From contig OZ220089.1 of assembly GCA_964291625.2 (NCBI GenBank), positions 2,176,001 to 2,240,000 on the forward strand: a DNA stretch of 64,000 nucleotides, in the 5' to 3' direction. The position numbers and the translations under genes were made by a program. The notes beneath the pieces were generated by a model, which saw only the letters and a list, made by a program, of their open reading frames with translations, did not search any database and was not told the DNA's origin. Shown here piece by piece: positions 1 to 64,000 of the stretch (within the stretch, counting starts at the first letter, position 1; the number at the start of each line of letters is the position of its first letter). The stretch is from Candidatus Latescibacterota bacterium. Its GTDB lineage: Bacteria; Latescibacterota; UBA2968; UBA8231.

Positions 1-1403
1 CAGCCCGCCGCCACCCCCTCCGGGGACTGCAGGTAGCGCCCGCCCTCGCCGTCCGTCCAGGGGTAGCGGAAGTGCTCGGCCAGCTCGCGGTTCGACGGCT
101 CCCGGAGCAGGTCCTCCAGGGCGGCGTAGGCCTGGTCGTACGAGCGGGTCTGGTGGTGCTCCAGGGCGTCCCACAGCAGCATGCTGCGGTCTCCCGTCCG
201 GTAGGCCTCCAGGCCGCGCTCCATCCCCAGGATCGTGGGCAGAAGCTGCTCGAGCATGATCTTCCTCGGCAGCGGCGCCACCCGAAGGGGCTGGATGCCC
301 TTGCGGTCGATCACCGCCGGCACCTCGACGACCACGTCGTCGTCCACCCCCGGCAGCGCCCCCCGGTTGGGGACGTTCACCTGGAAGGTGCCGCGCACGT
401 CGTTGGTCAGGGCGTCGATGATCGGCACCTGCTGCTCGCGGGTGCGCCCGGTGCCGAAGAGCTCGGTCATGCGCGCCGAAGGGTCCTCGCAGGCGGCCCG
501 GATCTGCTCCAGCCGCTTCTCCAGGCGCTCCACGTGGACGGGCCGGGCGATATGGGTGTCCGGCCCTCCGTAGGGCTCGCCGAACCAGTGCTTCTTCGTT
601 TCGATGTCGGTGTGATACCACCAGCCGCCGACGCGGGGCGAGTCTCCGATGGGGAAGAGGCCGTACATGCGGTACTGGTGCACGGCGCCGCGGGAGAGCT
701 GGATGTCGTGGGTGCCGTCGGCTTCGTGGGTCCGCCAGTAGTCCTCGCCGTGTTCGTCGATCCAGCGTTCGATCCGCGGGTAGGCGTCCTCCCCGTCGTA
801 GAGGAAATGGGTCATCCAGATGCAGTGGTTGACCCCCGGCGCCTGGAAGTCGACGCGCTCCAGGTCGAGGCCCAGTTCCCTGACGATGCGATGGTAGCCG
901 TAGTGACCGTGGCACAGGCCGCAGACCTTGAGCCCCGTCTCCCGGGTCATGAGGGTGCAGCCGTCGAAGACGGGATTGCCCGACTGGATGAGCCAGGCAT
1001 CGGGACAGAGCCTCTCCATGTCCCGGGCCACCTCCATCATCAGCCGCAACTGGTAGAAGGAGCCCGCCGACACGCCCCTGTAGTAGTAGCCGTGCCGGGC
1101 CATGAGGCGGCGCATGTCGACCTGGTGGTGATGGCTCTGGACCATGGCGGTGTTGATGACAAAATCCGCCTCCCTCAGCGCCTCCTCGCGGTCGGTGGTC
1201 TGCCGGAAGCGCAGGTCGCCGCCGACCTCGTCGGTGTAGCGCGAGGCCATGCGGGTCACCGCGTCCAGGCGGTCGGCGTCGATGTCCATGAAGTGGACCT
1301 CGCTGCCGGCCAAATTCCCGGTCAGGCACAGGTCCTTCACCAGGCCGAGGGAGAAGGTGGCGGAGCCGGCGCCGATGACGCCGATGCGGACGGGATGGGG
1401 CAT
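1..1403 (-). CDS. Family 4 glycoside hydrolase (NAD+/Mn2+-dependent alpha-glucosidase/alpha-galactosidase), 3' end at the window edge
   Basis: Absent from the ORF track because no stop lies in the window. Hand translation from ATG 1403 gives MPHPVRIGVIGAGSATFSLGLVKDL...EVHFMDID, with the later motifs NP, GLCHG and GVNHCIW typical of GH4. The frame ends on 'TG' at bases 2-1, so the stop is probably just outside. Confidence 0.9.
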   Translation of the reverse strand, partial: MPHPVRIGVIGAGSATFSLGLVKDLCLTGNLAGSEVHFMDIDADRLDAVTRMASRYTDEVGGDLRFRQTTDREEALREADFVINTAMVQSHHHQVDMRRLMARHGYYYRGVSAGSFYQLRLMMEVARDMERLCPDAWLIQSGNPVFDGCTLMTRETGLKVCGLCHGHYGYHRIVRELGLDLERVDFQAPGVNHCIWMTHFLYDGEDAYPRIERWIDEHGEDYWRTHEADGTHDIQLSRGAVHQYRMYGLFPIGDSPRVGGWWYHTDIETKKHWFGEPYGGPDTHIARPVHVERLEKRLEQIRAACEDPSARMTELFGTGRTREQQVPIIDALTNDVRGTFQVNVPNRGALPGVDDDVVVEVPAVIDRKGIQPLRVAPLPRKIMLEQLLPTILGMERGLEAYRTGDRSMLLWDALEHHQTRSYDQAYAALEDLLREPSNRELAEHFRYPWTDGEGGRYLQSPEGVAAG

Positions 1404-1504
1404 GGGATTCTGACTCCTCGCTGGGTTGCCGGTGGTGGGGGCCGAGACAGAGCCCGCGGTCCTGTATAAGGTAAAGGCCTGCCCGCCCAAAGGAGCCAGC
1501 AGCG

Positions 1505-1819
1505 ATGAGCGACGAGAGGCACTTCGAAGAGCAGCCGGTGGAACTGCCGATCGACGGCACCCTCGATCTGCACACCTTCCGGCCCAGGGAGGCGGCGGAC
1601 CTGGTGGCCGACTACCTGTCCGAGTGCCGCAAGCGCGGCATCCTGGACGCCCGCGTCATCCACGGCAAGGGCACGGGCGCCTTGCGGCGCACCGTCCACG
1701 CCGCCCTGGACCGCCTCCCCTTCGTGGAGCGCTACTCCCTGGCCGGCACCGGAGGCGGCGGCTGGGGAGCGACCCTGGTGCGCCTGCGGCCCCTTCCTCC
1801 AGGGGGCGAGAAGCGCTGA
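1505..1819 (+). CDS. Stand-alone Smr (small MutS-related) domain protein
   Basis: LDLH, VIHGKGTGALR and GGWGATLV motifs; AGGAG RBS upstream. Confidence 0.9.
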   Translation: MSDERHFEEQPVELPIDGTLDLHTFRPREAADLVADYLSECRKRGILDARVIHGKGTGALRRTVHAALDRLPFVERYSLAGTGGGGWGATLVRLRPLPPGGEKR

Positions 1820-1993
1820 CTCCGCCCTTCGCCGGGCCCCCCGGCTCCCGGCCGTGACCGGCTCGGGGCCGTGATCGAGCTGCGGCGGCAACTGCCCGCC
1901 CTCGGACGAAGCCGCCTGCACCTTGCCGGGAAGGCGGGCTCCGGCTAAGGTAGCGCTCCGCCACCCGGACCATCCTGGAAGAGGAGGATCTCC

Positions 1994-3469
1994 GTGATCG
2001 ATCCAGAATACCTGCTCAGCGACGAACAGATGCGCGACTACATCGCCAACGGCTATCTCGTGCTCAACACGAGCCTGCCGGCCACGCTCCACGAGGAGAT
2101 CTACCGGCGCACCTCCGATGTCCTGGAGAAGGAGGGCAACCCGGGCAACAATATCCTGCCACGGGTGCCGCAGCTCCGGCGGGTCTTCGACGACCCGGCC
2201 CTGCGCGGCGCCCTGACCAGCGTGCTGGGCCCCGACTACATCATGCACTCCCACCGCCACTGCCACGTGAACCGGGGCGGCAGCGACGGCGGCGGCACCC
2301 ACAAGGACAGCTACTGGGGCTTCAACCGGGTGCCGCGCAACCACCGCACACGCTGGGCCATGCTGTTCTACTACCCCCAGGACGTCTCCGAGGCCAACGG
2401 CCCCACCGGAGTCGTCCCGGGTTCCCAGAACTACGTGGCGAAGGAGTCCTGGGAGACCGACGGCGAGGCCGTGCCCTGTCTCGGCGCCGCGGGCACCGCC
2501 GTCCTCGTCCACTTCGACCTGTGGCACCGGGCCTTCCCCAACCACACGGACAACACCCGTTTCATGATGAAGTTCCAGTTCACCCGCATGTCCGAGCCTG
2601 CGGCCCCGACCTGGCGCTCCGACAGGCAGGACTGGCCCGGCGGCAACGGCCTGGGCGACCGCCACGACGCCATGTGGAGGTCGGCCTGGAGCTGGCACCG
2701 CGGCGAGCCCTTCGACGCACCCGCCGCCGAGGGCGGCGACGAGGCCATCCACCGCCTGCGGGGCGGCGAGGTGGAGGAGCGTCTCGGTGCGGCCACCGCC
2801 CTGGGCGGCACCGGGGCCTCCCCCGCGGCCGTGTCCGCCCTGCGCGACGCCTTGCGAGACGGGGCCGAGCCGGTGCGCCTGAACGCGGGTTACGGACTTG
2901 GGGCCGTCGGCGAGGACGCCGTCGACGCCCTGGTGGACGCCCTCGACGACGAGGTCGAGCACGCACGACTGAACGCCGCCTACGGACTCGCCGCCGCCGG
3001 TTCCGCGGCGGCGCCGGCGCTGATCGCGGCCTGCACCGCGGACTCGGAATCGAGCCGCGGCTACGCGGCCTTCGCCCTCGGCGAGATGGCCGCCGGTCCC
3101 GAGGCCGTGGAGGCGGTGGCCGCCCTGGCGGGGGATTCCTCGGAGTTCGTCCGCCGCAACGCCGCCGACGCCCTCGGCACCATGCAGGGGCGGCCGGAGG
3201 CGGCGGTCCCCGCCCTGCAGCAATTGCTCGCCGACGATAACGACCAGGTGCGCTTCGACGCCGCCTACGGGCTCGCCCGGCGCGGCCCCGAGGCCGCCCC
3301 GGCCACCGAGGCCCTGGTGGCGGCCCTGGACGACGGCAACCGCTACGTCCGCAACCACGGCGTCGAGGCCCTGCAGAGGATCGGCACTCCCGAGGCGCGG
3401 CAGGCCCTCTACGACTTCCTCACGGTATCGCGCTGGTGCCCGATCACCAACCGCGAGAGCACGTTCTGA
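1994..3469 (+). CDS. Phytanoyl-CoA dioxygenase (PhyH) family Fe(II)/2OG oxygenase fused to C-terminal HEAT (PBS-lyase-like) repeats
   Basis: HKD...NGPTGVVPGS...LWHR core, followed by repeated 'LxDxxxxVRxxAAxALG' units; GAGGAGG RBS before GTG. Confidence 0.85.
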   Translation: MIDPEYLLSDEQMRDYIANGYLVLNTSLPATLHEEIYRRTSDVLEKEGNPGNNILPRVPQLRRVFDDPALRGALTSVLGPDYIMHSHRHCHVNRGGSDGGGTHKDSYWGFNRVPRNHRTRWAMLFYYPQDVSEANGPTGVVPGSQNYVAKESWETDGEAVPCLGAAGTAVLVHFDLWHRAFPNHTDNTRFMMKFQFTRMSEPAAPTWRSDRQDWPGGNGLGDRHDAMWRSAWSWHRGEPFDAPAAEGGDEAIHRLRGGEVEERLGAATALGGTGASPAAVSALRDALRDGAEPVRLNAGYGLGAVGEDAVDALVDALDDEVEHARLNAAYGLAAAGSAAAPALIAACTADSESSRGYAAFALGEMAAGPEAVEAVAALAGDSSEFVRRNAADALGTMQGRPEAAVPALQQLLADDNDQVRFDAAYGLARRGPEAAPATEALVAALDDGNRYVRNHGVEALQRIGTPEARQALYDFLTVSRWCPITNRESTF

Positions 3470-3503
3470 ACCTCGCACACGCACACGGAAAGGACTCCGC
3501 GCC

Positions 3504-5084
3504 ATGGCGCAGACACAGCCGGTCCTGATCGCCGGAGAATGGCGCGACTCCAGGGCCGCGGGCACCTTCGAGCCGACGAACCCGCGCACCCGGGAGCCCA
3601 CGGGAGAGACCTACCCCGTCAGCGGTCCCGAGGAGGTGGCCGAGGCCGTCGAGGCGGCGGCTTCCGCCTCCGAGGCGCTACAGGACTCCCATCCCGCCGG
3701 CGCCGCCGGCTTCCTCGAGGCCTTCGCCGGCCGCATCGAGGCCCGCGCCGGCGAGATCGTCGCCATGGCCGAGGCCGAGACCGGCCTGCCCGCCGCGCCC
3801 CGGCTGGCGGAGATCGAGCTGCCCCGGACCACCGGCCAGCTCCGCCAGGCCGCGGCCGCCGCCCGGGGCCGATCCTGGAGCCTGCCCACCATCGACACCG
3901 GCAGCGGCATCCGCTCCATGTACCGGGCCCTCGACGGGGGCGTGGCCGTCTTCGGGCCGAACAACTTCCCCCTCGCCTTCAACAGCGTCTCCGGCGGGGA
4001 CTTCGCCGCCGCCGTCGGCGCCGGCTGCCCGGTCATCGCCAAGGCCAACTCCTCCCATCCGGGCACGACCCGCCTGCTCGCCGAGGAGGCGCTGCGGGCG
4101 GTCCGGGAGGCGGGTCTGCCGGAGGCGACGGTGCAGCTCATCTACCGCACCGATCACGAGGTCGGCAAGAGGCTGGTCTCGCACCCGAAGATCGGGGCCA
4201 CCGGCTACACCGGGTCGAGGGCGGCGGGTCTGGCCCTCAAGGCGGCGGCCGACGCCGCCGGCAAGCCGATCTACCTGGAGCTCAGCTCCATCAACCCCGT
4301 GTACGTGCTGCCCGGGGCGATCCGCGAGCGCGGCGCCGAGATCGTCGAGGAGTTCCAGACCTCCTGCCTCATGGGGACCGGGCAGTTCTGCACCAACCCC
4401 GGGATCGTCGTGCTCCTGGCCGGGGACGAGGCCGAGGGGTTCATCGCCCGGGCCGCGGAGGGCTTCGACCAGGCGCCGATAGGCACCCTGCTCGCCGCCG
4501 GCGTGGAGAGCGGCATGGAGGCGAGCGTCCGCGCCCTGCAGGCCGCCGGCGCCGAGCTGGTCACCGGCGGCAGGACCGGCGGCGGCACCGGGTACAGCTA
4601 CAGCAACACCCTGCTGCGGACCACGGCGCGCACGTTCCTCGCCGACCCCGAGGCCCTGCAGACCGAGGCCTTCGGCAACGAGAGCCTCTTCGTGGTGGCC
4701 GGCGACGTCGACGAGGCCGCCGAGGTGGCCCGCCGCCTGGAGGGCAACCTCACCGGCTGCATCTACTCCGACACGGGCGGCTCCGACGACGACGCCTACG
4801 AGCGCATCGCGCCGGCCCTGCGGCGGCGGGTGGGGCGCTTGCTCAACGACAAGATGCCCACCGGCGTGGCGGTGGTGCCCTCCATGAACCACGGCGGACC
4901 GTACCCGGCCACGGGACACCCCGGCTTCACCGCCGTCGGCATCCCCGCCTCGATGCTGCGCTTCGCCATGCTCTGCTGCTACGACGAGGTGCGCCCCCAC
5001 CGCCTGCCGGTGGAGCTGCGCGACGAGAACCCCGGCGGGGTCTGGCGCCTGATCGACGGAGACTGGACGCAGGCCGACGTCTGA
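3504..5084 (+). CDS. NADP-dependent aldehyde dehydrogenase (alpha-ketoglutaric semialdehyde dehydrogenase-like)
   Basis: VFGPNNFPLAF, GGDFAAA, TGS, ELSSINP, GQFCTNPG, EAFG and PTGVAV..MNHGGPYPAT motifs. Confidence 0.88.
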   Translation: MAQTQPVLIAGEWRDSRAAGTFEPTNPRTREPTGETYPVSGPEEVAEAVEAAASASEALQDSHPAGAAGFLEAFAGRIEARAGEIVAMAEAETGLPAAPRLAEIELPRTTGQLRQAAAAARGRSWSLPTIDTGSGIRSMYRALDGGVAVFGPNNFPLAFNSVSGGDFAAAVGAGCPVIAKANSSHPGTTRLLAEEALRAVREAGLPEATVQLIYRTDHEVGKRLVSHPKIGATGYTGSRAAGLALKAAADAAGKPIYLELSSINPVYVLPGAIRERGAEIVEEFQTSCLMGTGQFCTNPGIVVLLAGDEAEGFIARAAEGFDQAPIGTLLAAGVESGMEASVRALQAAGAELVTGGRTGGGTGYSYSNTLLRTTARTFLADPEALQTEAFGNESLFVVAGDVDEAAEVARRLEGNLTGCIYSDTGGSDDDAYERIAPALRRRVGRLLNDKMPTGVAVVPSMNHGGPYPATGHPGFTAVGIPASMLRFAMLCCYDEVRPHRLPVELRDENPGGVWRLIDGDWTQADV

Positions 5085-5264
5085 CCCGCGTCTTGCGGCA
5101 GGGTACGCGGCCGGCAGCGCAGTGTAGTCTCGCGGCCTGGGCTACCCTGGCACCGCCTGGCGGGAAGCCTCCAGGAAGAACCCGGGTGACGCGCCTTGCG
5201 CCGCCCCTGTGTCCATGGGCGTGGTGGAGGCCCCGAGGGCGCGAGCAACGCGCCTGGGGCCTGC

Positions 5265-6455
5265 CTACCTGTGGGCGTGGTGGGACGCCTCGGGGGCGAG
5301 GTACTGCACGTCGAGGTGGGGCGTCTCCAGGCGGCGGTGGCCCGCGTGCCGGGAGCGCAGGCAGCTTTCCAGGATCCCGCAGACGATCAGCGTCCGCTCC
5401 GCCGGGAAAGGCGCCGACCCGGTGGCCAGCATCTCGTCGATCTTGGCCACCAGGCAGGCCGAGTAGGTGACGTTCGGCGTCGGCGTCAGCAGGAACTGGC
5501 ACGACACCGGTTCCGCTTCCCCCTCCATCCGCGCGGCGAAGCAGTAGTCGCCCACGGCGCCGTTGACCATCAGCAGGGTGGCCCGCAGGCCGTCCCGGAA
5601 CTCCAGCAGGTAGGCGGCCGGCGCCTCGACGAGGCGCTCGATCTCCCCCGAGGCGAGCAGGTCCTGGGTGCGGCCGTCCTCCAGCGTCGCTCCCCGGGGG
5701 CTGTCCGAGCGCGACAGGGCCGCCTCCAGCAGGCGCATCGACCAGCGGCCCTCGCGGCCGGCCTCCCAGACCTCGTCCCCCTCGATCAGCTGCACCGCGG
5801 CGACGCCGGTCTCGCCTCCCCGGCGGCGCTCGATCATGCACTGCATCGCCTCGAGGGCGTGGTAGTCCATGGCGTCGGAGCCGCCGACGCCGATCATCAG
5901 GGCCTCCTCGACGCCGGCCCCGTGGGGGATCTCCAGGTCCGGCAGCCGCCAGGTGACCGGCAGCGACGACCCGGCCAGGATGGGGAAGCCGAGGCGGCGC
6001 CCGTCCTCCACCATCTCCCGGGCGTAGTCGAAGCTGTACGAGAGGTGCTTGTCGTTGTAGACCGGCACCGCCCGGCCGTCGGCCTCGAAGACGGCGACGC
6101 ACTCCTTGAACAGCTCGTACCTCGGGTAGAGCTTCTGCCCCAGCTCGTTGTCCGGGTACTCGCCGTGCTCGCCGATGAGCAGGACGCCGTCCACGGCCAG
6201 CTCGCCGCCGCCGCAGCGCAGGGCCTCGGCCACCGTGGGGTAGACCTCGAAGCCGAACTCCCGCCCCCGGTCCACGGCCTGATCGCCCTCGGGGGACTGA
6301 TCGACGTGGAGCGACACCACCCGCCCCGGGGAGCGGCGCCACTCGCCCTCGTACGGGTAGCCCACGAGGAAGCGGTCGGCGAAGTGCTGGGCGTGGGACA
6401 GGTAGCGGTAGATGGTGGCCACCACCGCCAGCCTCGGTTCGCGGTCGTCGGGCAT
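5265..6455 (-). CDS. Uncharacterised oxidoreductase-like protein (Gfo/Idh/MocA-like), paralog B
   Basis: C-terminal 396 aa of ORF 5265..7955, from ATG MPDDREPRL; shares DGVLLIGEHG, YPRYE, NDKHLS and AGSSLPVTWR with the adjacent gene. Confidence 0.7.
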   Translation of the reverse strand: MPDDREPRLAVVATIYRYLSHAQHFADRFLVGYPYEGEWRRSPGRVVSLHVDQSPEGDQAVDRGREFGFEVYPTVAEALRCGGGELAVDGVLLIGEHGEYPDNELGQKLYPRYELFKECVAVFEADGRAVPVYNDKHLSYSFDYAREMVEDGRRLGFPILAGSSLPVTWRLPDLEIPHGAGVEEALMIGVGGSDAMDYHALEAMQCMIERRRGGETGVAAVQLIEGDEVWEAGREGRWSMRLLEAALSRSDSPRGATLEDGRTQDLLASGEIERLVEAPAAYLLEFRDGLRATLLMVNGAVGDYCFAARMEGEAEPVSCQFLLTPTPNVTYSACLVAKIDEMLATGSAPFPAERTLIVCGILESCLRSRHAGHRRLETPHLDVQYLAPEASHHAHR

Positions 6456-6463
6456 CTCCGTCC

Positions 6464-7714
6464 TCACGTGCGCCAGAAGGTGGACTCGGGGTTCGGCTGG
6501 TAGGTCACCTCGGCCAGGTGCGGCGTCTCCAGGCGCGCCTGGTCCTGGTGGAGGCTCTCCACGCCCGCGGCCGTCAGTCCCGTGGTCATCAGGGTGCGCT
6601 CCACCGGGTAGGTGGCCCGCCCGGTGAGGAACATGCGCTCCACGTTGTTCACCTGGGGGCTGAAGAAGTTGGCCAGCGAGGTGCGGGCCGGCGGCATGGG
6701 CAGGTACATCTGCGTGGACAGGGGCCGCTCCTCGCCCGCCAGCCGCGCCGCGAAGTTGAAGTCCTGCACCAGGCCGCTCATCAGCAGCATCGACGACTGC
6801 AGGCCGTCGGCGTGCTCGTAGACGTAGGCCACGGGGCTCTCGCAGAGCTGCTTGAGCTCGTCGATGTTGGGCCGCACGTCGTTGAACCCCGGCCGCGGCT
6901 GCGACCGGGTGTGACTGCGGCTCAGGGCCGACTCGAACAGCTCCCGGGACCACACCCCGTCGTGATGGGCCTGCCAGAACCGCTCGTCGCGGTACGCCTG
7001 CAGCCCGACGACGCCGTGCTCGCCCCCCTCCCGGCGCTCGACCATGCACTGCAGGGTCTCCAGGCCGTGGAAGTCGTAGCTGTCGACGCCCCCGTAGCAG
7101 ACGCAGACCGCCTCCTCCACCCGCGCCCCGAGGGGCATCTCGAGGGAGGGCGTGCGCCAGGTGACGGGCAGCGACGAGCCGGCCATGAAGGCGAAGCCCA
7201 GCTCCACGGACTGGTCGTACATCTGGCGGGCCCAGTCCCAGTTCCACGAGAGGTGCTTGTCGTTGAAGACCGGCGCCGAGCGGCCGGTGGTGCGGTACAC
7301 GGAGACGATCTGCTGGAAGAACTCGTAGCGGGGGTAGAGCTGCTGGCCCTTCTCGTTGCGGCCGTACTGGCCGTGCTCGCCGACGAGAAGGACGCCGTCG
7401 ACGGCCAGGTCGGAGCCGCCCAGGGTGAGGGCGTCGGCGATGGTGGGCACCCCCCGCACCTCGGGGAACCGCGCCAGGCGGTCCGGCGTGAGGTCGCCCT
7501 CCGGGTGCTGGTCGACGTAGAGGGAGACCAGGTCCATCGGCGGCCGGTGGTGGCGCCCGTTCCAGCCGTAGCCCTCGAGGAAGCGGTCGACGATGTGCTG
7601 GCCGTGGGAGAACTTGCGGTACTCCGTGACCACGGCGGCGATCTTCGGTCTGCGGTCGGCGCTCAAGGGCGGTGCCTTCGGATGGTGCTGCGCTGCAGTG
7701 GCGAGGAGAGTCAA
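6464..7714 (-). CDS. Uncharacterised oxidoreductase-like protein (Gfo/Idh/MocA-like), paralog A
   Basis: 416 aa ORF with the same motif set as the downstream paralog; exact start uncertain. Confidence 0.7.
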   Translation of the reverse strand: MTLLATAAQHHPKAPPLSADRRPKIAAVVTEYRKFSHGQHIVDRFLEGYGWNGRHHRPPMDLVSLYVDQHPEGDLTPDRLARFPEVRGVPTIADALTLGGSDLAVDGVLLVGEHGQYGRNEKGQQLYPRYEFFQQIVSVYRTTGRSAPVFNDKHLSWNWDWARQMYDQSVELGFAFMAGSSLPVTWRTPSLEMPLGARVEEAVCVCYGGVDSYDFHGLETLQCMVERREGGEHGVVGLQAYRDERFWQAHHDGVWSRELFESALSRSHTRSQPRPGFNDVRPNIDELKQLCESPVAYVYEHADGLQSSMLLMSGLVQDFNFAARLAGEERPLSTQMYLPMPPARTSLANFFSPQVNNVERMFLTGRATYPVERTLMTTGLTAAGVESLHQDQARLETPHLAEVTYQPNPESTFWRT

Positions 7715-7754
7715 GATAGAGCCGCGCCGGACGCGGCTCCAGGCTTGGAGGGAA

Positions 7755-7784
7755 TTGACATCGGTGTAGCCTGTCGGCTACTTT
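7755..7784 (+). promoter_or_regulatory. Sigma-70 promoter with overlapping operator palindrome for the TA operon
   Basis: TTGACA (7755-7760), 18 bp spacer, TACTTT (7779-7784); inverted repeat GTAGCC-TGTC-GGCTAC (7766-7781) across the spacer and -10. Confidence 0.65.
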
Positions 7785-7790
7785 GGGCGA

Positions 7791-7904
7791 GTGCTGGAAG
7801 TTCGCAGGACGGAGGTCTATGCCAGCTGGCTCGACGGCTTGAGGGATGTCCGCGCTCGCGCCCGGGTGCTCCTTCGGGTCGAGCGGCTGGCGAGAAACCT
7901 GTAG
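7791..7904 (+). pseudogene. Internally deleted RelE/ParE-family 'addiction module killer' toxin
   Basis: GTG-start 37 aa ORF MLEVRRTEVYASWLDGLRDVRARARVLLRVERLARNL matches the family N-terminus joined directly to its usual C-terminal RLARNL; central core absent. Confidence 0.75.
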
Positions 7905-7913
7905 GTGAAGACC

Positions 7914-8249
7914 ATGGCGAAGACCGCTACAGTGCCCTACGACGTTGCTGAGCACCTTCGCACTCGCGAGGAAATGGCCGCGTATCTGGAAGCCTCCATC
8001 GAGGAGGCGGAGGGCGATGCCGCGTTCGTGGCCAAGGCTCTCGGCGACATCGCTCGCGCGCGGGGAATGGCGCAGGTGGCGACGGAGGCCGGCCTTTCCC
8101 GCGAGAGCCTCTACAAGGCGCTCTCCGGGGACCGCAACCCCACCTTCGAAACCGTCCTCAGGGTCGTCGGCGCGCTGGGCCTGAAGCTGCGTGCCGAAGC
8201 GGCGCTCGAGTCAGAAGCGGACGCCCGCGGCGCACCGGCGCACGGCTGA
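7914..8249 (+). CDS. Addiction-module antidote protein (Cro/C1-type HTH antitoxin)
   Basis: YDVAEHLRT.EEMAAYLEA...KALGDIARARGMAQVA...GLSRESLYKALSG..NPTFETV..V..ALG signature. Confidence 0.9.
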   Translation: MAKTATVPYDVAEHLRTREEMAAYLEASIEEAEGDAAFVAKALGDIARARGMAQVATEAGLSRESLYKALSGDRNPTFETVLRVVGALGLKLRAEAALESEADARGAPAHG

Positions 8250-8375
8250 TGGCACATGCTCCCTACCTGCGGGCGACCCGACATCGGGCGCACCGCCTGA
8301 AGACTCCGGCACCGGCTACCTGAGCAGCAGCATCTTCTTGACGGCCTGAAACGACTCTCCCGCCTGAAGCCGGTA

Positions 8376-8560
8376 TCAGCAAATCCCCGACGACACGCCG
8401 TGTCCGGTATCGTCGGTCGCGTCCCACGACAAGAGTACGACCACCTGACCCGCCAATCTGTACACCGTCAGTTCCACCTCCGCCGCCTCGGGCAGTGCAC
8501 AGAGAACCGTCGGGACGGGGTTGAACGGGTTGGGCGTAGTCGCCCACCTGTTCCGTCCTG
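8376..8560 (-). pseudogene. Remnant of a FlgD-Ig / C-terminal sorting-like domain gene
   Basis: Degenerate (Y)PNPFNP...ALPEAAEVELTVY.LAGQVV...WDATDDTGHGVSSGI with indels and no credible start. Confidence 0.6.
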
Positions 8561-8626
8561 TCAAAGGCCCCCAACGAGGTCGGAGAGACCGCCTCCGGCC
8601 CATCACCTGACCAGGAGGTTGCCTCC

Positions 8627-9673
8627 ATGAAACAGGTCTTCCCCGACATGTACTGCTGGTCCGTCTTCAACGAGGACCGGCAGATCGACTTCAACGGCCA
8701 TCTGTGGGTGCGGGAGGAGGGGAACGTCCTCTTCGACCCGGTTCCGATGATCGAGTCCGATCTGGCCCAGCTCGAGCGGCTGGGAGGGGCCGCCTGGATC
8801 GTGGTCACCAACCGCGACCACGAGCGCGAGGCCGGCGCCTTCCGCCAGCGCACCGGCGCCCGGGTGATCGCCCACGAGGCCGACGCCGCGACCCTGACCA
8901 CCAGCGTCGACCGCGCCGTCGGCGAAGGGGAGATCCTCCCCGGCCTGCGGGCCGTGCCCCTGGAGCACGGCAAGAGCCCGGGCGAGATCGCCCTCCACTG
9001 GCCGGAGCGGGAGGTGATCCTGGCCAGCGATCTGGTGGTCGGCGCCCCGGTGGGACGGCTGAGCCTGCTGGCCGACGAGAAGCTCGAGGACGCGCCGGCG
9101 GCCGCCCTGGAGTGCCGCAAGCTCCTGGCCCTCGAGTTCGACGCCATCCTGGTCGGCGACGGCCACTCCCTCGTCACCGGGGCCCGCGAGCAGCTGCTGC
9201 GCTGCCTCGAGGCGCGCACGGACATCCACATCAACCACATCCACGCCGATGACCTGCGGTGGCGGCCCGGCCTCGACCGGGACGGCTACCGCTGGGACCA
9301 CAAGGACCTGGATCCCCTGGTGGGCGCCCGCCGGCTGGGCTACCAGCTGATCCGCCTGCCCCCGGGTCAGTCGACCTTCCCCTGTCACCTGCACCACTGC
9401 GCCGAGGAGCTGTTCGTCGTCCTGGAGGGGGAGTGCACCCTGCGCTCGGACCGGGGCTCCTGGAGCGTGCGCTCGGGCTCCTGCATCGCCTGCCCTCCTG
9501 GGCCCAGCGGCACCCACAAGTTCACCAACGAGAGCGCCGCCGACTGCGTCCTGCTGGCCGTGGGAGAGCAGATGACCCACGACGTGTGCGAGTACCCCGA
9601 CTCGGACAAGGTGGGCCTGCGGGCCGGCAGGTTCCGCAAGGGGGATGCGGTGGGCTACTGGGACGGGGAGTGA
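8627..9673 (+). CDS. Metallo-beta-lactamase-fold protein fused to a C-terminal cupin domain
   Basis: LFDP, TNRDHER, HGKSPGE, ILVGDG (degenerate MBL); then HLHHCAEELFVVLEG...H.F.N...EYPDS.K (cupin); AGGAGG RBS. Confidence 0.8.
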   Translation: MKQVFPDMYCWSVFNEDRQIDFNGHLWVREEGNVLFDPVPMIESDLAQLERLGGAAWIVVTNRDHEREAGAFRQRTGARVIAHEADAATLTTSVDRAVGEGEILPGLRAVPLEHGKSPGEIALHWPEREVILASDLVVGAPVGRLSLLADEKLEDAPAAALECRKLLALEFDAILVGDGHSLVTGAREQLLRCLEARTDIHINHIHADDLRWRPGLDRDGYRWDHKDLDPLVGARRLGYQLIRLPPGQSTFPCHLHHCAEELFVVLEGECTLRSDRGSWSVRSGSCIACPPGPSGTHKFTNESAADCVLLAVGEQMTHDVCEYPDSDKVGLRAGRFRKGDAVGYWDGE

Positions 9674-9749
9674 GCCCGAGAACTGCTTGCCGGGGGCCCC
9701 GGCCGGCGGTACCCTAATCCGCCCCCCTGTTCCCAGTCAGGAAGAGAGC

Positions 9750-12020
9750 ATGAACAGCATCCAGGCCGCCGTCGCGGGCCAGGCTCGCCGCAACAGCAAG
9801 CTGCTCGCAGGCGCCCGCTACCTCGGCGAGAGCGTCTCCTCCACCGTCCTGCCCCTCCAGGTCGACGTCTCCTCCGCCTCCGGTCTGACCGAGCAGCAGG
9901 TCGACGCCCTGGAGGGCCTGCAGATCGAGGCGGCGCGCACCGCCATCCGGTCCCTGGCCTCGCTGGCCGCCATCGGCGAGCTGGATCACCTCGGCGGCGG
10001 CCTCGAGCTGATCCCCGCCCTCACCCTCACCCTCGCCGTCACCGACTACGAGCGCGTCGAGTACACGATCGAGCACGCCCACACGAGTGTCGGCTACTAC
10101 GGCGCCCTGGCCGCCTACGGGTTCATCGACGACGACGCCGTCGTCGACCGGTTCCGGCGGGGCCTCGACCTGCCGGGCCACGTCTCCTGGCTGCCGGGGG
10201 GGACCCAGCTCAACGGCGGCCGCCTCGGCGTCATGATCCCCGCCGCCGTCGGCCAGGCCCTGGGCAAGGGGGCGCGGCGCGAGGACGGCGCCTGGGTAAT
10301 CGCCCACTGCGGCGACGCGGGCTGGGTCTCGGGACAGGCCCTCAACGGCTTCAACGGCGCCGACGTGGGCCGGGCGCCGATCACCTTCGTCATGCACCGC
10401 AACGGCATCCAGCTCTCCGGCGCGACGCGGTCGATCATGGACAAGGACCCGCGGCCGATCATCGAGTCCCTCGGCGTGCGCATCCTCGAGATCCCCACCC
10501 TCCACGACTCGGCCGCCCTCTTCGAGGCCTACCGCGAGGGCTGGCGCCTGGCGCAGGAGGGCACGCCGAACCTGATCTACCCCACCGGCTACCGCTCCCA
10601 CGAGGACCACGGCATCGTCGACCTGCGCTGGTTCGGCGAGCGCTACGGCGTCACCGAGCGGGTCGAGGAGATGGCCGCCGCCCACGGCGTCTCCATGGAC
10701 CGGCCCGTGTGGGTCCCCGGGTCGCTGATGAGCTTCCGCGACGACGGCCCCATGGTGGAGTGCCTCTTCCTGGTGAACGACCTGCCCGGCGGCGAGGGCC
10801 ACCACGACGGCCACATGAAGGACCGCGGCGAGGCCGAGGTCCTGGCGGGGCCGATGTTCCAGACCACGAGCGACCAGCGCGCCGCCCTCGGCCGGCTGCG
10901 CAGGAGGGAGGCTCGCGAGGTCGTCACCCGCGCCCGGCCGGCGCCCGGCAGCCCCAACCTCGTGCTCACCGACGACCAGCGGTCGGCCGCCGACCTTCCG
11001 GGCGCCGGGGAGAAGGTGAGCCCCCGCAACGGCTCCGAGGCCGCGTACGCCGCCGTGGCCGCGGCCCATCCGGAGGCGATGTTCGTGGTCAGCTGCGACC
11101 TCGACGCCTCGACCAAGCTCGGCAAGGCCCGGGCCCTGCTGGCGCCGGACCACGCCTTCGAGATGAGCATCGAGGAGCAGGCCGCCTGTCTGATCGCCGA
11201 CGGCCTCGCCGTCAGCTCCCGCGAGCCCCAGCTCAACGTGGTCTCCACCTTCGCCGCCTTCTTCGAGGGGATCGCCCGCGAGGGCTTCGACATGTGGCGC
11301 TACCAGCGCAACCTCACCGGCGTCAACGAGGGCCTCAACGTCACCTTCCACCTCTCCCACGTGGGCGCCTGCACCGGCCGCGACCACTTCTCGGGCTGGG
11401 GGCTGGACTGGATCAACGTGGGCCTCACCTACCTGCCCTACCTGCACCGGTTCTACGCGCCGGCCGACGCCCGCGCCGCCTTCCTCGCCGTGGTCGATCT
11501 CGCCGCCCACTACGGCGGGCACGTCATCGGCATCCCCCGCGACAACCTGCCGGTCCTGGAGAAGCAGGACGGCTCCGGACCGCTGTGGCAGCCAACGGAC
11601 CCGTGGGAGCCCGTCACCGCCTACCGCCGCACCGAGGGGGCCGAGCGGGCGATCCTCGCCCTCGGGGCGCCGGCCTTCCTCGCCGGAGAGGCCGCGGGGA
11701 CCCTGGGCCGCCAGGGTCTGCCCACGGACGCGCACGTGGTCAACGGCCTGCCACTCACGGAGCGCGAGCTGGAGAAGCTGCTGGCCCCCTACCCGGGCGG
11801 GATCGTCACCGTGGAAGACGGCTTCATCGGCACGCCGCAGACCGGCGTGCGCGGCTTCGCGGGGCTGGTGGCGTCCAAGGCGGCCGAGGCGGGCCTGCCC
11901 GTGGAGCACTTGGGGATCACCGATCCGACCACGGCCCCCTCGGACGGGCACATGGAGACCTGGAGGCACTTCGGCATCACCCGGCGGGGGCTGGCGGCGG
12001 CGGTCCGAAGGCTGTCATGA
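9750..12020 (+). CDS. Divergent single-chain transketolase-like ThDP enzyme
   Basis: DHLGGG, LPGH, GDAG...N ThDP motif, SCDL..ST, SIEEQ, STFAAF, DHFSG, VTVED; start set at ATG 9750 after a purine-rich RBS. Confidence 0.75.
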   Translation: MNSIQAAVAGQARRNSKLLAGARYLGESVSSTVLPLQVDVSSASGLTEQQVDALEGLQIEAARTAIRSLASLAAIGELDHLGGGLELIPALTLTLAVTDYERVEYTIEHAHTSVGYYGALAAYGFIDDDAVVDRFRRGLDLPGHVSWLPGGTQLNGGRLGVMIPAAVGQALGKGARREDGAWVIAHCGDAGWVSGQALNGFNGADVGRAPITFVMHRNGIQLSGATRSIMDKDPRPIIESLGVRILEIPTLHDSAALFEAYREGWRLAQEGTPNLIYPTGYRSHEDHGIVDLRWFGERYGVTERVEEMAAAHGVSMDRPVWVPGSLMSFRDDGPMVECLFLVNDLPGGEGHHDGHMKDRGEAEVLAGPMFQTTSDQRAALGRLRRREAREVVTRARPAPGSPNLVLTDDQRSAADLPGAGEKVSPRNGSEAAYAAVAAAHPEAMFVVSCDLDASTKLGKARALLAPDHAFEMSIEEQAACLIADGLAVSSREPQLNVVSTFAAFFEGIAREGFDMWRYQRNLTGVNEGLNVTFHLSHVGACTGRDHFSGWGLDWINVGLTYLPYLHRFYAPADARAAFLAVVDLAAHYGGHVIGIPRDNLPVLEKQDGSGPLWQPTDPWEPVTAYRRTEGAERAILALGAPAFLAGEAAGTLGRQGLPTDAHVVNGLPLTERELEKLLAPYPGGIVTVEDGFIGTPQTGVRGFAGLVASKAAEAGLPVEHLGITDPTTAPSDGHMETWRHFGITRRGLAAAVRRLS

Positions 12021-12102
12021 CACCTGTGGCCTGCACGCAGGTTCGCGGACGGATTCACGCGAGACCGCGCGCGCAGGCGCTCGAAACGGAAAGGGAATCT
12101 CG

Positions 12103-12759
12103 ATGAGACGGATCTCGACGATCGCCGCGGGCGCGGCGCTGGCAGGCATGACGGCCTGCGGAACCTCGGAGGAGGGGGACACGATGGGAGGCGACATGGG
12201 AGCGCTGATGGACCCGGCGGGCGCGGAGATGACGCAGGAGGCTCCGGCCACCTTCCGGGCGCGGTTCGAGACTACCAAGGGGATTTTCGTGGTCGAGGTG
12301 GAGCGCCGGCTGGCGCCGCGCGGCGCCGACCGCTTCTACAACTTGGTGCGCCACGGCTACTACAACGGAACCAAGCTCTTCCGCGTCATCCCCGGATTCG
12401 TGGTGCAGTGGGGGATGAGCGGCAACCCGGCCCTCAACAAGGAATGGCACCAGGCCCGGATCCCCGACGACCCGGTGATCGCCAGCAACGAGGCCGGCAC
12501 CATCACCTTCGCCATGGCCGGCCCGAACACGCGCACCACCCAGCTCTTCATCAACTACAAGAACAACGCCGGTCTCGACGGCCAGGGCTTCGCCCCCTTC
12601 GGCCGCGTCGTCGAGGGCATGGAGGTGGTCGAGTCCTTCAACGCCGAGTACGGACGCACCCCGTCCGACAACCAGCAGCGCATCGGGGCGGAAGGCAACG
12701 CCTTCCTCGAGAAGCACTTCCCCAATCTCGACGCCATCCTGAGCGCGACGATCGAGTAG
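12103..12759 (+). CDS. Cyclophilin-type peptidyl-prolyl cis-trans isomerase, predicted lipoprotein
   Basis: Lipobox-like MTAC; FETTKG, FRVIPGFVVQWG, FAMAGPNTRTTQLFIN, FAPFGRVVEGM. Confidence 0.92.
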   Translation: MRRISTIAAGAALAGMTACGTSEEGDTMGGDMGALMDPAGAEMTQEAPATFRARFETTKGIFVVEVERRLAPRGADRFYNLVRHGYYNGTKLFRVIPGFVVQWGMSGNPALNKEWHQARIPDDPVIASNEAGTITFAMAGPNTRTTQLFINYKNNAGLDGQGFAPFGRVVEGMEVVESFNAEYGRTPSDNQQRIGAEGNAFLEKHFPNLDAILSATIE

Positions 12760-12768
12760 CCGGGGCCG

Positions 12769-13683
12769 TTGGCCGGCTACCGCACCGACCACATCGGTCC
12801 CGGCGCCGCCTCCCTGGCGCTGCTGACCGCCGTTCTCTGGGGCGGCAACCAGGTCGCCATCGAGGCCGCCCTGGAGGGCCTGCCGGCCCTGGCCCTCGGC
12901 GCCGCCCGCTTCGCCATCGGCTGGGCGGTGGTCGCCGTCGCCGCCGCCGTCACCCGGGAGCCGGTGAACTTGGCTCCGGGGCAGCTGCGCCCCCTCGTCG
13001 GCCTCACCCTGCTCTTCGTCGCCCAGATCGCCTCCCTCAACATCGGCTCCGACCACACCACTTCGAGCCGCGCCATCGTGGTGATCTCGGCCTACCCCTT
13101 CTTCACCGCCGTATTCTCCCACCTGCTGATCCCCGGCGACCGTCTCGCGCCCCGGATGGTGCTCGGCATGGTCCTCTCCTTCGCCGGCATCGTGTGGATG
13201 TTCGCCGAGAGCCTCTCCTGGCGGTCGATGGCCTACCTCCTCGGTGACGCGGTGGTCCTGCTCAGCGCCGCCCTGCTGGGCCTGCGCCAGGTGGTGATCA
13301 AGCGCCTCGTCTCCGGCCTCCATCCCTACAAGGTCCTGTTCTGGCAGGCCCTGCTGAGCGTGCCCGTCTTCGCGGGCCTGAGCCTGCTCCTCGAAGGAAC
13401 GTCGGGGTACGCCTGGAATGCGGGGGCGGTCCTGGGCGTGCTCTACCAGGGAATCGTGGTGGCAGGGGCCTGCTTCATCATCCTCGTCCACCTCTTCACC
13501 CGGCACAGCGCCGGCCGCCTCGGCATCTACGGCTTCGTCACCCCCGCCGTCGGCGTGGCGCTGAGCATGTGGATCATGGACGAGGTGCCGACCCCGGCCG
13601 TCGTCGGCAGCATGGCCCTGGTGGCCGCCGGCATCGCCGTGTCCCATACGGCGCCGCGGGCCCCCGAGCCGGACAGGGCCTGA
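12769..13683 (+). CDS. EamA/DMT family transporter
   Basis: About ten hydrophobic segments, LWGGN, ARF and GD...L motifs; TTG start uncertain. Confidence 0.85.
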   Translation: MAGYRTDHIGPGAASLALLTAVLWGGNQVAIEAALEGLPALALGAARFAIGWAVVAVAAAVTREPVNLAPGQLRPLVGLTLLFVAQIASLNIGSDHTTSSRAIVVISAYPFFTAVFSHLLIPGDRLAPRMVLGMVLSFAGIVWMFAESLSWRSMAYLLGDAVVLLSAALLGLRQVVIKRLVSGLHPYKVLFWQALLSVPVFAGLSLLLEGTSGYAWNAGAVLGVLYQGIVVAGACFIILVHLFTRHSAGRLGIYGFVTPAVGVALSMWIMDEVPTPAVVGSMALVAAGIAVSHTAPRAPEPDRA

Positions 13684-13739
13684 GGGCCCCCTCCGCACGC
13701 GCCCGAGGAACCAGGGCGGTATATTTCCGTCCCTTCCCC

Positions 13740-16700
13740 ATGCCCCGAATGGAATACGTCGCCGACATCCACCTGCACTCGCGCTGGTCGCGGGCCACCA
13801 GCCGCGACCTGAACCCCGAAAACCTGCACAAGTGGTCGCAGCTGAAGGGGATCGGCGTCGTCGGCACGGCCGACTTCACGCACCCCGAGTGGCTGGCGGA
13901 GCTGAAGGAGAAGCTGGAGCCGGCGGAGGAGGGGCTCTTCCGCCTCCGGCCCGACCTCGCCAAACCCGTCGACGGGCAGGTGCCGCCCTCGTGCCGGGGG
14001 CAGGTCCGCTTCCTGCTCACCGTGGAGATCAGCTCGATCTACAAGCGGGGCGGGCGCACCCGCAAGGTCCACAACGTCGTCTGCCTGCCCGGCTTCGACG
14101 CCGTGGACGACCTCAACCGGCGGCTCTCGGCGATCGGCAACCTGGGCTCGGACGGGCGCCCCATCCTCGGCCTCGACAGCCGCGACCTGCTGGAGATCTG
14201 CCTCGAGGTCGATCCCCGGGTGCTGTTCATCCCCGCCCACATCTGGACGCCCCACTTCGCCGTCCTCGGCGCCAGCTCCGGCTTCGACAGCCTCGAGGAG
14301 TGCTTCGACGACCTGCTGCCCCACATCTTCGCCGTCGAGACCGGCCTCTCCTCCGACCCGCCCATGAACAGCCGGCTCTCCGCCCTCGACCGCTACGCCG
14401 TGGTCTCCAACTCCGACGCGCACTCGCCCTCCCGCCTCGGCCGCGAGGCGACCTGCTTCGACACGGAGCTCTCCTACACCGGGATGCGCGAGGCCCTGCG
14501 CTCCCGCGACCCGTCCCGGTTCACCGGCACCATCGAGTTCTACCCCGAGGAGGGGAAGTACCACTACGACGGGCACCGCAAGTGCGGGGTCCGCTGGAAG
14601 CCGGCCGAGACCCGGGCCGCCGCCGGCCTCTGCCCGGAGTGCGGGCGCAAGCTCACGGTGGGCGTCCTGCACCGGGTCGAGAGCCTCGCCGACCGCGGCG
14701 AGGAGGAAGAGCCGACGGTGGAGCGGCCCTTCGAGTACCTCATCGCCCTCGACGAGGTGATCGGCTCGTGCATCGGCGTGGGGCCGAAGAGCAAGAGGGT
14801 GCAGGGCATCCACCGGCACCTGCTGGAGCAGCTCGGCCCGGAGCTGTCGGTGCTGCGCGCCGTGGACCCGGAGCGCATGGCCGCTTGCGGGGAGCCCCTG
14901 GTGGCCGAGGGCGTGCGCCGCATGCGCGAGGGCCGGGTCGCCATCGAGCCCGGGTACGACGGTGAGTACGGGGTGATCCAGGTCTTCACCGAGGAGGAAC
15001 GCCGGCGGCTGGAGGGCCAGGGCCGGCTGTTCAACCTGCCGGCGGAGCCACCGCCCGCCGACACCGGCACCCAGGCCGCGGCCGTGGACGCCGCCGACCT
15101 CGTGGAACCCATCGCCCCGGAGCCCGCCGCCGTCGACACCGGGGCGGTCGCCGCGCCGTCCGCGGCCCCGCCCGTCGATGCGAAGGCCCTGGACGCCGCA
15201 CACGTGGTGGAGCGCATTGCCCTGGAGTCTGTTGACGGGACGCCGCGCCTGGACGCGCTGCTCGAGGCCGCGGAGGAGTCCACCGGCGAGAAGGCCCTGG
15301 AGGATCTGGACCACGACCAGAGGGAGGCGGTGAGGGCCGCCGGCCCGGTGGCCGTGATCGCCGGACCCGGCTCGGGCAAGACCCGGACCCTGACGCGGCG
15401 GATCGCCTGGCTGGTGCGGGAGCGCTCCTGCCCGCCGGAGCGCATCGCCGCCGTGACCTTCACCCAGCGCGCGTCCCGGGAGATGGCCGAGCGCCTGGAG
15501 GATCTGCTGGGCGAGCAGGCCGGGGCCGTGCGCGTGGGCACCTTCCACCGGCTGGCCATCGACTGGACCGCCGGGATCACCGGCGCCGGACCGCCGCTGG
15601 TGGTGGACGAGGCCGAGTCCCTCGGCCTGCTGCGCGACGTGCTGGCCCGCTCGCGGCCGGCCGGGGCGCAGACCCGCGATCTCCGCGACCGCATCTCGCG
15701 GTGGAAGGCGGACGGCCTGCGGCCCGGGGACCTGGCCGGCGAACCCCTCGCCGGGGCCTACGCCGCCTACCAGGAGCGCCTGGAGGCCTGCGGCGCCCGC
15801 GACTACGACGACCTCCTCCTCGACCTGCTGGAGCTGCTGCGCGGCGACGAAGCGGTCTGCCGTCGGGCCGCGGCCGATCAGGACCACCTCCTCGTCGACG
15901 AGTTCCAGGACGTCAACGCGGTTCAGTACGAGCTGGTGAGGCGGCTGGCCGCCTCCGGCGAAGGCCTGTTCGTCATCGGCGATCCGGACCAGGCGATATA
16001 CGGCTTCCGCGGCGCCGACCCGCGGTACTTCGCCCGCCTGGGGCAGGACTTCCCGGACCTTCGCGAGCACCGGCTGGAGCGCAACTACCGCAGCGCCCCG
16101 GGCGTGGCCGCCGCCTCCCGGGCGGTGATCGCGAGCGGCAGCCCCCCGGCGGGCGTCAGCGGCGGCGGCGCGGCCTCCCGAGCGGTGATCGGCGGCCAGT
16201 GGCGGCCGGCCCCAGGCAGCGACGGCGGCGCAACTCCCCCCGGACCCTGCATCCGCCTCGTCGAGGCCGGCAGCGAGCAGGCCGAGGCGATCGCCGTGGT
16301 CCGCGCCGTGCAGGAGCTGGTGGGCGGCACCGACATGGTCGCCACCGATCAGGCCAGCGGGACCCCCGAGCCCGGGAGCTACGGCTTCGACGACGTGGCC
16401 GTCCTCTTCCGCACCGGCCGCCAGGCCGCGGCGCTGGAGGAGTGCTTCCTCACCGAGGGCCTGCCGTACTCCGTCTCCGGTTCGCGGCGTTTCCTGGAGG
16501 AGCGAGGCGCCCGGGACGCGGTGGCCTTCTTCCGCTACGCCCTGGAGCCCGGGCGCCCCCTGCGCATGCTGGAGGCCCTGCGCACCGGCCCCTTCGACGC
16601 CGGCGCCGCGGCCCTGGGGCGGCTGTCGGAGGCCATCGGCTCAGCGGGCGAGCTGGAGGCCGCCGCCAGCGGGCTCCCCACCAAGGCCGCCGCCCAGGTG

Positions 16701-17252
16701 GAGGCCCTGCGCCGGGCCGCCGCCGGGTACGCCCGCCGCGCCGAGAACGAGCCCCCGGACAAGGTGCTGCGCGTCTGGCAGGAGGACCTCGGCGTGGAGG
16801 CCACCCCGGCCTTCGAGCAGCTCGTCGGCGTCGCCGCGGGAGCCGCCTCCATGGGGGAGCTGCTCGACACGCTGCTGCTGGGCCGCGAGGGCGACGTGAC
16901 CCGCCGCGACGGCCGGCCCGCCGCGCAGGCCGTGGCCCTCATGACGATGCACGCCGCCAAGGGCCTGGAGTTTCCGGTGGTGATCGTCTCCGGCGTGGAG
17001 GACGGCCTCGTGCCGCTGCGCGACGGGGACGGCGCCGCCGACCTGGAGGAGGAGCGGCGCCTGCTCTTCGTAGCCCTCACCCGGGCCCGGGAGCGGCTGA
17101 TCCTCACCCGGTCGCGGCAGCGCACAGTGCGCGGACAGCGCGCGAGCCTGCCGCCGTCGCCGTTCCTGGCGGACCTGCCCCCGGAGCTGTGCGAGCTGCA
17201 GGACGCCGACACGCGTCCCCGGCGCCGCGGCGCTCAGCTGGAGCTCTTCTAG
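13740..17252 (+). CDS. Endonuclease Q / PHP-domain protein fused to a UvrD/REP-family SF1 helicase
   Basis: ADIHLHS, PAHIWTP, ETGLSSD, SNSDAHS, GKYHYDGHR, CPECG; then AGPGSGKT, LVDEFQD, IGDPDQAIYGFRGA, NYRS, TMHAAKGLEF, EERRLLFVALTRA; start 13740 or 13749. Confidence 0.9.
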   Translation: MPRMEYVADIHLHSRWSRATSRDLNPENLHKWSQLKGIGVVGTADFTHPEWLAELKEKLEPAEEGLFRLRPDLAKPVDGQVPPSCRGQVRFLLTVEISSIYKRGGRTRKVHNVVCLPGFDAVDDLNRRLSAIGNLGSDGRPILGLDSRDLLEICLEVDPRVLFIPAHIWTPHFAVLGASSGFDSLEECFDDLLPHIFAVETGLSSDPPMNSRLSALDRYAVVSNSDAHSPSRLGREATCFDTELSYTGMREALRSRDPSRFTGTIEFYPEEGKYHYDGHRKCGVRWKPAETRAAAGLCPECGRKLTVGVLHRVESLADRGEEEEPTVERPFEYLIALDEVIGSCIGVGPKSKRVQGIHRHLLEQLGPELSVLRAVDPERMAACGEPLVAEGVRRMREGRVAIEPGYDGEYGVIQVFTEEERRRLEGQGRLFNLPAEPPPADTGTQAAAVDAADLVEPIAPEPAAVDTGAVAAPSAAPPVDAKALDAAHVVERIALESVDGTPRLDALLEAAEESTGEKALEDLDHDQREAVRAAGPVAVIAGPGSGKTRTLTRRIAWLVRERSCPPERIAAVTFTQRASREMAERLEDLLGEQAGAVRVGTFHRLAIDWTAGITGAGPPLVVDEAESLGLLRDVLARSRPAGAQTRDLRDRISRWKADGLRPGDLAGEPLAGAYAAYQERLEACGARDYDDLLLDLLELLRGDEAVCRRAAADQDHLLVDEFQDVNAVQYELVRRLAASGEGLFVIGDPDQAIYGFRGADPRYFARLGQDFPDLREHRLERNYRSAPGVAAASRAVIASGSPPAGVSGGGAASRAVIGGQWRPAPGSDGGATPPGPCIRLVEAGSEQAEAIAVVRAVQELVGGTDMVATDQASGTPEPGSYGFDDVAVLFRTGRQAAALEECFLTEGLPYSVSGSRRFLEERGARDAVAFFRYALEPGRPLRMLEALRTGPFDAGAAALGRLSEAIGSAGELEAAASGLPTKAAAQVEALRRAAAGYARRAENEPPDKVLRVWQEDLGVEATPAFEQLVGVAAGAASMGELLDTLLLGREGDVTRRDGRPAAQAVALMTMHAAKGLEFPVVIVSGVEDGLVPLRDGDGAADLEEERRLLFVALTRARERLILTRSRQRTVRGQRASLPPSPFLADLPPELCELQDADTRPRRRGAQLELF

Positions 17253-17410
17253 GGTAGAAGGAAGGAGTCCCGGCACCTCGTGTCGGCGCGGTGCGGGCCC
17301 CCGGAGCCGCGGCGCCCAGCTGGAGCTGTTCTTAGGTAGAAGGAAGAGTCCCGGCGCCCCGTCTCGGCGAGGGCCGGGCCCCCGTGCCGCGGCGCCCGGC
17401 TCGAGTCGGC
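17224..17410 (+). repeat. Degenerate tandem repeat (~81 bp unit, ~2.3 copies) overlapping the helicase 3' end
   Basis: GCCGCGGCGC starts at 17224, 17306 and 17386; CAGCTGGAGCT..TTCT..GGTAGAAGGAAG.AGTCCCGGC is present in copies 1 and 2. Confidence 0.8.
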
Positions 17411-17437
17411 GCCCCGGGCGAGCGCCGTCAGCGGGTC

Positions 17438-18919
17438 CTATACCCCCGGCAGGGGCGCCGTGTCCCCGACCTGCTGCTGCCACAGCCGCAGGCGCGCCGC
17501 CATCCAGCGCACGCGGTCGCGGTGCTCGGGCCGGCCGAAGAGGTTGGTGGTCTCCGCCGGGTCCGCGTTCAGGTCGAACAGCTCGCCCTGATCGGCGGCG
17601 CACAAGGTCAGCTTCCAGCGGTCGGCGGTGACCACGCTGCGCCACGGCGCGGTCTTGAGCAGGTTGAGCTGGCGCACGCGCTCCGGCGGCATGGTGTGCG
17701 ACTCGGCCGCCGAAGTCAGGTCGCGGTCGCCGACGCCGTTGTGCTGGATGAACACGTCCTCACCGCTCAGATCGGCTTCACCGCGGATCACCGCGGCCCG
17801 GCTGGCACCGGGCAGGCCCTCGGGCACGTCCTGACCGAGCAGGTCGAGCAGGGTGGGCACGAAGTCGATCTGGCTGAAGTTGCCGCCGATGCGGCGCTGG
17901 CCCTCGTGCAGCCACGGGGCGCGCACCAGCAGCGGCACCCGCGCCGACTCCTCGTACGGAGAGCGCATCTCCACGTGGCCGTGGGTGCCGACCATCTCGC
18001 CGTGGTCGCTGGTGAACACGACGATCGTCTCGTCCCGCAGCCCGGCCCCGTCGATGGCGTCGAGGATGCGGCCCACCATGCCGTCCACCAGCGACACGCA
18101 GCCGTAGTAGTTGGCGCGCATCCGCCGACACCCCGAATCCGTACTCAGGTCGAAGCCCCCGTCGTGTACGGCCTGCATCCAGAACTCGGCCCGGATGCGG
18201 TTGAACAGCGAGTGACCCTCCGGGTAGACGCGGAAGGTCTCGTCCACGGGCAGGCTCTCGGGGTCGTAGAGGCCGTCCCATGGGCTGGTGAAGGGCGGGT
18301 GCGGCTCCTTGGAGCTGACGTAGAGGACGAAGGGCCGTCCGGCGTTGCGCTCGATGAACCCGGCCGCCTGCCGGCCCAGCCAGGTGGCCATCTGGTACTC
18401 CAGGGGCAGGCCGGCGCGGAAGTCGTCGGAGAACATGGCCCCCGCCGGATGCGGGGCGTCCGGCTCGAAGCCGTGCTCGACGAGCCAGTGGTGGTAGGGC
18501 GAGAGCTGCTTCTTCAGCGCCTCGGTGGTGTACTCCGGCCACCAGTGGTCGAAGCATCCGATCCACTCGTCGAAGCCGTGCTGCGCCTGGATCTCGTCGC
18601 CCAGGTGCCACTTGCCGATGTAGCCGCTGTGGTAGCCGCCGGGGAGCATCTCGGCGATGGTCGGCACGCGGCCGGGCAGGATGCGGCGGTTCACGGGCAT
18701 GCCGGCGTCCACCGGGTAGCGCCCGCACAGGATGGAGGCCCGGGACGGGCAGCAGACCGCCTGGGTGACGTAGCAGTTGTCGAAGACCAGGCTCTCCCCG
18801 GCCAGCCGGTTCAGGCGCGGCACCTGGATCCAGTCGTTGCCGTAGCAGGCGAGGGTGTCGCGGCGCTGCCGGTCGGGGAGCACGAAGACGAGGTTGGGGC
18901 GTTCGGGCGGTGACGGCAT
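17438..18919 (-). CDS. Sulfatase (Cys-type formylglycine-dependent), cytoplasmic
   Basis: PNLVFVLPD, CCPSRAS (CxPxR), GKWHLG, PHPP, FTSDHG, ELFDLNADP.E; start MPSPPER at 18919. Confidence 0.92.
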   Translation of the reverse strand: MPSPPERPNLVFVLPDRQRRDTLACYGNDWIQVPRLNRLAGESLVFDNCYVTQAVCCPSRASILCGRYPVDAGMPVNRRILPGRVPTIAEMLPGGYHSGYIGKWHLGDEIQAQHGFDEWIGCFDHWWPEYTTEALKKQLSPYHHWLVEHGFEPDAPHPAGAMFSDDFRAGLPLEYQMATWLGRQAAGFIERNAGRPFVLYVSSKEPHPPFTSPWDGLYDPESLPVDETFRVYPEGHSLFNRIRAEFWMQAVHDGGFDLSTDSGCRRMRANYYGCVSLVDGMVGRILDAIDGAGLRDETIVVFTSDHGEMVGTHGHVEMRSPYEESARVPLLVRAPWLHEGQRRIGGNFSQIDFVPTLLDLLGQDVPEGLPGASRAAVIRGEADLSGEDVFIQHNGVGDRDLTSAAESHTMPPERVRQLNLLKTAPWRSVVTADRWKLTLCAADQGELFDLNADPAETTNLFGRPEHRDRVRWMAARLRLWQQQVGDTAPLPGV

Positions 18920-18971
18920 GTGATTCGGGCAGCGGCTCTCGGCTCTCTTGGGCTCCGGTCTGCGTGCGGGG

Positions 18972-19102
18972 GCCCGGGCCGACCGGCGGACCCACGAGAT
19001 CGGTGTGCGCAAGCCCCTCGGCGCCCACTGGGGACAGCCGATCGGCCGGCTTCTCTGCCACCGGGGTGCTGAGCGCCGGGGCCACCCCTCCGGCGCCGCG
19101 GC
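18972..19102 (+). pseudogene. Short degenerate copy of an internal segment of permease 1
   Basis: First 42 nt match 21291-21332 with one mismatch; similarity decays towards 21425 (ARADRRTHEIGVRK region). Confidence 0.8.
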
Positions 19103-19128
19103 ACAAGCTCCCCGAGGGGATCCCCCCC

Positions 19129-19890
19129 TCAGCGGTACTGGTCCAGGTCCCCCCGGTACTCCAGGCCCAGCACCTCCATGCCGTGGCGGCGGTTGCAGAA
19201 GGCGTCGGCCTCCTCGGCGCCGGCCATGTTCAGCACCTCGAGCTCCAGCCCCTCCCGCTCGACGGCGAGACGGCAGGCCTCGGCCAGGTCGTGGCGGCAG
19301 ACCCAGCCGGTGCTCCAGCGGCCGCGGAGGTCGTAGCGCGACTTCCCGATGCCCAGGCGGCTGTCGACGATGTAGCACGGCCGCAGCACGACGATGGACA
19401 TGCCGAAGGCCTCGTGCATCTGCCGGCACATCTCCTCCTGCAGCCGCTTGTGGACGGCGTAGAGGCTGCCGTCGGGCCGGCGCACCTCGCTGTCGAAGAA
19501 CACGCCCTTCGGGTGCTCCACGTGGCAGGAGCCGATGTGGACGATGCGGCCCACCCCCAGCAGGTGTGACGCCTCCAGGACGTTGTAGAGGCCCTTCAGG
19601 TTGACCAGGTAGGACTGGTCGTTGGCGGGCCCGTAGCCGCCGTCGCCGCTGCGGGCGCTGTACACCGCCGCGTGCACCACGGCGTCCGAGCCCTCGACGG
19701 CGGCGTGGACGGCCTCGTAGTCGCAGATGTCGGCGTGGACCGTCTCGCCCTCCCAGTCGCCGTCGACGTCGCGCAGGTTGTCCCAGGCGCCCGGACCGTA
19801 GTCGACGGCGCGCACCTCGTGGCGGCCCTTCAGGTTGGCCAGGATGGCGCGGCCGGCCCAGCCGGCGGCGCCGAAGACGGTGACCTTCAT
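19129..19890 (-). CDS. NAD-dependent epimerase/dehydratase (extended SDR)
   Basis: MKVTVFGAAGWAG Rossmann motif, VVHAA, YAVHK (YxxxK), LRP; GGAGGAG RBS. Confidence 0.88.
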   Translation of the reverse strand: MKVTVFGAAGWAGRAILANLKGRHEVRAVDYGPGAWDNLRDVDGDWEGETVHADICDYEAVHAAVEGSDAVVHAAVYSARSGDGGYGPANDQSYLVNLKGLYNVLEASHLLGVGRIVHIGSCHVEHPKGVFFDSEVRRPDGSLYAVHKRLQEEMCRQMHEAFGMSIVVLRPCYIVDSRLGIGKSRYDLRGRWSTGWVCRHDLAEACRLAVEREGLELEVLNMAGAEEADAFCNRRHGMEVLGLEYRGDLDQYR

Positions 19891-20093
19891 CGCTCCTCCT
19901 CCTCCTCCATCCACTGCCGGAACTGCTTCCACGTGCCGCCCAGGGGGTGGCGGGAATGGACGCCGTGGACCTGGTGGTGCTCGGCCTCGGACCGGGCGAG
20001 GACGTCGTCGAAGCTCCGGCCCCACGCCCGGCGCAGGAACATGACGACGAGCAGGACGAGAGTGGCGTAGAGGACGACCCCGAACTCGAGCAT
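19887..20093 (-). CDS. Small hypothetical membrane protein (68 aa)
   Basis: MLEFGVVLYATLVLLVVMFLRR N-terminal TM helix; stop overlaps the epimerase start (ATGA). Confidence 0.6.
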   Translation of the reverse strand: MLEFGVVLYATLVLLVVMFLRRAWGRSFDDVLARSEAEHHQVHGVHSRHPLGGTWKQFRQWMEEEEER

Positions 20094-20190
20094 GGGGACC
20101 AAAGCTGCGGCTGCGCCCGCCGGCTGGCAACCGGTGCCCGCGCCGGCCGGCCTCCCGCCATCCAGGCGGAGGGTTGCGGCCGGCTCAAAC

Positions 20191-20309
20191 TGTCCGCGCG
20201 TGGACACTTCTGTATCGCCAGCGGCCATCCAGTCCGGCGGCCGATTTCGCTCAAAGCAGCACAAATGACTGTCGGAGAAAGAGTAACGCACCGTGGCGCG
20301 GTTGTTGCT
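20191..20309 (+). promoter_or_regulatory. Sigma-54 promoter plus upstream activator site for the permease array
   Basis: TGTCC-GCGCGT-GGACA-CTTC-TGTATCG at 20191; TGGCGC-GGTTG-TTGCT at 20294-20309. Confidence 0.75.
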
Positions 20310-20381
20310 AAAGGTGGGGTGAGGGCCATCCGCCGATCGGCCGGCCCCGAACGGAAACCAGGAAGAGGAAAGGGAAGGATC

Positions 20382-22739
20382 ATGCTGGCTCACTACCTGA
20401 CCACGGCCCTGCGACTCCTGTGGAGGGAGCGCGGCTACGCGGCGATCAACGTCTTCGGCCTCGCCATCGGCTTCTCCCTGTGCCTGCTGATCATCCAGTT
20501 CACCTCCCACCAGCTCGCCGTGGGAACCTACCACGAGAACGGGGACCGCATCTACCGGGTCCTGGGACCCGGGTGGCGCGGCTCAGCCTTCGGCACGAGT
20601 CTGCCGATCCACATGGGACCCGCCCTCGAGGACCAGCTGCCCCAGGTGGAGGAAGCGGTCCGCTTCCGAGGCAAGTGGCCGACGCAGCTCCGGCTCGCCG
20701 GCAAGGAGTCGCTCTCCGACTGGGTGCTGATGGCGGAGGACGGCGTCCTCCAGGTCTTCGGCTTCCCCCTGCTGCGGGGCGACCCGCAGACGGCCCTGGC
20801 GCGCCCCTACACCATGGTCCTCACCGAGCCCCTGGCCCGCCGCCTCTTCGGCGACGACGACCCCATGGGACAGGTGCTCCGCGTCGGCGAGGAGTACGAC
20901 TGCGAGGTCACCGGCATCGTCGCCGAGCCGCCCCCCAACTCGCTCCTCGAGTTCTCGGCGATCCTCTCCTTCGCCACCATGTACGAGGAGAACCGGGGCA
21001 TGATGGAGTCCCGGAGCGCCAAGGCCTTCATCACCTACGTGCAGCTGAGCCCCGGCGCCGACCTCGCCTCCATCGAAGCGAGACTGCCCGCCATGGCCGA
21101 GGAGCTCACCGGCCTGCCGGAGGAGGAGGGCGCCACCTACAAACTCCAGCCGGTGAAAGAAATCCGCTTCGACTCCGAGGTGTCCAACAGCCTCGGCCCC
21201 AGTGGCAACCCCCTCTACCTGGCGGTCTGCGCCGCCCTGGCGGCCGTGATCCTGGCCATCGCCAGCGTCAACTACGTGAACCTGGCCACCGCCCGGGCCG
21301 ACCGGCGGACCCACGAGATCGGCGTGCGCAAGTCCCTCGGCGCCCAGCGCGGACAGCTCATCCGCCAGCTCCTGTGCGAGTCGGTGGTGCTCAGCGCCGG
21401 GGCGACGCTCCTGGGCGCCGCGGCGACGCAGATCCTGGTCCGCCTCCCCGCCCTGATCACGGGAATGCCCATCGATCTGCCCTTCATGCGCTGGACGATC
21501 CCCGCCGCGGCGGGGGCCGCGGCCCTGGCCCTCGGAATCGGACTGGCGGCCGGCGCCTACCCGGCCTGGCTCGTGGCGCGCTTCCAGCCGGCGGCCGTGG
21601 TCCGCCGCCGCTCGGGCGGCGCCCGTCTGCGCCAGGTCCTGGTGGTGGGGCAGTTCACGGTCACCGCGGCGCTGATGACGATGACCCTCCTCATTTGGAG
21701 CCAGGTCGGTTACGTCCAGGACCTGCTCCGCCGCGAGTCCGCCCTCGGGTTCGAGCCGGAACAGGTGACGGTCGTCCGCAACCAGATGCTGACGCTGGAA
21801 CAGGCCCGGGTCCTCAAGTCCGAGCTGCTCCAGGACAGCCGGATCGCCCTGGTCAGCCTCTCCGAGACGTTGCCCGGCAACCTCAGCAGGACGTGGTACG
21901 GGGTGAAGGGGGAGGACGCGGGGGAGGTGGAGGTGAGGACCTACGGGGTGGACGGCGACTTCTTCGAGATGCTGGGCCTGCGCATGAGCCGGGGCCGAGC
22001 CCTCACCGATGATCCCTCCGACGACCGGGCGGCGGTGATCAACGAGACCGCCGTGCGCAGGATGGGGTGGGAGGATCCCCTGGGCAAGGCGATCACCGGC
22101 TACATGGGCCGGGACCTGCGCGTCGTGGGCGTCGTCGAGGACTTCCACTTCGACGGCCCCCACAAGAAGGTGGAGCCCCTGCTCATGGCTCCCGTCACCA
22201 ACGTCGGCCCCATCTCCGTGCGCGCCCGGCCCGGACACCTCGACGAGGTCAACGAGCTGATCGACGCGAAGTGGGCGGCCCTCTCCCCCCACCGGCCCAT
22301 CGAGCGCATGCCCCTGGAGGAGGTCTTCGCCGGCCTCTACATGGAGGAGCTGATGATGGGCAAGGCCCTGACGGTCTTCCTCTCCTTCGCCATCGCCGTG
22401 GCCCTGGTGGGGCTCTTCGGCATGGCCGCCCACGCCGCCCAGAAGCGCATCCGCGAGATCGGCGTGCGCAAGGTCTTCGGCGCCTCCGTCACCGGCCTCA
22501 CCGCCATGATGCTGCGCGACTTCGCCAAGCCCGTCGGCCTCGCCTTCGTCCTCAGCGTCCCCATCTCCTGGTGGCTCGGCGGCCTGTGGCTGCAGAACTA
22601 CACCTACCACGTGGAGGTCGGCGTCGGCCTGTACCTGACCTCGGGCGCCCTCTCCTTCCTGGTCGCCGGCCTGACCGTGGGACGCCAGGCGATCCGGGCT
22701 TCCATGACCAACCCGGTGGAAACGCTGCGCACCGAGTAG
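20382..22739 (+). CDS. MacB/FtsX-family duplicated ABC permease 1
   Basis: MLAHYLTTALR...INVFGLAIG, NYVNL, EIGVRK twice, VINET, GVVEDFHF, NPVETLRTE. Confidence 0.92.
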   Translation: MLAHYLTTALRLLWRERGYAAINVFGLAIGFSLCLLIIQFTSHQLAVGTYHENGDRIYRVLGPGWRGSAFGTSLPIHMGPALEDQLPQVEEAVRFRGKWPTQLRLAGKESLSDWVLMAEDGVLQVFGFPLLRGDPQTALARPYTMVLTEPLARRLFGDDDPMGQVLRVGEEYDCEVTGIVAEPPPNSLLEFSAILSFATMYEENRGMMESRSAKAFITYVQLSPGADLASIEARLPAMAEELTGLPEEEGATYKLQPVKEIRFDSEVSNSLGPSGNPLYLAVCAALAAVILAIASVNYVNLATARADRRTHEIGVRKSLGAQRGQLIRQLLCESVVLSAGATLLGAAATQILVRLPALITGMPIDLPFMRWTIPAAAGAAALALGIGLAAGAYPAWLVARFQPAAVVRRRSGGARLRQVLVVGQFTVTAALMTMTLLIWSQVGYVQDLLRRESALGFEPEQVTVVRNQMLTLEQARVLKSELLQDSRIALVSLSETLPGNLSRTWYGVKGEDAGEVEVRTYGVDGDFFEMLGLRMSRGRALTDDPSDDRAAVINETAVRRMGWEDPLGKAITGYMGRDLRVVGVVEDFHFDGPHKKVEPLLMAPVTNVGPISVRARPGHLDEVNELIDAKWAALSPHRPIERMPLEEVFAGLYMEELMMGKALTVFLSFAIAVALVGLFGMAAHAAQKRIREIGVRKVFGASVTGLTAMMLRDFAKPVGLAFVLSVPISWWLGGLWLQNYTYHVEVGVGLYLTSGALSFLVAGLTVGRQAIRASMTNPVETLRTE

Positions 22740-22767
22740 ACGCAGATCCCGCCACGAAAGGACAAGC

Positions 22768-25368
<2,601 letters not shown>

Positions 25369-25398
25369 ACGAGCGGATCCCGCCACGAAAGGACACGC

Positions 25399-28056
<2,658 letters not shown>

Positions 28057-28086
28057 ACGGGCGGATCCCGCCCCGAAAGGACGAGC

Positions 28087-30429
<2,343 letters not shown>

Positions 30430-30463
30430 CCTGGAACCAGATCATGCCAAGGAAGGGACCTGC

Positions 30464-32833
30464 ATGCTAGCCAACTATCTGACCACCGCCCTCCGCCACC
30501 TGTGGCGAGAGCGCGGCTACGCGGCGATCAACCTCTTCGGGCTGGCCCTTGGTTTGGCCCTGTGCCTGCTGGTCATCCAGTTGGCCGATTACCAGCTCTC
30601 CATGGGCGACTTCCACGAGAAGAAGGACCGGGTCTTCCGCATACTGAAGAAAAGAGAAGATCCGGGGCCCCTGGGTCACCGGATCTCTTCAAGTATGCCG
30701 CTACCTCTTGGGCCCACCCTCAAGGAGCAAGTGCCCGAAGTCGAGGAAACAGTCCGAATCACCGGGGGGCGGCCGCGTCTGCTCAGAGTCGGAGACAGGA
30801 GTGGGATCAATGTGGAGGCTATCTGGGCAGAATCCAGTGTCTTCGAAGTGTTCAGCTTGCCCCTCCTGCGCGGGGACCCCAAGACAGCTCTGTCGCGCCC
30901 TTACACCATGGTGCTGAGCGAACCACTCGCCCGTCGGCTCTTTGGAGAGAGCGACCCCATTGGCCAGATCGTCCGCTATGGCGAAGCCTTCGACTGCGAG
31001 GTCACCGGCATCGGCCAGGCGCCCTCCAACTCATTGCTCCAGTTCTCGGCACTGCTCTCCCTGGCCACTGTGCAGCACACGGAGAGGGAAGAGGATTTGG
31101 GCTGGCGAAGCTGGGCCTACCCGACCTTCGTGCAGCTGAACACCAATGCAGATGCCGCTACTGTCGCCGAGCGCATTTCAGGCATCGTTCAGGAAGCCTG
31201 GGGGTTGGCCGAAGCAACCGACTCCTACGCGCTGCAACCCTTGAAATCGATCTACTTCGACACGGAGTCTCCCAACGGCATCGGCCCGAGTGGCAACCCC
31301 ATGCACCTCGCTTTGTTCGCCACACTGGCCATGGTGCTCTTGATGATCGCCGGGTTCAACTACGTGAACCTGGCGACGGCGCGTGCCCAGGGACGGATAC
31401 ACGAAATCGGAGTCCGCAAGGCTCTCGGCGCCCATCGCGGCCAGATCATTCGCCAACTCCTGAGCGAGTCGGTACTGATGAGCGTCGGAGCCACGTTCCT
31501 TGGCGTTGCCATGGCAGAAGTCGTGACCCCGTTCCTGCCGGCGTTTGGAGGAATCGACTTTGAGTGGTCACTCCGCTGGACGGTTTCTACCTGCGCCGGG
31601 ACTGCGGCACTGGCGGTAGCGGTCGGACTGGCGGCGGGCGCCTACCCGGCATGGGTCGTGGCCCGCTTTCAGCCGGCGGTCCTGGAGCGCGGGGGACGCA
31701 TCGGAGGCGCGCGCCTGCGTCGCGGTCTGGTCGTGGCGCAGTTCACCGTTACTGCGACGTTGATGACGATGACCCTGCTGATATGGCACCAAGTCAGTTT
31801 CATCCAGAGCATGCTCCGCGAGAACTCCGTCCTGGGGTTGGACCCGGAGCAAGTTGTCATCGTCAAGAACCCCGGGAACGGCGGCCTGACCGCAGACCAA
31901 GCCCGGACTCTCAAAGCTGAATTGCTTCAAGACAGCCGTATCGCCGCCGTGAGTCTCTCCAAGGCAGTACCTGGTCACGCCTGGGTTGTGAAGAGTTGGG
32001 TCGGGGGTACGGAGACGGAGATAGTGAGGACCGAGTACGAGGTAGATAGCGATTTCGTTGAAGTCTTGGGATTACGCATGGTTCAGGGACGATTTCTGAC
32101 CAACGAGCCGGCCGATGCCACATCGGTCGTCATCAATGAGACCTTCATGCGCACGTTGGGCTTGGAAGAGCCTCTTGGAAACCCCCTGGGGCCCTGGGAT
32201 ACGGACGAGCGCGTCGTGGGAGTGATCGAGGACTTCCACTTCGAAGGTCCGCGCCACAAGGTTGCACCCCTGGTCCTGGCACAACTCGATGAAGGGGTGG
32301 CAGTCATTATCGTGCGGGTGCAATCCGGCCACCTCGCAGAAGCTCTCGAAGTGATTGACGACAAGTGGGCCGCCGCCGTTCCCTACCGCCCCATCCAGCG
32401 CCATTCCCTGGAAGAGGTCGTCGCCGAACTCCACTCCGACGAACAGAGGGTGGGACGCACACTCACCCTCCTTCTCTTTGCGGCCCTCGCCGTCGCCTTG
32501 GTAGGGCTCTTCGGTCTCGCTGCCCATGCCGCTCAAGCAAGAACCAGGGAGATCGGCATCCGCAAGGTGTTCGGTGCCTCCCCCGGCCGCGTCACCGCCA
32601 TGCTGCTGGGCGACTTCGCCAGACCCGTCGCCATCGCCTTCCTCCTCAGCGTGCCAGTCGCTTACGGGTTGGCCGACCACTGGCTGCAGGACTATGCCTA
32701 TCGCGTGGAAGTCGGCTTGGCCCTGTTCATGGTGTCGGGCGCACTGTCCTTCCTCATCGCCGGGCTGACGGTTGGCGGCCAGGCGATGCGAGCTGCCCTG
32801 ACCAGCCCCGCAAGGACCCTGCACACGAAATAG
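30464..32833 (+). CDS. MacB/FtsX-family duplicated ABC permease 5
   Basis: 789 aa, same architecture; visibly more A/T at third codon positions. Confidence 0.92.
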   Translation: MLANYLTTALRHLWRERGYAAINLFGLALGLALCLLVIQLADYQLSMGDFHEKKDRVFRILKKREDPGPLGHRISSSMPLPLGPTLKEQVPEVEETVRITGGRPRLLRVGDRSGINVEAIWAESSVFEVFSLPLLRGDPKTALSRPYTMVLSEPLARRLFGESDPIGQIVRYGEAFDCEVTGIGQAPSNSLLQFSALLSLATVQHTEREEDLGWRSWAYPTFVQLNTNADAATVAERISGIVQEAWGLAEATDSYALQPLKSIYFDTESPNGIGPSGNPMHLALFATLAMVLLMIAGFNYVNLATARAQGRIHEIGVRKALGAHRGQIIRQLLSESVLMSVGATFLGVAMAEVVTPFLPAFGGIDFEWSLRWTVSTCAGTAALAVAVGLAAGAYPAWVVARFQPAVLERGGRIGGARLRRGLVVAQFTVTATLMTMTLLIWHQVSFIQSMLRENSVLGLDPEQVVIVKNPGNGGLTADQARTLKAELLQDSRIAAVSLSKAVPGHAWVVKSWVGGTETEIVRTEYEVDSDFVEVLGLRMVQGRFLTNEPADATSVVINETFMRTLGLEEPLGNPLGPWDTDERVVGVIEDFHFEGPRHKVAPLVLAQLDEGVAVIIVRVQSGHLAEALEVIDDKWAAAVPYRPIQRHSLEEVVAELHSDEQRVGRTLTLLLFAALAVALVGLFGLAAHAAQARTREIGIRKVFGASPGRVTAMLLGDFARPVAIAFLLSVPVAYGLADHWLQDYAYRVEVGLALFMVSGALSFLIAGLTVGGQAMRAALTSPARTLHTK

Positions 32834-32862
32834 AGGGACGGATCCCGCCACCAAGGACAAGC

Positions 32863-35235
32863 ATGCTGAGAAGCTACCTGACAACGGCCCTTCGCCACCT
32901 GTGGCGAGAGCGCGGCTACGCGGCGATCAACCTCTTCGGGCTGGCCGTCGGTTTGGCCCTCTGCCTGCTGGTTATCCAGTTGGCGGCCTACCAGCTCTCC
33001 GTGGGTGACTTCCACGACAAGAAGGACCGGGTATACCGCATACTGAAGGAAGCTGGGGGAAACAATACGCCGCGGCCTCTTGGGTCCGCCCTCAAGGAGC
33101 AAGTGCCCGAAGTCGAGGAAACAGTCCGACTTGTGTCGGATCATCGGGGTCTGTTCAGGGTTGGAGAAGAGAGCGCAATACAGGAGAAGGCTCTCTGGAC
33201 AGAATCCAGCGTGTTCGAAATGTTCAGTCTGCCGCTCCTGCGAGGCGACGCCAAGACCGCTTTGTCGCGCCCCTACACCATGGTGCTGACCGAACCACTG
33301 GCCCGTCGGCTCTTTGGAGAGAGCGATCCCATGGGCCAGGTCATCCGCTACAACCAGGACTTCGACTGTATCGTTACCGGCATCGTAGGAAGGCCACCTC
33401 CCACCTCATTGCTCCAGTTCTCGGCACTGCTCTCCTTGGCGACTGTGGACAAGGAGGGCCACCCAGTGCTGGCTGACGTTGCTCGCCTGGGCCCGCGGGG
33501 AGCTACCATCATGCCCTGGTCGTCGCTCTACGAAACCTTCGTACAGCTCCACTTCAGTGCAGATGCCGCTACGGTAGCCAAGCGCATTCCCGGCATCGTC
33601 AAGGATGCCGGGGGATTGCACGAAGACACCGACTCCTACGCCCTGCAGCCCCTCAAATCGATCTACTTCGACACGGAGATTGGCACCAGCATCGGCCCGA
33701 AAGGCAACCCCATGCACCTCGCCTTGTACGTCACCCTGGCCATGGTGCTCCTGACGGTCGCCGGGTTCAACTACGTGAACCTGGCGACGGCGCGTGCCCA
33801 GGGACGGCTGCAGGAAACAGGCATCCGCAAGGCCCTCGGCGCCCATCGCGGCCAGCTTGTGCGCCAACTCCTGTGCGAGTCGGTACTGCTCAGCCTCGGG
33901 GCCACCGTGCTTGGCGTTGCCATGGCAGAGACTGTGACCCCGTTCCTGCCGGCGATTGGAAGAGTTGACCTTGAATGGGCATCCAGCTGGACTCTCTCGA
34001 CCTGCGCCGGGGCTGCGGTGCTGGCGACCGCGGTCGGACTGGCGGCGGGTGCCTACCCGGCCTGGGTCGTGGCATGCTTTCAGCCGGCGGTCCTGGAGCG
34101 CGAGGGCCGTATCGGCGGCGCACGCCTGCGCCAGGGTCTGATCCTGGCGCAATTCACCGTTACTGCGACTTTATTGACGATGACGCTGCTGATATGGCAC
34201 CAGGTCAGTTTCATCCAGAGCATGTTCCGCGAGAACTCCGTCCTGGGACTGGAACCGGAACAGGTTGTCATTATCGACAACCGCCATAGAGAGGCCCTGA
34301 CCGCAGACCAGGCCCGCGCTTTCAAAGCTGAGTTGCTTCAAGACAGCCGTATCGCCGCGGTCATTCTCTCTACATCAGTGCCTGGTCAGGGTTACTCACG
34401 AAGGTCTACGTCAGGAGAAGGGAAAAGGGAGCTCCCCTCCTACTACTCCTATAGAGTAGATGGCGACTTCGCTGGAATCATGGGATTGCGCATGGTCCAG
34501 GGGCGCCCCCTGACCGACGAGCCGGCCGACGCCAAAGCGGTCGTGATAAATGAGACCGCCGTTCGCAGATGGGAATTGGAACAGCCCCTGGGAAGGACGA
34601 TTCCCCATGTCCGTATACGTGGCCGTGAATCGGATCGACGCGTCGTTGGGGTGATCGAGGACTTCCACTTCCAGGGTCCCGGCAACAAGATAGAACCATT
34701 GGTCATGAGACAGATTGACCGTTACGTGGGTGCCATCATCGTGCGAGTGCGCCCCGGGCACCTCGAAGAAGCCCTCCAAGTGATCGACGACAAGTGGATG
34801 GCCGCCGTACCGTACCTCCCCATCCGGCGTGAGTCCCTCGAAGAAGTGGTGGCGAGATTCCACTCCGCTGAACTGAAGATAGGACGCGCGCTCACTCTCC
34901 TCCTCTCTCTGACCATCGCCGTGGCCCTGGTAGGGCTCTTCGGTCTGGCCGCTCACGCCGCTCAAGCACGGACCAGAGAAGTTGGCATCCGCAAGGTGTT
35001 CGGTGCCTCCCCCGGCCGCATCACCGCCATGCTGCTAGGCGACTTCGCCAAGCCCGTGGCCATCGCTTTCCTCCTCAGCGTGCCAGTCGCTTACGGGTTG
35101 GCCGGCCACTGGCTGCAGGACTATGTCTATCGCGTCGAAGTCGGCGTGGCCCTGTTCATGGTGTCGGGCGCCCTGTGTTTCCTCATCGCCGGGCTGACGG
35201 TTGGCGGCCAGGACGCATGCCGAGAAGCTACCTGA
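32863..35235 (+). CDS. MacB/FtsX-family duplicated ABC permease 6, aberrant C-terminus
   Basis: Start MLRSYLTT at 32863; ends LTVGGQ-DACREAT instead of AMRAALTxPxxTL, running into the start of the next copy. Confidence 0.85.
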   Translation: MLRSYLTTALRHLWRERGYAAINLFGLAVGLALCLLVIQLAAYQLSVGDFHDKKDRVYRILKEAGGNNTPRPLGSALKEQVPEVEETVRLVSDHRGLFRVGEESAIQEKALWTESSVFEMFSLPLLRGDAKTALSRPYTMVLTEPLARRLFGESDPMGQVIRYNQDFDCIVTGIVGRPPPTSLLQFSALLSLATVDKEGHPVLADVARLGPRGATIMPWSSLYETFVQLHFSADAATVAKRIPGIVKDAGGLHEDTDSYALQPLKSIYFDTEIGTSIGPKGNPMHLALYVTLAMVLLTVAGFNYVNLATARAQGRLQETGIRKALGAHRGQLVRQLLCESVLLSLGATVLGVAMAETVTPFLPAIGRVDLEWASSWTLSTCAGAAVLATAVGLAAGAYPAWVVACFQPAVLEREGRIGGARLRQGLILAQFTVTATLLTMTLLIWHQVSFIQSMFRENSVLGLEPEQVVIIDNRHREALTADQARAFKAELLQDSRIAAVILSTSVPGQGYSRRSTSGEGKRELPSYYSYRVDGDFAGIMGLRMVQGRPLTDEPADAKAVVINETAVRRWELEQPLGRTIPHVRIRGRESDRRVVGVIEDFHFQGPGNKIEPLVMRQIDRYVGAIIVRVRPGHLEEALQVIDDKWMAAVPYLPIRRESLEEVVARFHSAELKIGRALTLLLSLTIAVALVGLFGLAAHAAQARTREVGIRKVFGASPGRITAMLLGDFAKPVAIAFLLSVPVAYGLAGHWLQDYVYRVEVGVALFMVSGALCFLIAGLTVGGQDACREAT

Positions 35236-36300
35236 CGACCGCTTCGCCACCTGAAACAGGCATGCAAGGCCGGTGAGCGCGGCCAGCTTACGCCAACTCC
35301 TGGCGATCGGTACCTCACAGTCGGGCTGGCCGCTTCGGTGCCATGGCAGGCCCGTTCCTGCCCTGGTCATCCAGTTGGGCCCACCAGCTCTCGGTGGGCA
35401 CTTCCACGGGAAGAAGGACCGGGTATACCGCATAGTCCTGAAGGGAACATGGTGGATCCGGCAGGGCAATACCGTACCGCTACCTCTCGACGATCGCCCT
35501 CGAAGGAGCAATCCAGCCCGAAGTCGAGGAAGTAGGAACCCGCTCAGGAACCCCCGTTGGGCTAAGCCGCAGCCCTGGTTCAGGGTTGGACAACCGTATC
35601 GCCGAAGAGAACGGAATCAGGAGAAGGGCTCTCTCCTAGCCCATGCGTAGATGGCGACTTCGAGATCATGGGATTGCGCATGTTCAGTCGTGCCGCTCCT
35701 ACGCGCGGCCGACGCCTCCAGGACCGCCTTCGCAGGTGTCGGCGCCCCTACACCATGGTCGGGCGCGTCGTTGGGGTGACCGAACAAGACTGGCCCGGCG
35801 ATGCTCTTTGACCGTTACGTGAGAGAGCGATCCCATGGTATCTCGCCAGGAGGTCATCCGCATAGACAACGAAGAAGTACCCCCCCTTCCCTACAACGAA
35901 GCGCCACTGTATCGATGGCATCGTAGGAGAGCCACCTCCCACCTCATTGAGTTCTCGGCACTGCTCTCCTTGGGTGGAGAAGCCCCTGGAGGCGAAGTTC
36001 GTCTCCATGCCGCATGGGTCCGGAGTCGGCCGGGGGGTTGCCGGCACGCCCTGCAGTCGACCCGGAGATTGCATCGGCCCGCCAACATGCACCTCGCTTT
36101 GTGGGCCATGGTGCTCCGACGATCGCCGGCTACGTGACGGCCAGGCGTGCCTACGCAAGGCCCTCTTCCAGGTTCGCCAACTCCCAGTCGGACTGGTGCC
36201 AGCGGTTATGCAGGCTGGAGAAGGAGTCATCCGCACCGAGTGCTGACACCGCGGCGGGCGCCTACATCAGCCGGCTTCGAGCGTGGGGGCCGCTTGCGCC
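35217..36300 (+). pseudogene. Scrambled permease 7 remnant (or misassembled segment)
   Basis: Fragments such as AGAAGCTACCTGAC, AAGAAGGACCGGGTATACCGCATA, CCCGAAGTCGAGGAA, CCCTACACCATGGT and ATGCACCTCGCTTTG match permeases 5/6 but are broken by many indels. Confidence 0.7.
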
Positions 36301-36305
36301 AGGCT

Positions 36306-36713
36306 CAGGCCTACCACCTGATCGACGAGCAGACGGTCTACGAGAACCTGGAGATGCCCCTCCTCTACCAGAAGGTGAAGGGCTCCGAGCGCAAGGCGCG
36401 GGTGAGCGAGCTGCTCGACCGCTTCCAGATGGTGGCCAAGAAGGAGCTCTTCCCGCACCAGCTCTCCGGCGGCGAGCAGCAGCGCGTCGGCGTCGCCCGC
36501 GCCCTGATCGGCCAGCCCAGCCTGATCCTGGCCGACGAGCCCACGGGCAACCTCAACTCCCGGCAGGGAGAGGAGGTGATGGCCATGCTGCGGGAGCTGA
36601 ACGGCGAGGGCACGACGATCGTGCAGGTCACCCACTCGGAGAAGAACGCCGGCTACGGCAGCCGGGTGGTGCACCTGCTGGACGGCAAGGTGAAGGAGGA
36701 GGGCGAGTCATGA
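36306..36713 (+). pseudogene. ABC ATP-binding protein (MacB/LolD family), 5'-truncated
   Basis: [33 protein letters not shown] and VTHS are present; Walker A half is missing and replaced by scrambled sequence. Confidence 0.85.
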
Positions 36714-37567
36714 GCCGTCCCATGCCCCTCGCGGCAGCGCTGCTGTTGCTCGCGTCCCTCCCGGCCGCGGCGGCCGACTCGACGGAACTCTCCTACGAGG
36801 TCCGCTTCACCGAGGAGGAGATGACCCTGGACGGACAGGCCCTCGAGAAGAGCTGGGCCCTGGCTCCGGCCATCGAGCTGACCGACCGGCACTACCCCGG
36901 CCTGATGGCGATCGACTCCGTGAGCACGCAGGTGAAGGCCCTGTGGAACGACAAGGGGCTGCTGGTCCTCTACCACTGCCTGGACGCGGACATCCAGGCC
37001 ACCGTCACCGGGCGCGACGGGCGCGTGTACATCGACGACACCGTGGAGCTGTTCCTCGACCCGGACATGGACGGCGCGAACTACCTCCAGGTGGCGGTCA
37101 ATCCCCGCAGCGCGAGGAGGGACCTCCTCGTCCCCGAAGCAGGCGGCCGGACCTCCACGCGCAAGTGGGATTCCGGCCTCCTGTGCGCGGTCACCGGAGA
37201 GCGCACCGTCCTGGACCGGTCGGACCGGGACGAGTGGTGGACGGTGGAGATGTTCCTTCCCTGGAGCGGCCTGGGCAGGAAGGCCCTGGAGTTGCGTTGG
37301 GAGAGGGATGGCGTCAGCCACGAGGTGGACGCGAGGGACGTGCTGGGCGAACGGGCGGTCCCTCCCAAGGCCGGCGACAGGTGGAAGGCCAACTTCAATC
37401 GCTTCGACCAGGGCCGGGGAGAGGCCAAGGTGATCACCGATGACGAGGGGGGCCAGATCGGGTACAAGGACGGAGACGTGGCCAGCGGGTGGGGGGTCTC
37501 CCCCACCTCGGGATCCTTCCACGAACCGGAGTACTGGGGAGTACTGGTATTCGTCAAGGAGGAATAG
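36710..37567 (+). CDS. Secreted carbohydrate-binding family 9-like (DOMON-fold) protein
   Basis: Signal peptide MSRPMPLAAALLLLASLPAAAA; LDG...W, VKALWN, DTVELFLDP, WTVEMFLPW, P..GD.WKANFNR, FH.PE.WG.L.F; ATGA overlap with the ATPase. Confidence 0.78.
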   Translation: MSRPMPLAAALLLLASLPAAAADSTELSYEVRFTEEEMTLDGQALEKSWALAPAIELTDRHYPGLMAIDSVSTQVKALWNDKGLLVLYHCLDADIQATVTGRDGRVYIDDTVELFLDPDMDGANYLQVAVNPRSARRDLLVPEAGGRTSTRKWDSGLLCAVTGERTVLDRSDRDEWWTVEMFLPWSGLGRKALELRWERDGVSHEVDARDVLGERAVPPKAGDRWKANFNRFDQGRGEAKVITDDEGGQIGYKDGDVASGWGVSPTSGSFHEPEYWGVLVFVKEE

Positions 37568-37569
37568 CC

Positions 37570-40035
37570 ATGCTGCGCAACCAATGGATCATCGCCTGGC
37601 GCAACCTGATGCGCCACCGCCTGCATACGGCCATCAACCTCGCCGGCCTCGGCCTGGGCATGGCCTTCTGCCTCCTCGCCTGGCGCTTCGCCTCCCAGGA
37701 GTGGTCCTTCGACCGCTTCCACGGCAAGGGCGACCGGATCTACCGCGTCTACATGGAGATCACCCTGCCGGAGATGGGGAAGATCGCCTCGGCCGACATG
37801 ATCGAGCTGGCCTTCTCCCCCGAGCTGGAGGCCCTCTCGCCCCTCGTGGAGCGGACCGTCCGCCTCAGCTCGGGTGAGGGGAGCGACAAGAGCGACCGCT
37901 TCGTGCGCACCACCTTCGGCGGCGCCTCCAGCGACGAGGAGATCCTCCTCGTCGATCCCTCCTTCTTCGAGGTCTTCGACTTCCCCCTGCGGCTGGGCGA
38001 CGCGGCCACGGCGCTAACGGATCGCAACTCGGTCGTCCTCGGCCACGAGATGGCCCAACGGCTCTTCGGCGGCGCCGATCCGCTGGGGCAGAGCCTCAGC
38101 CTGGTCTCTCCGGACTGGGACAGAGCCGAGGACTACACCATCACCGGCGTGGCGGCACCGGTCCCGCGCACCTCGTCGATCCGCTTCAACATGCTGCTGC
38201 CCTTCGACAACTCGGAGTTCCTCTTCATGGACTCCCCGGACGAGTGGGAGGGCACCTGCAACGCCTACGTCCTCCTGAAGCCGGGCGCCGACCCCGCCGA
38301 CTTGGCGCCGGCCCTCGCGCAGCTCGGCCAGACCTGGCTGCGAATCCACGAGGACGACCTGCCGGCCGACTTCCCGGAGGACGCCTCGCCCTACCGCCTG
38401 CAGCCACTCACCGGCCTGCGCTCCGACACCGGCCTGCTGCGATGGGTCGGCCACGGCGTCGTGGAGCCGAGGGACCCCTACGTCTCCTACATCCTCGGCA
38501 GCATCGCCCTGGCGGTCCTGCTGATGGGGTGCATCAACTTCGTCAACCTCGCCATCGGCCGGGCCTCGCTGCGGGCGGCCGAGGTGGGCGTGCGCAAGGC
38601 GGTGGGCGCCGGCCGCGGCCACCTGATGCGCCAGTTCGTCGGCGAGGCGGCGGTGCTCTCCGTCCTCGGGCTGGGCGCCGGCTGCGGCCTCGCCGAGCTG
38701 CTCCGGCCGGCCTTCAACGCCACCTTCTCCCAGGAGCTGTCCCTCGGTCTGACCCAGCCGGGCACCCTCGGCGCGCTGGCGGCCCTGCTGGTGCTCGTCA
38801 GCCTCGGGGCCGGGTGGTATCCGGCCCTCGTCCTCTCGCGCCTGGCGCCGATGAGCGCCATCCGGCGCAGCCTGTCCACCTCCGGGATCACCCGCATCAG
38901 CCGCGTCCTCGTGGGCGTGCAGCTGGCCATCTCCGTGGCCCTCATCACCTGCACCCTGATCATGTACCACCAGCTCGACCACGTCATGGCCCGCGACATG
39001 GGACTCGACCAGGAGCGCGTCATCGCCGTCCACACGGAGCCCGTCAACCACTTCGATCAGATCCGGCTCGTGGAGCCGATGCTGAACCACCACCGCATCG
39101 CCTCCATCACCCTGTCGGACGACGACTTCCTGCGGGACGAGTATCCCTCCGACTACCGGGTCGTGACCCTCGAGGGCCGCGAGTCGAAGACCCGCCGCTA
39201 CATGGTCGACCACCAGTTCGTGAAGACCATGGGCCTGGAGGTGATCCAGGGCCGCGACTTCTCGCAGGCCAAGGGGGACAAGGAGAGCGTGGTCCTCATC
39301 TCCGAGAGCGCCGTCGCCCCCCTCGGACTCGCCGACCCCGTGGGCGAGACGGTCGAGCTGATGCGCGTCTCCCCCTCGGGCCGCAAGTCCCGGGGCCACT
39401 ACCGCATCGTCGGCGTGGTCAAGGACTTCACCTTCGAGTCGGGCTACGAAGAGGCCCCGCCGGGCCTGCTGGCGCTCCATCCCGGCCTGCCCGGCGAAGG
39501 GGAGCTCATGCTCGTGCGCGTCAAGCCGGGCGACCTGCAGGAGGTCCTTCAGCACCTGCGGCAGGCGTGGAGCGGCGTCGTCGACTACACCGACTTCGAC
39601 TTCTCCTTCCTGCAGCAGGACCTGGAGGCCGCCTACCGCGACGAGCTGCGCTGGCGCCGCGTCATCACCTGGGCCGCCGCCGGCGCCGTCCTCATCTCCG
39701 CCCTCGGCGCCTTCGCCCTCACCGCCCTCGCCGTCGGACGCCGCACCAAGGAGATCGGCATCCGCAAGGCCCTCGGCGCCACCGTCGTCGGCCTCACCGC
39801 CCTCATGGCCCGCGAGTTCGCCTGGCTCGGCCTCCTCGGCGCCGCCGCCGCCTGCCCCCTCGCCGGGTGGTGGATGCGCGACTGGCTCGACGGCTTCGCC
39901 TTCCGCATCGACCTGGCCCCCTGGCACTTCGCCGCCGGGACCGCCATCGCGTTGGTCGCGGTCCTGGTCAGCGCCGGGCACCAAGCCTGGCGGGCGGCCC
40001 GGGCCGACCCGGTGCGGGCCCTGCGATACGAGTGA
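37570..40035 (+). CDS. MacB/FtsX-family duplicated ABC permease 8
   Basis: Start MLRNQWIIAWRNL after AAGGAGG; CINFVNL, EVGVRK, EIGIRK, DPVRALRYE. Confidence 0.92.
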   Translation: MLRNQWIIAWRNLMRHRLHTAINLAGLGLGMAFCLLAWRFASQEWSFDRFHGKGDRIYRVYMEITLPEMGKIASADMIELAFSPELEALSPLVERTVRLSSGEGSDKSDRFVRTTFGGASSDEEILLVDPSFFEVFDFPLRLGDAATALTDRNSVVLGHEMAQRLFGGADPLGQSLSLVSPDWDRAEDYTITGVAAPVPRTSSIRFNMLLPFDNSEFLFMDSPDEWEGTCNAYVLLKPGADPADLAPALAQLGQTWLRIHEDDLPADFPEDASPYRLQPLTGLRSDTGLLRWVGHGVVEPRDPYVSYILGSIALAVLLMGCINFVNLAIGRASLRAAEVGVRKAVGAGRGHLMRQFVGEAAVLSVLGLGAGCGLAELLRPAFNATFSQELSLGLTQPGTLGALAALLVLVSLGAGWYPALVLSRLAPMSAIRRSLSTSGITRISRVLVGVQLAISVALITCTLIMYHQLDHVMARDMGLDQERVIAVHTEPVNHFDQIRLVEPMLNHHRIASITLSDDDFLRDEYPSDYRVVTLEGRESKTRRYMVDHQFVKTMGLEVIQGRDFSQAKGDKESVVLISESAVAPLGLADPVGETVELMRVSPSGRKSRGHYRIVGVVKDFTFESGYEEAPPGLLALHPGLPGEGELMLVRVKPGDLQEVLQHLRQAWSGVVDYTDFDFSFLQQDLEAAYRDELRWRRVITWAAAGAVLISALGAFALTALAVGRRTKEIGIRKALGATVVGLTALMAREFAWLGLLGAAAACPLAGWWMRDWLDGFAFRIDLAPWHFAAGTAIALVAVLVSAGHQAWRAARADPVRALRYE

Positions 40036-40045
40036 GGAAACCAAG

Positions 40046-42487
40046 ATGCTGCGATTCTATCTGCTCGTTGCCCTCCGAACGCTGCGGCGGCACAAGAGCC
40101 ACAGTTTCATCAACCTCTTCGGCCTGAGCATCGGCGTCGCCTGCTGCGTCCTGATCTACCTGTACGTCGACCACGAGTTGCGCCACGACGCCTTTCACGA
40201 GAAGGGCGAACGGGTATACAGGCTTCTGCTCGAGGACGGGGAAGAGAGGGAGACCGGCACGCTCTTCCCCGGTGCCATGACGCAACCGGTCGCCGAGAGC
40301 ATACCCGGTGTGAGGGTGGCGGCCTTCATCCGCTCCACGGCGCGGGTGCGATGGCAGGACTCGGTGCTGGACGAGCAGATCGGTCTGGTGAGCCCGGACT
40401 TCCTCGAGGTCTTCACCTTTCCCCTCCTGCACGGTGATCCCCGAACAGCCGTGGAGAGTCGGGATGCGGTCGTGATCACCCGAACCGCGGCGGCGCGACT
40501 CTTCGGCGAGCATGGAGCAGGACTCTCCGACGTCATCGGTCGAACCATCTCGGTGAAAGACAGGGACCACATCGTCACCGGTGTTCTCGAGGACGTGCCG
40601 CCGGCCTCAAGCCTGCGCTTCGACTATCTCGTCTCCTACGAGAATCGCCGGAGTTACTCCCTCCATAGAAACAATGTGGGAGAAACCTCGATCTTCGTCG
40701 AACTCGGGGAGGGGACCGATGTTCGGGGCGTCGAAGAGGCGTTGACCACGCTGACTCGAACACAGCTCATCTCCTTCATTCAGAGCGGATGGCCGGTCTC
40801 GGCGCCACCCGAACTCCTGTCACAGGCCCTGGGGGACCTCCGGGCCCGACTCACCGACGAGCGCCTGGGGGCGTATGCCGTCACTCTGCAGCCTCTCTCG
40901 AAGGTCCACCTCGACCGGGACGTCGACAGCCACTACGTCGTGCTGGGTAACTCGACCTACGCCTGGATGCTGTCGGGGATGGGTCTGGTGGTGCTCCTGG
41001 TGGCGTGCATCAATTTCACCACCCTGTCCATCGGCGTGTCGGCGGGCCGTGCGCTGGAAGTCGGCGTCCGCAAGGTCCTGGGAGGCCAGCGGAAGCAGTT
41101 GATCGGCCAGTTCTGGGGCGAGGCCCAACTGCTGGTACTCGGAGCGGCTGTCTGCGGAGTGGGCGTGGCAGCCTGGGCGTTGCCGGCCTTCGCTTCGCTG
41201 GTCGAGAAACCCCTGTCCATGGCGCAGTTGGAGGGCTGGCGAGGTCCCGCCTTCCTGCTCGCCATGCTCCTCGTGACAGGCGTGGCCGCCGGGTGCTACC
41301 CGGCGATCGTGCTGTCCCGGCCCCGGGCCGTGGCGGTGCTGAAGGGGAGGGGCGGCCGACCGCTTCGCAGGCGGTTCATGCAGTCCATGCTGCTCATCCA
41401 GTACGCCCTCGCCGTGGGGCTGATGGCCGCCGCCGTGATGGTCACCCGCCAGTGGGATTTCATGCGAACCGGCAATCTGGGCTTCGACCGCGAGCACGTG
41501 CTTGTCGTGGCGGTTCCTGGCGAGGACCAGGCAAGGCGCTTCCAGGAGGCGGCCAGCGGACTCAGCTCCGTGGTGAGCACGGGTGCGAGCGACCGCTCCT
41601 TCACCAGCGGCAGTCAATCGGTCGGGCTGAAGACTGGCGGATCGACTCACACCCCCATCCGGGTGATCCGCGTCGATCCCGGCTACCTGCCAACCCTCGG
41701 GATGGAGCTGGCGGCGGGAAGAAACTTCGACGAGGGGCGCGCCGCGGACGCCGTGGGAACGGCCATCATCAATGAGCGGTTCGCGGATCTCGTTGGATGG
41801 GCTGATCCGCTGGGGCGCACCCTTCCGATCTCGACAATCAACAACGAGCCGCAACCGACGGTGATCGGCGTCGTGAGGGACTTCCACTTCGACGCCCTGC
41901 ACCGGCCGATCCAGCCGCTCTTCCTGACCCAGAACCCGGCCTACCACGGGTTGTACCATGTCTTTGTACGTCTCCATCCCGGGGCTCCAGAGCAGATGCT
42001 GGGAGAACTCCAGGAAGTCTGGAACAGGGTGGTTCCCGAGGAGCCTTTCCAGTGGTCCTTCCTCGATGCGAACCTCCAAGCCCAATACAGGGAGGAGCAA
42101 CGCTGGACGAGAATCCTCGGTCTCTCTGCCGGCTTCGTGATCGTGATCACCTGCCTGGGCCTTCTGGGTCAGGTGACGATGGCGGTGGCCCGGCGGACCA
42201 AGGAGATCGGCATCCGCAAGGTGCTGGGGGCGACGGTCCCCCAGGTCGTCAGGCTGATGGCGGCGGAATCGACGGCCCTCCTGGTTCTTGCCAGCACCCT
42301 GAGCTGGCCGCTGAGCTACATGGCGCTGCGCACCTGGCTCGAGAACTTCCCCTATCGGATCGACCTGGCTCCGTGGGTCTTCGCTCTCTCCACCGGGGCC
42401 GTGATGACCCTGACCCTGGCGCTCGTGGCCCTGGCATCGGCCGGCGCGGCCCGGCGCCCCCCGGCGGACTGTCTGCGATACGAGTGA
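40046..42487 (+). CDS. MacB/FtsX-family duplicated ABC permease 9
   Basis: 813 aa, INLFGLSIG, CINF, EVGVRK, GVVRDFHF, EIGIRK. Confidence 0.92.
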   Translation: MLRFYLLVALRTLRRHKSHSFINLFGLSIGVACCVLIYLYVDHELRHDAFHEKGERVYRLLLEDGEERETGTLFPGAMTQPVAESIPGVRVAAFIRSTARVRWQDSVLDEQIGLVSPDFLEVFTFPLLHGDPRTAVESRDAVVITRTAAARLFGEHGAGLSDVIGRTISVKDRDHIVTGVLEDVPPASSLRFDYLVSYENRRSYSLHRNNVGETSIFVELGEGTDVRGVEEALTTLTRTQLISFIQSGWPVSAPPELLSQALGDLRARLTDERLGAYAVTLQPLSKVHLDRDVDSHYVVLGNSTYAWMLSGMGLVVLLVACINFTTLSIGVSAGRALEVGVRKVLGGQRKQLIGQFWGEAQLLVLGAAVCGVGVAAWALPAFASLVEKPLSMAQLEGWRGPAFLLAMLLVTGVAAGCYPAIVLSRPRAVAVLKGRGGRPLRRRFMQSMLLIQYALAVGLMAAAVMVTRQWDFMRTGNLGFDREHVLVVAVPGEDQARRFQEAASGLSSVVSTGASDRSFTSGSQSVGLKTGGSTHTPIRVIRVDPGYLPTLGMELAAGRNFDEGRAADAVGTAIINERFADLVGWADPLGRTLPISTINNEPQPTVIGVVRDFHFDALHRPIQPLFLTQNPAYHGLYHVFVRLHPGAPEQMLGELQEVWNRVVPEEPFQWSFLDANLQAQYREEQRWTRILGLSAGFVIVITCLGLLGQVTMAVARRTKEIGIRKVLGATVPQVVRLMAAESTALLVLASTLSWPLSYMALRTWLENFPYRIDLAPWVFALSTGAVMTLTLALVALASAGAARRPPADCLRYE

Positions 42488-42493
42488 AGCCGA

Positions 42494-44920
42494 ATGCTAC
42501 TTAGCTACCTGACAGTCGCCTGGCGAAACATGTCCCGCCAGTGGCTCCACTCCCTCATTGCGATTCTCGGACTCGCCGTCGGCATGTCCACGTGCAGCCT
42601 GGTTGCGGACCTGATCCGCCATGAGTTGAGCTACGATCGCTTCCACGAGAAGGCGGACCGGATCTTCAGGGTGACTCTGAAAGTGAGCAAGGGGGAGTCC
42701 GAGAGGAATCTGGCGACGATCAGGCTGAGAGCGCTGCGGGATCTCAATGCCAGGTATCCGGAGTTCCAATCCAGCGTGGGGCTCTTCGGGTTCGCCCTAT
42801 CCGAGGAGGTCGTGGTAACAAGGGGAGGCGACCGTTTCCTCGAGGAACCTTCCCGACTCACAGCCGTGGACGGTGACTTCTTCGCTGTCTTCAGCTTCAC
42901 CCTGCTGAAGGGCAATCCCGAGACGGCATTGAAAGGTAACGGGCGCGTCGTCATCACCGAGACTACTGCGGCCAGGTACTTTGGTCACGCCGACCCCCTT
43001 GGCCAGGAGATACACCTCCCGTACGAAGGCGGCACAAGGGCCGTTGTGTCAGGCGTCATCGAAGACTTCCCCCCCAACTCCCATCTGGACTTCGACTTTC
43101 TCTTCTCTCCGCAACAGCAAGGTCTTCCCGGAGGTTTCCTCGACCTTGTACGGGCGCACTTCTACGTGGTGCTTCCAAGTGGGACGGATGTCGCGGAAGT
43201 GACAGACAAGCTGCAACTGACCCACCAGGAGTGCCAGAATGCAGCCCCCGGTCGAGCCAGCGATGACATCACCTGCGATGTGGACCTTCAACCGCTCGCC
43301 GACGTCCACCTCTCCTCCGGGCTGGAGCACGACTGGGGGACGACCCGGACCTTGAGTGATCTGTATGAGTATGGAGGCATAGCGTGTGTCATATTGCTGA
43401 TAGGATGCCTCAACTTCATCAGTATGTCGACCAACCAGGGGGTTGGACGTGCGCGGGAAGTCGGTCTGCGCAAGGCCATCGGCGCTGAACGTCGTTCCTT
43501 GATTCTGCAATTCTATTGCGAGTCGACCCTCCATTCCCTGGCAGCGTTGCTCTTGGCGATTCCGCTGGCCGAAGCACTTGTACCGTTGGTCAACTCGGTC
43601 GTTGGTGACGAATTCAGGCCCGGGGCCTACGCCAATTGGGAGACATGGGTGGTCATGCTCGGCGTTGCATTGCTCGTAGGGGCTGTCTCGAGTACGTATC
43701 CCTCACTACTGCTCTCTCGCCTGAGAGTAGTCGAGAGCATAAAGGGCCGCCACTTCAGCGGCGCCAGTCAGAGCGGGGTGCGCAAGATAGTGACAGTGCT
43801 GCAGTTCGGCACCGCCACCGCATTCGTAGGAGCGGCAGGTGTGGCCTACGATCAGGTGGAGTACCTCGGGGTGAAGGACCTTGGATTCGCGCCGGACAGG
43901 ATCCTGGTCGTCGACGGAGGAATCAACCAGTGGAACCTCGGGCTGTTCAAGAGTGAACTCCTGGAGAGCCCGAAGATCGCCGGCGTATCGGGTGTCTCCA
44001 GCAGCCCGGCGCGGCAGGCTCCTTCGACAGCAAGGAGATGCACCGGAAGCGGAGTCGGATCCGGGCCCATTGACTGTGATCTGCTGTTTGTGGACGAAGA
44101 CCTGGTGGACTTGATGGATCTGAAGATGGTTTCTGGAGCGGGTTTTGACGGGAGGCACGGATCTGGCGAGTCACCTGTCTTGATAAACGAGAGGGCTGCC
44201 CGAGAGTGGGGATGGGCGGACCCCGTGGGCAAGACGGTCGAGTTCGAGTTCTGGAGGCAGAGCCGGAAGGCGCAGGTTGCCGGTGTTGTCAAGGACTTCC
44301 ACTGGCATGCACTACATGAGGAAATGCGACCCATGGTGTTGGTAATGCACTCGGAGGCGATTCCCGCCAGTACGGTGAACAAGACCTTCGTCAAGCTCCA
44401 TGATGATGAATCGCTGCGGGAGACGATCTCCCTGGTCAGAGAGAAGTGGGAAGAGGTTGCCGCGGTCCAGGGCGATTTCTCGTACGCATTCCTCCAGGAG
44501 GAACTGGATGAACTGTATCGTCAGGATATCCAGGACGCACGGGTCTTCGGGCTTCTGGCGGGCTTCGCAATGCTCACGGCCTGCCTGGGTTTGTTCGGTT
44601 TGGCATCGTACCGTACCGAGATCCGCAAGAGAGAAATCGCCATCCGGAAGGTGGTGGGTGCCTCCACGGGGCGCGTTGTGCTCATGTTGATTGGAGAGTT
44701 CGGGGAATTGGCCTTGGTCGGGAATCTGGTCGCATTGCCGGTCGTGTACTACAGCATGGCGATGTGGCTCCAGAATTTCGCCTATCGCGTTGATATCTGG
44801 TCTCAATTCCTCGCGGCTGCGATACTGCTGGGGATGGCCATCGCATTCGTGCCGGTAGCATTCCATTCGGCAGGAGCTGCGCTCAGCAACCCGATCGACA
44901 ACATACGGCTGGGGGAATAA
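42494..44920 (+). CDS. MacB/FtsX-family duplicated ABC permease 10 (lower GC)
   Basis: 808 aa, EVGLRK, GVVKDFHW, EIAIRK; atypical codon usage. Confidence 0.9.
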   Translation: MLLSYLTVAWRNMSRQWLHSLIAILGLAVGMSTCSLVADLIRHELSYDRFHEKADRIFRVTLKVSKGESERNLATIRLRALRDLNARYPEFQSSVGLFGFALSEEVVVTRGGDRFLEEPSRLTAVDGDFFAVFSFTLLKGNPETALKGNGRVVITETTAARYFGHADPLGQEIHLPYEGGTRAVVSGVIEDFPPNSHLDFDFLFSPQQQGLPGGFLDLVRAHFYVVLPSGTDVAEVTDKLQLTHQECQNAAPGRASDDITCDVDLQPLADVHLSSGLEHDWGTTRTLSDLYEYGGIACVILLIGCLNFISMSTNQGVGRAREVGLRKAIGAERRSLILQFYCESTLHSLAALLLAIPLAEALVPLVNSVVGDEFRPGAYANWETWVVMLGVALLVGAVSSTYPSLLLSRLRVVESIKGRHFSGASQSGVRKIVTVLQFGTATAFVGAAGVAYDQVEYLGVKDLGFAPDRILVVDGGINQWNLGLFKSELLESPKIAGVSGVSSSPARQAPSTARRCTGSGVGSGPIDCDLLFVDEDLVDLMDLKMVSGAGFDGRHGSGESPVLINERAAREWGWADPVGKTVEFEFWRQSRKAQVAGVVKDFHWHALHEEMRPMVLVMHSEAIPASTVNKTFVKLHDDESLRETISLVREKWEEVAAVQGDFSYAFLQEELDELYRQDIQDARVFGLLAGFAMLTACLGLFGLASYRTEIRKREIAIRKVVGASTGRVVLMLIGEFGELALVGNLVALPVVYYSMAMWLQNFAYRVDIWSQFLAAAILLGMAIAFVPVAFHSAGAALSNPIDNIRLGE

Positions 44921-47397
44921 GTGCTGCGCAACTACCTGGTCATCGCCGTGCGCAACCTGATGCGCCACCGCCTGCACACGGCCATCAACCTCGCGGGACT
45001 GAGCCTGGGCCTGGCCTTCTGCCTGCTCGCCTGGCGCTTCGCCTCCCAGGAGTGGTCCTTCGACCGCTTCCACGGCAAGGCCGGCCGGATCTATCGCGTC
45101 GTCTCTCTGTTCCAGGGCCCCGAAGGGGCGCCGATGCAGACGGCCGATGCGACCCCGTTCGCCTTCGCGCCGCAGCTGGAGGCCCTCTCCCCCCACGTGG
45201 AGCGCACCGTCCGTCTCAGCGCCGCGAGAGGCAGCGACAGAGACGACCGAGTGGTGCGCACCACCTTCGAGGGCAGCTCCCAAGACGAGGAGTTCCTCCT
45301 CGTCGATCCCTCGTTCCTCGAGGTCTTCGACTTCCCGCTGCTGCGGGGGGACGCCTCCACGGCCCTGGCCGAGCGCAACTCCGTCGTCCTGGGCCACGAG
45401 ATGGCTCGGCGCCTCTTCGGCGACGCCGATCCGCTGGGGCAGAGCCTGACGATCGCCTCGCTGGCCACCGTCGATGTGGAGGACTTCATCATCACCGGGG
45501 TGGCCGCACCGGTCCCGCGCACCTCGTCGATCCGCTTCAACATGCTGCTGCCAATACGGACCTTCTATTCCACGACTCGCCGGACGCGTGGGAAGGCTCC
45601 TGCAATGCCTACGTCCTGCTCGCGGACGGCTCGGCCGCCGCCGACGTGGTGCCGGCCCTCGCGCAGATGACGCGGAACCTGCTCCCCTCCGGAGAAGGGG
45701 AGATGCCCGAGGACTTCTCCATCTACCATCTGCAACCGCTCACCGACCTGCGCTCGGACACGGGCCTGATGCGATGGGTCGGGCACGGCGTTGTCGAACC
45801 GAGGGACCCGTACGTCTCCTACGTGCTCGGCGGCATCGCCCTGGCGGTGCTGCTGATGGGCTGCATCAACTTCGTCAACCTGGCCATCGGGCGAGCCTCC
45901 CAGCGCGCCCCCGAGGTGGGCGTGCGCAAGGCGGTGGGCGCCGGACGGGACCAGCTGATCCGCCAGTTCATCGGCGAGTCCTCGGTGCTCGCCGTCCTCG
46001 GGCTCGGTGCCGGCTGCGTGCTGGCGGCGCTGCTGCTGCCGGCCTTCAACGCCACCTTCTCCCACGAGCTTGACCTCGGCCTGCTTGAACCGGGCATGCT
46101 GGCCGCACTGGCGGCGCTGCTGCTGCTCGTCAGCCTGGGGGCCGGCTGGTATCCGGCCCTCGTCCTCTCCCGGCTGGCGCCCCTGAGCGCGATCCAGCGA
46201 AGCGTCTCCATGGCCGGAACGGCGCGGTTCAGCCGCGTGCTCGTCTGTGCGCAGCTGGCCATCTCCGCGGGCCTGATCACCTGCACCTTGGTCATGTACC
46301 ACCAGCTCGAGCACGTCATGGCCCGCGACGTGGGCATGGACCAGGAGCGGGTCATCGCCGTGCATGCCGCAGCTCTCTACGACATGGACCCCGACCATCC
46401 AGCGCTCGTGGAGGCGTTCCTGCGGCATCACCGGATCGCCTCGGCCACCCTGGTGGACGAAGACTTCCTGGAGGATCCCCACGGTAGTGTCGACCTGGCC
46501 GTGGCGGAGAGCGGACGGGAGACGAAGGTCCGCCCCTATGTGGTCGATCACAACTTCGTCCGGACCATGGACCTGGAGCTGCTGCGCGGCCGCGACTTCT
46601 CGGTGCAGCAAGGCGACAAGCAGGGTCTGGCTCTGATTTCCGAGAGCGCCGCGGCGCGCCTGGGGCTGTCCGACCCCATCGATCAGATGATCAAGGTGGG
46701 GTCGATGAGGAACTCGGAGCTCAGCCAGATCAGCGGTGCACGCGGAGACGGGGCCCGGATCGTCGGCGTCGTCAAGGACTTCACCTTCGAGTCGGGCTAC
46801 GAGGAGGCCCCGCCGGGCCTGCTGCTGCTCAACCCCCACCTGGGGCCGGACATCTACGAGGCAGAACTCATGCTCGTGCGCGTCAAGCCGGGAGACCTGC
46901 AGGAGGTCATCCGTTACATGGACGAGACGTGGACCCGGATCGTCGACCACGCGGACTTCCACTTCTCCTTCCTGCAGCAGGACCTGGAGGCCGCCTACCG
47001 CGACGAGCTGCGCTGGCGCCGCGTCATCACCTGGGCCGCCGCCGGCGCCGTCCTCATCTCCGCCCTCGGCGCCTTCGCCCTCACCGCCCTCGCCGTCGGG
47101 CGCCGCACCAAGGAGATCGGCATCCGCAAGGCCCTCGGCGCCACCGTCGTCGGCCTCACCGCCCTTATGGCCCGCGAGTTCGCCTGGCTCGGCCTCCTCG
47201 GCGCCGCCGCCGCCTGCCCCCTCGCTTGGTGGTGGATGCGCGACTGGCTCGACGGCTTCGCCTTCCGCATCGACCTGGCCCCCTGGCACTTCGCCGCCGG
47301 GACCGCCATCGCCTTGGCAGCGGTCCTGATCAGCGCCGGGCACCAGGCCTGGCGGGCGGCCCGGGCGGACCCGGTGCGGGCGCTGCGATACGAATAG
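44921..47397 (+). pseudogene. MacB/FtsX-family permease 11, frameshifted at ~45552; close paralog of permease 8
   Basis: ORFs 44921..45670 and 45052..47397 carry the N- and C-parts; alignment with permease 8 (MLLPFDNSEFLF) indicates 7 nt missing. Confidence 0.85.
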
Positions 47398-47658
47398 CGT
47401 ATCTCGCAACGTATTGTGCCGCAATCGGTTATCACGCGACGGGACAATAAGATCAGACGACTGACTCTAACGGCTCGACACAGCCCAAGAGCCTATCCTG
47501 GCCGTTGAGGTGAAGAGGCAGGACCGCTATCACAACATCATACAGGGCCGCCGCGGAGCCGGGGGTGAGTTGTTGTGACCGAGGTGGCGTTCCCCTCAGC
47601 GCACTGACCGACCTCCGGCGCCCTCAAGCCAGGATCCCGCGCGCCCGCATCCCCCGGC

Positions 47659-47767
47659 TGTCCGCCAGCGGACAGCGATTGTAGCACCTGCGGACAGCCC
47701 CGCAGCGCCCTCCCTTTCCATAAGTCACGGCGGCTCAACCACTAACGACCGTGGCACGCAGGTTGCG
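47659..47767 (+). promoter_or_regulatory. Sigma-54 promoter plus upstream activator site for permease 12
   Basis: TGTCC-GCCAGC-GGACA at 47659 followed by TGTAG-N7-GGACA; TGGCAC-GCAGG-TTGCG at 47752-47767. Confidence 0.78.
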
Positions 47768-47822
47768 TTCCCCTTCGAGGCCGTCGTGAAGACACGACGC
47801 ACTCGAAGGGAGGACTGAGCCG

Positions 47823-50199
47823 ATGCTGCGCAACTACCTGGTGTGCGCCTGGCGCAATCTGTGGCGCTACCGGATGTATTCCGTCATCAACGTGGGCGGG
47901 CTGGCCGCGGCCTACGTGGTCACCATCATGGTGGGCCTGTTCCTGCACGGCGAGATGACCTGGGACCGCTTCCACGCCCGCGGCGAGCGGATCTACCAGG
48001 TCTACGTGATCTGGCGTCAGGCCGAGGACCGCCAGGCGCTGCGCAACTCCTACCGCTGGACGCCGGGGGCCCTGGGCGCCGAGATGGTGGCCACCGTCCC
48101 CGGGGTGCTGCGCTCGGTGCGCCTCGAGGAGGAGAAACAGGCCCTGCTGAGCTACGAGGACCGGGTCTTCGAGGAGCAGGGACTGCATGCCGATCCCGGG
48201 TTCTTCGAGCTCTTCACCTTCCCCCTGGTCGCCGGCGATCCGGCCACCGCCCTGACCGCGCCCGGATCGATCGTGGTCTCGACGCGGCTGGCGCGGCGGC
48301 TCTTCGGCGACCAGGAACCGATGGGCCGGACCGTCCAGCTCGGGTGGCGCGGGGACGGCGGGGACTTCGTCGTCACCGGGGTCGCCGACGACGTGCCCTA
48401 CGCGTCCAGCCTGCGCTTCGACTGGGTGATCCCCTTCGTCCACCACCTGGACCATATCGACCGGTCGTACGGGGAGGATGCCAGTCCCTGGGTCACGGCC
48501 GGCCAGACCTTCCTGGAGATAGCCGACGCCGAGGGCGTGGAGGCGGCCCGGGCCTTCGACCTCGACCGCTACATGGAGAAGGATGAGCAGGGCGACGATC
48601 TGGCCCTGGTTCCCCTCTTCGACAAGCGGCTGCACCAGGGCCTCAGCAGAGGCAGGATGACCCTGGTCTACGGCTACGCCTTCGTCGCTTTCCTGGTGCT
48701 CCTGCTGGCCTGCATCAACTTCGCCAACCTGGCGGCGGGCCTGTCGCTGACGAGGGCCCGGGAGGTCGGGGTGCGCAAGGTGATCGGCGCCGGCCGGGGA
48801 CAGGTCATGGGGCAGTACCTGGCAGAGGCCGTGCTGCTCAGCTTCGGGGCCCTGGCCCTGGCCGTGCCGCTCACCGAGAGCTTGCTGCCGGGCCTCAACC
48901 GCCTCGGGACCTGGGGCCAGGCCCTCCTGCAACTCGACATGCGCTATACGGCGGAAACGGCGGCGGCCCTGGCGGGCCTCGCCGTCGTCATGGGGCTCGT
49001 GGCCGGCGCCTACCCGGCCCTGGTGCAGTCGCGCATGCAGCCGTTGGACATTCTGCGGAATCGCCTCCAGGCGGGAACCCGGGCCGGCAGCGTTCTGGTG
49101 GTCCTGCAGTTCGCGGCCTCCACCGTCTTCCTCACGACGGCCCTGGTCGTGAGCAGGCAGGTCGACCACTGGACCTCCCTCGACCAGGGCTACGACCCGG
49201 GCTCGGTGGTGTGCCTTCCGACTCTCGCCCAATCGACGGCGGACGGCGTGCACCCGTCCCAACGCTTCCTCGAGATCTTCCGCCGCGAGGTTCGGCCCCT
49301 TCCGGGCGTCCTCGACGTGTCCGGCTCGACGGACTTCGTCTCGGGACATGGGAGCTTCCACCTCGAGGGCAAGGAGGGGCCCTGGATCGCCCAGATCGAG
49401 GTCGATCCCGGCTTCGTCCGCACCCTCGGCCTGGAGCTGATCGAGGGCGAGGACTTCCCGCCCGACGCGGTGGCCAGCGGCGGTCTGGCCCTCGTCAACC
49501 AGGGCCTGGCGGATCGCCTGGAGGGCCGGGCGATCGGTACCGAGCTGGTGGGCGAGCGCGGGCAGCAGCCGCGGATCATCGGCGTGGTCTCCAACTTCGA
49601 GCACAAGTCCTACATCCCGGCCTCCTACCCCACCCTGATCAGCGTGCGGCCCGACCGCCCCATCGAGACGGTGCTGGTGCGCCTGCGGGCCGGGGATCCG
49701 TCCCGCGCCCTCGCCGGCCTGCGCGAGGCCTGGGACCGGCTGGCGCCGGGGGCGCCCTTCAGCTACCGGTTTCTCGAAGACCATATCGCCGACCGCCACC
49801 GGCACAGGGGAGTCCTCGCCAGCCGCCTGCGCTGGCTGGCCGGGGTTCCTCGCCCTGATCTCCTGTCTCGGCGTCTTCGGCATGGCCTCCCTCGCGGTGA
49901 GCAAGCGCCGAAAGGAGGTCGGCATCCGCAAGGTCCACGGCGCCTCGGTGACGAGCGTGGTCGTGCTGCTGTCGTCCCGGTCCACGAGGCTGGTGCTGCT
50001 CGCCGTGGCCATCGGCCTGCCCCTCGCCTACCAGCTCTCGGAGCGCTTTCTCGCGGAGGAGGTGAACCGCATCGACCTCGACCTGCTCAGCTACCTGGCG
50101 GGCGGCTTCATCGCCCTCGGCCTGACCTGGCTGGTGTCGGGGTACCACGCCCTGCGCGCGGCCCTCATGAACCCGGTGCACTCGCTGAGCGACGAGTAG
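47823..50199 (+). CDS. MacB/FtsX-family permease 12, apparent +1 frameshift at ~49842-49845
   Basis: Permease motifs in ORF 47823 up to ~49840; C-terminal ISCLGVFGMASL...EVGIRK...NPVHSLSDE lies in another frame; removing one G from GGGG restores the frame. Confidence 0.82.
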
Positions 50200-50209
50200 G
50201 AGAAGATCC

Positions 50210-50788
50210 GTGATCGAAGTGATCGAGGACATCGCCCTGCACTGGCACGGTCTCACCGCCGTTTCCACTCTGTTCATTGCGGGCGGCACGACCGTCTCCG
50301 CCATCCTGACGCGGGCTCTCATCAGGGAGAACCGGCTGCTCAGGAAGGCGGACTCGGAGCCGAGGGTTGTCGCCTACTTGGCCAACCTCTCGAATGTCGG
50401 CCGCGGCGCCGCCCGGAACGTGAGCTTCCGGTTTCTCACCAGCGAAGCCGATTTCGAGAGCCATGGAGTCAGTGTGAGCAACACCCCCGACCGGCGACCC
50501 CTCGGCTTCCTTCCCCAGGGAGAGACGTATGCCGTGCTCTTCGGGGCGGTCGATCGCCTGCTCGGGAAACCGCGGCTTCGGCCCTTCCATGTCGCGGTCT
50601 CCTACCAGGACCTGGACGGCAAGCCACGTTCAGAGAAGTTCCTGCTGGATGCAGGACAGTTCGAAGGGTTCCGCAGCCTCGGAGCGCCGCCCGAGCAGGA
50701 GATGGCGGAATCCCTGAAGAAGATCGCGGGCCACCTCGCCCAGGCTAGCCCCGGCGGTCAGGGGTCTGCCGCTCCAGCCGGTGGCTGA
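50210..50788 (+). CDS. Hypothetical protein with N-terminal membrane anchor
   Basis: 192 aa, AGGAG RBS, hydrophobic segment at residues ~15-35; directly follows permease 12. Confidence 0.65.
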   Translation: MIEVIEDIALHWHGLTAVSTLFIAGGTTVSAILTRALIRENRLLRKADSEPRVVAYLANLSNVGRGAARNVSFRFLTSEADFESHGVSVSNTPDRRPLGFLPQGETYAVLFGAVDRLLGKPRLRPFHVAVSYQDLDGKPRSEKFLLDAGQFEGFRSLGAPPEQEMAESLKKIAGHLAQASPGGQGSAAPAGG

Positions 50789-50795
50789 CCTGCCT

Positions 50796-52010
50796 TCAGA
50801 AGGGCCGCCACCTCGGCGACCGTTCCTCCCGGTCGGGGGTGTTGGTGAGATTGACCGGCATGACCGGGCGCTCCTCGACGTGGTCCCAGTCGAAGCCGAC
50901 CGCGGAGACGATGAAGATGTCGAAGGCGCCCTGCGGGGTGTACTTGCCGGTCCTGTTGCTGAAGTGCACGTCCAGGGTGCCGTCCTCCCGGAAGTTCATC
51001 TTCCCCTGGTAGGCCAGGGCCCGGCCGTCCGGTGACCAGACCGGGTCCTGCTCGAAGGTGTGCTTGGCCACCGTGACGCGCACCTGCCTGCCGCTCTCGA
51101 CATCGGCCAGCATCAGTTCCTCGCCTCCGAACCGTTCGGAGTTGAAGGCCAGCCGGCTGCCCTCGGGAGACCAGGCCGCGTGCCAGTCGTAGTGGGAGTC
51201 GTGGGTGAGGCGGCGCAGGTTGGAGCCATCGGCGTCGACGAGGTAGATCTCGTCATTGCCGTCGTACTGGCTGGAGGTGAAGGCGATGTGGTCTCCGTCC
51301 GGAGACCACGCCGGCTCCCGGCCCAGCACCAGCTTGCGCTTGTTGCCGCCGTCGGAGTCCATGAGCCAGATCGCCACGTCGCCGTCGCGATGGCTGTGGA
51401 AGGCGATGGTGCCGCCGTCGGGGGACCAGGCCGGCTGGTCGTCCCGCTCGGGGTGCTCGGTGAGCCGCCGCTCGGCGCCGCCGTCCGCCGCCATCACGTA
51501 GATGTCGATGTTGGTTGTCACGTGGCCGCGGGCGAAGGCGATCTCCCTGCCGTCGGGGGACCACGCGGGGTACTGCTCGAACTCGGGAGTGTCGGTGAGG
51601 CGGGTGGGTTCGCCGCCGGCAGCGGGCATGGTGTAGAGGTCCCAGTCCCGCACGGCGACCGGCGTGGCGGCGTAGAGGATGGTTCCCCGGGGCTGATAGC
51701 CGCCGTTGTGACCGCCGGGGATGGTGATCGTCAACCCGTAGCTGCGAACGCCGGCGACGGACGCCGGCTCCACCTTCAACTCGCGGCTCATCACCTGTTG
51801 GCTGGTCACGACGTTGATGGCGTAGGCCCCCTCCCTGACATCCCCGAAGGAGACGGACCCCGCGTCGACGAGGCGGTTGAATCCGGGCCGGACCTCACCC
51901 GCGTCCAGCCGGACCTTGTTCCCGTCGCCGCCCTCGATTCGAATCGTCACTTCGTTGCCGCCGCACGAAACGACTGCCAGCAGCGACAGCATGGTCGCGC
52001 GCAACCTCAT
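50796..52010 (-). CDS. TolB-like PD40-repeat beta-propeller protein, predicted lipoprotein
   Basis: Repeated P.WSPDG..IAF units; MRLRATMLSLLAVVSC lipobox-like; AGGAGG RBS. Confidence 0.85.
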   Translation of the reverse strand: MRLRATMLSLLAVVSCGGNEVTIRIEGGDGNKVRLDAGEVRPGFNRLVDAGSVSFGDVREGAYAINVVTSQQVMSRELKVEPASVAGVRSYGLTITIPGGHNGGYQPRGTILYAATPVAVRDWDLYTMPAAGGEPTRLTDTPEFEQYPAWSPDGREIAFARGHVTTNIDIYVMAADGGAERRLTEHPERDDQPAWSPDGGTIAFHSHRDGDVAIWLMDSDGGNKRKLVLGREPAWSPDGDHIAFTSSQYDGNDEIYLVDADGSNLRRLTHDSHYDWHAAWSPEGSRLAFNSERFGGEELMLADVESGRQVRVTVAKHTFEQDPVWSPDGRALAYQGKMNFREDGTLDVHFSNRTGKYTPQGAFDIFIVSAVGFDWDHVEERPVMPVNLTNTPDREERSPRWRPF

Positions 52011-52140
52011 GGCCCCTCCTTGAACCGTGTCCACACTCCTCTCCGAGCTAGGCGCGATCGTGGACATAGTCAAGCCAGCCGGCGAACCCAGGGTCCGCGG
52101 GGCCGGAGGACGGACCGGAGCCAGCGGTCTTTGCGCGAGG

Positions 52141-52509
52141 TCAGGCCGGGCCCAGGGCCTTTTCCACCACCCGGAGGATCTGCTCGTTCGTCCAGGGCTT
52201 GATGACGAAGTCAGCGGCCCCGGCCCGGAGGCCCTGCGCCGCCAGTTCGTTGGACCCCCACGACGCCATCAGGACGACGGGCACCTGCGGCCGCCGGCCC
52301 TTGATCGCCTTCAGCAGCTCCAGGCCCTCCTCGCCGCTGGCCCAGCGGGAGAAGTGCATGTCCTGCAGGACCAGCTCCCAGTCGCCGTGCTCCAGCCGCT
52401 GCAGGGCCTCGGCCGGAGAGGCGGCGGCGGCCGAGCGGTATCCGGCCTTCTTGAGCAACAGGGCCAGGCTCGTGGTCACCATGGGATCGTCGTCGACAAC
52501 CAGGATCAT
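52141..52509 (-). CDS. Stand-alone response regulator receiver domain
   Basis: MILVVDDD, LQD (phospho-Asp), GLELL, ADFVIKPW; stop directly after the REC domain. Confidence 0.85.
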   Translation of the reverse strand: MILVVDDDPMVTTSLALLLKKAGYRSAAAASPAEALQRLEHGDWELVLQDMHFSRWASGEEGLELLKAIKGRRPQVPVVLMASWGSNELAAQGLRAGAADFVIKPWTNEQILRVVEKALGPA

Positions 52510-52558
52510 GGCTTCCCCATTCGCGGCAGGGTTGCAGACCACGCTTCGACACGATCGT

Positions 52559-52677
52559 AGCAACAGCCGCGCCACGAGGCGTTACTCCTTGTCCCACCGG
52601 TAGTTGCGGCATCATCGGAGGCTTCCGGCACGGCGCGCGGTGGTCGCCTGCGATACAGAAGTGTCCATCCGTGGACA
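52559..52677 (-). promoter_or_regulatory. Sigma-54 promoter plus upstream activator site for the receiver-only gene
   Basis: Minus strand TGTCC-ACGGAT-GGACA-CTTC-TGTATCG from 52677; TGGCGC-GGCTG-TTGCT at 52574-52559; closely matches the promoter at 20191-20309. Confidence 0.78.
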
Positions 52678-52771
52678 GCTCGGTGCCGTCCCGTTGGACC
52701 GTTGCGTCCCCCTGCGGAGCGGGGCGCCTCAGGGGTCCTCACGCAGGACCAGATCCAGGTTCTCCCGAGGT

Positions 52772-52813
52772 AGTGCTCCAGCACTTTGACACCGGTCTCG
52801 GGTGGGGTAGCTT
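52772..52813 (+). promoter_or_regulatory. Putative sigma-70 promoter with adjacent palindrome
   Basis: AGTGCT-CC-AGCACT (52772-52785) abutting TTGACA (52786-52791), 16 bp spacer, TAGCTT (52808-52813). Confidence 0.45.
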
Positions 52814-52855
52814 GGCCTTGGCGCCAGCATTCCACATCACTCGGGAGCCAACCCC

Positions 52856-53014
52856 GTGATCGTCGACTGGATCACCCCCGCCCTGGTCGTCGCCGTCGGC
52901 CTGGGATTGTGGCGGTACTTCCACACGGAGCTACGCAGCTTGCGCCAGGAGATCCGCACCGAGTTGCGCCATCTCCACGACCGCCTCGACCGCCACCTGG
53001 AGGGAGACCCATGA
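52856..53014 (+). CDS. Small (52 aa) membrane-anchored coiled-coil protein
   Basis: Below the ORF-track cutoff; GGGAG RBS, GTG start, MIVDWITPALVVAVGLGLWRYFHTELRSLRQEIRTELRHLHDRLDRHLEGDP. Confidence 0.6.
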   Translation: MIVDWITPALVVAVGLGLWRYFHTELRSLRQEIRTELRHLHDRLDRHLEGDP

Positions 53015-53067
53015 AACATCCCACCGGCGTCGACCAAGCTCGGTAAGCACATCGTCGACCTCCGCGC

Positions 53068-53135
53068 CCGGCCTCGCCGCCCTCATGGGCCCGCGAGTTC
53101 GCCTGGCTCGGACTCCTCGGCGCCGCCGCCTGTCC
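53068..53135 (+). pseudogene. Short remnant of the 3' region of a permease 8/11-type gene
   Basis: GGCCTCGCCGCCCTCATGGGCCCGCGAGTTCGCCTGGCTCGGACTCCTCGGCGCCGCCGCC closely matches 39791-39850 and 47152-47212. Confidence 0.75.
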
Positions 53136-53164
53136 AGATTCCCGCCGGCAGCGTGCTGTCGGCT

Positions 53165-53199
53165 CAAGGGCCGCTCTTCGGAGCGGCCCTTGCTCTTTT
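53165..53199 (+). terminator. Intrinsic terminator hairpin (copy 1)
   Basis: CAAGGGCCGCTC-TTCG-GAGCGGCCCTTG, perfect 12 bp stem followed by CTCTTTT. Confidence 0.8.
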
Positions 53200-53575
53200 C
53201 AGGGTCCCCTGCCCAGGACCAGCTCCATGCTCTCACGGGACATCAGATCGGTCTCGGCGCCCGGCTCGAGGAAGGGGCCGACGTCGGCCTTCAGGCGATC
53301 CCAGTCCACGGTGCCCAGCCGGCCGCGGACGATCCGGCGCCAGGTGTGTTGTGCCGGACGCTCCTCCTCCCATCCGCTCTGCTGCAGCGCCTTGTCGAGC
53401 AGGACGAGGTTGGGCTCCGGCCAGTCGGGATCGCTCAGGTACCAGAGCAGGTCGTAGAAGTCGCGGCCCTTGGGCCAGGGCCGGTGCAGCACGGCGTGCA
53501 GCTTGCCCGCCAACAGCGAAGCCCGGTCGTGGTGCTGCAGCCGAAGGGTGACGTGGCGGCCGACGAGCCCTTCAC
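53199..53575 (-). pseudogene. AbiEii-family nucleotidyltransferase toxin, N-terminal half deleted
   Basis: GTG start overlapping the antitoxin stop (GTGA) is joined out of frame to LVGRHVTLRLQHHDRASLLAGKLHAVL...KGRDFYDLLWYL; N-terminal GGT NTase motif absent. Confidence 0.75.
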
Positions 53576-54213
53576 AGCGTCTCGTACTCCTGCGCTTCGG
53601 CCTCGATCAGGGAGACCACGCTCCGGGCCGCGCGCATCAGCTTCGGGCTGCCGGAGCGCGCGGCCAGCCGCATCAGCTCGGCTGCATCGAGGAGGTCGAG
53701 ATTCCGCAGGCGCAACCCGTGCAGGTAGGGCAATCCGTCGCCCCCGGGTTGCAGGTGGACCAGGTCCAGCAGGGCCTTCTCCGGACTGGCCACGAAGACC
53801 TGCTGGCCATCTCCCACGTCGGCCGCCCGGTAGCCGTAGAGAAGGGCGGGGCCGAGATGGCGGAACTCGCACCGGCCCAGGGGGGTGTCCCAGCGGTTGG
53901 GCCTTCCGGTGCAGACGCTGGTGACCACCGGGCTGAACTCCGGGATCAGGTGGTGGTGGGTCAGGGCCGCCTGGCAACTCACGTAGGAACCGCTCACCAG
54001 GCGATTGGCTACCAGGAAGGGATGAGGTCTCGACTTCTGAAAAGGCGGTGCCAGGGCGTAGAGTCCCCGGCGCAGCTGGTAGAGGTGCCCGGCCCGGGTC
54101 CAGCGCGACAACTGGCGCCGCACGTCCGCCGGATCGACGGCGCCGGAGAGGAGCAAACCCGTCTCAAAGACCGGTTCCTCCCCGACGATCTCGAGCAATT
54201 GGGGGAATTTCAT
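53572..54213 (-). CDS. AbiEi-family type IV TA antitoxin / transcriptional regulator
   Basis: QLSRW...L.QLRRGLY, SYVS...AL..H.LIPE, VTSV, ASPEKALLD motifs. Confidence 0.85.
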   Translation of the reverse strand: MKFPQLLEIVGEEPVFETGLLLSGAVDPADVRRQLSRWTRAGHLYQLRRGLYALAPPFQKSRPHPFLVANRLVSGSYVSCQAALTHHHLIPEFSPVVTSVCTGRPNRWDTPLGRCEFRHLGPALLYGYRAADVGDGQQVFVASPEKALLDLVHLQPGGDGLPYLHGLRLRNLDLLDAAELMRLAARSGSPKLMRAARSVVSLIEAEAQEYETL

Positions 54214-54252
54214 GGCAGTAAAATGCCATGATTGCCCTGTTATGGCAACGGA

Positions 54253-55611
54253 TCAGAACCGCAGGGAGAACACCGTCTGCACCCCCGGTTCCGACCGCGC
54301 CGAGATCGTGCCCCGGTGCAGGCGCATGATCTGCCGGCACAGGCTCAGACCGATGCCCGAGCCTTCCTGCTTGGTGGTGAAGAAGGGGATGAAGATCCGG
54401 TCCAGGGCCTCCTCGACGATGCCGGGTCCGTTGTCGGCGACGTCGATGACGACGCGGTCGCGATCCATGGAGGCCGTCAGCTCCACCCGCGCCCCGTCAC
54501 GGCCCCCGGCGGCGTCGCAGGCGTTGCGCAGCAGGTTGATGAGCACCTGCTCCACCTGCCCGGGGTCGGCGGTCACCTCCAGGGACGCCGGCTCGACGGC
54601 GTGGACGAGCTCCACCCCCGCCTCCTGGAACTGGTGGCCCATGAGCTGGGTCACGCGCTCGAAGAGGCCGCTCACCGGGGTGATCTGGAAGTCGGGGGCC
54701 GGCACGCGCGTGAGGTCTCGGTAGGCGTCGACGAACTGCAGCAGGCCCTGCGAGCGGCGGTGGATGGTGTGCACGGCGGTGCGCACGTCGTTCACGTCCT
54801 CCCCGGCGACGGTCTCCTGCTGCAGCAAGCCCTCGGCCGTGGCGGACAGGGAGGCGATCGGCGTGATCGAGTTCATGATCTCGTGGGTGAGCACCCGGAT
54901 CAGCCGCTGCCAGGCCTCCATCTCCTGTTCCTCCAGCTCGGACTGGATGTCGTGGAGCGAGACGAGGCGGTGCTCCTCCTCTCCCGTGCGGAAGAGGGCG
55001 GCGAAGCAGGCCAGCTGGCGGACCTCCCCGTCCTCCTCCAGGCGCAGCAGGGCTTTGCGGCGCGGGCCCAGGGTGGTCAGGGTCTCCACCAGGCCGGGGC
55101 CCCGCGACTCGAGGTCGGAGACGTTGGCGAGGCGGTTGACCCGGAGCAGACGCTTGGCGGCGTTGTTGATCAGCGACACCTCGCCCTGCCGGTCGAAGGC
55201 GACGAGGCCGACGCCGATGTGCTGCACCACCATCTGCAGGTAGAGGCCCTGCTCCTCCTTCTCGGCGCGGGTCGCGCGGAAGGCGTCGAGGACCTCGTTG
55301 AAGGACCGCTTCAACTCGTCGAAGGAGGACCCGAGGCCGCCGGTGACGTAGGTCTGGGAGAAGTCGGCGTAGCGGACGGCCTGGAGAAAGCGCGCCAGGT
55401 CGCGGTTGGTGCGGTCCACGAAGCGGATCAGCGACCACACCTGGAAGGCCGCCAGCACCCCGATGACCAGGGGGATCGCCGGGTAGTCGAGGTTCCGCAG
55501 CGACAGCGGGAGCAGCATCAGGGAGAGGCCCAGGAGCAGGACGCGCATCACCACCTGGGCGCGGAAGTTGGCGAACACCGATCGTCGCCGCCGCGGCCGA
55601 TCAGAGGCCAT
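54253..55611 (-). CDS. Sensor histidine kinase (NtrY-like: 2 TM, PAS-like, HATPase)
   Basis: AWQRLIRVLTHEIMNS, QVLINLLRNA, DNGPG, IFIPFFTTK, GSGIGL; start 55611 or GTG 55578. Confidence 0.9.
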   Translation of the reverse strand: MASDRPRRRRSVFANFRAQVVMRVLLLGLSLMLLPLSLRNLDYPAIPLVIGVLAAFQVWSLIRFVDRTNRDLARFLQAVRYADFSQTYVTGGLGSSFDELKRSFNEVLDAFRATRAEKEEQGLYLQMVVQHIGVGLVAFDRQGEVSLINNAAKRLLRVNRLANVSDLESRGPGLVETLTTLGPRRKALLRLEEDGEVRQLACFAALFRTGEEEHRLVSLHDIQSELEEQEMEAWQRLIRVLTHEIMNSITPIASLSATAEGLLQQETVAGEDVNDVRTAVHTIHRRSQGLLQFVDAYRDLTRVPAPDFQITPVSGLFERVTQLMGHQFQEAGVELVHAVEPASLEVTADPGQVEQVLINLLRNACDAAGGRDGARVELTASMDRDRVVIDVADNGPGIVEEALDRIFIPFFTTKQEGSGIGLSLCRQIMRLHRGTISARSEPGVQTVFSLRF

Positions 55612-56986
55612 ACTTCTCCATCCTCCGGTAGAGGGAGGTGCGCGTGAGGCCCAGCTCGCGGGCGGCGTGGCTGACGTTGCCCTGGTGCTTGCGCAGGACG
55701 CGCTCGATGACCACCCGCTCCACGTCCTCGAGGTTGTAGCTGTCGAAGGTCTCCGCCTCCCCCGCGGGGGCCGGTCCGGGCGCGGTGAGCAAAAAGTCGT
55801 CGGCCTCGAGGCGGGGGCCCTCGGCCATGATGACGGCGCGCTCCACGGCGTGCTGCAGCTCGCGCACGTTCCCCGGCCAGGCGTAGGCGCGCAGCTTCTC
55901 CAGGGCGCCGCCGGAGAGGCCGCGCCCGGGGCGGCCGTACTTCTTCCCGTACTGGTCGAGGTAGTGGTCCACCAGGGCCTCGATGTCGCCGGGGCGCTCG
56001 CGCAGGGGCGGGATGCGCACCTCGATGGTGTTGATGCGGTAGAGCAGGTCCTGGCGGAAGCCGCCCTCGCCGACCATGTCGTACACCGGCATGTTGGTGG
56101 CGCACAAGAGGCGCACGTCGATGGGGACCGGCTTGTTCGAGCCGACGCGCACCACCTCCCGGCTCTGCAGGCAGGTGAGCAGCTTGGCCTGCAGCGGCAA
56201 CGGCAGGTTGCCGATCTCGTCGAGGAACAGGGTGCCGCCCGAGGCGACCTCGAAGCGGCCGGCGCGGTCGGAGCGGGCATCGGTGAAGGCGCCCTTCACG
56301 TGGCCGAAGAGCTCGCTGTCGAAGAGGCTCTCGGAGACGGCGCCCATGTCGACGGAGATGAAGACCTCGCCGGCGCGCGCCGAGCGGCGGTGGATCTCCC
56401 GGGCCACCAGCTCCTTGCCGGAGCCGTTCTCGCCGAGGATGAGGACGTTGGCGTCGGTGGCCGACACCTTGGCGATGGTGTCGAAGATCTCGCGCATGGG
56501 GGGCGAGTCGCCGATGATGTCGACGAAGGGCTGGTCGAGGTCGGCGGCCAACTGGTCCTGGCGCGAGCGCAGGCCCCGGGCCTCTGACCGCGAGCTGCGC
56601 AGTTGCGCCGCCGCCGACAGGGTGGCCAGCAGCTTCTCGTTCTGCCACGGCTTGAGGACGAAGTCCACCGCCCCCTCGCGGACGGCGCGCACCGCCATCT
56701 CCACGTCGCCGTACGCGGTGATGGGGATGACCACGGACTCGGGGTCGAGCTCGTGGATCTGCTGCAGCCAGTAGAACCCCTCGCGGCCCGAGGCCGCGTC
56801 CTGGGTGTAGTTCATGTCCAGGAGCACGATGTCGGGCGGGTCGTCGCGCAGTACCGCGGGGATGGCGTGGGGATCGGCCTCGGTGCGGACCTGGTAGCCC
56901 TCCTGCTTGAGCAGCAGCCGGGCGGCGACGAGGACGTCCGGATCGTCGTCGACGATCAGGACCCTGGGCTCGGCGGCGGGCTTCAT
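55601..56986 (-). CDS. Sigma-54-dependent NtrC-family response regulator (REC-AAA+-Fis HTH)
   Basis: VLIVDDD, GENGSGKE, SELFGH.KGAFTDA, LFLDEIG, FRQDLLYRIN, WPGNVREL, C-terminal HTH; GGGAGG RBS. Confidence 0.95.
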   Translation of the reverse strand: MKPAAEPRVLIVDDDPDVLVAARLLLKQEGYQVRTEADPHAIPAVLRDDPPDIVLLDMNYTQDAASGREGFYWLQQIHELDPESVVIPITAYGDVEMAVRAVREGAVDFVLKPWQNEKLLATLSAAAQLRSSRSEARGLRSRQDQLAADLDQPFVDIIGDSPPMREIFDTIAKVSATDANVLILGENGSGKELVAREIHRRSARAGEVFISVDMGAVSESLFDSELFGHVKGAFTDARSDRAGRFEVASGGTLFLDEIGNLPLPLQAKLLTCLQSREVVRVGSNKPVPIDVRLLCATNMPVYDMVGEGGFRQDLLYRINTIEVRIPPLRERPGDIEALVDHYLDQYGKKYGRPGRGLSGGALEKLRAYAWPGNVRELQHAVERAVIMAEGPRLEADDFLLTAPGPAPAGEAETFDSYNLEDVERVVIERVLRKHQGNVSHAARELGLTRTSLYRRMEKYGL

Positions 56987-56999
56987 GGCAGCCTCCCGG

Positions 57000-57120
57000 T
57001 GTACGCCAACGGACACCGCGTGTATCGCCGGCGTGCACCTCCGTCTCTCGGGCGGTTCGGGCCAAAAGTGCTCATCTTGTTGCGCTCCAGTATCTTGGGG
57101 GAAATGGCATGCATCTTGCG
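57000..57120 (+). promoter_or_regulatory. Sigma-54 promoter plus upstream activator site for the MFP-ATPase operon
   Basis: TGTAC-GCCAAC-GGACA-CCGCG-TGTATCG at 57000; TGGCAT-GCATC-TTGCG at 57105-57120. Confidence 0.8.
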
Positions 57121-57163
57121 GTCTGCGATCGCGGAGCGTGCAACAGGAGAAACTGCAAGCATC

Positions 57164-58510
57164 ATGCCCACAACCGTTGAAATACCCCTCGCTTCGGCCC
57201 TCGTGGAAGGCGGCACCGCCGAAGGCAGCCCCGGCAGCGGCGCGTCGATGGACAGGAAGATAAGCAGGCGGAGGTGGCCCCCGCGCAGGATCGCCGGGGC
57301 CGCCGGCGCCGGGCTCTTCGCCGTCTTCGCCGCCTGGGGCCTCCTCAAGGACAGCGGCGTGCGCAAGCTCAACGTCGACCGCGACCGGCTGACGATCTCC
57401 GAGGTCGTCCACGGCCCCTTTCAGGAGTACACCCCCGTGCGCGGCACCGTGCTGCCCATCCGCACCGTCTACCTCGACGCCCTCGAGAGCGGCCAGGTGC
57501 AGCGCCTCTTCGTCGAGGAAGGGACCAACGTGAAGGAGGGCGACCCGCTCCTGCGCCTGGCCAACCCCGAGCTCGAGCTGCACGTGCTGCGGCAGGAGTC
57601 CGAGCTGCAGCGCAAGATCGAGGACCTGCGCAACGGCCGCCTGACCATGGAGCAGAACCTGCTCAGCTCCCGGCAGCGACTGATGGAGATCGAGTACCAG
57701 GCGCAGATCGACCGCCGCAACTTCGAGCGCTACAGCTCCCTGTCGCGCGAGGATCTGGCGGCGATCATGCCCCTCCAGGACTACGAGAAGCTGCGCGACA
57801 ACTACGAGTTCCAGGCCCGCAAGCTCGCCCTCACCCGCGAGACCCACCGCCAGGACTCGCTGCTGGCCGTGGACCGGGTGGTGCAGGCCCGGGCGGCGGT
57901 GGAGCGCATGGAGCGCAACCTGGAGATCATCCGCCGGCGCCTCGACGACCTCACGGTGCGCGCCCCGGTCTCCGGGCAGCTCACCGCCCTCGCCGCCGAG
58001 ATCGGCGAGAGCAAGGGGTCGGGCACCCGCCTGGGCAAGATCGACATCGTCGACGGCTTCAAGGTGAGGGCCGCCATCGACGAGCACTACATCGCCCGCG
58101 TCGACCGCGGCCAGCGCGGCCAGTTCGACCACGACGGCACCCCCCTCGGCCTCGTGATCCGCAAGGTCTACCCGGAGGTCGAGGAGGGCCGCTTCGAGGT
58201 CGACCTCGTCTTCGAGGGCGACGCGCCGGAGGGCATCCGCCGCGGCCAGACCCTGCAGATCCGCCTGGAGCTGGGCGATCTCGAGGAGGCCATGCAGGTC
58301 GCCCGGGGCGGCTTCTACCAGGCCACCGGCGGCCACTGGGCCTACGTGCTGCAGCCGGCGGGGGACCGCGCCCTGAAACGGGACATCCGCCTCGGCCGCC
58401 AGAACCCCAAGGTCTACGAGGTGCTGGAGGGACTGCAGCCCGGGGAGCGCGTCATCACCTCCGGCTACGAGAGCTTCGGCGAGGACATGGACGTCCTCGT
58501 CCTCAAGTGA
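57164..58510 (+). CDS. Periplasmic adaptor / membrane-fusion protein (MacA/HlyD family)
   Basis: MDRKI.. then TM helix, GQVQRLFVEEG..VK.GD.L..L lipoyl half-motif, coiled coil, VRAPVSG, EVLEGLQPGERVI; start 57164 or 57248. Confidence 0.9.
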   Translation: MPTTVEIPLASALVEGGTAEGSPGSGASMDRKISRRRWPPRRIAGAAGAGLFAVFAAWGLLKDSGVRKLNVDRDRLTISEVVHGPFQEYTPVRGTVLPIRTVYLDALESGQVQRLFVEEGTNVKEGDPLLRLANPELELHVLRQESELQRKIEDLRNGRLTMEQNLLSSRQRLMEIEYQAQIDRRNFERYSSLSREDLAAIMPLQDYEKLRDNYEFQARKLALTRETHRQDSLLAVDRVVQARAAVERMERNLEIIRRRLDDLTVRAPVSGQLTALAAEIGESKGSGTRLGKIDIVDGFKVRAAIDEHYIARVDRGQRGQFDHDGTPLGLVIRKVYPEVEEGRFEVDLVFEGDAPEGIRRGQTLQIRLELGDLEEAMQVARGGFYQATGGHWAYVLQPAGDRALKRDIRLGRQNPKVYEVLEGLQPGERVITSGYESFGEDMDVLVLK

Positions 58511-58548
58511 CCCACGGAACCAGAACCCATACAGAGGGAGAAGAGACG

Positions 58549-59277
58549 ATGACGGACGAAAACAGCAACGGCAACGGCAGGGAGTCGCTGATCCGGACCC
58601 AGGGACTGCGCAAGCTCTTCACCACCGAGGAGGTGGAGACCACGGCCCTGGACAACGTCAACATCGAGATCCACGAGGGCGAGTTCGTGGCCATCATGGG
58701 TCCCTCGGGATGCGGCAAGTCGACGCTGCTGAACCTCCTCGGCCTGCTCGACAACCCGACGGACGGGGAGTACTGGCTGTGCGGGGAGGAGGTGGCCTCG
58801 TACTCCGAGCGCAACCGCGCCAACCTGCGCAAGGGGACGATCGGCTTCGTCTTCCAGAGCTTCAACCTCATCGACGAGCTCACCGTGTACGAGAACGTGG
58901 AACTGCCCCTGCTCTACCTGGGCCTGCCCGCCGGGGAGCGGCGGCAACGCGTCGCCGAGGCCCTCGACCAGGTGCAGATCGCCCACCGGGAGAAGCACTT
59001 CCCGCAGCAGCTCTCCGGCGGCCAGCAGCAGCGGGTGGCCGTGGCCCGCGCCGTCGTCGCCAAACCCCGGCTGATCCTCGCCGACGAGCCCACGGGCAAC
59101 CTCGACTCCCGCCACGGCGACGAGGTGATGGCCATGCTCACGGAGCTGAACGAGTCCGACACGACCATCGTCATGGTCACCCACTCGCCGGCCTACGCCG
59201 ACCACGCCCACCGGATCATCCACCTCTTCGACGGCCGCGTGGTGACCGAGAACATCATCCAGGAACGGGGGCTCTGA
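58549..59277 (+). CDS. ABC ATP-binding protein (MacB/LolD family)
   Basis: [41 protein letters not shown]. Confidence 0.95.
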
Positions 59278-59375
59278 GCCGAGAGGGCGTTGCGGCGACC
59301 GGGCCGGCCATGACTTGCCGGCCCCGGGATCGCCCGTAGATTCCTCCCGCACCCGGCGGCAGCGTGCTGTCGCCT

Positions 59376-59409
59376 CAAGGGCCGCTCTTCGGAGTGGCCC
59401 TTGCTTTTT
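59376..59409 (+). terminator. Intrinsic terminator hairpin (copy 2)
   Basis: CAAGGGCCGCTC-TTCG-GAGTGGCCCTTG-CTTTTT downstream of the ATPase. Confidence 0.85.
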
Positions 59410-59458
59410 GGTTGCGCCTGCGCAGCATGAGCAGGCCTCGCTGATCCCCTGGCTCCCT

Positions 59459-60697
59459 TTGCGAACCCTCCGATCGATTGCGCGACTCCCGGCGCTCGCC
59501 GGCACCCTGTGGGCCTGCTCGGGCACCGCATGGGCTGAAGGGCCCGCCTTGATCGACTCGCTGCTGCGCGCGAATCCCGTCTGCGCACCCTTCCTGGCCG
59601 AGGTGGAGCGGCACGAGCTGCAGATCCTCTACACCCAGATCGACCGCGGCGCCGGCAACCGGCCCCGCTTCACCCGCCACCGCTACCGGGTCGATCCCGA
59701 CGCCTACTTCTACCCCGCCAGCGCCATCAAGCTGGCCGGCGCCCTGCTGGCCCTGGAGAAGCTGAACCGCCTCGGGCTCTCCCGGGACGAGGCGGTCCGC
59801 ATCGACAGCGCCTACAGCCGCCAGAGTTCAGTGCACCAGGACTCCACCGCCCCCGGCGGGCGGCCCACCATCGCCCACTACATCCGCAAGCTCTTCGCCG
59901 TCAGCGACAACGACGCCTACAACCGCCTCTACGAGTTCCTCGGGCAGCATCGCCTGAACGAGGGCCTGTGGCAGAAGGGGTACGAGGACGCACGGTTGAC
60001 CCACCGCCTGGCGGTGGCGAGGTCCGCCGAGGAGAACCGCCGCACCAACCCCTTCACCTTCTATCGGGGAGACCAGGTCCTCCACCGCCAGCCGATGCTG
60101 GTGAATCCCCACACCTGGCGCTCCCCCGGGCCGATCCTCAAGGGAGAGGGACACATCCGCGGCGGCGAGCTGGTCGAGGCGCCGAAGGACTTCGCCGGAT
60201 CGAACTACATGTCGGTGGAGGTGCTGCAGGACCTGCTGGTGGCCGCGCTCTTCCCCGATACCCGGCCCGCCTACAGGCGCTTCGACCTGAGGGCCGACGA
60301 CCACGCCTTCCTGCACCGGTGCATGTCCATGCTGCCCCGGGAGTGCCCCCACCCGACATACGACCCGGAGAAGTACTACGACAGCTACGTGAAGTTCTTC
60401 CTCTTCGGCGACAGCAAAGACCCCATGCCCGCGAACGTGCGGATCTTCAACAAGGTGGGTCTCGCCTACGGCTACATGGTCGACAACGCCTATGTCGTCG
60501 ACCTGGAGGCGAACGTGGAGTTCCTCCTGACCGCGGTCCTGCTGGTCAACGAGAACGGGATCTTCAACGACGGGGTGTACGAGTACGACGAGGTGGGGTT
60601 CCCCTTCCTGGCCGAGCTGGGAAGGGTGATCTACGAGTACGAGTTGCAGCGCGAGCGGACGCACGCGCCCGACCTGAGCCGGTGGAGGCTGGACTGA
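59459..60697 (+). CDS. Serine hydrolase of the class A beta-lactamase-like family, probably exported
   Basis: FYPASAIK (SxxK), SDN and NKVG motifs; start uncertain (in-frame TTG 59459; the ORF-track start would cross the terminator). Confidence 0.75.
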   Translation: MRTLRSIARLPALAGTLWACSGTAWAEGPALIDSLLRANPVCAPFLAEVERHELQILYTQIDRGAGNRPRFTRHRYRVDPDAYFYPASAIKLAGALLALEKLNRLGLSRDEAVRIDSAYSRQSSVHQDSTAPGGRPTIAHYIRKLFAVSDNDAYNRLYEFLGQHRLNEGLWQKGYEDARLTHRLAVARSAEENRRTNPFTFYRGDQVLHRQPMLVNPHTWRSPGPILKGEGHIRGGELVEAPKDFAGSNYMSVEVLQDLLVAALFPDTRPAYRRFDLRADDHAFLHRCMSMLPRECPHPTYDPEKYYDSYVKFFLFGDSKDPMPANVRIFNKVGLAYGYMVDNAYVVDLEANVEFLLTAVLLVNENGIFNDGVYEYDEVGFPFLAELGRVIYEYELQRERTHAPDLSRWRLD

Positions 60698-60709
60698 GGC
60701 GGCGCGGGG

Positions 60710-61195
60710 CTATCCCTCCCGCAGCCCGTGCCAGTTCCCGCCTTCGAACCAGCCCATGAAATAGAGGCGGTCCTCCTCGCCGGCGATCGACTCGCCCGCA
60801 GCCTTCGCCTGCTCCCTGGCCTGACGCGCTGAATCGAGATCTCCCCTCGCCGCGTGGGCCCTGGCCAGCGCGTCGCAGGCGAAGGCCCGGTCCCAATCGG
60901 CCATCTCTTCCGGGTGGCCCTCCACCAGCTCCAGGTAGCGGCGGGCGTGGCGCAGGGCCGCCTCTCCCAACCCTGCCGCCGCATAGACGCTGGCCACGGC
61001 GAACTCGCCCCTGCCGTGGTTGGCGGCGGTCCCCACTTGCATCCAGTGCCAGCAGCTGGCGTGGGCGGCGTGGATGTGTGACTCGGCGGTCTCGGGCGTC
61101 ACCCGCCCGGCCTCCAGCGCGTCCATGGTGCGGTTGTTCAGCTCGATGCCGAACCAGCGGTGGGCGCTGTCCTGATCGAAGGGTGATTCGGCCAT
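60710..61195 (-). CDS. Conserved hypothetical helical protein
   Basis: MAESPFDQDSAHRWFGIELNN...AHASCWHW...DWDRAFACDALARA; start overlaps the upstream stop. Confidence 0.7.
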   Translation of the reverse strand: MAESPFDQDSAHRWFGIELNNRTMDALEAGRVTPETAESHIHAAHASCWHWMQVGTAANHGRGEFAVASVYAAAGLGEAALRHARRYLELVEGHPEEMADWDRAFACDALARAHAARGDLDSARQAREQAKAAGESIAGEEDRLYFMGWFEGGNWHGLREG

Positions 61196-62031
61196 CACGT
61201 ATACCCCCCCACCCCCAGCAGCATCCGCGCCTCGAAGTCCGCATCCTCCAGGAAGCCCCGCGTCAGGCCGTCCTCCGGCTGCGGACCGCTGTGCGGCGAG
61301 GCCCGCAGCCATGACGGGGTGTAGCTGAGGATCAGCATGCGGCGCTTCGCCCTCAGCGTCGGCAGGCCGCGGTGCCAGAGGTTGCCGTGGATGAGCACGG
61401 CGCCGCCGGCCCTGACGCGCAGTTCCACCTCCCCGGCCGCGGGTTCGTAGCTGCGCGGCGAGGGGCGGTCCAGCCAGGTGTGCGACTCCGGCACCACGGC
61501 GACGGCCCCCGTGTCGTCGTTCAGGTCGTCGAGGTAGATCAGGCAGTCGATGCAGTGGGGCTGCGAGAACCAGGGCGGCCGCGGGTCGGAGATCACCCGC
61601 AGGTGCTGGTGCCAGGGCGTCCGGTGCGGGTGCTCGCGGCCGGGGTAGCTGATGCGGGCGCTCAGCCCCCGCAGGCGCACCAGCGGCCCCATCATCGCCT
61701 GGGCGATCGACAGCAGGGGCCGGAACTTCAGCAGCTCCAGGAAGGCCTCGTCCTTGTCCATCAGGTGCCGCGGGATGAATCCCCAGCTCTGCTTCCCCGC
61801 GGTGGCGCGGTCCCGCTTCTCCCCCTCGCGCTCCTCGAGGCGGTCGAGGGCGTCCCGAAGCCGCTCCAGGGCCTCGCCCTCGAAGAGTCCCTCCCGCACG
61901 AGGTAGCCGGACCGCGCGAAGGCCCGCAACTCCTCGGGCTCCGCGTGCACCTCCACCTCCCAGCGGCTCCCGGTCTCCGTGTCGGGGTTGTGGTTGTTCA
62001 GCACCTCGTAGTGAATCGTGTGCGGTTGCAT
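61195..62031 (-). CDS. PhyH-family dioxygenase-like protein
   Basis: F...GYLV, WHQH, LIYLDD....G...VVPESH, GNLWHRG, R.M.IL.Y. Confidence 0.8.
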   Translation of the reverse strand: MQPHTIHYEVLNNHNPDTETGSRWEVEVHAEPEELRAFARSGYLVREGLFEGEALERLRDALDRLEEREGEKRDRATAGKQSWGFIPRHLMDKDEAFLELLKFRPLLSIAQAMMGPLVRLRGLSARISYPGREHPHRTPWHQHLRVISDPRPPWFSQPHCIDCLIYLDDLNDDTGAVAVVPESHTWLDRPSPRSYEPAAGEVELRVRAGGAVLIHGNLWHRGLPTLRAKRRMLILSYTPSWLRASPHSGPQPEDGLTRGFLEDADFEARMLLGVGGYT

Positions 62032-62032
62032 G

Positions 62033-63163
62033 TCAGCTCTCCTCGACGACGGCGGCCTCGATGCCGCGGTGGCCGTCGGCGTAGTGGTGCCAGTAGACGA
62101 CGAGCACGGATCCGTCCTCGCGCTCCACGGACCAGGGGTAGCCGCAGTCGGGGCTGAGCCCGCCGGCCTCGATGACGAACTCCGGCGCCGTCTCCAGGTC
62201 CGTGGCCTCGGGGTCGAGGACCCGGCCGGTGCAGCCCCGTCGGCCTTCCCAGCGGGTGCCGACGGTGAGGAAGATGCGGCCGTCCCCCAGGCCGAGCAGG
62301 TGGGCCGGGCTGCCGTGGATGCGGGTCGGGCGCCAGGGCGTCCAGGTGGCGCCGTCGTCGTCGGACTCGACGAGGGCCAGGAGGCGGTTGAGGAACTGGG
62401 GGTCCCGCGCGGTGGGGCCGTCGAAGCCCTGGTCCCGGAGGATGCCGGGGCCCAGGGCCCCCGGGTGGCAGCGGAAGAGGACGAGGATGCGCCCCGAGGG
62501 CGTGCGGTGGATCGCCGGCTCGCTGAAGTGGGCGACGTCGTCCTCGGCGATGCGGCCGCCGTACTCCCAGGTCTCGCCCAGGTCGCGGGAGACGCGCAGC
62601 ATGCCGAAGCAGGGGAAGGCGCCGCCGGGCCGGTCGGTCGCCTTGCTCGGCAGCAGCAGGCGGCCGTCGGGCAGGGCCAGCAGCCCGCTGCGGCAGACGC
62701 CGGAGTGCTGGGCCGGGTGGCCCCAGACGGCGTCCGGCAGGGGCGGGAACCGCCGCGGCGCCGTCCAGGTACGGCCGTCGTCCCGGGAGCGCACCCAGAA
62801 GGGCTTCCCCGGCCGCGAGACCCAGCGCTTGCCGTGTTCCTCCTCCCCCTCGGGGACCAGCTCGTTGCAGGAGGCGTGCAGGAACAGGCTGCCGTCGGGA
62901 AGGGCGTGCAGGCCGCGGTCCATGACCCCGCCCATGGGGTCGGCGGTCACCAGGGCCGCCTCGCTCCAGGTGCGGCCGTCGTCGGCGGAGCGGCAGGCGA
63001 GGACCTGGAAGAGGGGATGCTCGTGGTGGGCGTAGCCGAGGTGGGGGGCGCGCTGGAAGCTGGCCAGCAGGTCGCCGCCCGGGGTGCGGGTCACCGTGGG
63101 GGCGAGGGCGTACATGCCGGCCTCGTGGTAGACGGTGACGCGATCGGTGACCTGCCAGGTCAC
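62033..63163 (-). CDS. Sialidase-family (Asp-box/BNR repeat) glycoside hydrolase
   Basis: Four Asp boxes (SADDGRTW, SRDDGRTW, SRDLGETW, SDDDGATW), SEP and DCGYP; no signal peptide. Confidence 0.82.
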   Translation of the reverse strand: MTWQVTDRVTVYHEAGMYALAPTVTRTPGGDLLASFQRAPHLGYAHHEHPLFQVLACRSADDGRTWSEAALVTADPMGGVMDRGLHALPDGSLFLHASCNELVPEGEEEHGKRWVSRPGKPFWVRSRDDGRTWTAPRRFPPLPDAVWGHPAQHSGVCRSGLLALPDGRLLLPSKATDRPGGAFPCFGMLRVSRDLGETWEYGGRIAEDDVAHFSEPAIHRTPSGRILVLFRCHPGALGPGILRDQGFDGPTARDPQFLNRLLALVESDDDGATWTPWRPTRIHGSPAHLLGLGDGRIFLTVGTRWEGRRGCTGRVLDPEATDLETAPEFVIEAGGLSPDCGYPWSVEREDGSVLVVYWHHYADGHRGIEAAVVEES

Positions 63164-63714
63164 GGCTGCATCCCGAGGATCACGGTGTCGGCGTAGCTCC
63201 CGTCCTCGAACCGGATGTCCCGGGCGGAGCGGCCCTCCTCGACGAATCCGTGCTTCCGGTAGAGGGCGATCGCCGCTTCGCTGGTGGAGAACACGAACAG
63301 CCCCAGCTTCTCGATCTGTTGTGAAGCGCGGGCCCAGTCGACGAGGGCTTCCATGAGGGCGTCGGCGACGCCGCTCCCGCGGCGGTCCCGGCAGACCCAG
63401 ACGGAGTGCACGTCGGCGAAGTGGGCCGTGCGCCGGAAGCCGCCCTCCTCGGCTCGGGCCGTGCCCACGATCCGCGAGCCATCGCAGGCGACCAGATAGA
63501 GGGAGCCGCCGGCGGCGTTGAGGCGGTCGATCTCCCCGGCTTCGTCCTCGGCCTCGGGCTGCCGCTCGCCGGCCCGGACCAGGGTCCAGCGCCCCTCGGC
63601 GATGATCTCCCGGTAGAGGTTCGCGAGGCCTTCCGCGTCTTCCCGCTGCGCGGAGCGGATCACCGCCCGGCCGCCGTCGCGCAGGGCGCGGGTCCGTGGC
63701 TCGAGGATCGACAT
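63160..63714 (-). CDS. GNAT family N-acetyltransferase
   Basis: RRGSGVA acetyl-CoA motif, AIALYRKHGFVEEG. Confidence 0.88.
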   Translation of the reverse strand: MSILEPRTRALRDGGRAVIRSAQREDAEGLANLYREIIAEGRWTLVRAGERQPEAEDEAGEIDRLNAAGGSLYLVACDGSRIVGTARAEEGGFRRTAHFADVHSVWVCRDRRGSGVADALMEALVDWARASQQIEKLGLFVFSTSEAAIALYRKHGFVEEGRSARDIRFEDGSYADTVILGMQP

Positions 63715-63898
63715 GGCTTACGGGCCGGTGTCCGTGCCTTGCGGACGATCGGCGGCGAGTCTGCAGGGCTCGACGAAGAGCATGCGTGCAATATACCTCC
63801 TGGCGGCAGCCTTCCCCCGCACCGGGGCGGCCCGTCTTCGTATTCTACCGCACCGGATGCGGTTCCCCCGATCACATGCGGCGATCCTGACTGGCTTG

Positions 63899-64000
63899 AT
63901 GATGGCGGCCGACACAGACGCGGACGAACGCCTGGCAGCGGCCGTGCAGCCCGTCCTGGCCCTGTCCGAGGCGGAGATGCTCGCCCTGATCCCCGAACGG
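63899..64000 (+). CDS. 5' end of a gene running out of the window
   Basis: Open frame MMAADTDADERLAAAVQPVLALSEAEMLALIPER with GC3-rich codons to the window edge. Confidence 0.5.
   Translation, partial: MMAADTDADERLAAAVQPVLALSEAEMLALIPER

Follow-up and report, generated by a model that had tools for sequence, protein, structure and literature searches.

In BceAB-BceRS the genes of a type VII ABC transporter adjoin those of a two-component system; the kinase lacks an extracellular sensor domain and the regulator is of the OmpR type. DarBCD (NF038008, NF038010, NF038007) consists of a single double permease of ~777 aa, an adaptor and a separate ATPase. The permease of MacAB-TolC is a homodimer. 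YbbAP-TesA of E. coli (PDB 9GE6–9GE8) is a solved double pseudosymmetric type VII permease with two ATPase copies and an adjacently encoded periplasmic partner protein (PMC12646458). In 2014 a 42-kb cluster from Psychroflexus torquis was published that holds ten ADOP paralogs (PMC3914696).

The array described here belongs to an uncultured marine bacterium and was studied in a window of 64,000 nucleotides (the whole stretch of DNA analysed). As a full explanation, the locus is probably a conserved operon, sigma-54-dependent and encoding a multi-permease type VII (MacB/FtsX-superfamily) ABC system, in a rearranged and slightly decayed state; confidence in this reading is moderate. Eleven full-length permeases of ~800 aa each lie on the plus strand at 20382–50199, nine intact and two (P10, P11) frameshifted. 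Each combines two FtsX and two MacB periplasmic domains in a single chain; eight TM helices (hydropathy) and two periplasmic domains are predicted. Together with a decayed twelfth copy they bear out the initial annotation, which had counted 12 same-strand duplicated permease genes or remnants of ~800 aa. In the Pfam scan (19947–60697) MacB_PCD and FtsX are found in 11 of 21 plus-strand ORFs, and the window holds 21 of the 35 MacB_PCD matches of the genome. Within the genome double permeases occur at the array locus only: our own HMM, run on the whole genome, gives full-length matches in 11 ORFs, every one inside the window.

ADOP proteins resemble the array permeases in length (~800 aa), in the two MacB periplasmic domains and two FtsX modules per chain, and in forming large tandem paralog families with few or no ATPase genes alongside; the Psychroflexus cluster likewise lies among other transporter genes (PMC3914696). 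The HMM check proposed earlier, with TIGR03434, gives a divided answer. This model is the best NCBIfam match for all 11 array genes, but the scores are 201–283 bits and the cut-off is 622.3, so the permeases are not members by the NCBI threshold; they are nevertheless clearly of the ADOP kind. TIGR03434 matches above the cut-off are absent from all 41 related genomes. A further difference is that the permeases of the present clade are not orphans, since ATPase and MFP genes share their operon in relatives. The description of the locus as an uncharacterised system is accurate for function only; the layout is already published for Psychroflexus (PMC3914696).

Subfamily A comprises P1 (785 aa, 20382–22739; MacB_PCD twice, FtsX twice, TIGR03434 259.9 bits; ortholog in the same-genus genome G006 at 91%), P2 (866 aa, 22768–25368; His-rich insert ahead of TM2), P3 (885 aa, 25399–28056; repeated low-complexity insert ahead of TM2), P4 (780 aa, 28087–30429), P5 (789 aa, 30464–32833) and P6 (790 aa, 32863–35235). 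The P7/P10 lineage comprises P7 (821 aa, 37570–40035; orthologs at 92–96% in four related genomes) and P10 (44921–47397). P8 (813 aa, 40046–42487), P9 (808 aa, 42494–44920) and P11 (47823–50199) are each of their own lineage. The solved sequences closest to these proteins are MacB chains (P4, E 1e-14, FtsX part only), which share their FtsX and MacB_PCD fold family; YbbP is absent from the solved relatives of P4 (phmmer).

At least five permease lineages are present, ~30% identical to one another. Seven of the 11 paralogs have one-to-one orthologs in the sister species G006, and the paralogs are old. Periplasmic domains diverge most: 58–59% identity within subfamily A vs 67–89% for the TM and cytoplasmic parts, and 27–30% vs 35–42% between lineages. 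The cytoplasmic coupling loops are best conserved between lineages (46–49% vs 31% overall). The stronger periplasmic divergence is consistent with the earlier idea of the permeases as interchangeable specificity modules; such divergence is usual for envelope proteins and is no proof of different substrates.

A secreted CBM9-fold protein with a signal peptide (285 aa, 36710–37567, plus strand; CBM9_1 35.8 bits) is encoded inside the array. Its AF2 model has a mean pLDDT of 78, with CBM9 1i82 as best Foldseek match (E 2e-10). The ATG overlaps the stop of the second ATPase gene, and P7 starts 3 nt past the CBM9-like stop. Of the 21 related loci, 9 have a CBM9-like gene immediately 5' of one of P7/P10 type. 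The secreted protein translationally coupled to P7 can be set beside the adjacently encoded periplasmic partner of YbbAP-TesA; that the CBM9-like protein is a permease partner is only an idea. The systems differ in that no TesA-like gene occurs at the array locus and YbbP has ten TM helices (PMC12646458) vs eight predicted here.

A single adaptor, an MFP of 448 aa from 57164 (420 aa from an alternative ATG at 57248), is encoded at 57164–58510 on the plus strand (TIGR01730 RND_mfp 119.8 bits, cut-off 94.9; DarC-like 152 bits; HlyD_3; one TM). ATPase1 (242 aa, 58549–59277, plus strand) is the sole intact MacB/LolD-type ATPase of the locus (ABC_tran 121.9 bits; DarD-like 262.6 bits; MacB NBD 228 bits) and is 98–100% identical in G002, G004 and G006. 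Both genes lie 7 kb downstream of the permeases, behind five minus-strand genes, and are outside the permeases' operon in the present genome. ATPase2 (36306–36713, plus strand) is 5'-truncated and retains the signature motif, Walker B and H-loop without Walker A (PF00005 positions 65–136 only). The stub is 59% identical to ATPase1 over residues 103–234 only; its GC3 is 0.98 vs 0.55 in the upstream part of the ORF. None of the 21 OEP/TolC domain matches of the genome falls within the window. The initial inventory of one MFP, one intact and one truncated ATPase, no TolC, a CBM9-like gene and an NtrC/kinase pair is confirmed throughout. The scarcity of ATPases and MFPs also stands: elsewhere in the genome neither an unpaired ATPase resembling ATPase1 nor a spare one of MacB type that lacks a permease is found, and every other MacB_PCD locus except C1:269040 has an ABC domain adjoining or fused.

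The adaptor of RND_mfp/HlyD kind and the LolD/MacB-type ATPase are shared with MacAB-TolC. The array differs in its separate, unfused ATPase, in its internally duplicated single-chain permease in place of a homodimer, in offering eleven alternative permeases per adaptor and in having no TolC gene at the locus. The array has the three-part make-up of DarBCD, and among named models DarC scores highest for the MFP and DarD for ATPase1, but all three array components score below the DarBCD equivalog cut-offs (700, 450, 375), and DarBCD has a single permease. No peptide-maturation genes are seen among the ORFs scanned in the window.

In relatives the gene order is MFP-ATPase1-[A-type]-ATPase2-[P11, CBM9, P7/P10 ...], and the MFP and ATPase1 genes head the operon in more distant relatives. 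Among 21 related loci ATPase2 is full-length in 14, cut by the locus edge in two and internally truncated in two (L028, L032). ATPase1 is within reach upstream in 11, and the layout MFP-ATPase1-permeases-ATPase2-permeases is reached by the flank in nine. The same-genus genome G006 has 11 permeases and, at the position of the present stub, an intact 221-aa ATPase2 with Walker A. The 'one motor' of the initial annotation therefore holds as a single intact ATPase here and fails as a design; the one-motor state appears to be a property of the present genome. Under the favoured reading it would be a loss, here and independently again in relatives, and not the ancestral design.

In G011 and L034 the genes for ATPase1 and ATPase2 lie side by side, as they do in L028, where ATPase2 is a remnant; both ATPases co-occur in most related loci, and within each permease the coupling loops of the N-half differ from those of the C-half. 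These observations would fit an asymmetric double permease that binds one ATPase1 and one ATPase2, the pair serving all permeases; with half of the pair lost here, ATPase1 homodimers or impairment would result. This arrangement is judged decidedly improbable. In both ATPases the Walker A, signature, Walker B and H-loop motifs are canonical, so that neither has a degenerate site; moreover truncation has struck ATPase2 on at least two independent occasions (here and in L028), and the two genes are ~3 Mb apart in G007.

Under the favoured reading of a conserved multi-permease operon the permeases would instead share their ATPase. The conserved coupling-loop motif occurs throughout the FtsX superfamily and therefore does not demonstrate that they share this one ATPase. 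In relatives every ATPase gene stands first in a permease block of its own, an order compatible with shared and with dedicated motors alike. Were they dedicated, ATPase1 and the MFP would serve subfamily A only and ATPase2 only the block of P11, P7/P10, P8 and P9, and the second half of the present array would be a dead module being lost. Two of the five permeases behind the truncated ATPase2 are frameshifted vs none of the six subfamily-A genes; because both broken copies lie there, the second half may be dying rather than borrowing ATPase1. Selection speaks against this: dN/dS on the G000 branch is 0.13–0.32 for P1, P7, P10 and the CBM9-like gene, with no relaxation (omega 0.13 for P7 and 0.18 for the C-terminal part of P10, low as in G002). 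P7, P8 and P9 are intact, and in L028, where likewise just the last 43 aa of ATPase2 remain, complete genes of P11 type and of P10 type stand alongside. Contigs of RNA library X3 match parts of P7–P11 (2–19 differences over 329–670 nt), a weak hint of expression because DNA carry-over is possible. Dedicated motors are on balance rather unlikely.

The lesions themselves are as follows. P10 is frameshifted near 45551 and read in two frames, 44921–45670 (N-terminal piece) and 45559–47397; 7 nt are missing compared with a related strain, a contig of run X4 having 7 extra bases after 45551. P11 is frameshifted at a GGGG run (49842–49845), with the last FtsX module in the other frame (49639–50199); Pfam sees a single FtsX stretch, our own HMM locates the C-terminal module in the other frame, and the P11-type gene of relatives is one continuous frame. 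The twelfth copy is a decayed 5' remnant of a subfamily-A permease at ~35321–35973 on the plus strand (blastn 64.6% over 664 columns to P6; tblastn 33–42% to residues 30–109 of P2, P3, P5 and P6; several frames, stops). Since the array is syntenic in G006, an independent genome with 11 permeases, it is not an assembly artefact. A partial artefact, in which the ATPase2 truncation and the two frameshifts would be consensus errors of a long-read metagenome assembly and the true locus would have two ATPases and 11 intact permeases, is improbable. The position of the P11 shift in a GGGG run is compatible with such errors, as are the near absence of cover over bin 35511–36021 in all four runs and the five small indels by which the sole X1 contig over 35378–35472 differs from the window. 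The ATPase2 truncation junction (35236–36306) may be an assembly fault because it is nearly without cover in the runs. Against errors at the frameshift sites, X1 contigs match the window at P10 and, in a contig spanning 47552–49891, are identical to it at P11. The agreement of X1 is perhaps not independent because X1 may be the source sample. The P10 lesion is a 7-nt gap and no homopolymer slip, and the sequence 5' of the ATPase2 stub is genuinely decayed, 65% identical to P6.

Sigma-54-type -24/-12 elements precede four genes, each 77–89 nt downstream of a palindrome. Upstream of P1 an exact TGTCC-N6-GGACA (20191–20206, plus strand), the candidate activator-binding site, lies 87 nt from the -24 element (20294–20309; 1 mismatch to TGGCAC-N5-TTGCW), itself 72 nt upstream of P1; the element is identical and at equal distance in G006 and G007, where the pairing also occurs. 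Upstream of P11 an exact palindrome (47659–47674, plus strand) lies 77 nt from an element with 1 mismatch (47752–47767), which is 55 nt from the gene. On the minus strand the receiver gene has an element with 1 mismatch (52559–52574; the same in G002 and G004) and, 87 nt upstream, an exact palindrome (52662–52677) that shares ~20 nt of identical flank with the P1 site. In the activator/MFP intergenic region TGTAC-N6-GGACA (1 mismatch; 57000–57015, plus strand) lies 89 nt upstream of the MFP element (57105–57120; 2 mismatches); this pairing recurs at 87–89 nt in 9 other genomes or loci, and a TGGCAY-N5-TTGC element in 10/10 other activator/MFP intergenic regions examined. Pairing at 87–89 nt is conserved in G002, G004, G006, G007, G011, G019, L021, L023, L028 and L034. 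Elements with at most 1 mismatch number 4 (1.14 expected) and exact palindromes in the window 3 (0.11 expected); the 5.9-Mb genome has 7 palindromes, 4 of them beside a sigma-54-like element. It also carries rpoN and encodes 19 strong sigma-54 activators. Sigma-54 control of the array, as initially proposed, is likely and well supported by these motifs.

The NtrC-type activator (461 aa, 55601–56986, minus strand; REC, AAA+, HTH_8; Sigma54_activat 213.8 bits; 93–99% within the genus) is suggested as binder of the palindrome by its adjacency. The histidine kinase (54253–55611, minus strand; 95–98% in G002, G004 and G006) has two TM helices, a ~9-aa loop, then PAS, HisKA and HATPase_c (Pfam, hydropathy), and no periplasmic domain. 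A stand-alone receiver-domain response regulator without an output domain (52141–52509, minus strand; Response_reg 79.6 bits; start set, from the translation, at the Met preceding the domain) is followed downstream by a PD40 (TolB-like) beta-propeller protein (50796–52073, minus strand; PD40 117 bits; conserved in G004 and G006).

As in BceAB-BceRS, the two-component system encoded next to the transporter has a kinase with no extracellular sensor domain. The array differs in its sigma-54 activator in place of an OmpR-type regulator, in the PAS domain of its kinase and in permease architecture. Given the kinase's lack of a periplasmic domain, the permeases could mainly be its ligand-sensing partners in the manner of BceAB-BceS, with transport secondary or absent. 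The kinase-activator pair always adjoins the MFP-ATPase operon in relatives, and the topology of YbbP, a solved double permease, is common to the BceAB family (PMC12646458); but the cytoplasmic PAS domain could sense by itself and the long helical segment of the adaptor argues for a pump. This sensory role is very doubtful.

In the favoured multi-permease system the kinase-activator pair would bind the palindromes and so induce, in concert, the operon of MFP and ATPase1, the long operon from P1 to P10, P11, and the genes for the receiver and PD40 proteins. Every permease made would be a single-chain mimic of a MacB or LolCE dimer and would bind two copies of a shared ATPase (ATPase1 alone here; ATPase1 and/or ATPase2 in relatives). 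The single adaptor, and an outer-membrane duct whose gene lies elsewhere, would be docked by at least some of the permeases. Through their differing periplasmic domains, alternative permeases would be able to extract or expel different substrates located in the envelope.

At the 3' end of the array a conserved ORF of 192 aa with one hydrophobic segment (50210–50788, plus strand; GC3 0.80, coding-like) has no Pfam or NCBIfam match and is 79–87% identical in G002 and G004. A beta-lactamase-family (serine hydrolase-like) protein (59315–60697, plus strand; Beta-lactamase2 54 bits) is encoded directly 3' of ATPase1, an adjacency kept only in G002, G004 and G006. Outside the array, a 96-nt fragment of a subfamily-A permease (TM2-TM3 region; 18966–19061, plus strand) matches P1 residues 302–333 (tblastn 75% over 32 aa; blastn 84% over 135 nt) and has a counterpart in G006.

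The array comprises eleven plus-strand genes, each encoding a double MacB/FtsX permease of about 800 aa (P1–P11), in a genome of 5.9 Mb with two contigs and a G + C content of about 70% (G000). After start-codon correction, the genes are located at 20382–22739 (P1), 22768–25368 (P2), 25399–28056 (P3), 28087–30429 (P4), 30464–32833 (P5), 32863–35235 (P6), 37570–40035 (P7), 40046–42487 (P8), 42494–44920 (P9), 44921–47397 (P10) and 47823–50199 (P11). Spacers are 28–34 nt within P1–P6 and 0–10 nt within P7–P10. Of the 21 plus-strand ORFs scanned against Pfam, 11 have MacB_PCD and FtsX domains, and both PF12704 and PF02687 exceed their cut-offs in all eleven permeases. The window holds 21 of the 35 MacB_PCD matches of the whole genome (Pfam), and full-length matches to an HMM built from the eleven permeases are confined to it. 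Eight TM helices and two large periplasmic domains are predicted per permease by hydropathy. Two stretches of each Pfam family (FtsX and MacB periplasmic) were recognized in eight of the eleven; the second periplasmic domain of P9 was missed by the whole-genome scan. P10 and P11 are frameshifted. In P10 the shift lies near 45551, the N-terminal piece is in a second frame and the two periplasmic domains are divided between the two frames. In P11 it lies at a GGGG run (49842–49845) and places the last FtsX module in the other frame. A decayed 5′ remnant of a further permease copy is present at about 35321–35973, so that the twelve permease genes or remnants counted in the initial annotation are exact. 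A permease fragment of 96 nt lies at 18966–19061. A terminator and sigma-70 scan of 34900–51000 gave nothing convincing, and Rfam gave no matches in the window.

Motor and adaptor genes are few. ATPase1 (58549–59277, plus strand) is a separate, intact protein of 242 aa, preceded by the adaptor gene MFP (57164–58510, plus strand; TIGR01730 119.8 bits against a cut-off of 94.9, HlyD_3 46.6 bits) and followed on the same strand by a gene for a beta-lactamase-family protein (Pfam). The second motor, ATPase2, is a 3′ stub at 36306–36713. PF00005 covers only its positions 65–136, at 36303–36545; 36306–36701 aligns with residues 103–234 of the intact ATPase at 59% (tblastn), and the Walker A motif is absent from the stub. 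The absence of TolC noted earlier holds for the window, with no OEP/TolC domain there and 21 matches elsewhere in the genome. All MacB_PCD loci elsewhere in the genome except the one at 269040 of the same contig (C1) have an adjoining or fused ABC domain. An unpaired ATPase resembling ATPase1 was not seen elsewhere in the genome, and the nine intact permeases therefore either share ATPase1 or idle. At C1:4164868–4174555, one MacB-type ATPase is accompanied by six half-size FtsX/MacB_PCD permeases and its own sigma-54 activator; the permeases alternate between N-type and C-type and likely form three heterodimer pairs. G000 thus has a further case of a single ATPase gene next to several permeases.

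The ATG of a CBM9-like gene (36710–37567) overlaps the stop codon of the truncated ATPase. The product is 285 aa long with a signal peptide. Its AlphaFold model (mean pLDDT 78) matches best the CBM9 module 1i82 (E 2e-10), followed by DOMON-like haem subunits. The family is small (41 proteins), and the gene adjoins a P7/P10-type gene in nine of 21 related loci. In the YbbAP-TesA system a periplasmic partner is bound to the double permease; from its gene adjacency, the CBM9-fold protein may be a counterpart. Three clusters of homologs (P0024, P0025, P0027) are fused to redoxin/AhpC/thioredoxin-like domains; the fusions hint at a redox-linked role of the family. Downstream of the array, on the minus strand, are genes for a PD40 propeller and a stand-alone receiver, an AbiEi-like antitoxin gene (53572–54213; NF047376 39.6 bits, below cut-off), a histidine kinase gene (54253–55611) and an NtrC-type activator gene (55601–56986; receiver, sigma-54 AAA+ and HTH_8 domains). 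The AbiEi-like gene, between receiver and kinase, is kept in two related genomes (G002, G004) and missing at that place in the sister genome, G006. It is followed by a coding-like ORF of 104 aa (53199–53513, minus strand), which has no family match and is possibly a remnant of a toxin partner. The flanks at 1994–3469, 17438–18943 and 61195–63163 encode PhyH-HEAT, sulfatase, second PhyH dioxygenase and BNR/sialidase-like proteins.

The loci of relatives often contain a fuller set of motors. The window's proteins were used to annotate 21 loci around P7 orthologs and six genome regions; those relatives that have a name are genomes assembled from metagenomes, deposited under Candidatus Latescibacterota, Gemmatimonadaceae or Gemmatimonadetes. 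The recurrent layout starts with kinase and activator on the minus strand, then MFP, ATPase1, zero to three permeases of the P1–P6 type (subfamily A) and ATPase2, followed by a P11-type gene, the CBM9-like gene in some cases, one or two P7/P10-type genes and further permeases. ATPase1 is within the flank at 11 of the 21 loci and MFP at 10. ATPase2 is full-length at 14 of the 21, cut by the locus edge at two, out of reach on short contigs at three and internally truncated at two (L028, L032). At L028:7470–7598 just the last 43 aa of ATPase2 are left between ATPase1 and a P11-type gene, an independent truncation; at L032 the C-terminus is missing. Three of the genomes compared, G006, G007 and G002, belong to the same genus. 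G006 is syntenic from the epimerase through the GNAT gene, has eleven permeases and carries an intact ATPase2 of 221 aa with a Walker A motif. G007 has four permeases with ATPase2, and its module of MFP, ATPase1, activator and kinase is about 3 Mb away. In G002, just P7 and P10 stand behind the CBM9-like gene, and the contig starts inside ATPase2. The initial annotation had described the array as served by one motor. A single intact ATPase is indeed present in the window, but as a design the description fails: relatives carry ATPase2, intact in G006, so the condition is a loss in G000. A heterodimer of ATPase1 and ATPase2 is a less likely rival to motor sharing.

Assembly error is a further rival, which bears on the broken copies. 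Over eight stretches of 485–2670 nt each, Logan contigs of run X1 are identical to the window, and one of these stretches (47552–49891) spans the P11 frameshift site; X1 may be the source sample and is then not independent of the window. Relatives have one continuous frame where P11 shifts. Compared with the window and X1, a contig of run X4, which comes from a related strain, has 7 additional bases at 45551. The junction at 35511–36021 has almost no cover in four runs. With five indels of an X1 contig applied, the permease-like frame of the remnant became longer, but no intact gene resulted. Parts of P7–P11 are matched by contigs of X3, an RNA library from a sponge metagenome, with 2–19 differences over 329–670 nt, which weakly hints that a close relative transcribes these genes. 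Two sponge-metagenome runs gave contigs that match the array in part, with 2–32 differences over 196–670 nt. Sponge and marine runs also held small shares of the words searched for; these shares served no habitat assignment, for which the contigs of X2 and X3 alone were considered.

The permeases are old and diverse. P1–P6 form one subfamily with 55–78% identity, P7 and P10 are 75% identical, and P8, P9 and P11 are each about 26–34% identical to all others. Periplasmic domains are the least conserved parts, with 58–59% identity within subfamily A vs 67–89% for the remaining parts, and 27–30% vs 35–42% between lineages. The cytoplasmic coupling loops are best conserved between lineages (46–49% vs 31% overall); the coupling-loop motif is general to the FtsX superfamily. 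The first 150 nt of P1–P6 have a mean DNA identity of 87% (98% for P2–P3). In P2–P6 the 3′ ends, spacers and first 150 nt are nearly identical (up to 98%) and the interiors are 44–77% identical; the junctions concerned are 22640–22920, 25270–25550, 27960–28240, 30330–30620 and 32730–33010. The closest paralog pair among P1–P6 shifts along the gene. These patterns suggest mosaic genes, with ends and spacers homogenised by unequal crossing-over or gene conversion. P2 and P3 carry low-complexity inserts of 85–105 aa in the first periplasmic domain, directly before TM2; the P2 insert (about 23500–23800) is His-rich and the P3 insert (about 26130–26500) is a tandem repeat with a unit of about 45 aa. 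In a FastTree tree of 89 permeases, from which P11-type relatives were left out, the deep long-branch joins between lineages are unreliable, and shallow ortholog pairs alone were used. In it, seven of the eleven permeases pair one-to-one with a G006 gene and no clade is specific to G000; the copies are therefore old, not the product of a recent burst.

Dedicated motors, with the second half of the array dying, are another rival explanation. The broken genes P10 and P11 and the ATPase2 stub lie in that half. Branch omega for G000 is 0.13–0.32 for P7, P10, P1 and the CBM9-like gene, and relaxed selection following the loss of ATPase2, looked for in these branches, was not seen. The stub has a dN/dS of 0.19 vs G006. 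With values this low, either the losses are recent or the permeases still matter.

The best-named relative of the eleven permeases is the duplicated permease family ADOP (TIGR03434), with scores of 201.5–283.5 bits that stay far below the cut-off of 622.3. Both have two FtsX modules and a pair of MacB periplasmic domains within a single chain of about 800 aa. ADOP permeases are described as orphans, without a fused or adjacent ABC ATPase gene. Here, in contrast, the relatives' operon contains ATPase genes and the window has the stub and the intact ATPase. With 18 candidates scored per genome, 39 of 41 related genomes have TIGR03434 matches at E ≤ 1e-20, and none of the 41 reaches the cut-off. 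At least 2347 homologs were obtained at E ≤ 1e-20, and one source name seen was 'FtsX-like permease family protein'. Another genus of this class likewise has large permease arrays. As in MacAB-TolC, all eleven permeases are of the FtsX type with a MacB periplasmic core domain, and a periplasmic adaptor is present (MFP above the TIGR01730 cut-off). MacB is the closest solved sequence to an array permease. The fused ATPase of MacAB-TolC is lacking, ATPase1 being separate: NF007826 (cut-off 966) gives 228 bits for ATPase1, in the NBD part only, and 27–45 bits for the permeases. The DarB, DarC and DarD models match all three types of parts (permeases 36–69, MFP 152, ATPase1 262.6 bits) and remain below the DarBCD cut-offs of 700, 450 and 375 (NF038008, NF038010, NF038007). 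To our knowledge, no member of a double-permease array has a known substrate. In Psychroflexus torquis, a 42-kb cluster holds ten ADOP paralogs among other transporter genes; it is highly translated and of unknown function according to a 2014 paper, which credits Ward et al. 2009 (PMC3914696). A literature search on duplicated orphan permeases, ADOP, MacB/FtsX paralogs and sigma-54 retrieved no functional study.

The preferred reading is that the permeases would share the motor, use the single adaptor and each have a different substrate. If they resemble the solved type VII ABC systems, the double permeases would each mimic a MacB or LolCE dimer. In YbbAP, one YbbP is bound by two YbbA (PMC12646458), and likewise each double permease would bind two ATPase copies via its two coupling helices. 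Among the unexplained transporter layouts of Bacteroidota, Acidobacteriota, Gemmatimonadota and their relatives, arrays of double MacB-type permeases that have very few ATPases rank with the commonest. The array is a further case of a kind already published and leaves the picture of these systems unchanged; it adds a sharp regulatory signature, variants of gain and loss, and a conserved secreted CBM9-fold neighbour. The related genomes form a natural series of 2 to 11 permeases, with ATPase2 intact, truncated or moved, which bears on motor sharing.

Control by sigma-54, proposed from the initial annotation, is borne out at the level of sequence by paired −24/−12 and palindrome elements, the adjacent activator and rpoN (DNA-binding domain 209 bits at C1:598675). 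The activator has the domains of the NtrC type, a receiver (Response_reg 75.6 bits), a sigma-54 AAA+ domain (Sigma54_activat 213.8 bits) and a Fis-type HTH (HTH_8 60.9 bits). Its loop reads GAFTDA; the sigma-54 activator loop motif is GAFTGA. With at most one mismatch, TGGCAC-N5-TTGCW occurs four times in the window vs 1.14 expected, in three cases in the non-coding DNA that directly precedes P1, P11 and the receiver gene; MFP is preceded by an element with two mismatches. With two mismatches the window has 20 elements vs 20.5 expected, no excess, and this count alone is uninformative. The candidate sites have GG-N10-GC −24/−12 elements with a putative activator site upstream. The exact palindrome TGTCC-N6-GGACA occurs three times in the window vs 0.11 expected and seven times in the genome, four of the seven 74–87 nt from a sigma-54-like element. 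A one-mismatch copy lies 89 nt upstream of the MFP element; with two mismatches there is no excess (18 vs 36 expected). About 20 bases that flank the P1 site recur unchanged at the receiver site, where the spacing is also identical. Among relatives, a sigma-54 element precedes P1 in G006 and G007 and is present in each of the ten further activator–MFP intergenic regions inspected; in ten other genomes or loci the palindrome is again paired with the promoter at 87–89 nt. By its adjacency, the activator presumably binds the palindromes. Such a signature, with fixed spacing, could help to find the inducing signal.

A Bce-like sensor panel is also a rival; the MFP and ATPase1 genes stand beside the same kinase–activator pair. 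In a combined form, considered by analogy and quite unlikely, the array would be a panel that both senses and pumps. The kinase, whose two TM helices are connected by about nine residues, lacks a periplasmic domain, and in this scheme it therefore has no view of the envelope of its own. Its input would be the working state of a substrate-engaged double permease, as in Bce-type flux sensing, and via the sigma-54 activator and the TGTCC-N6-GGACA sites it would control the entire regulon. Every old lineage would act both as a receptor and as an exporter for its own class of envelope-active compounds, those met in a sponge or marine community, with one or two ATPases and one adaptor common to all permeases.

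Outside the window, a fourth palindrome copy paired with a sigma-54 element is located at C1:1137170 (minus strand), next to another, imperfect one. From the fourth copy, a perfect sigma-54 consensus is 74 nt downstream, followed by an ORF of 70 aa. Judged by these elements, the site may also belong to this regulon.
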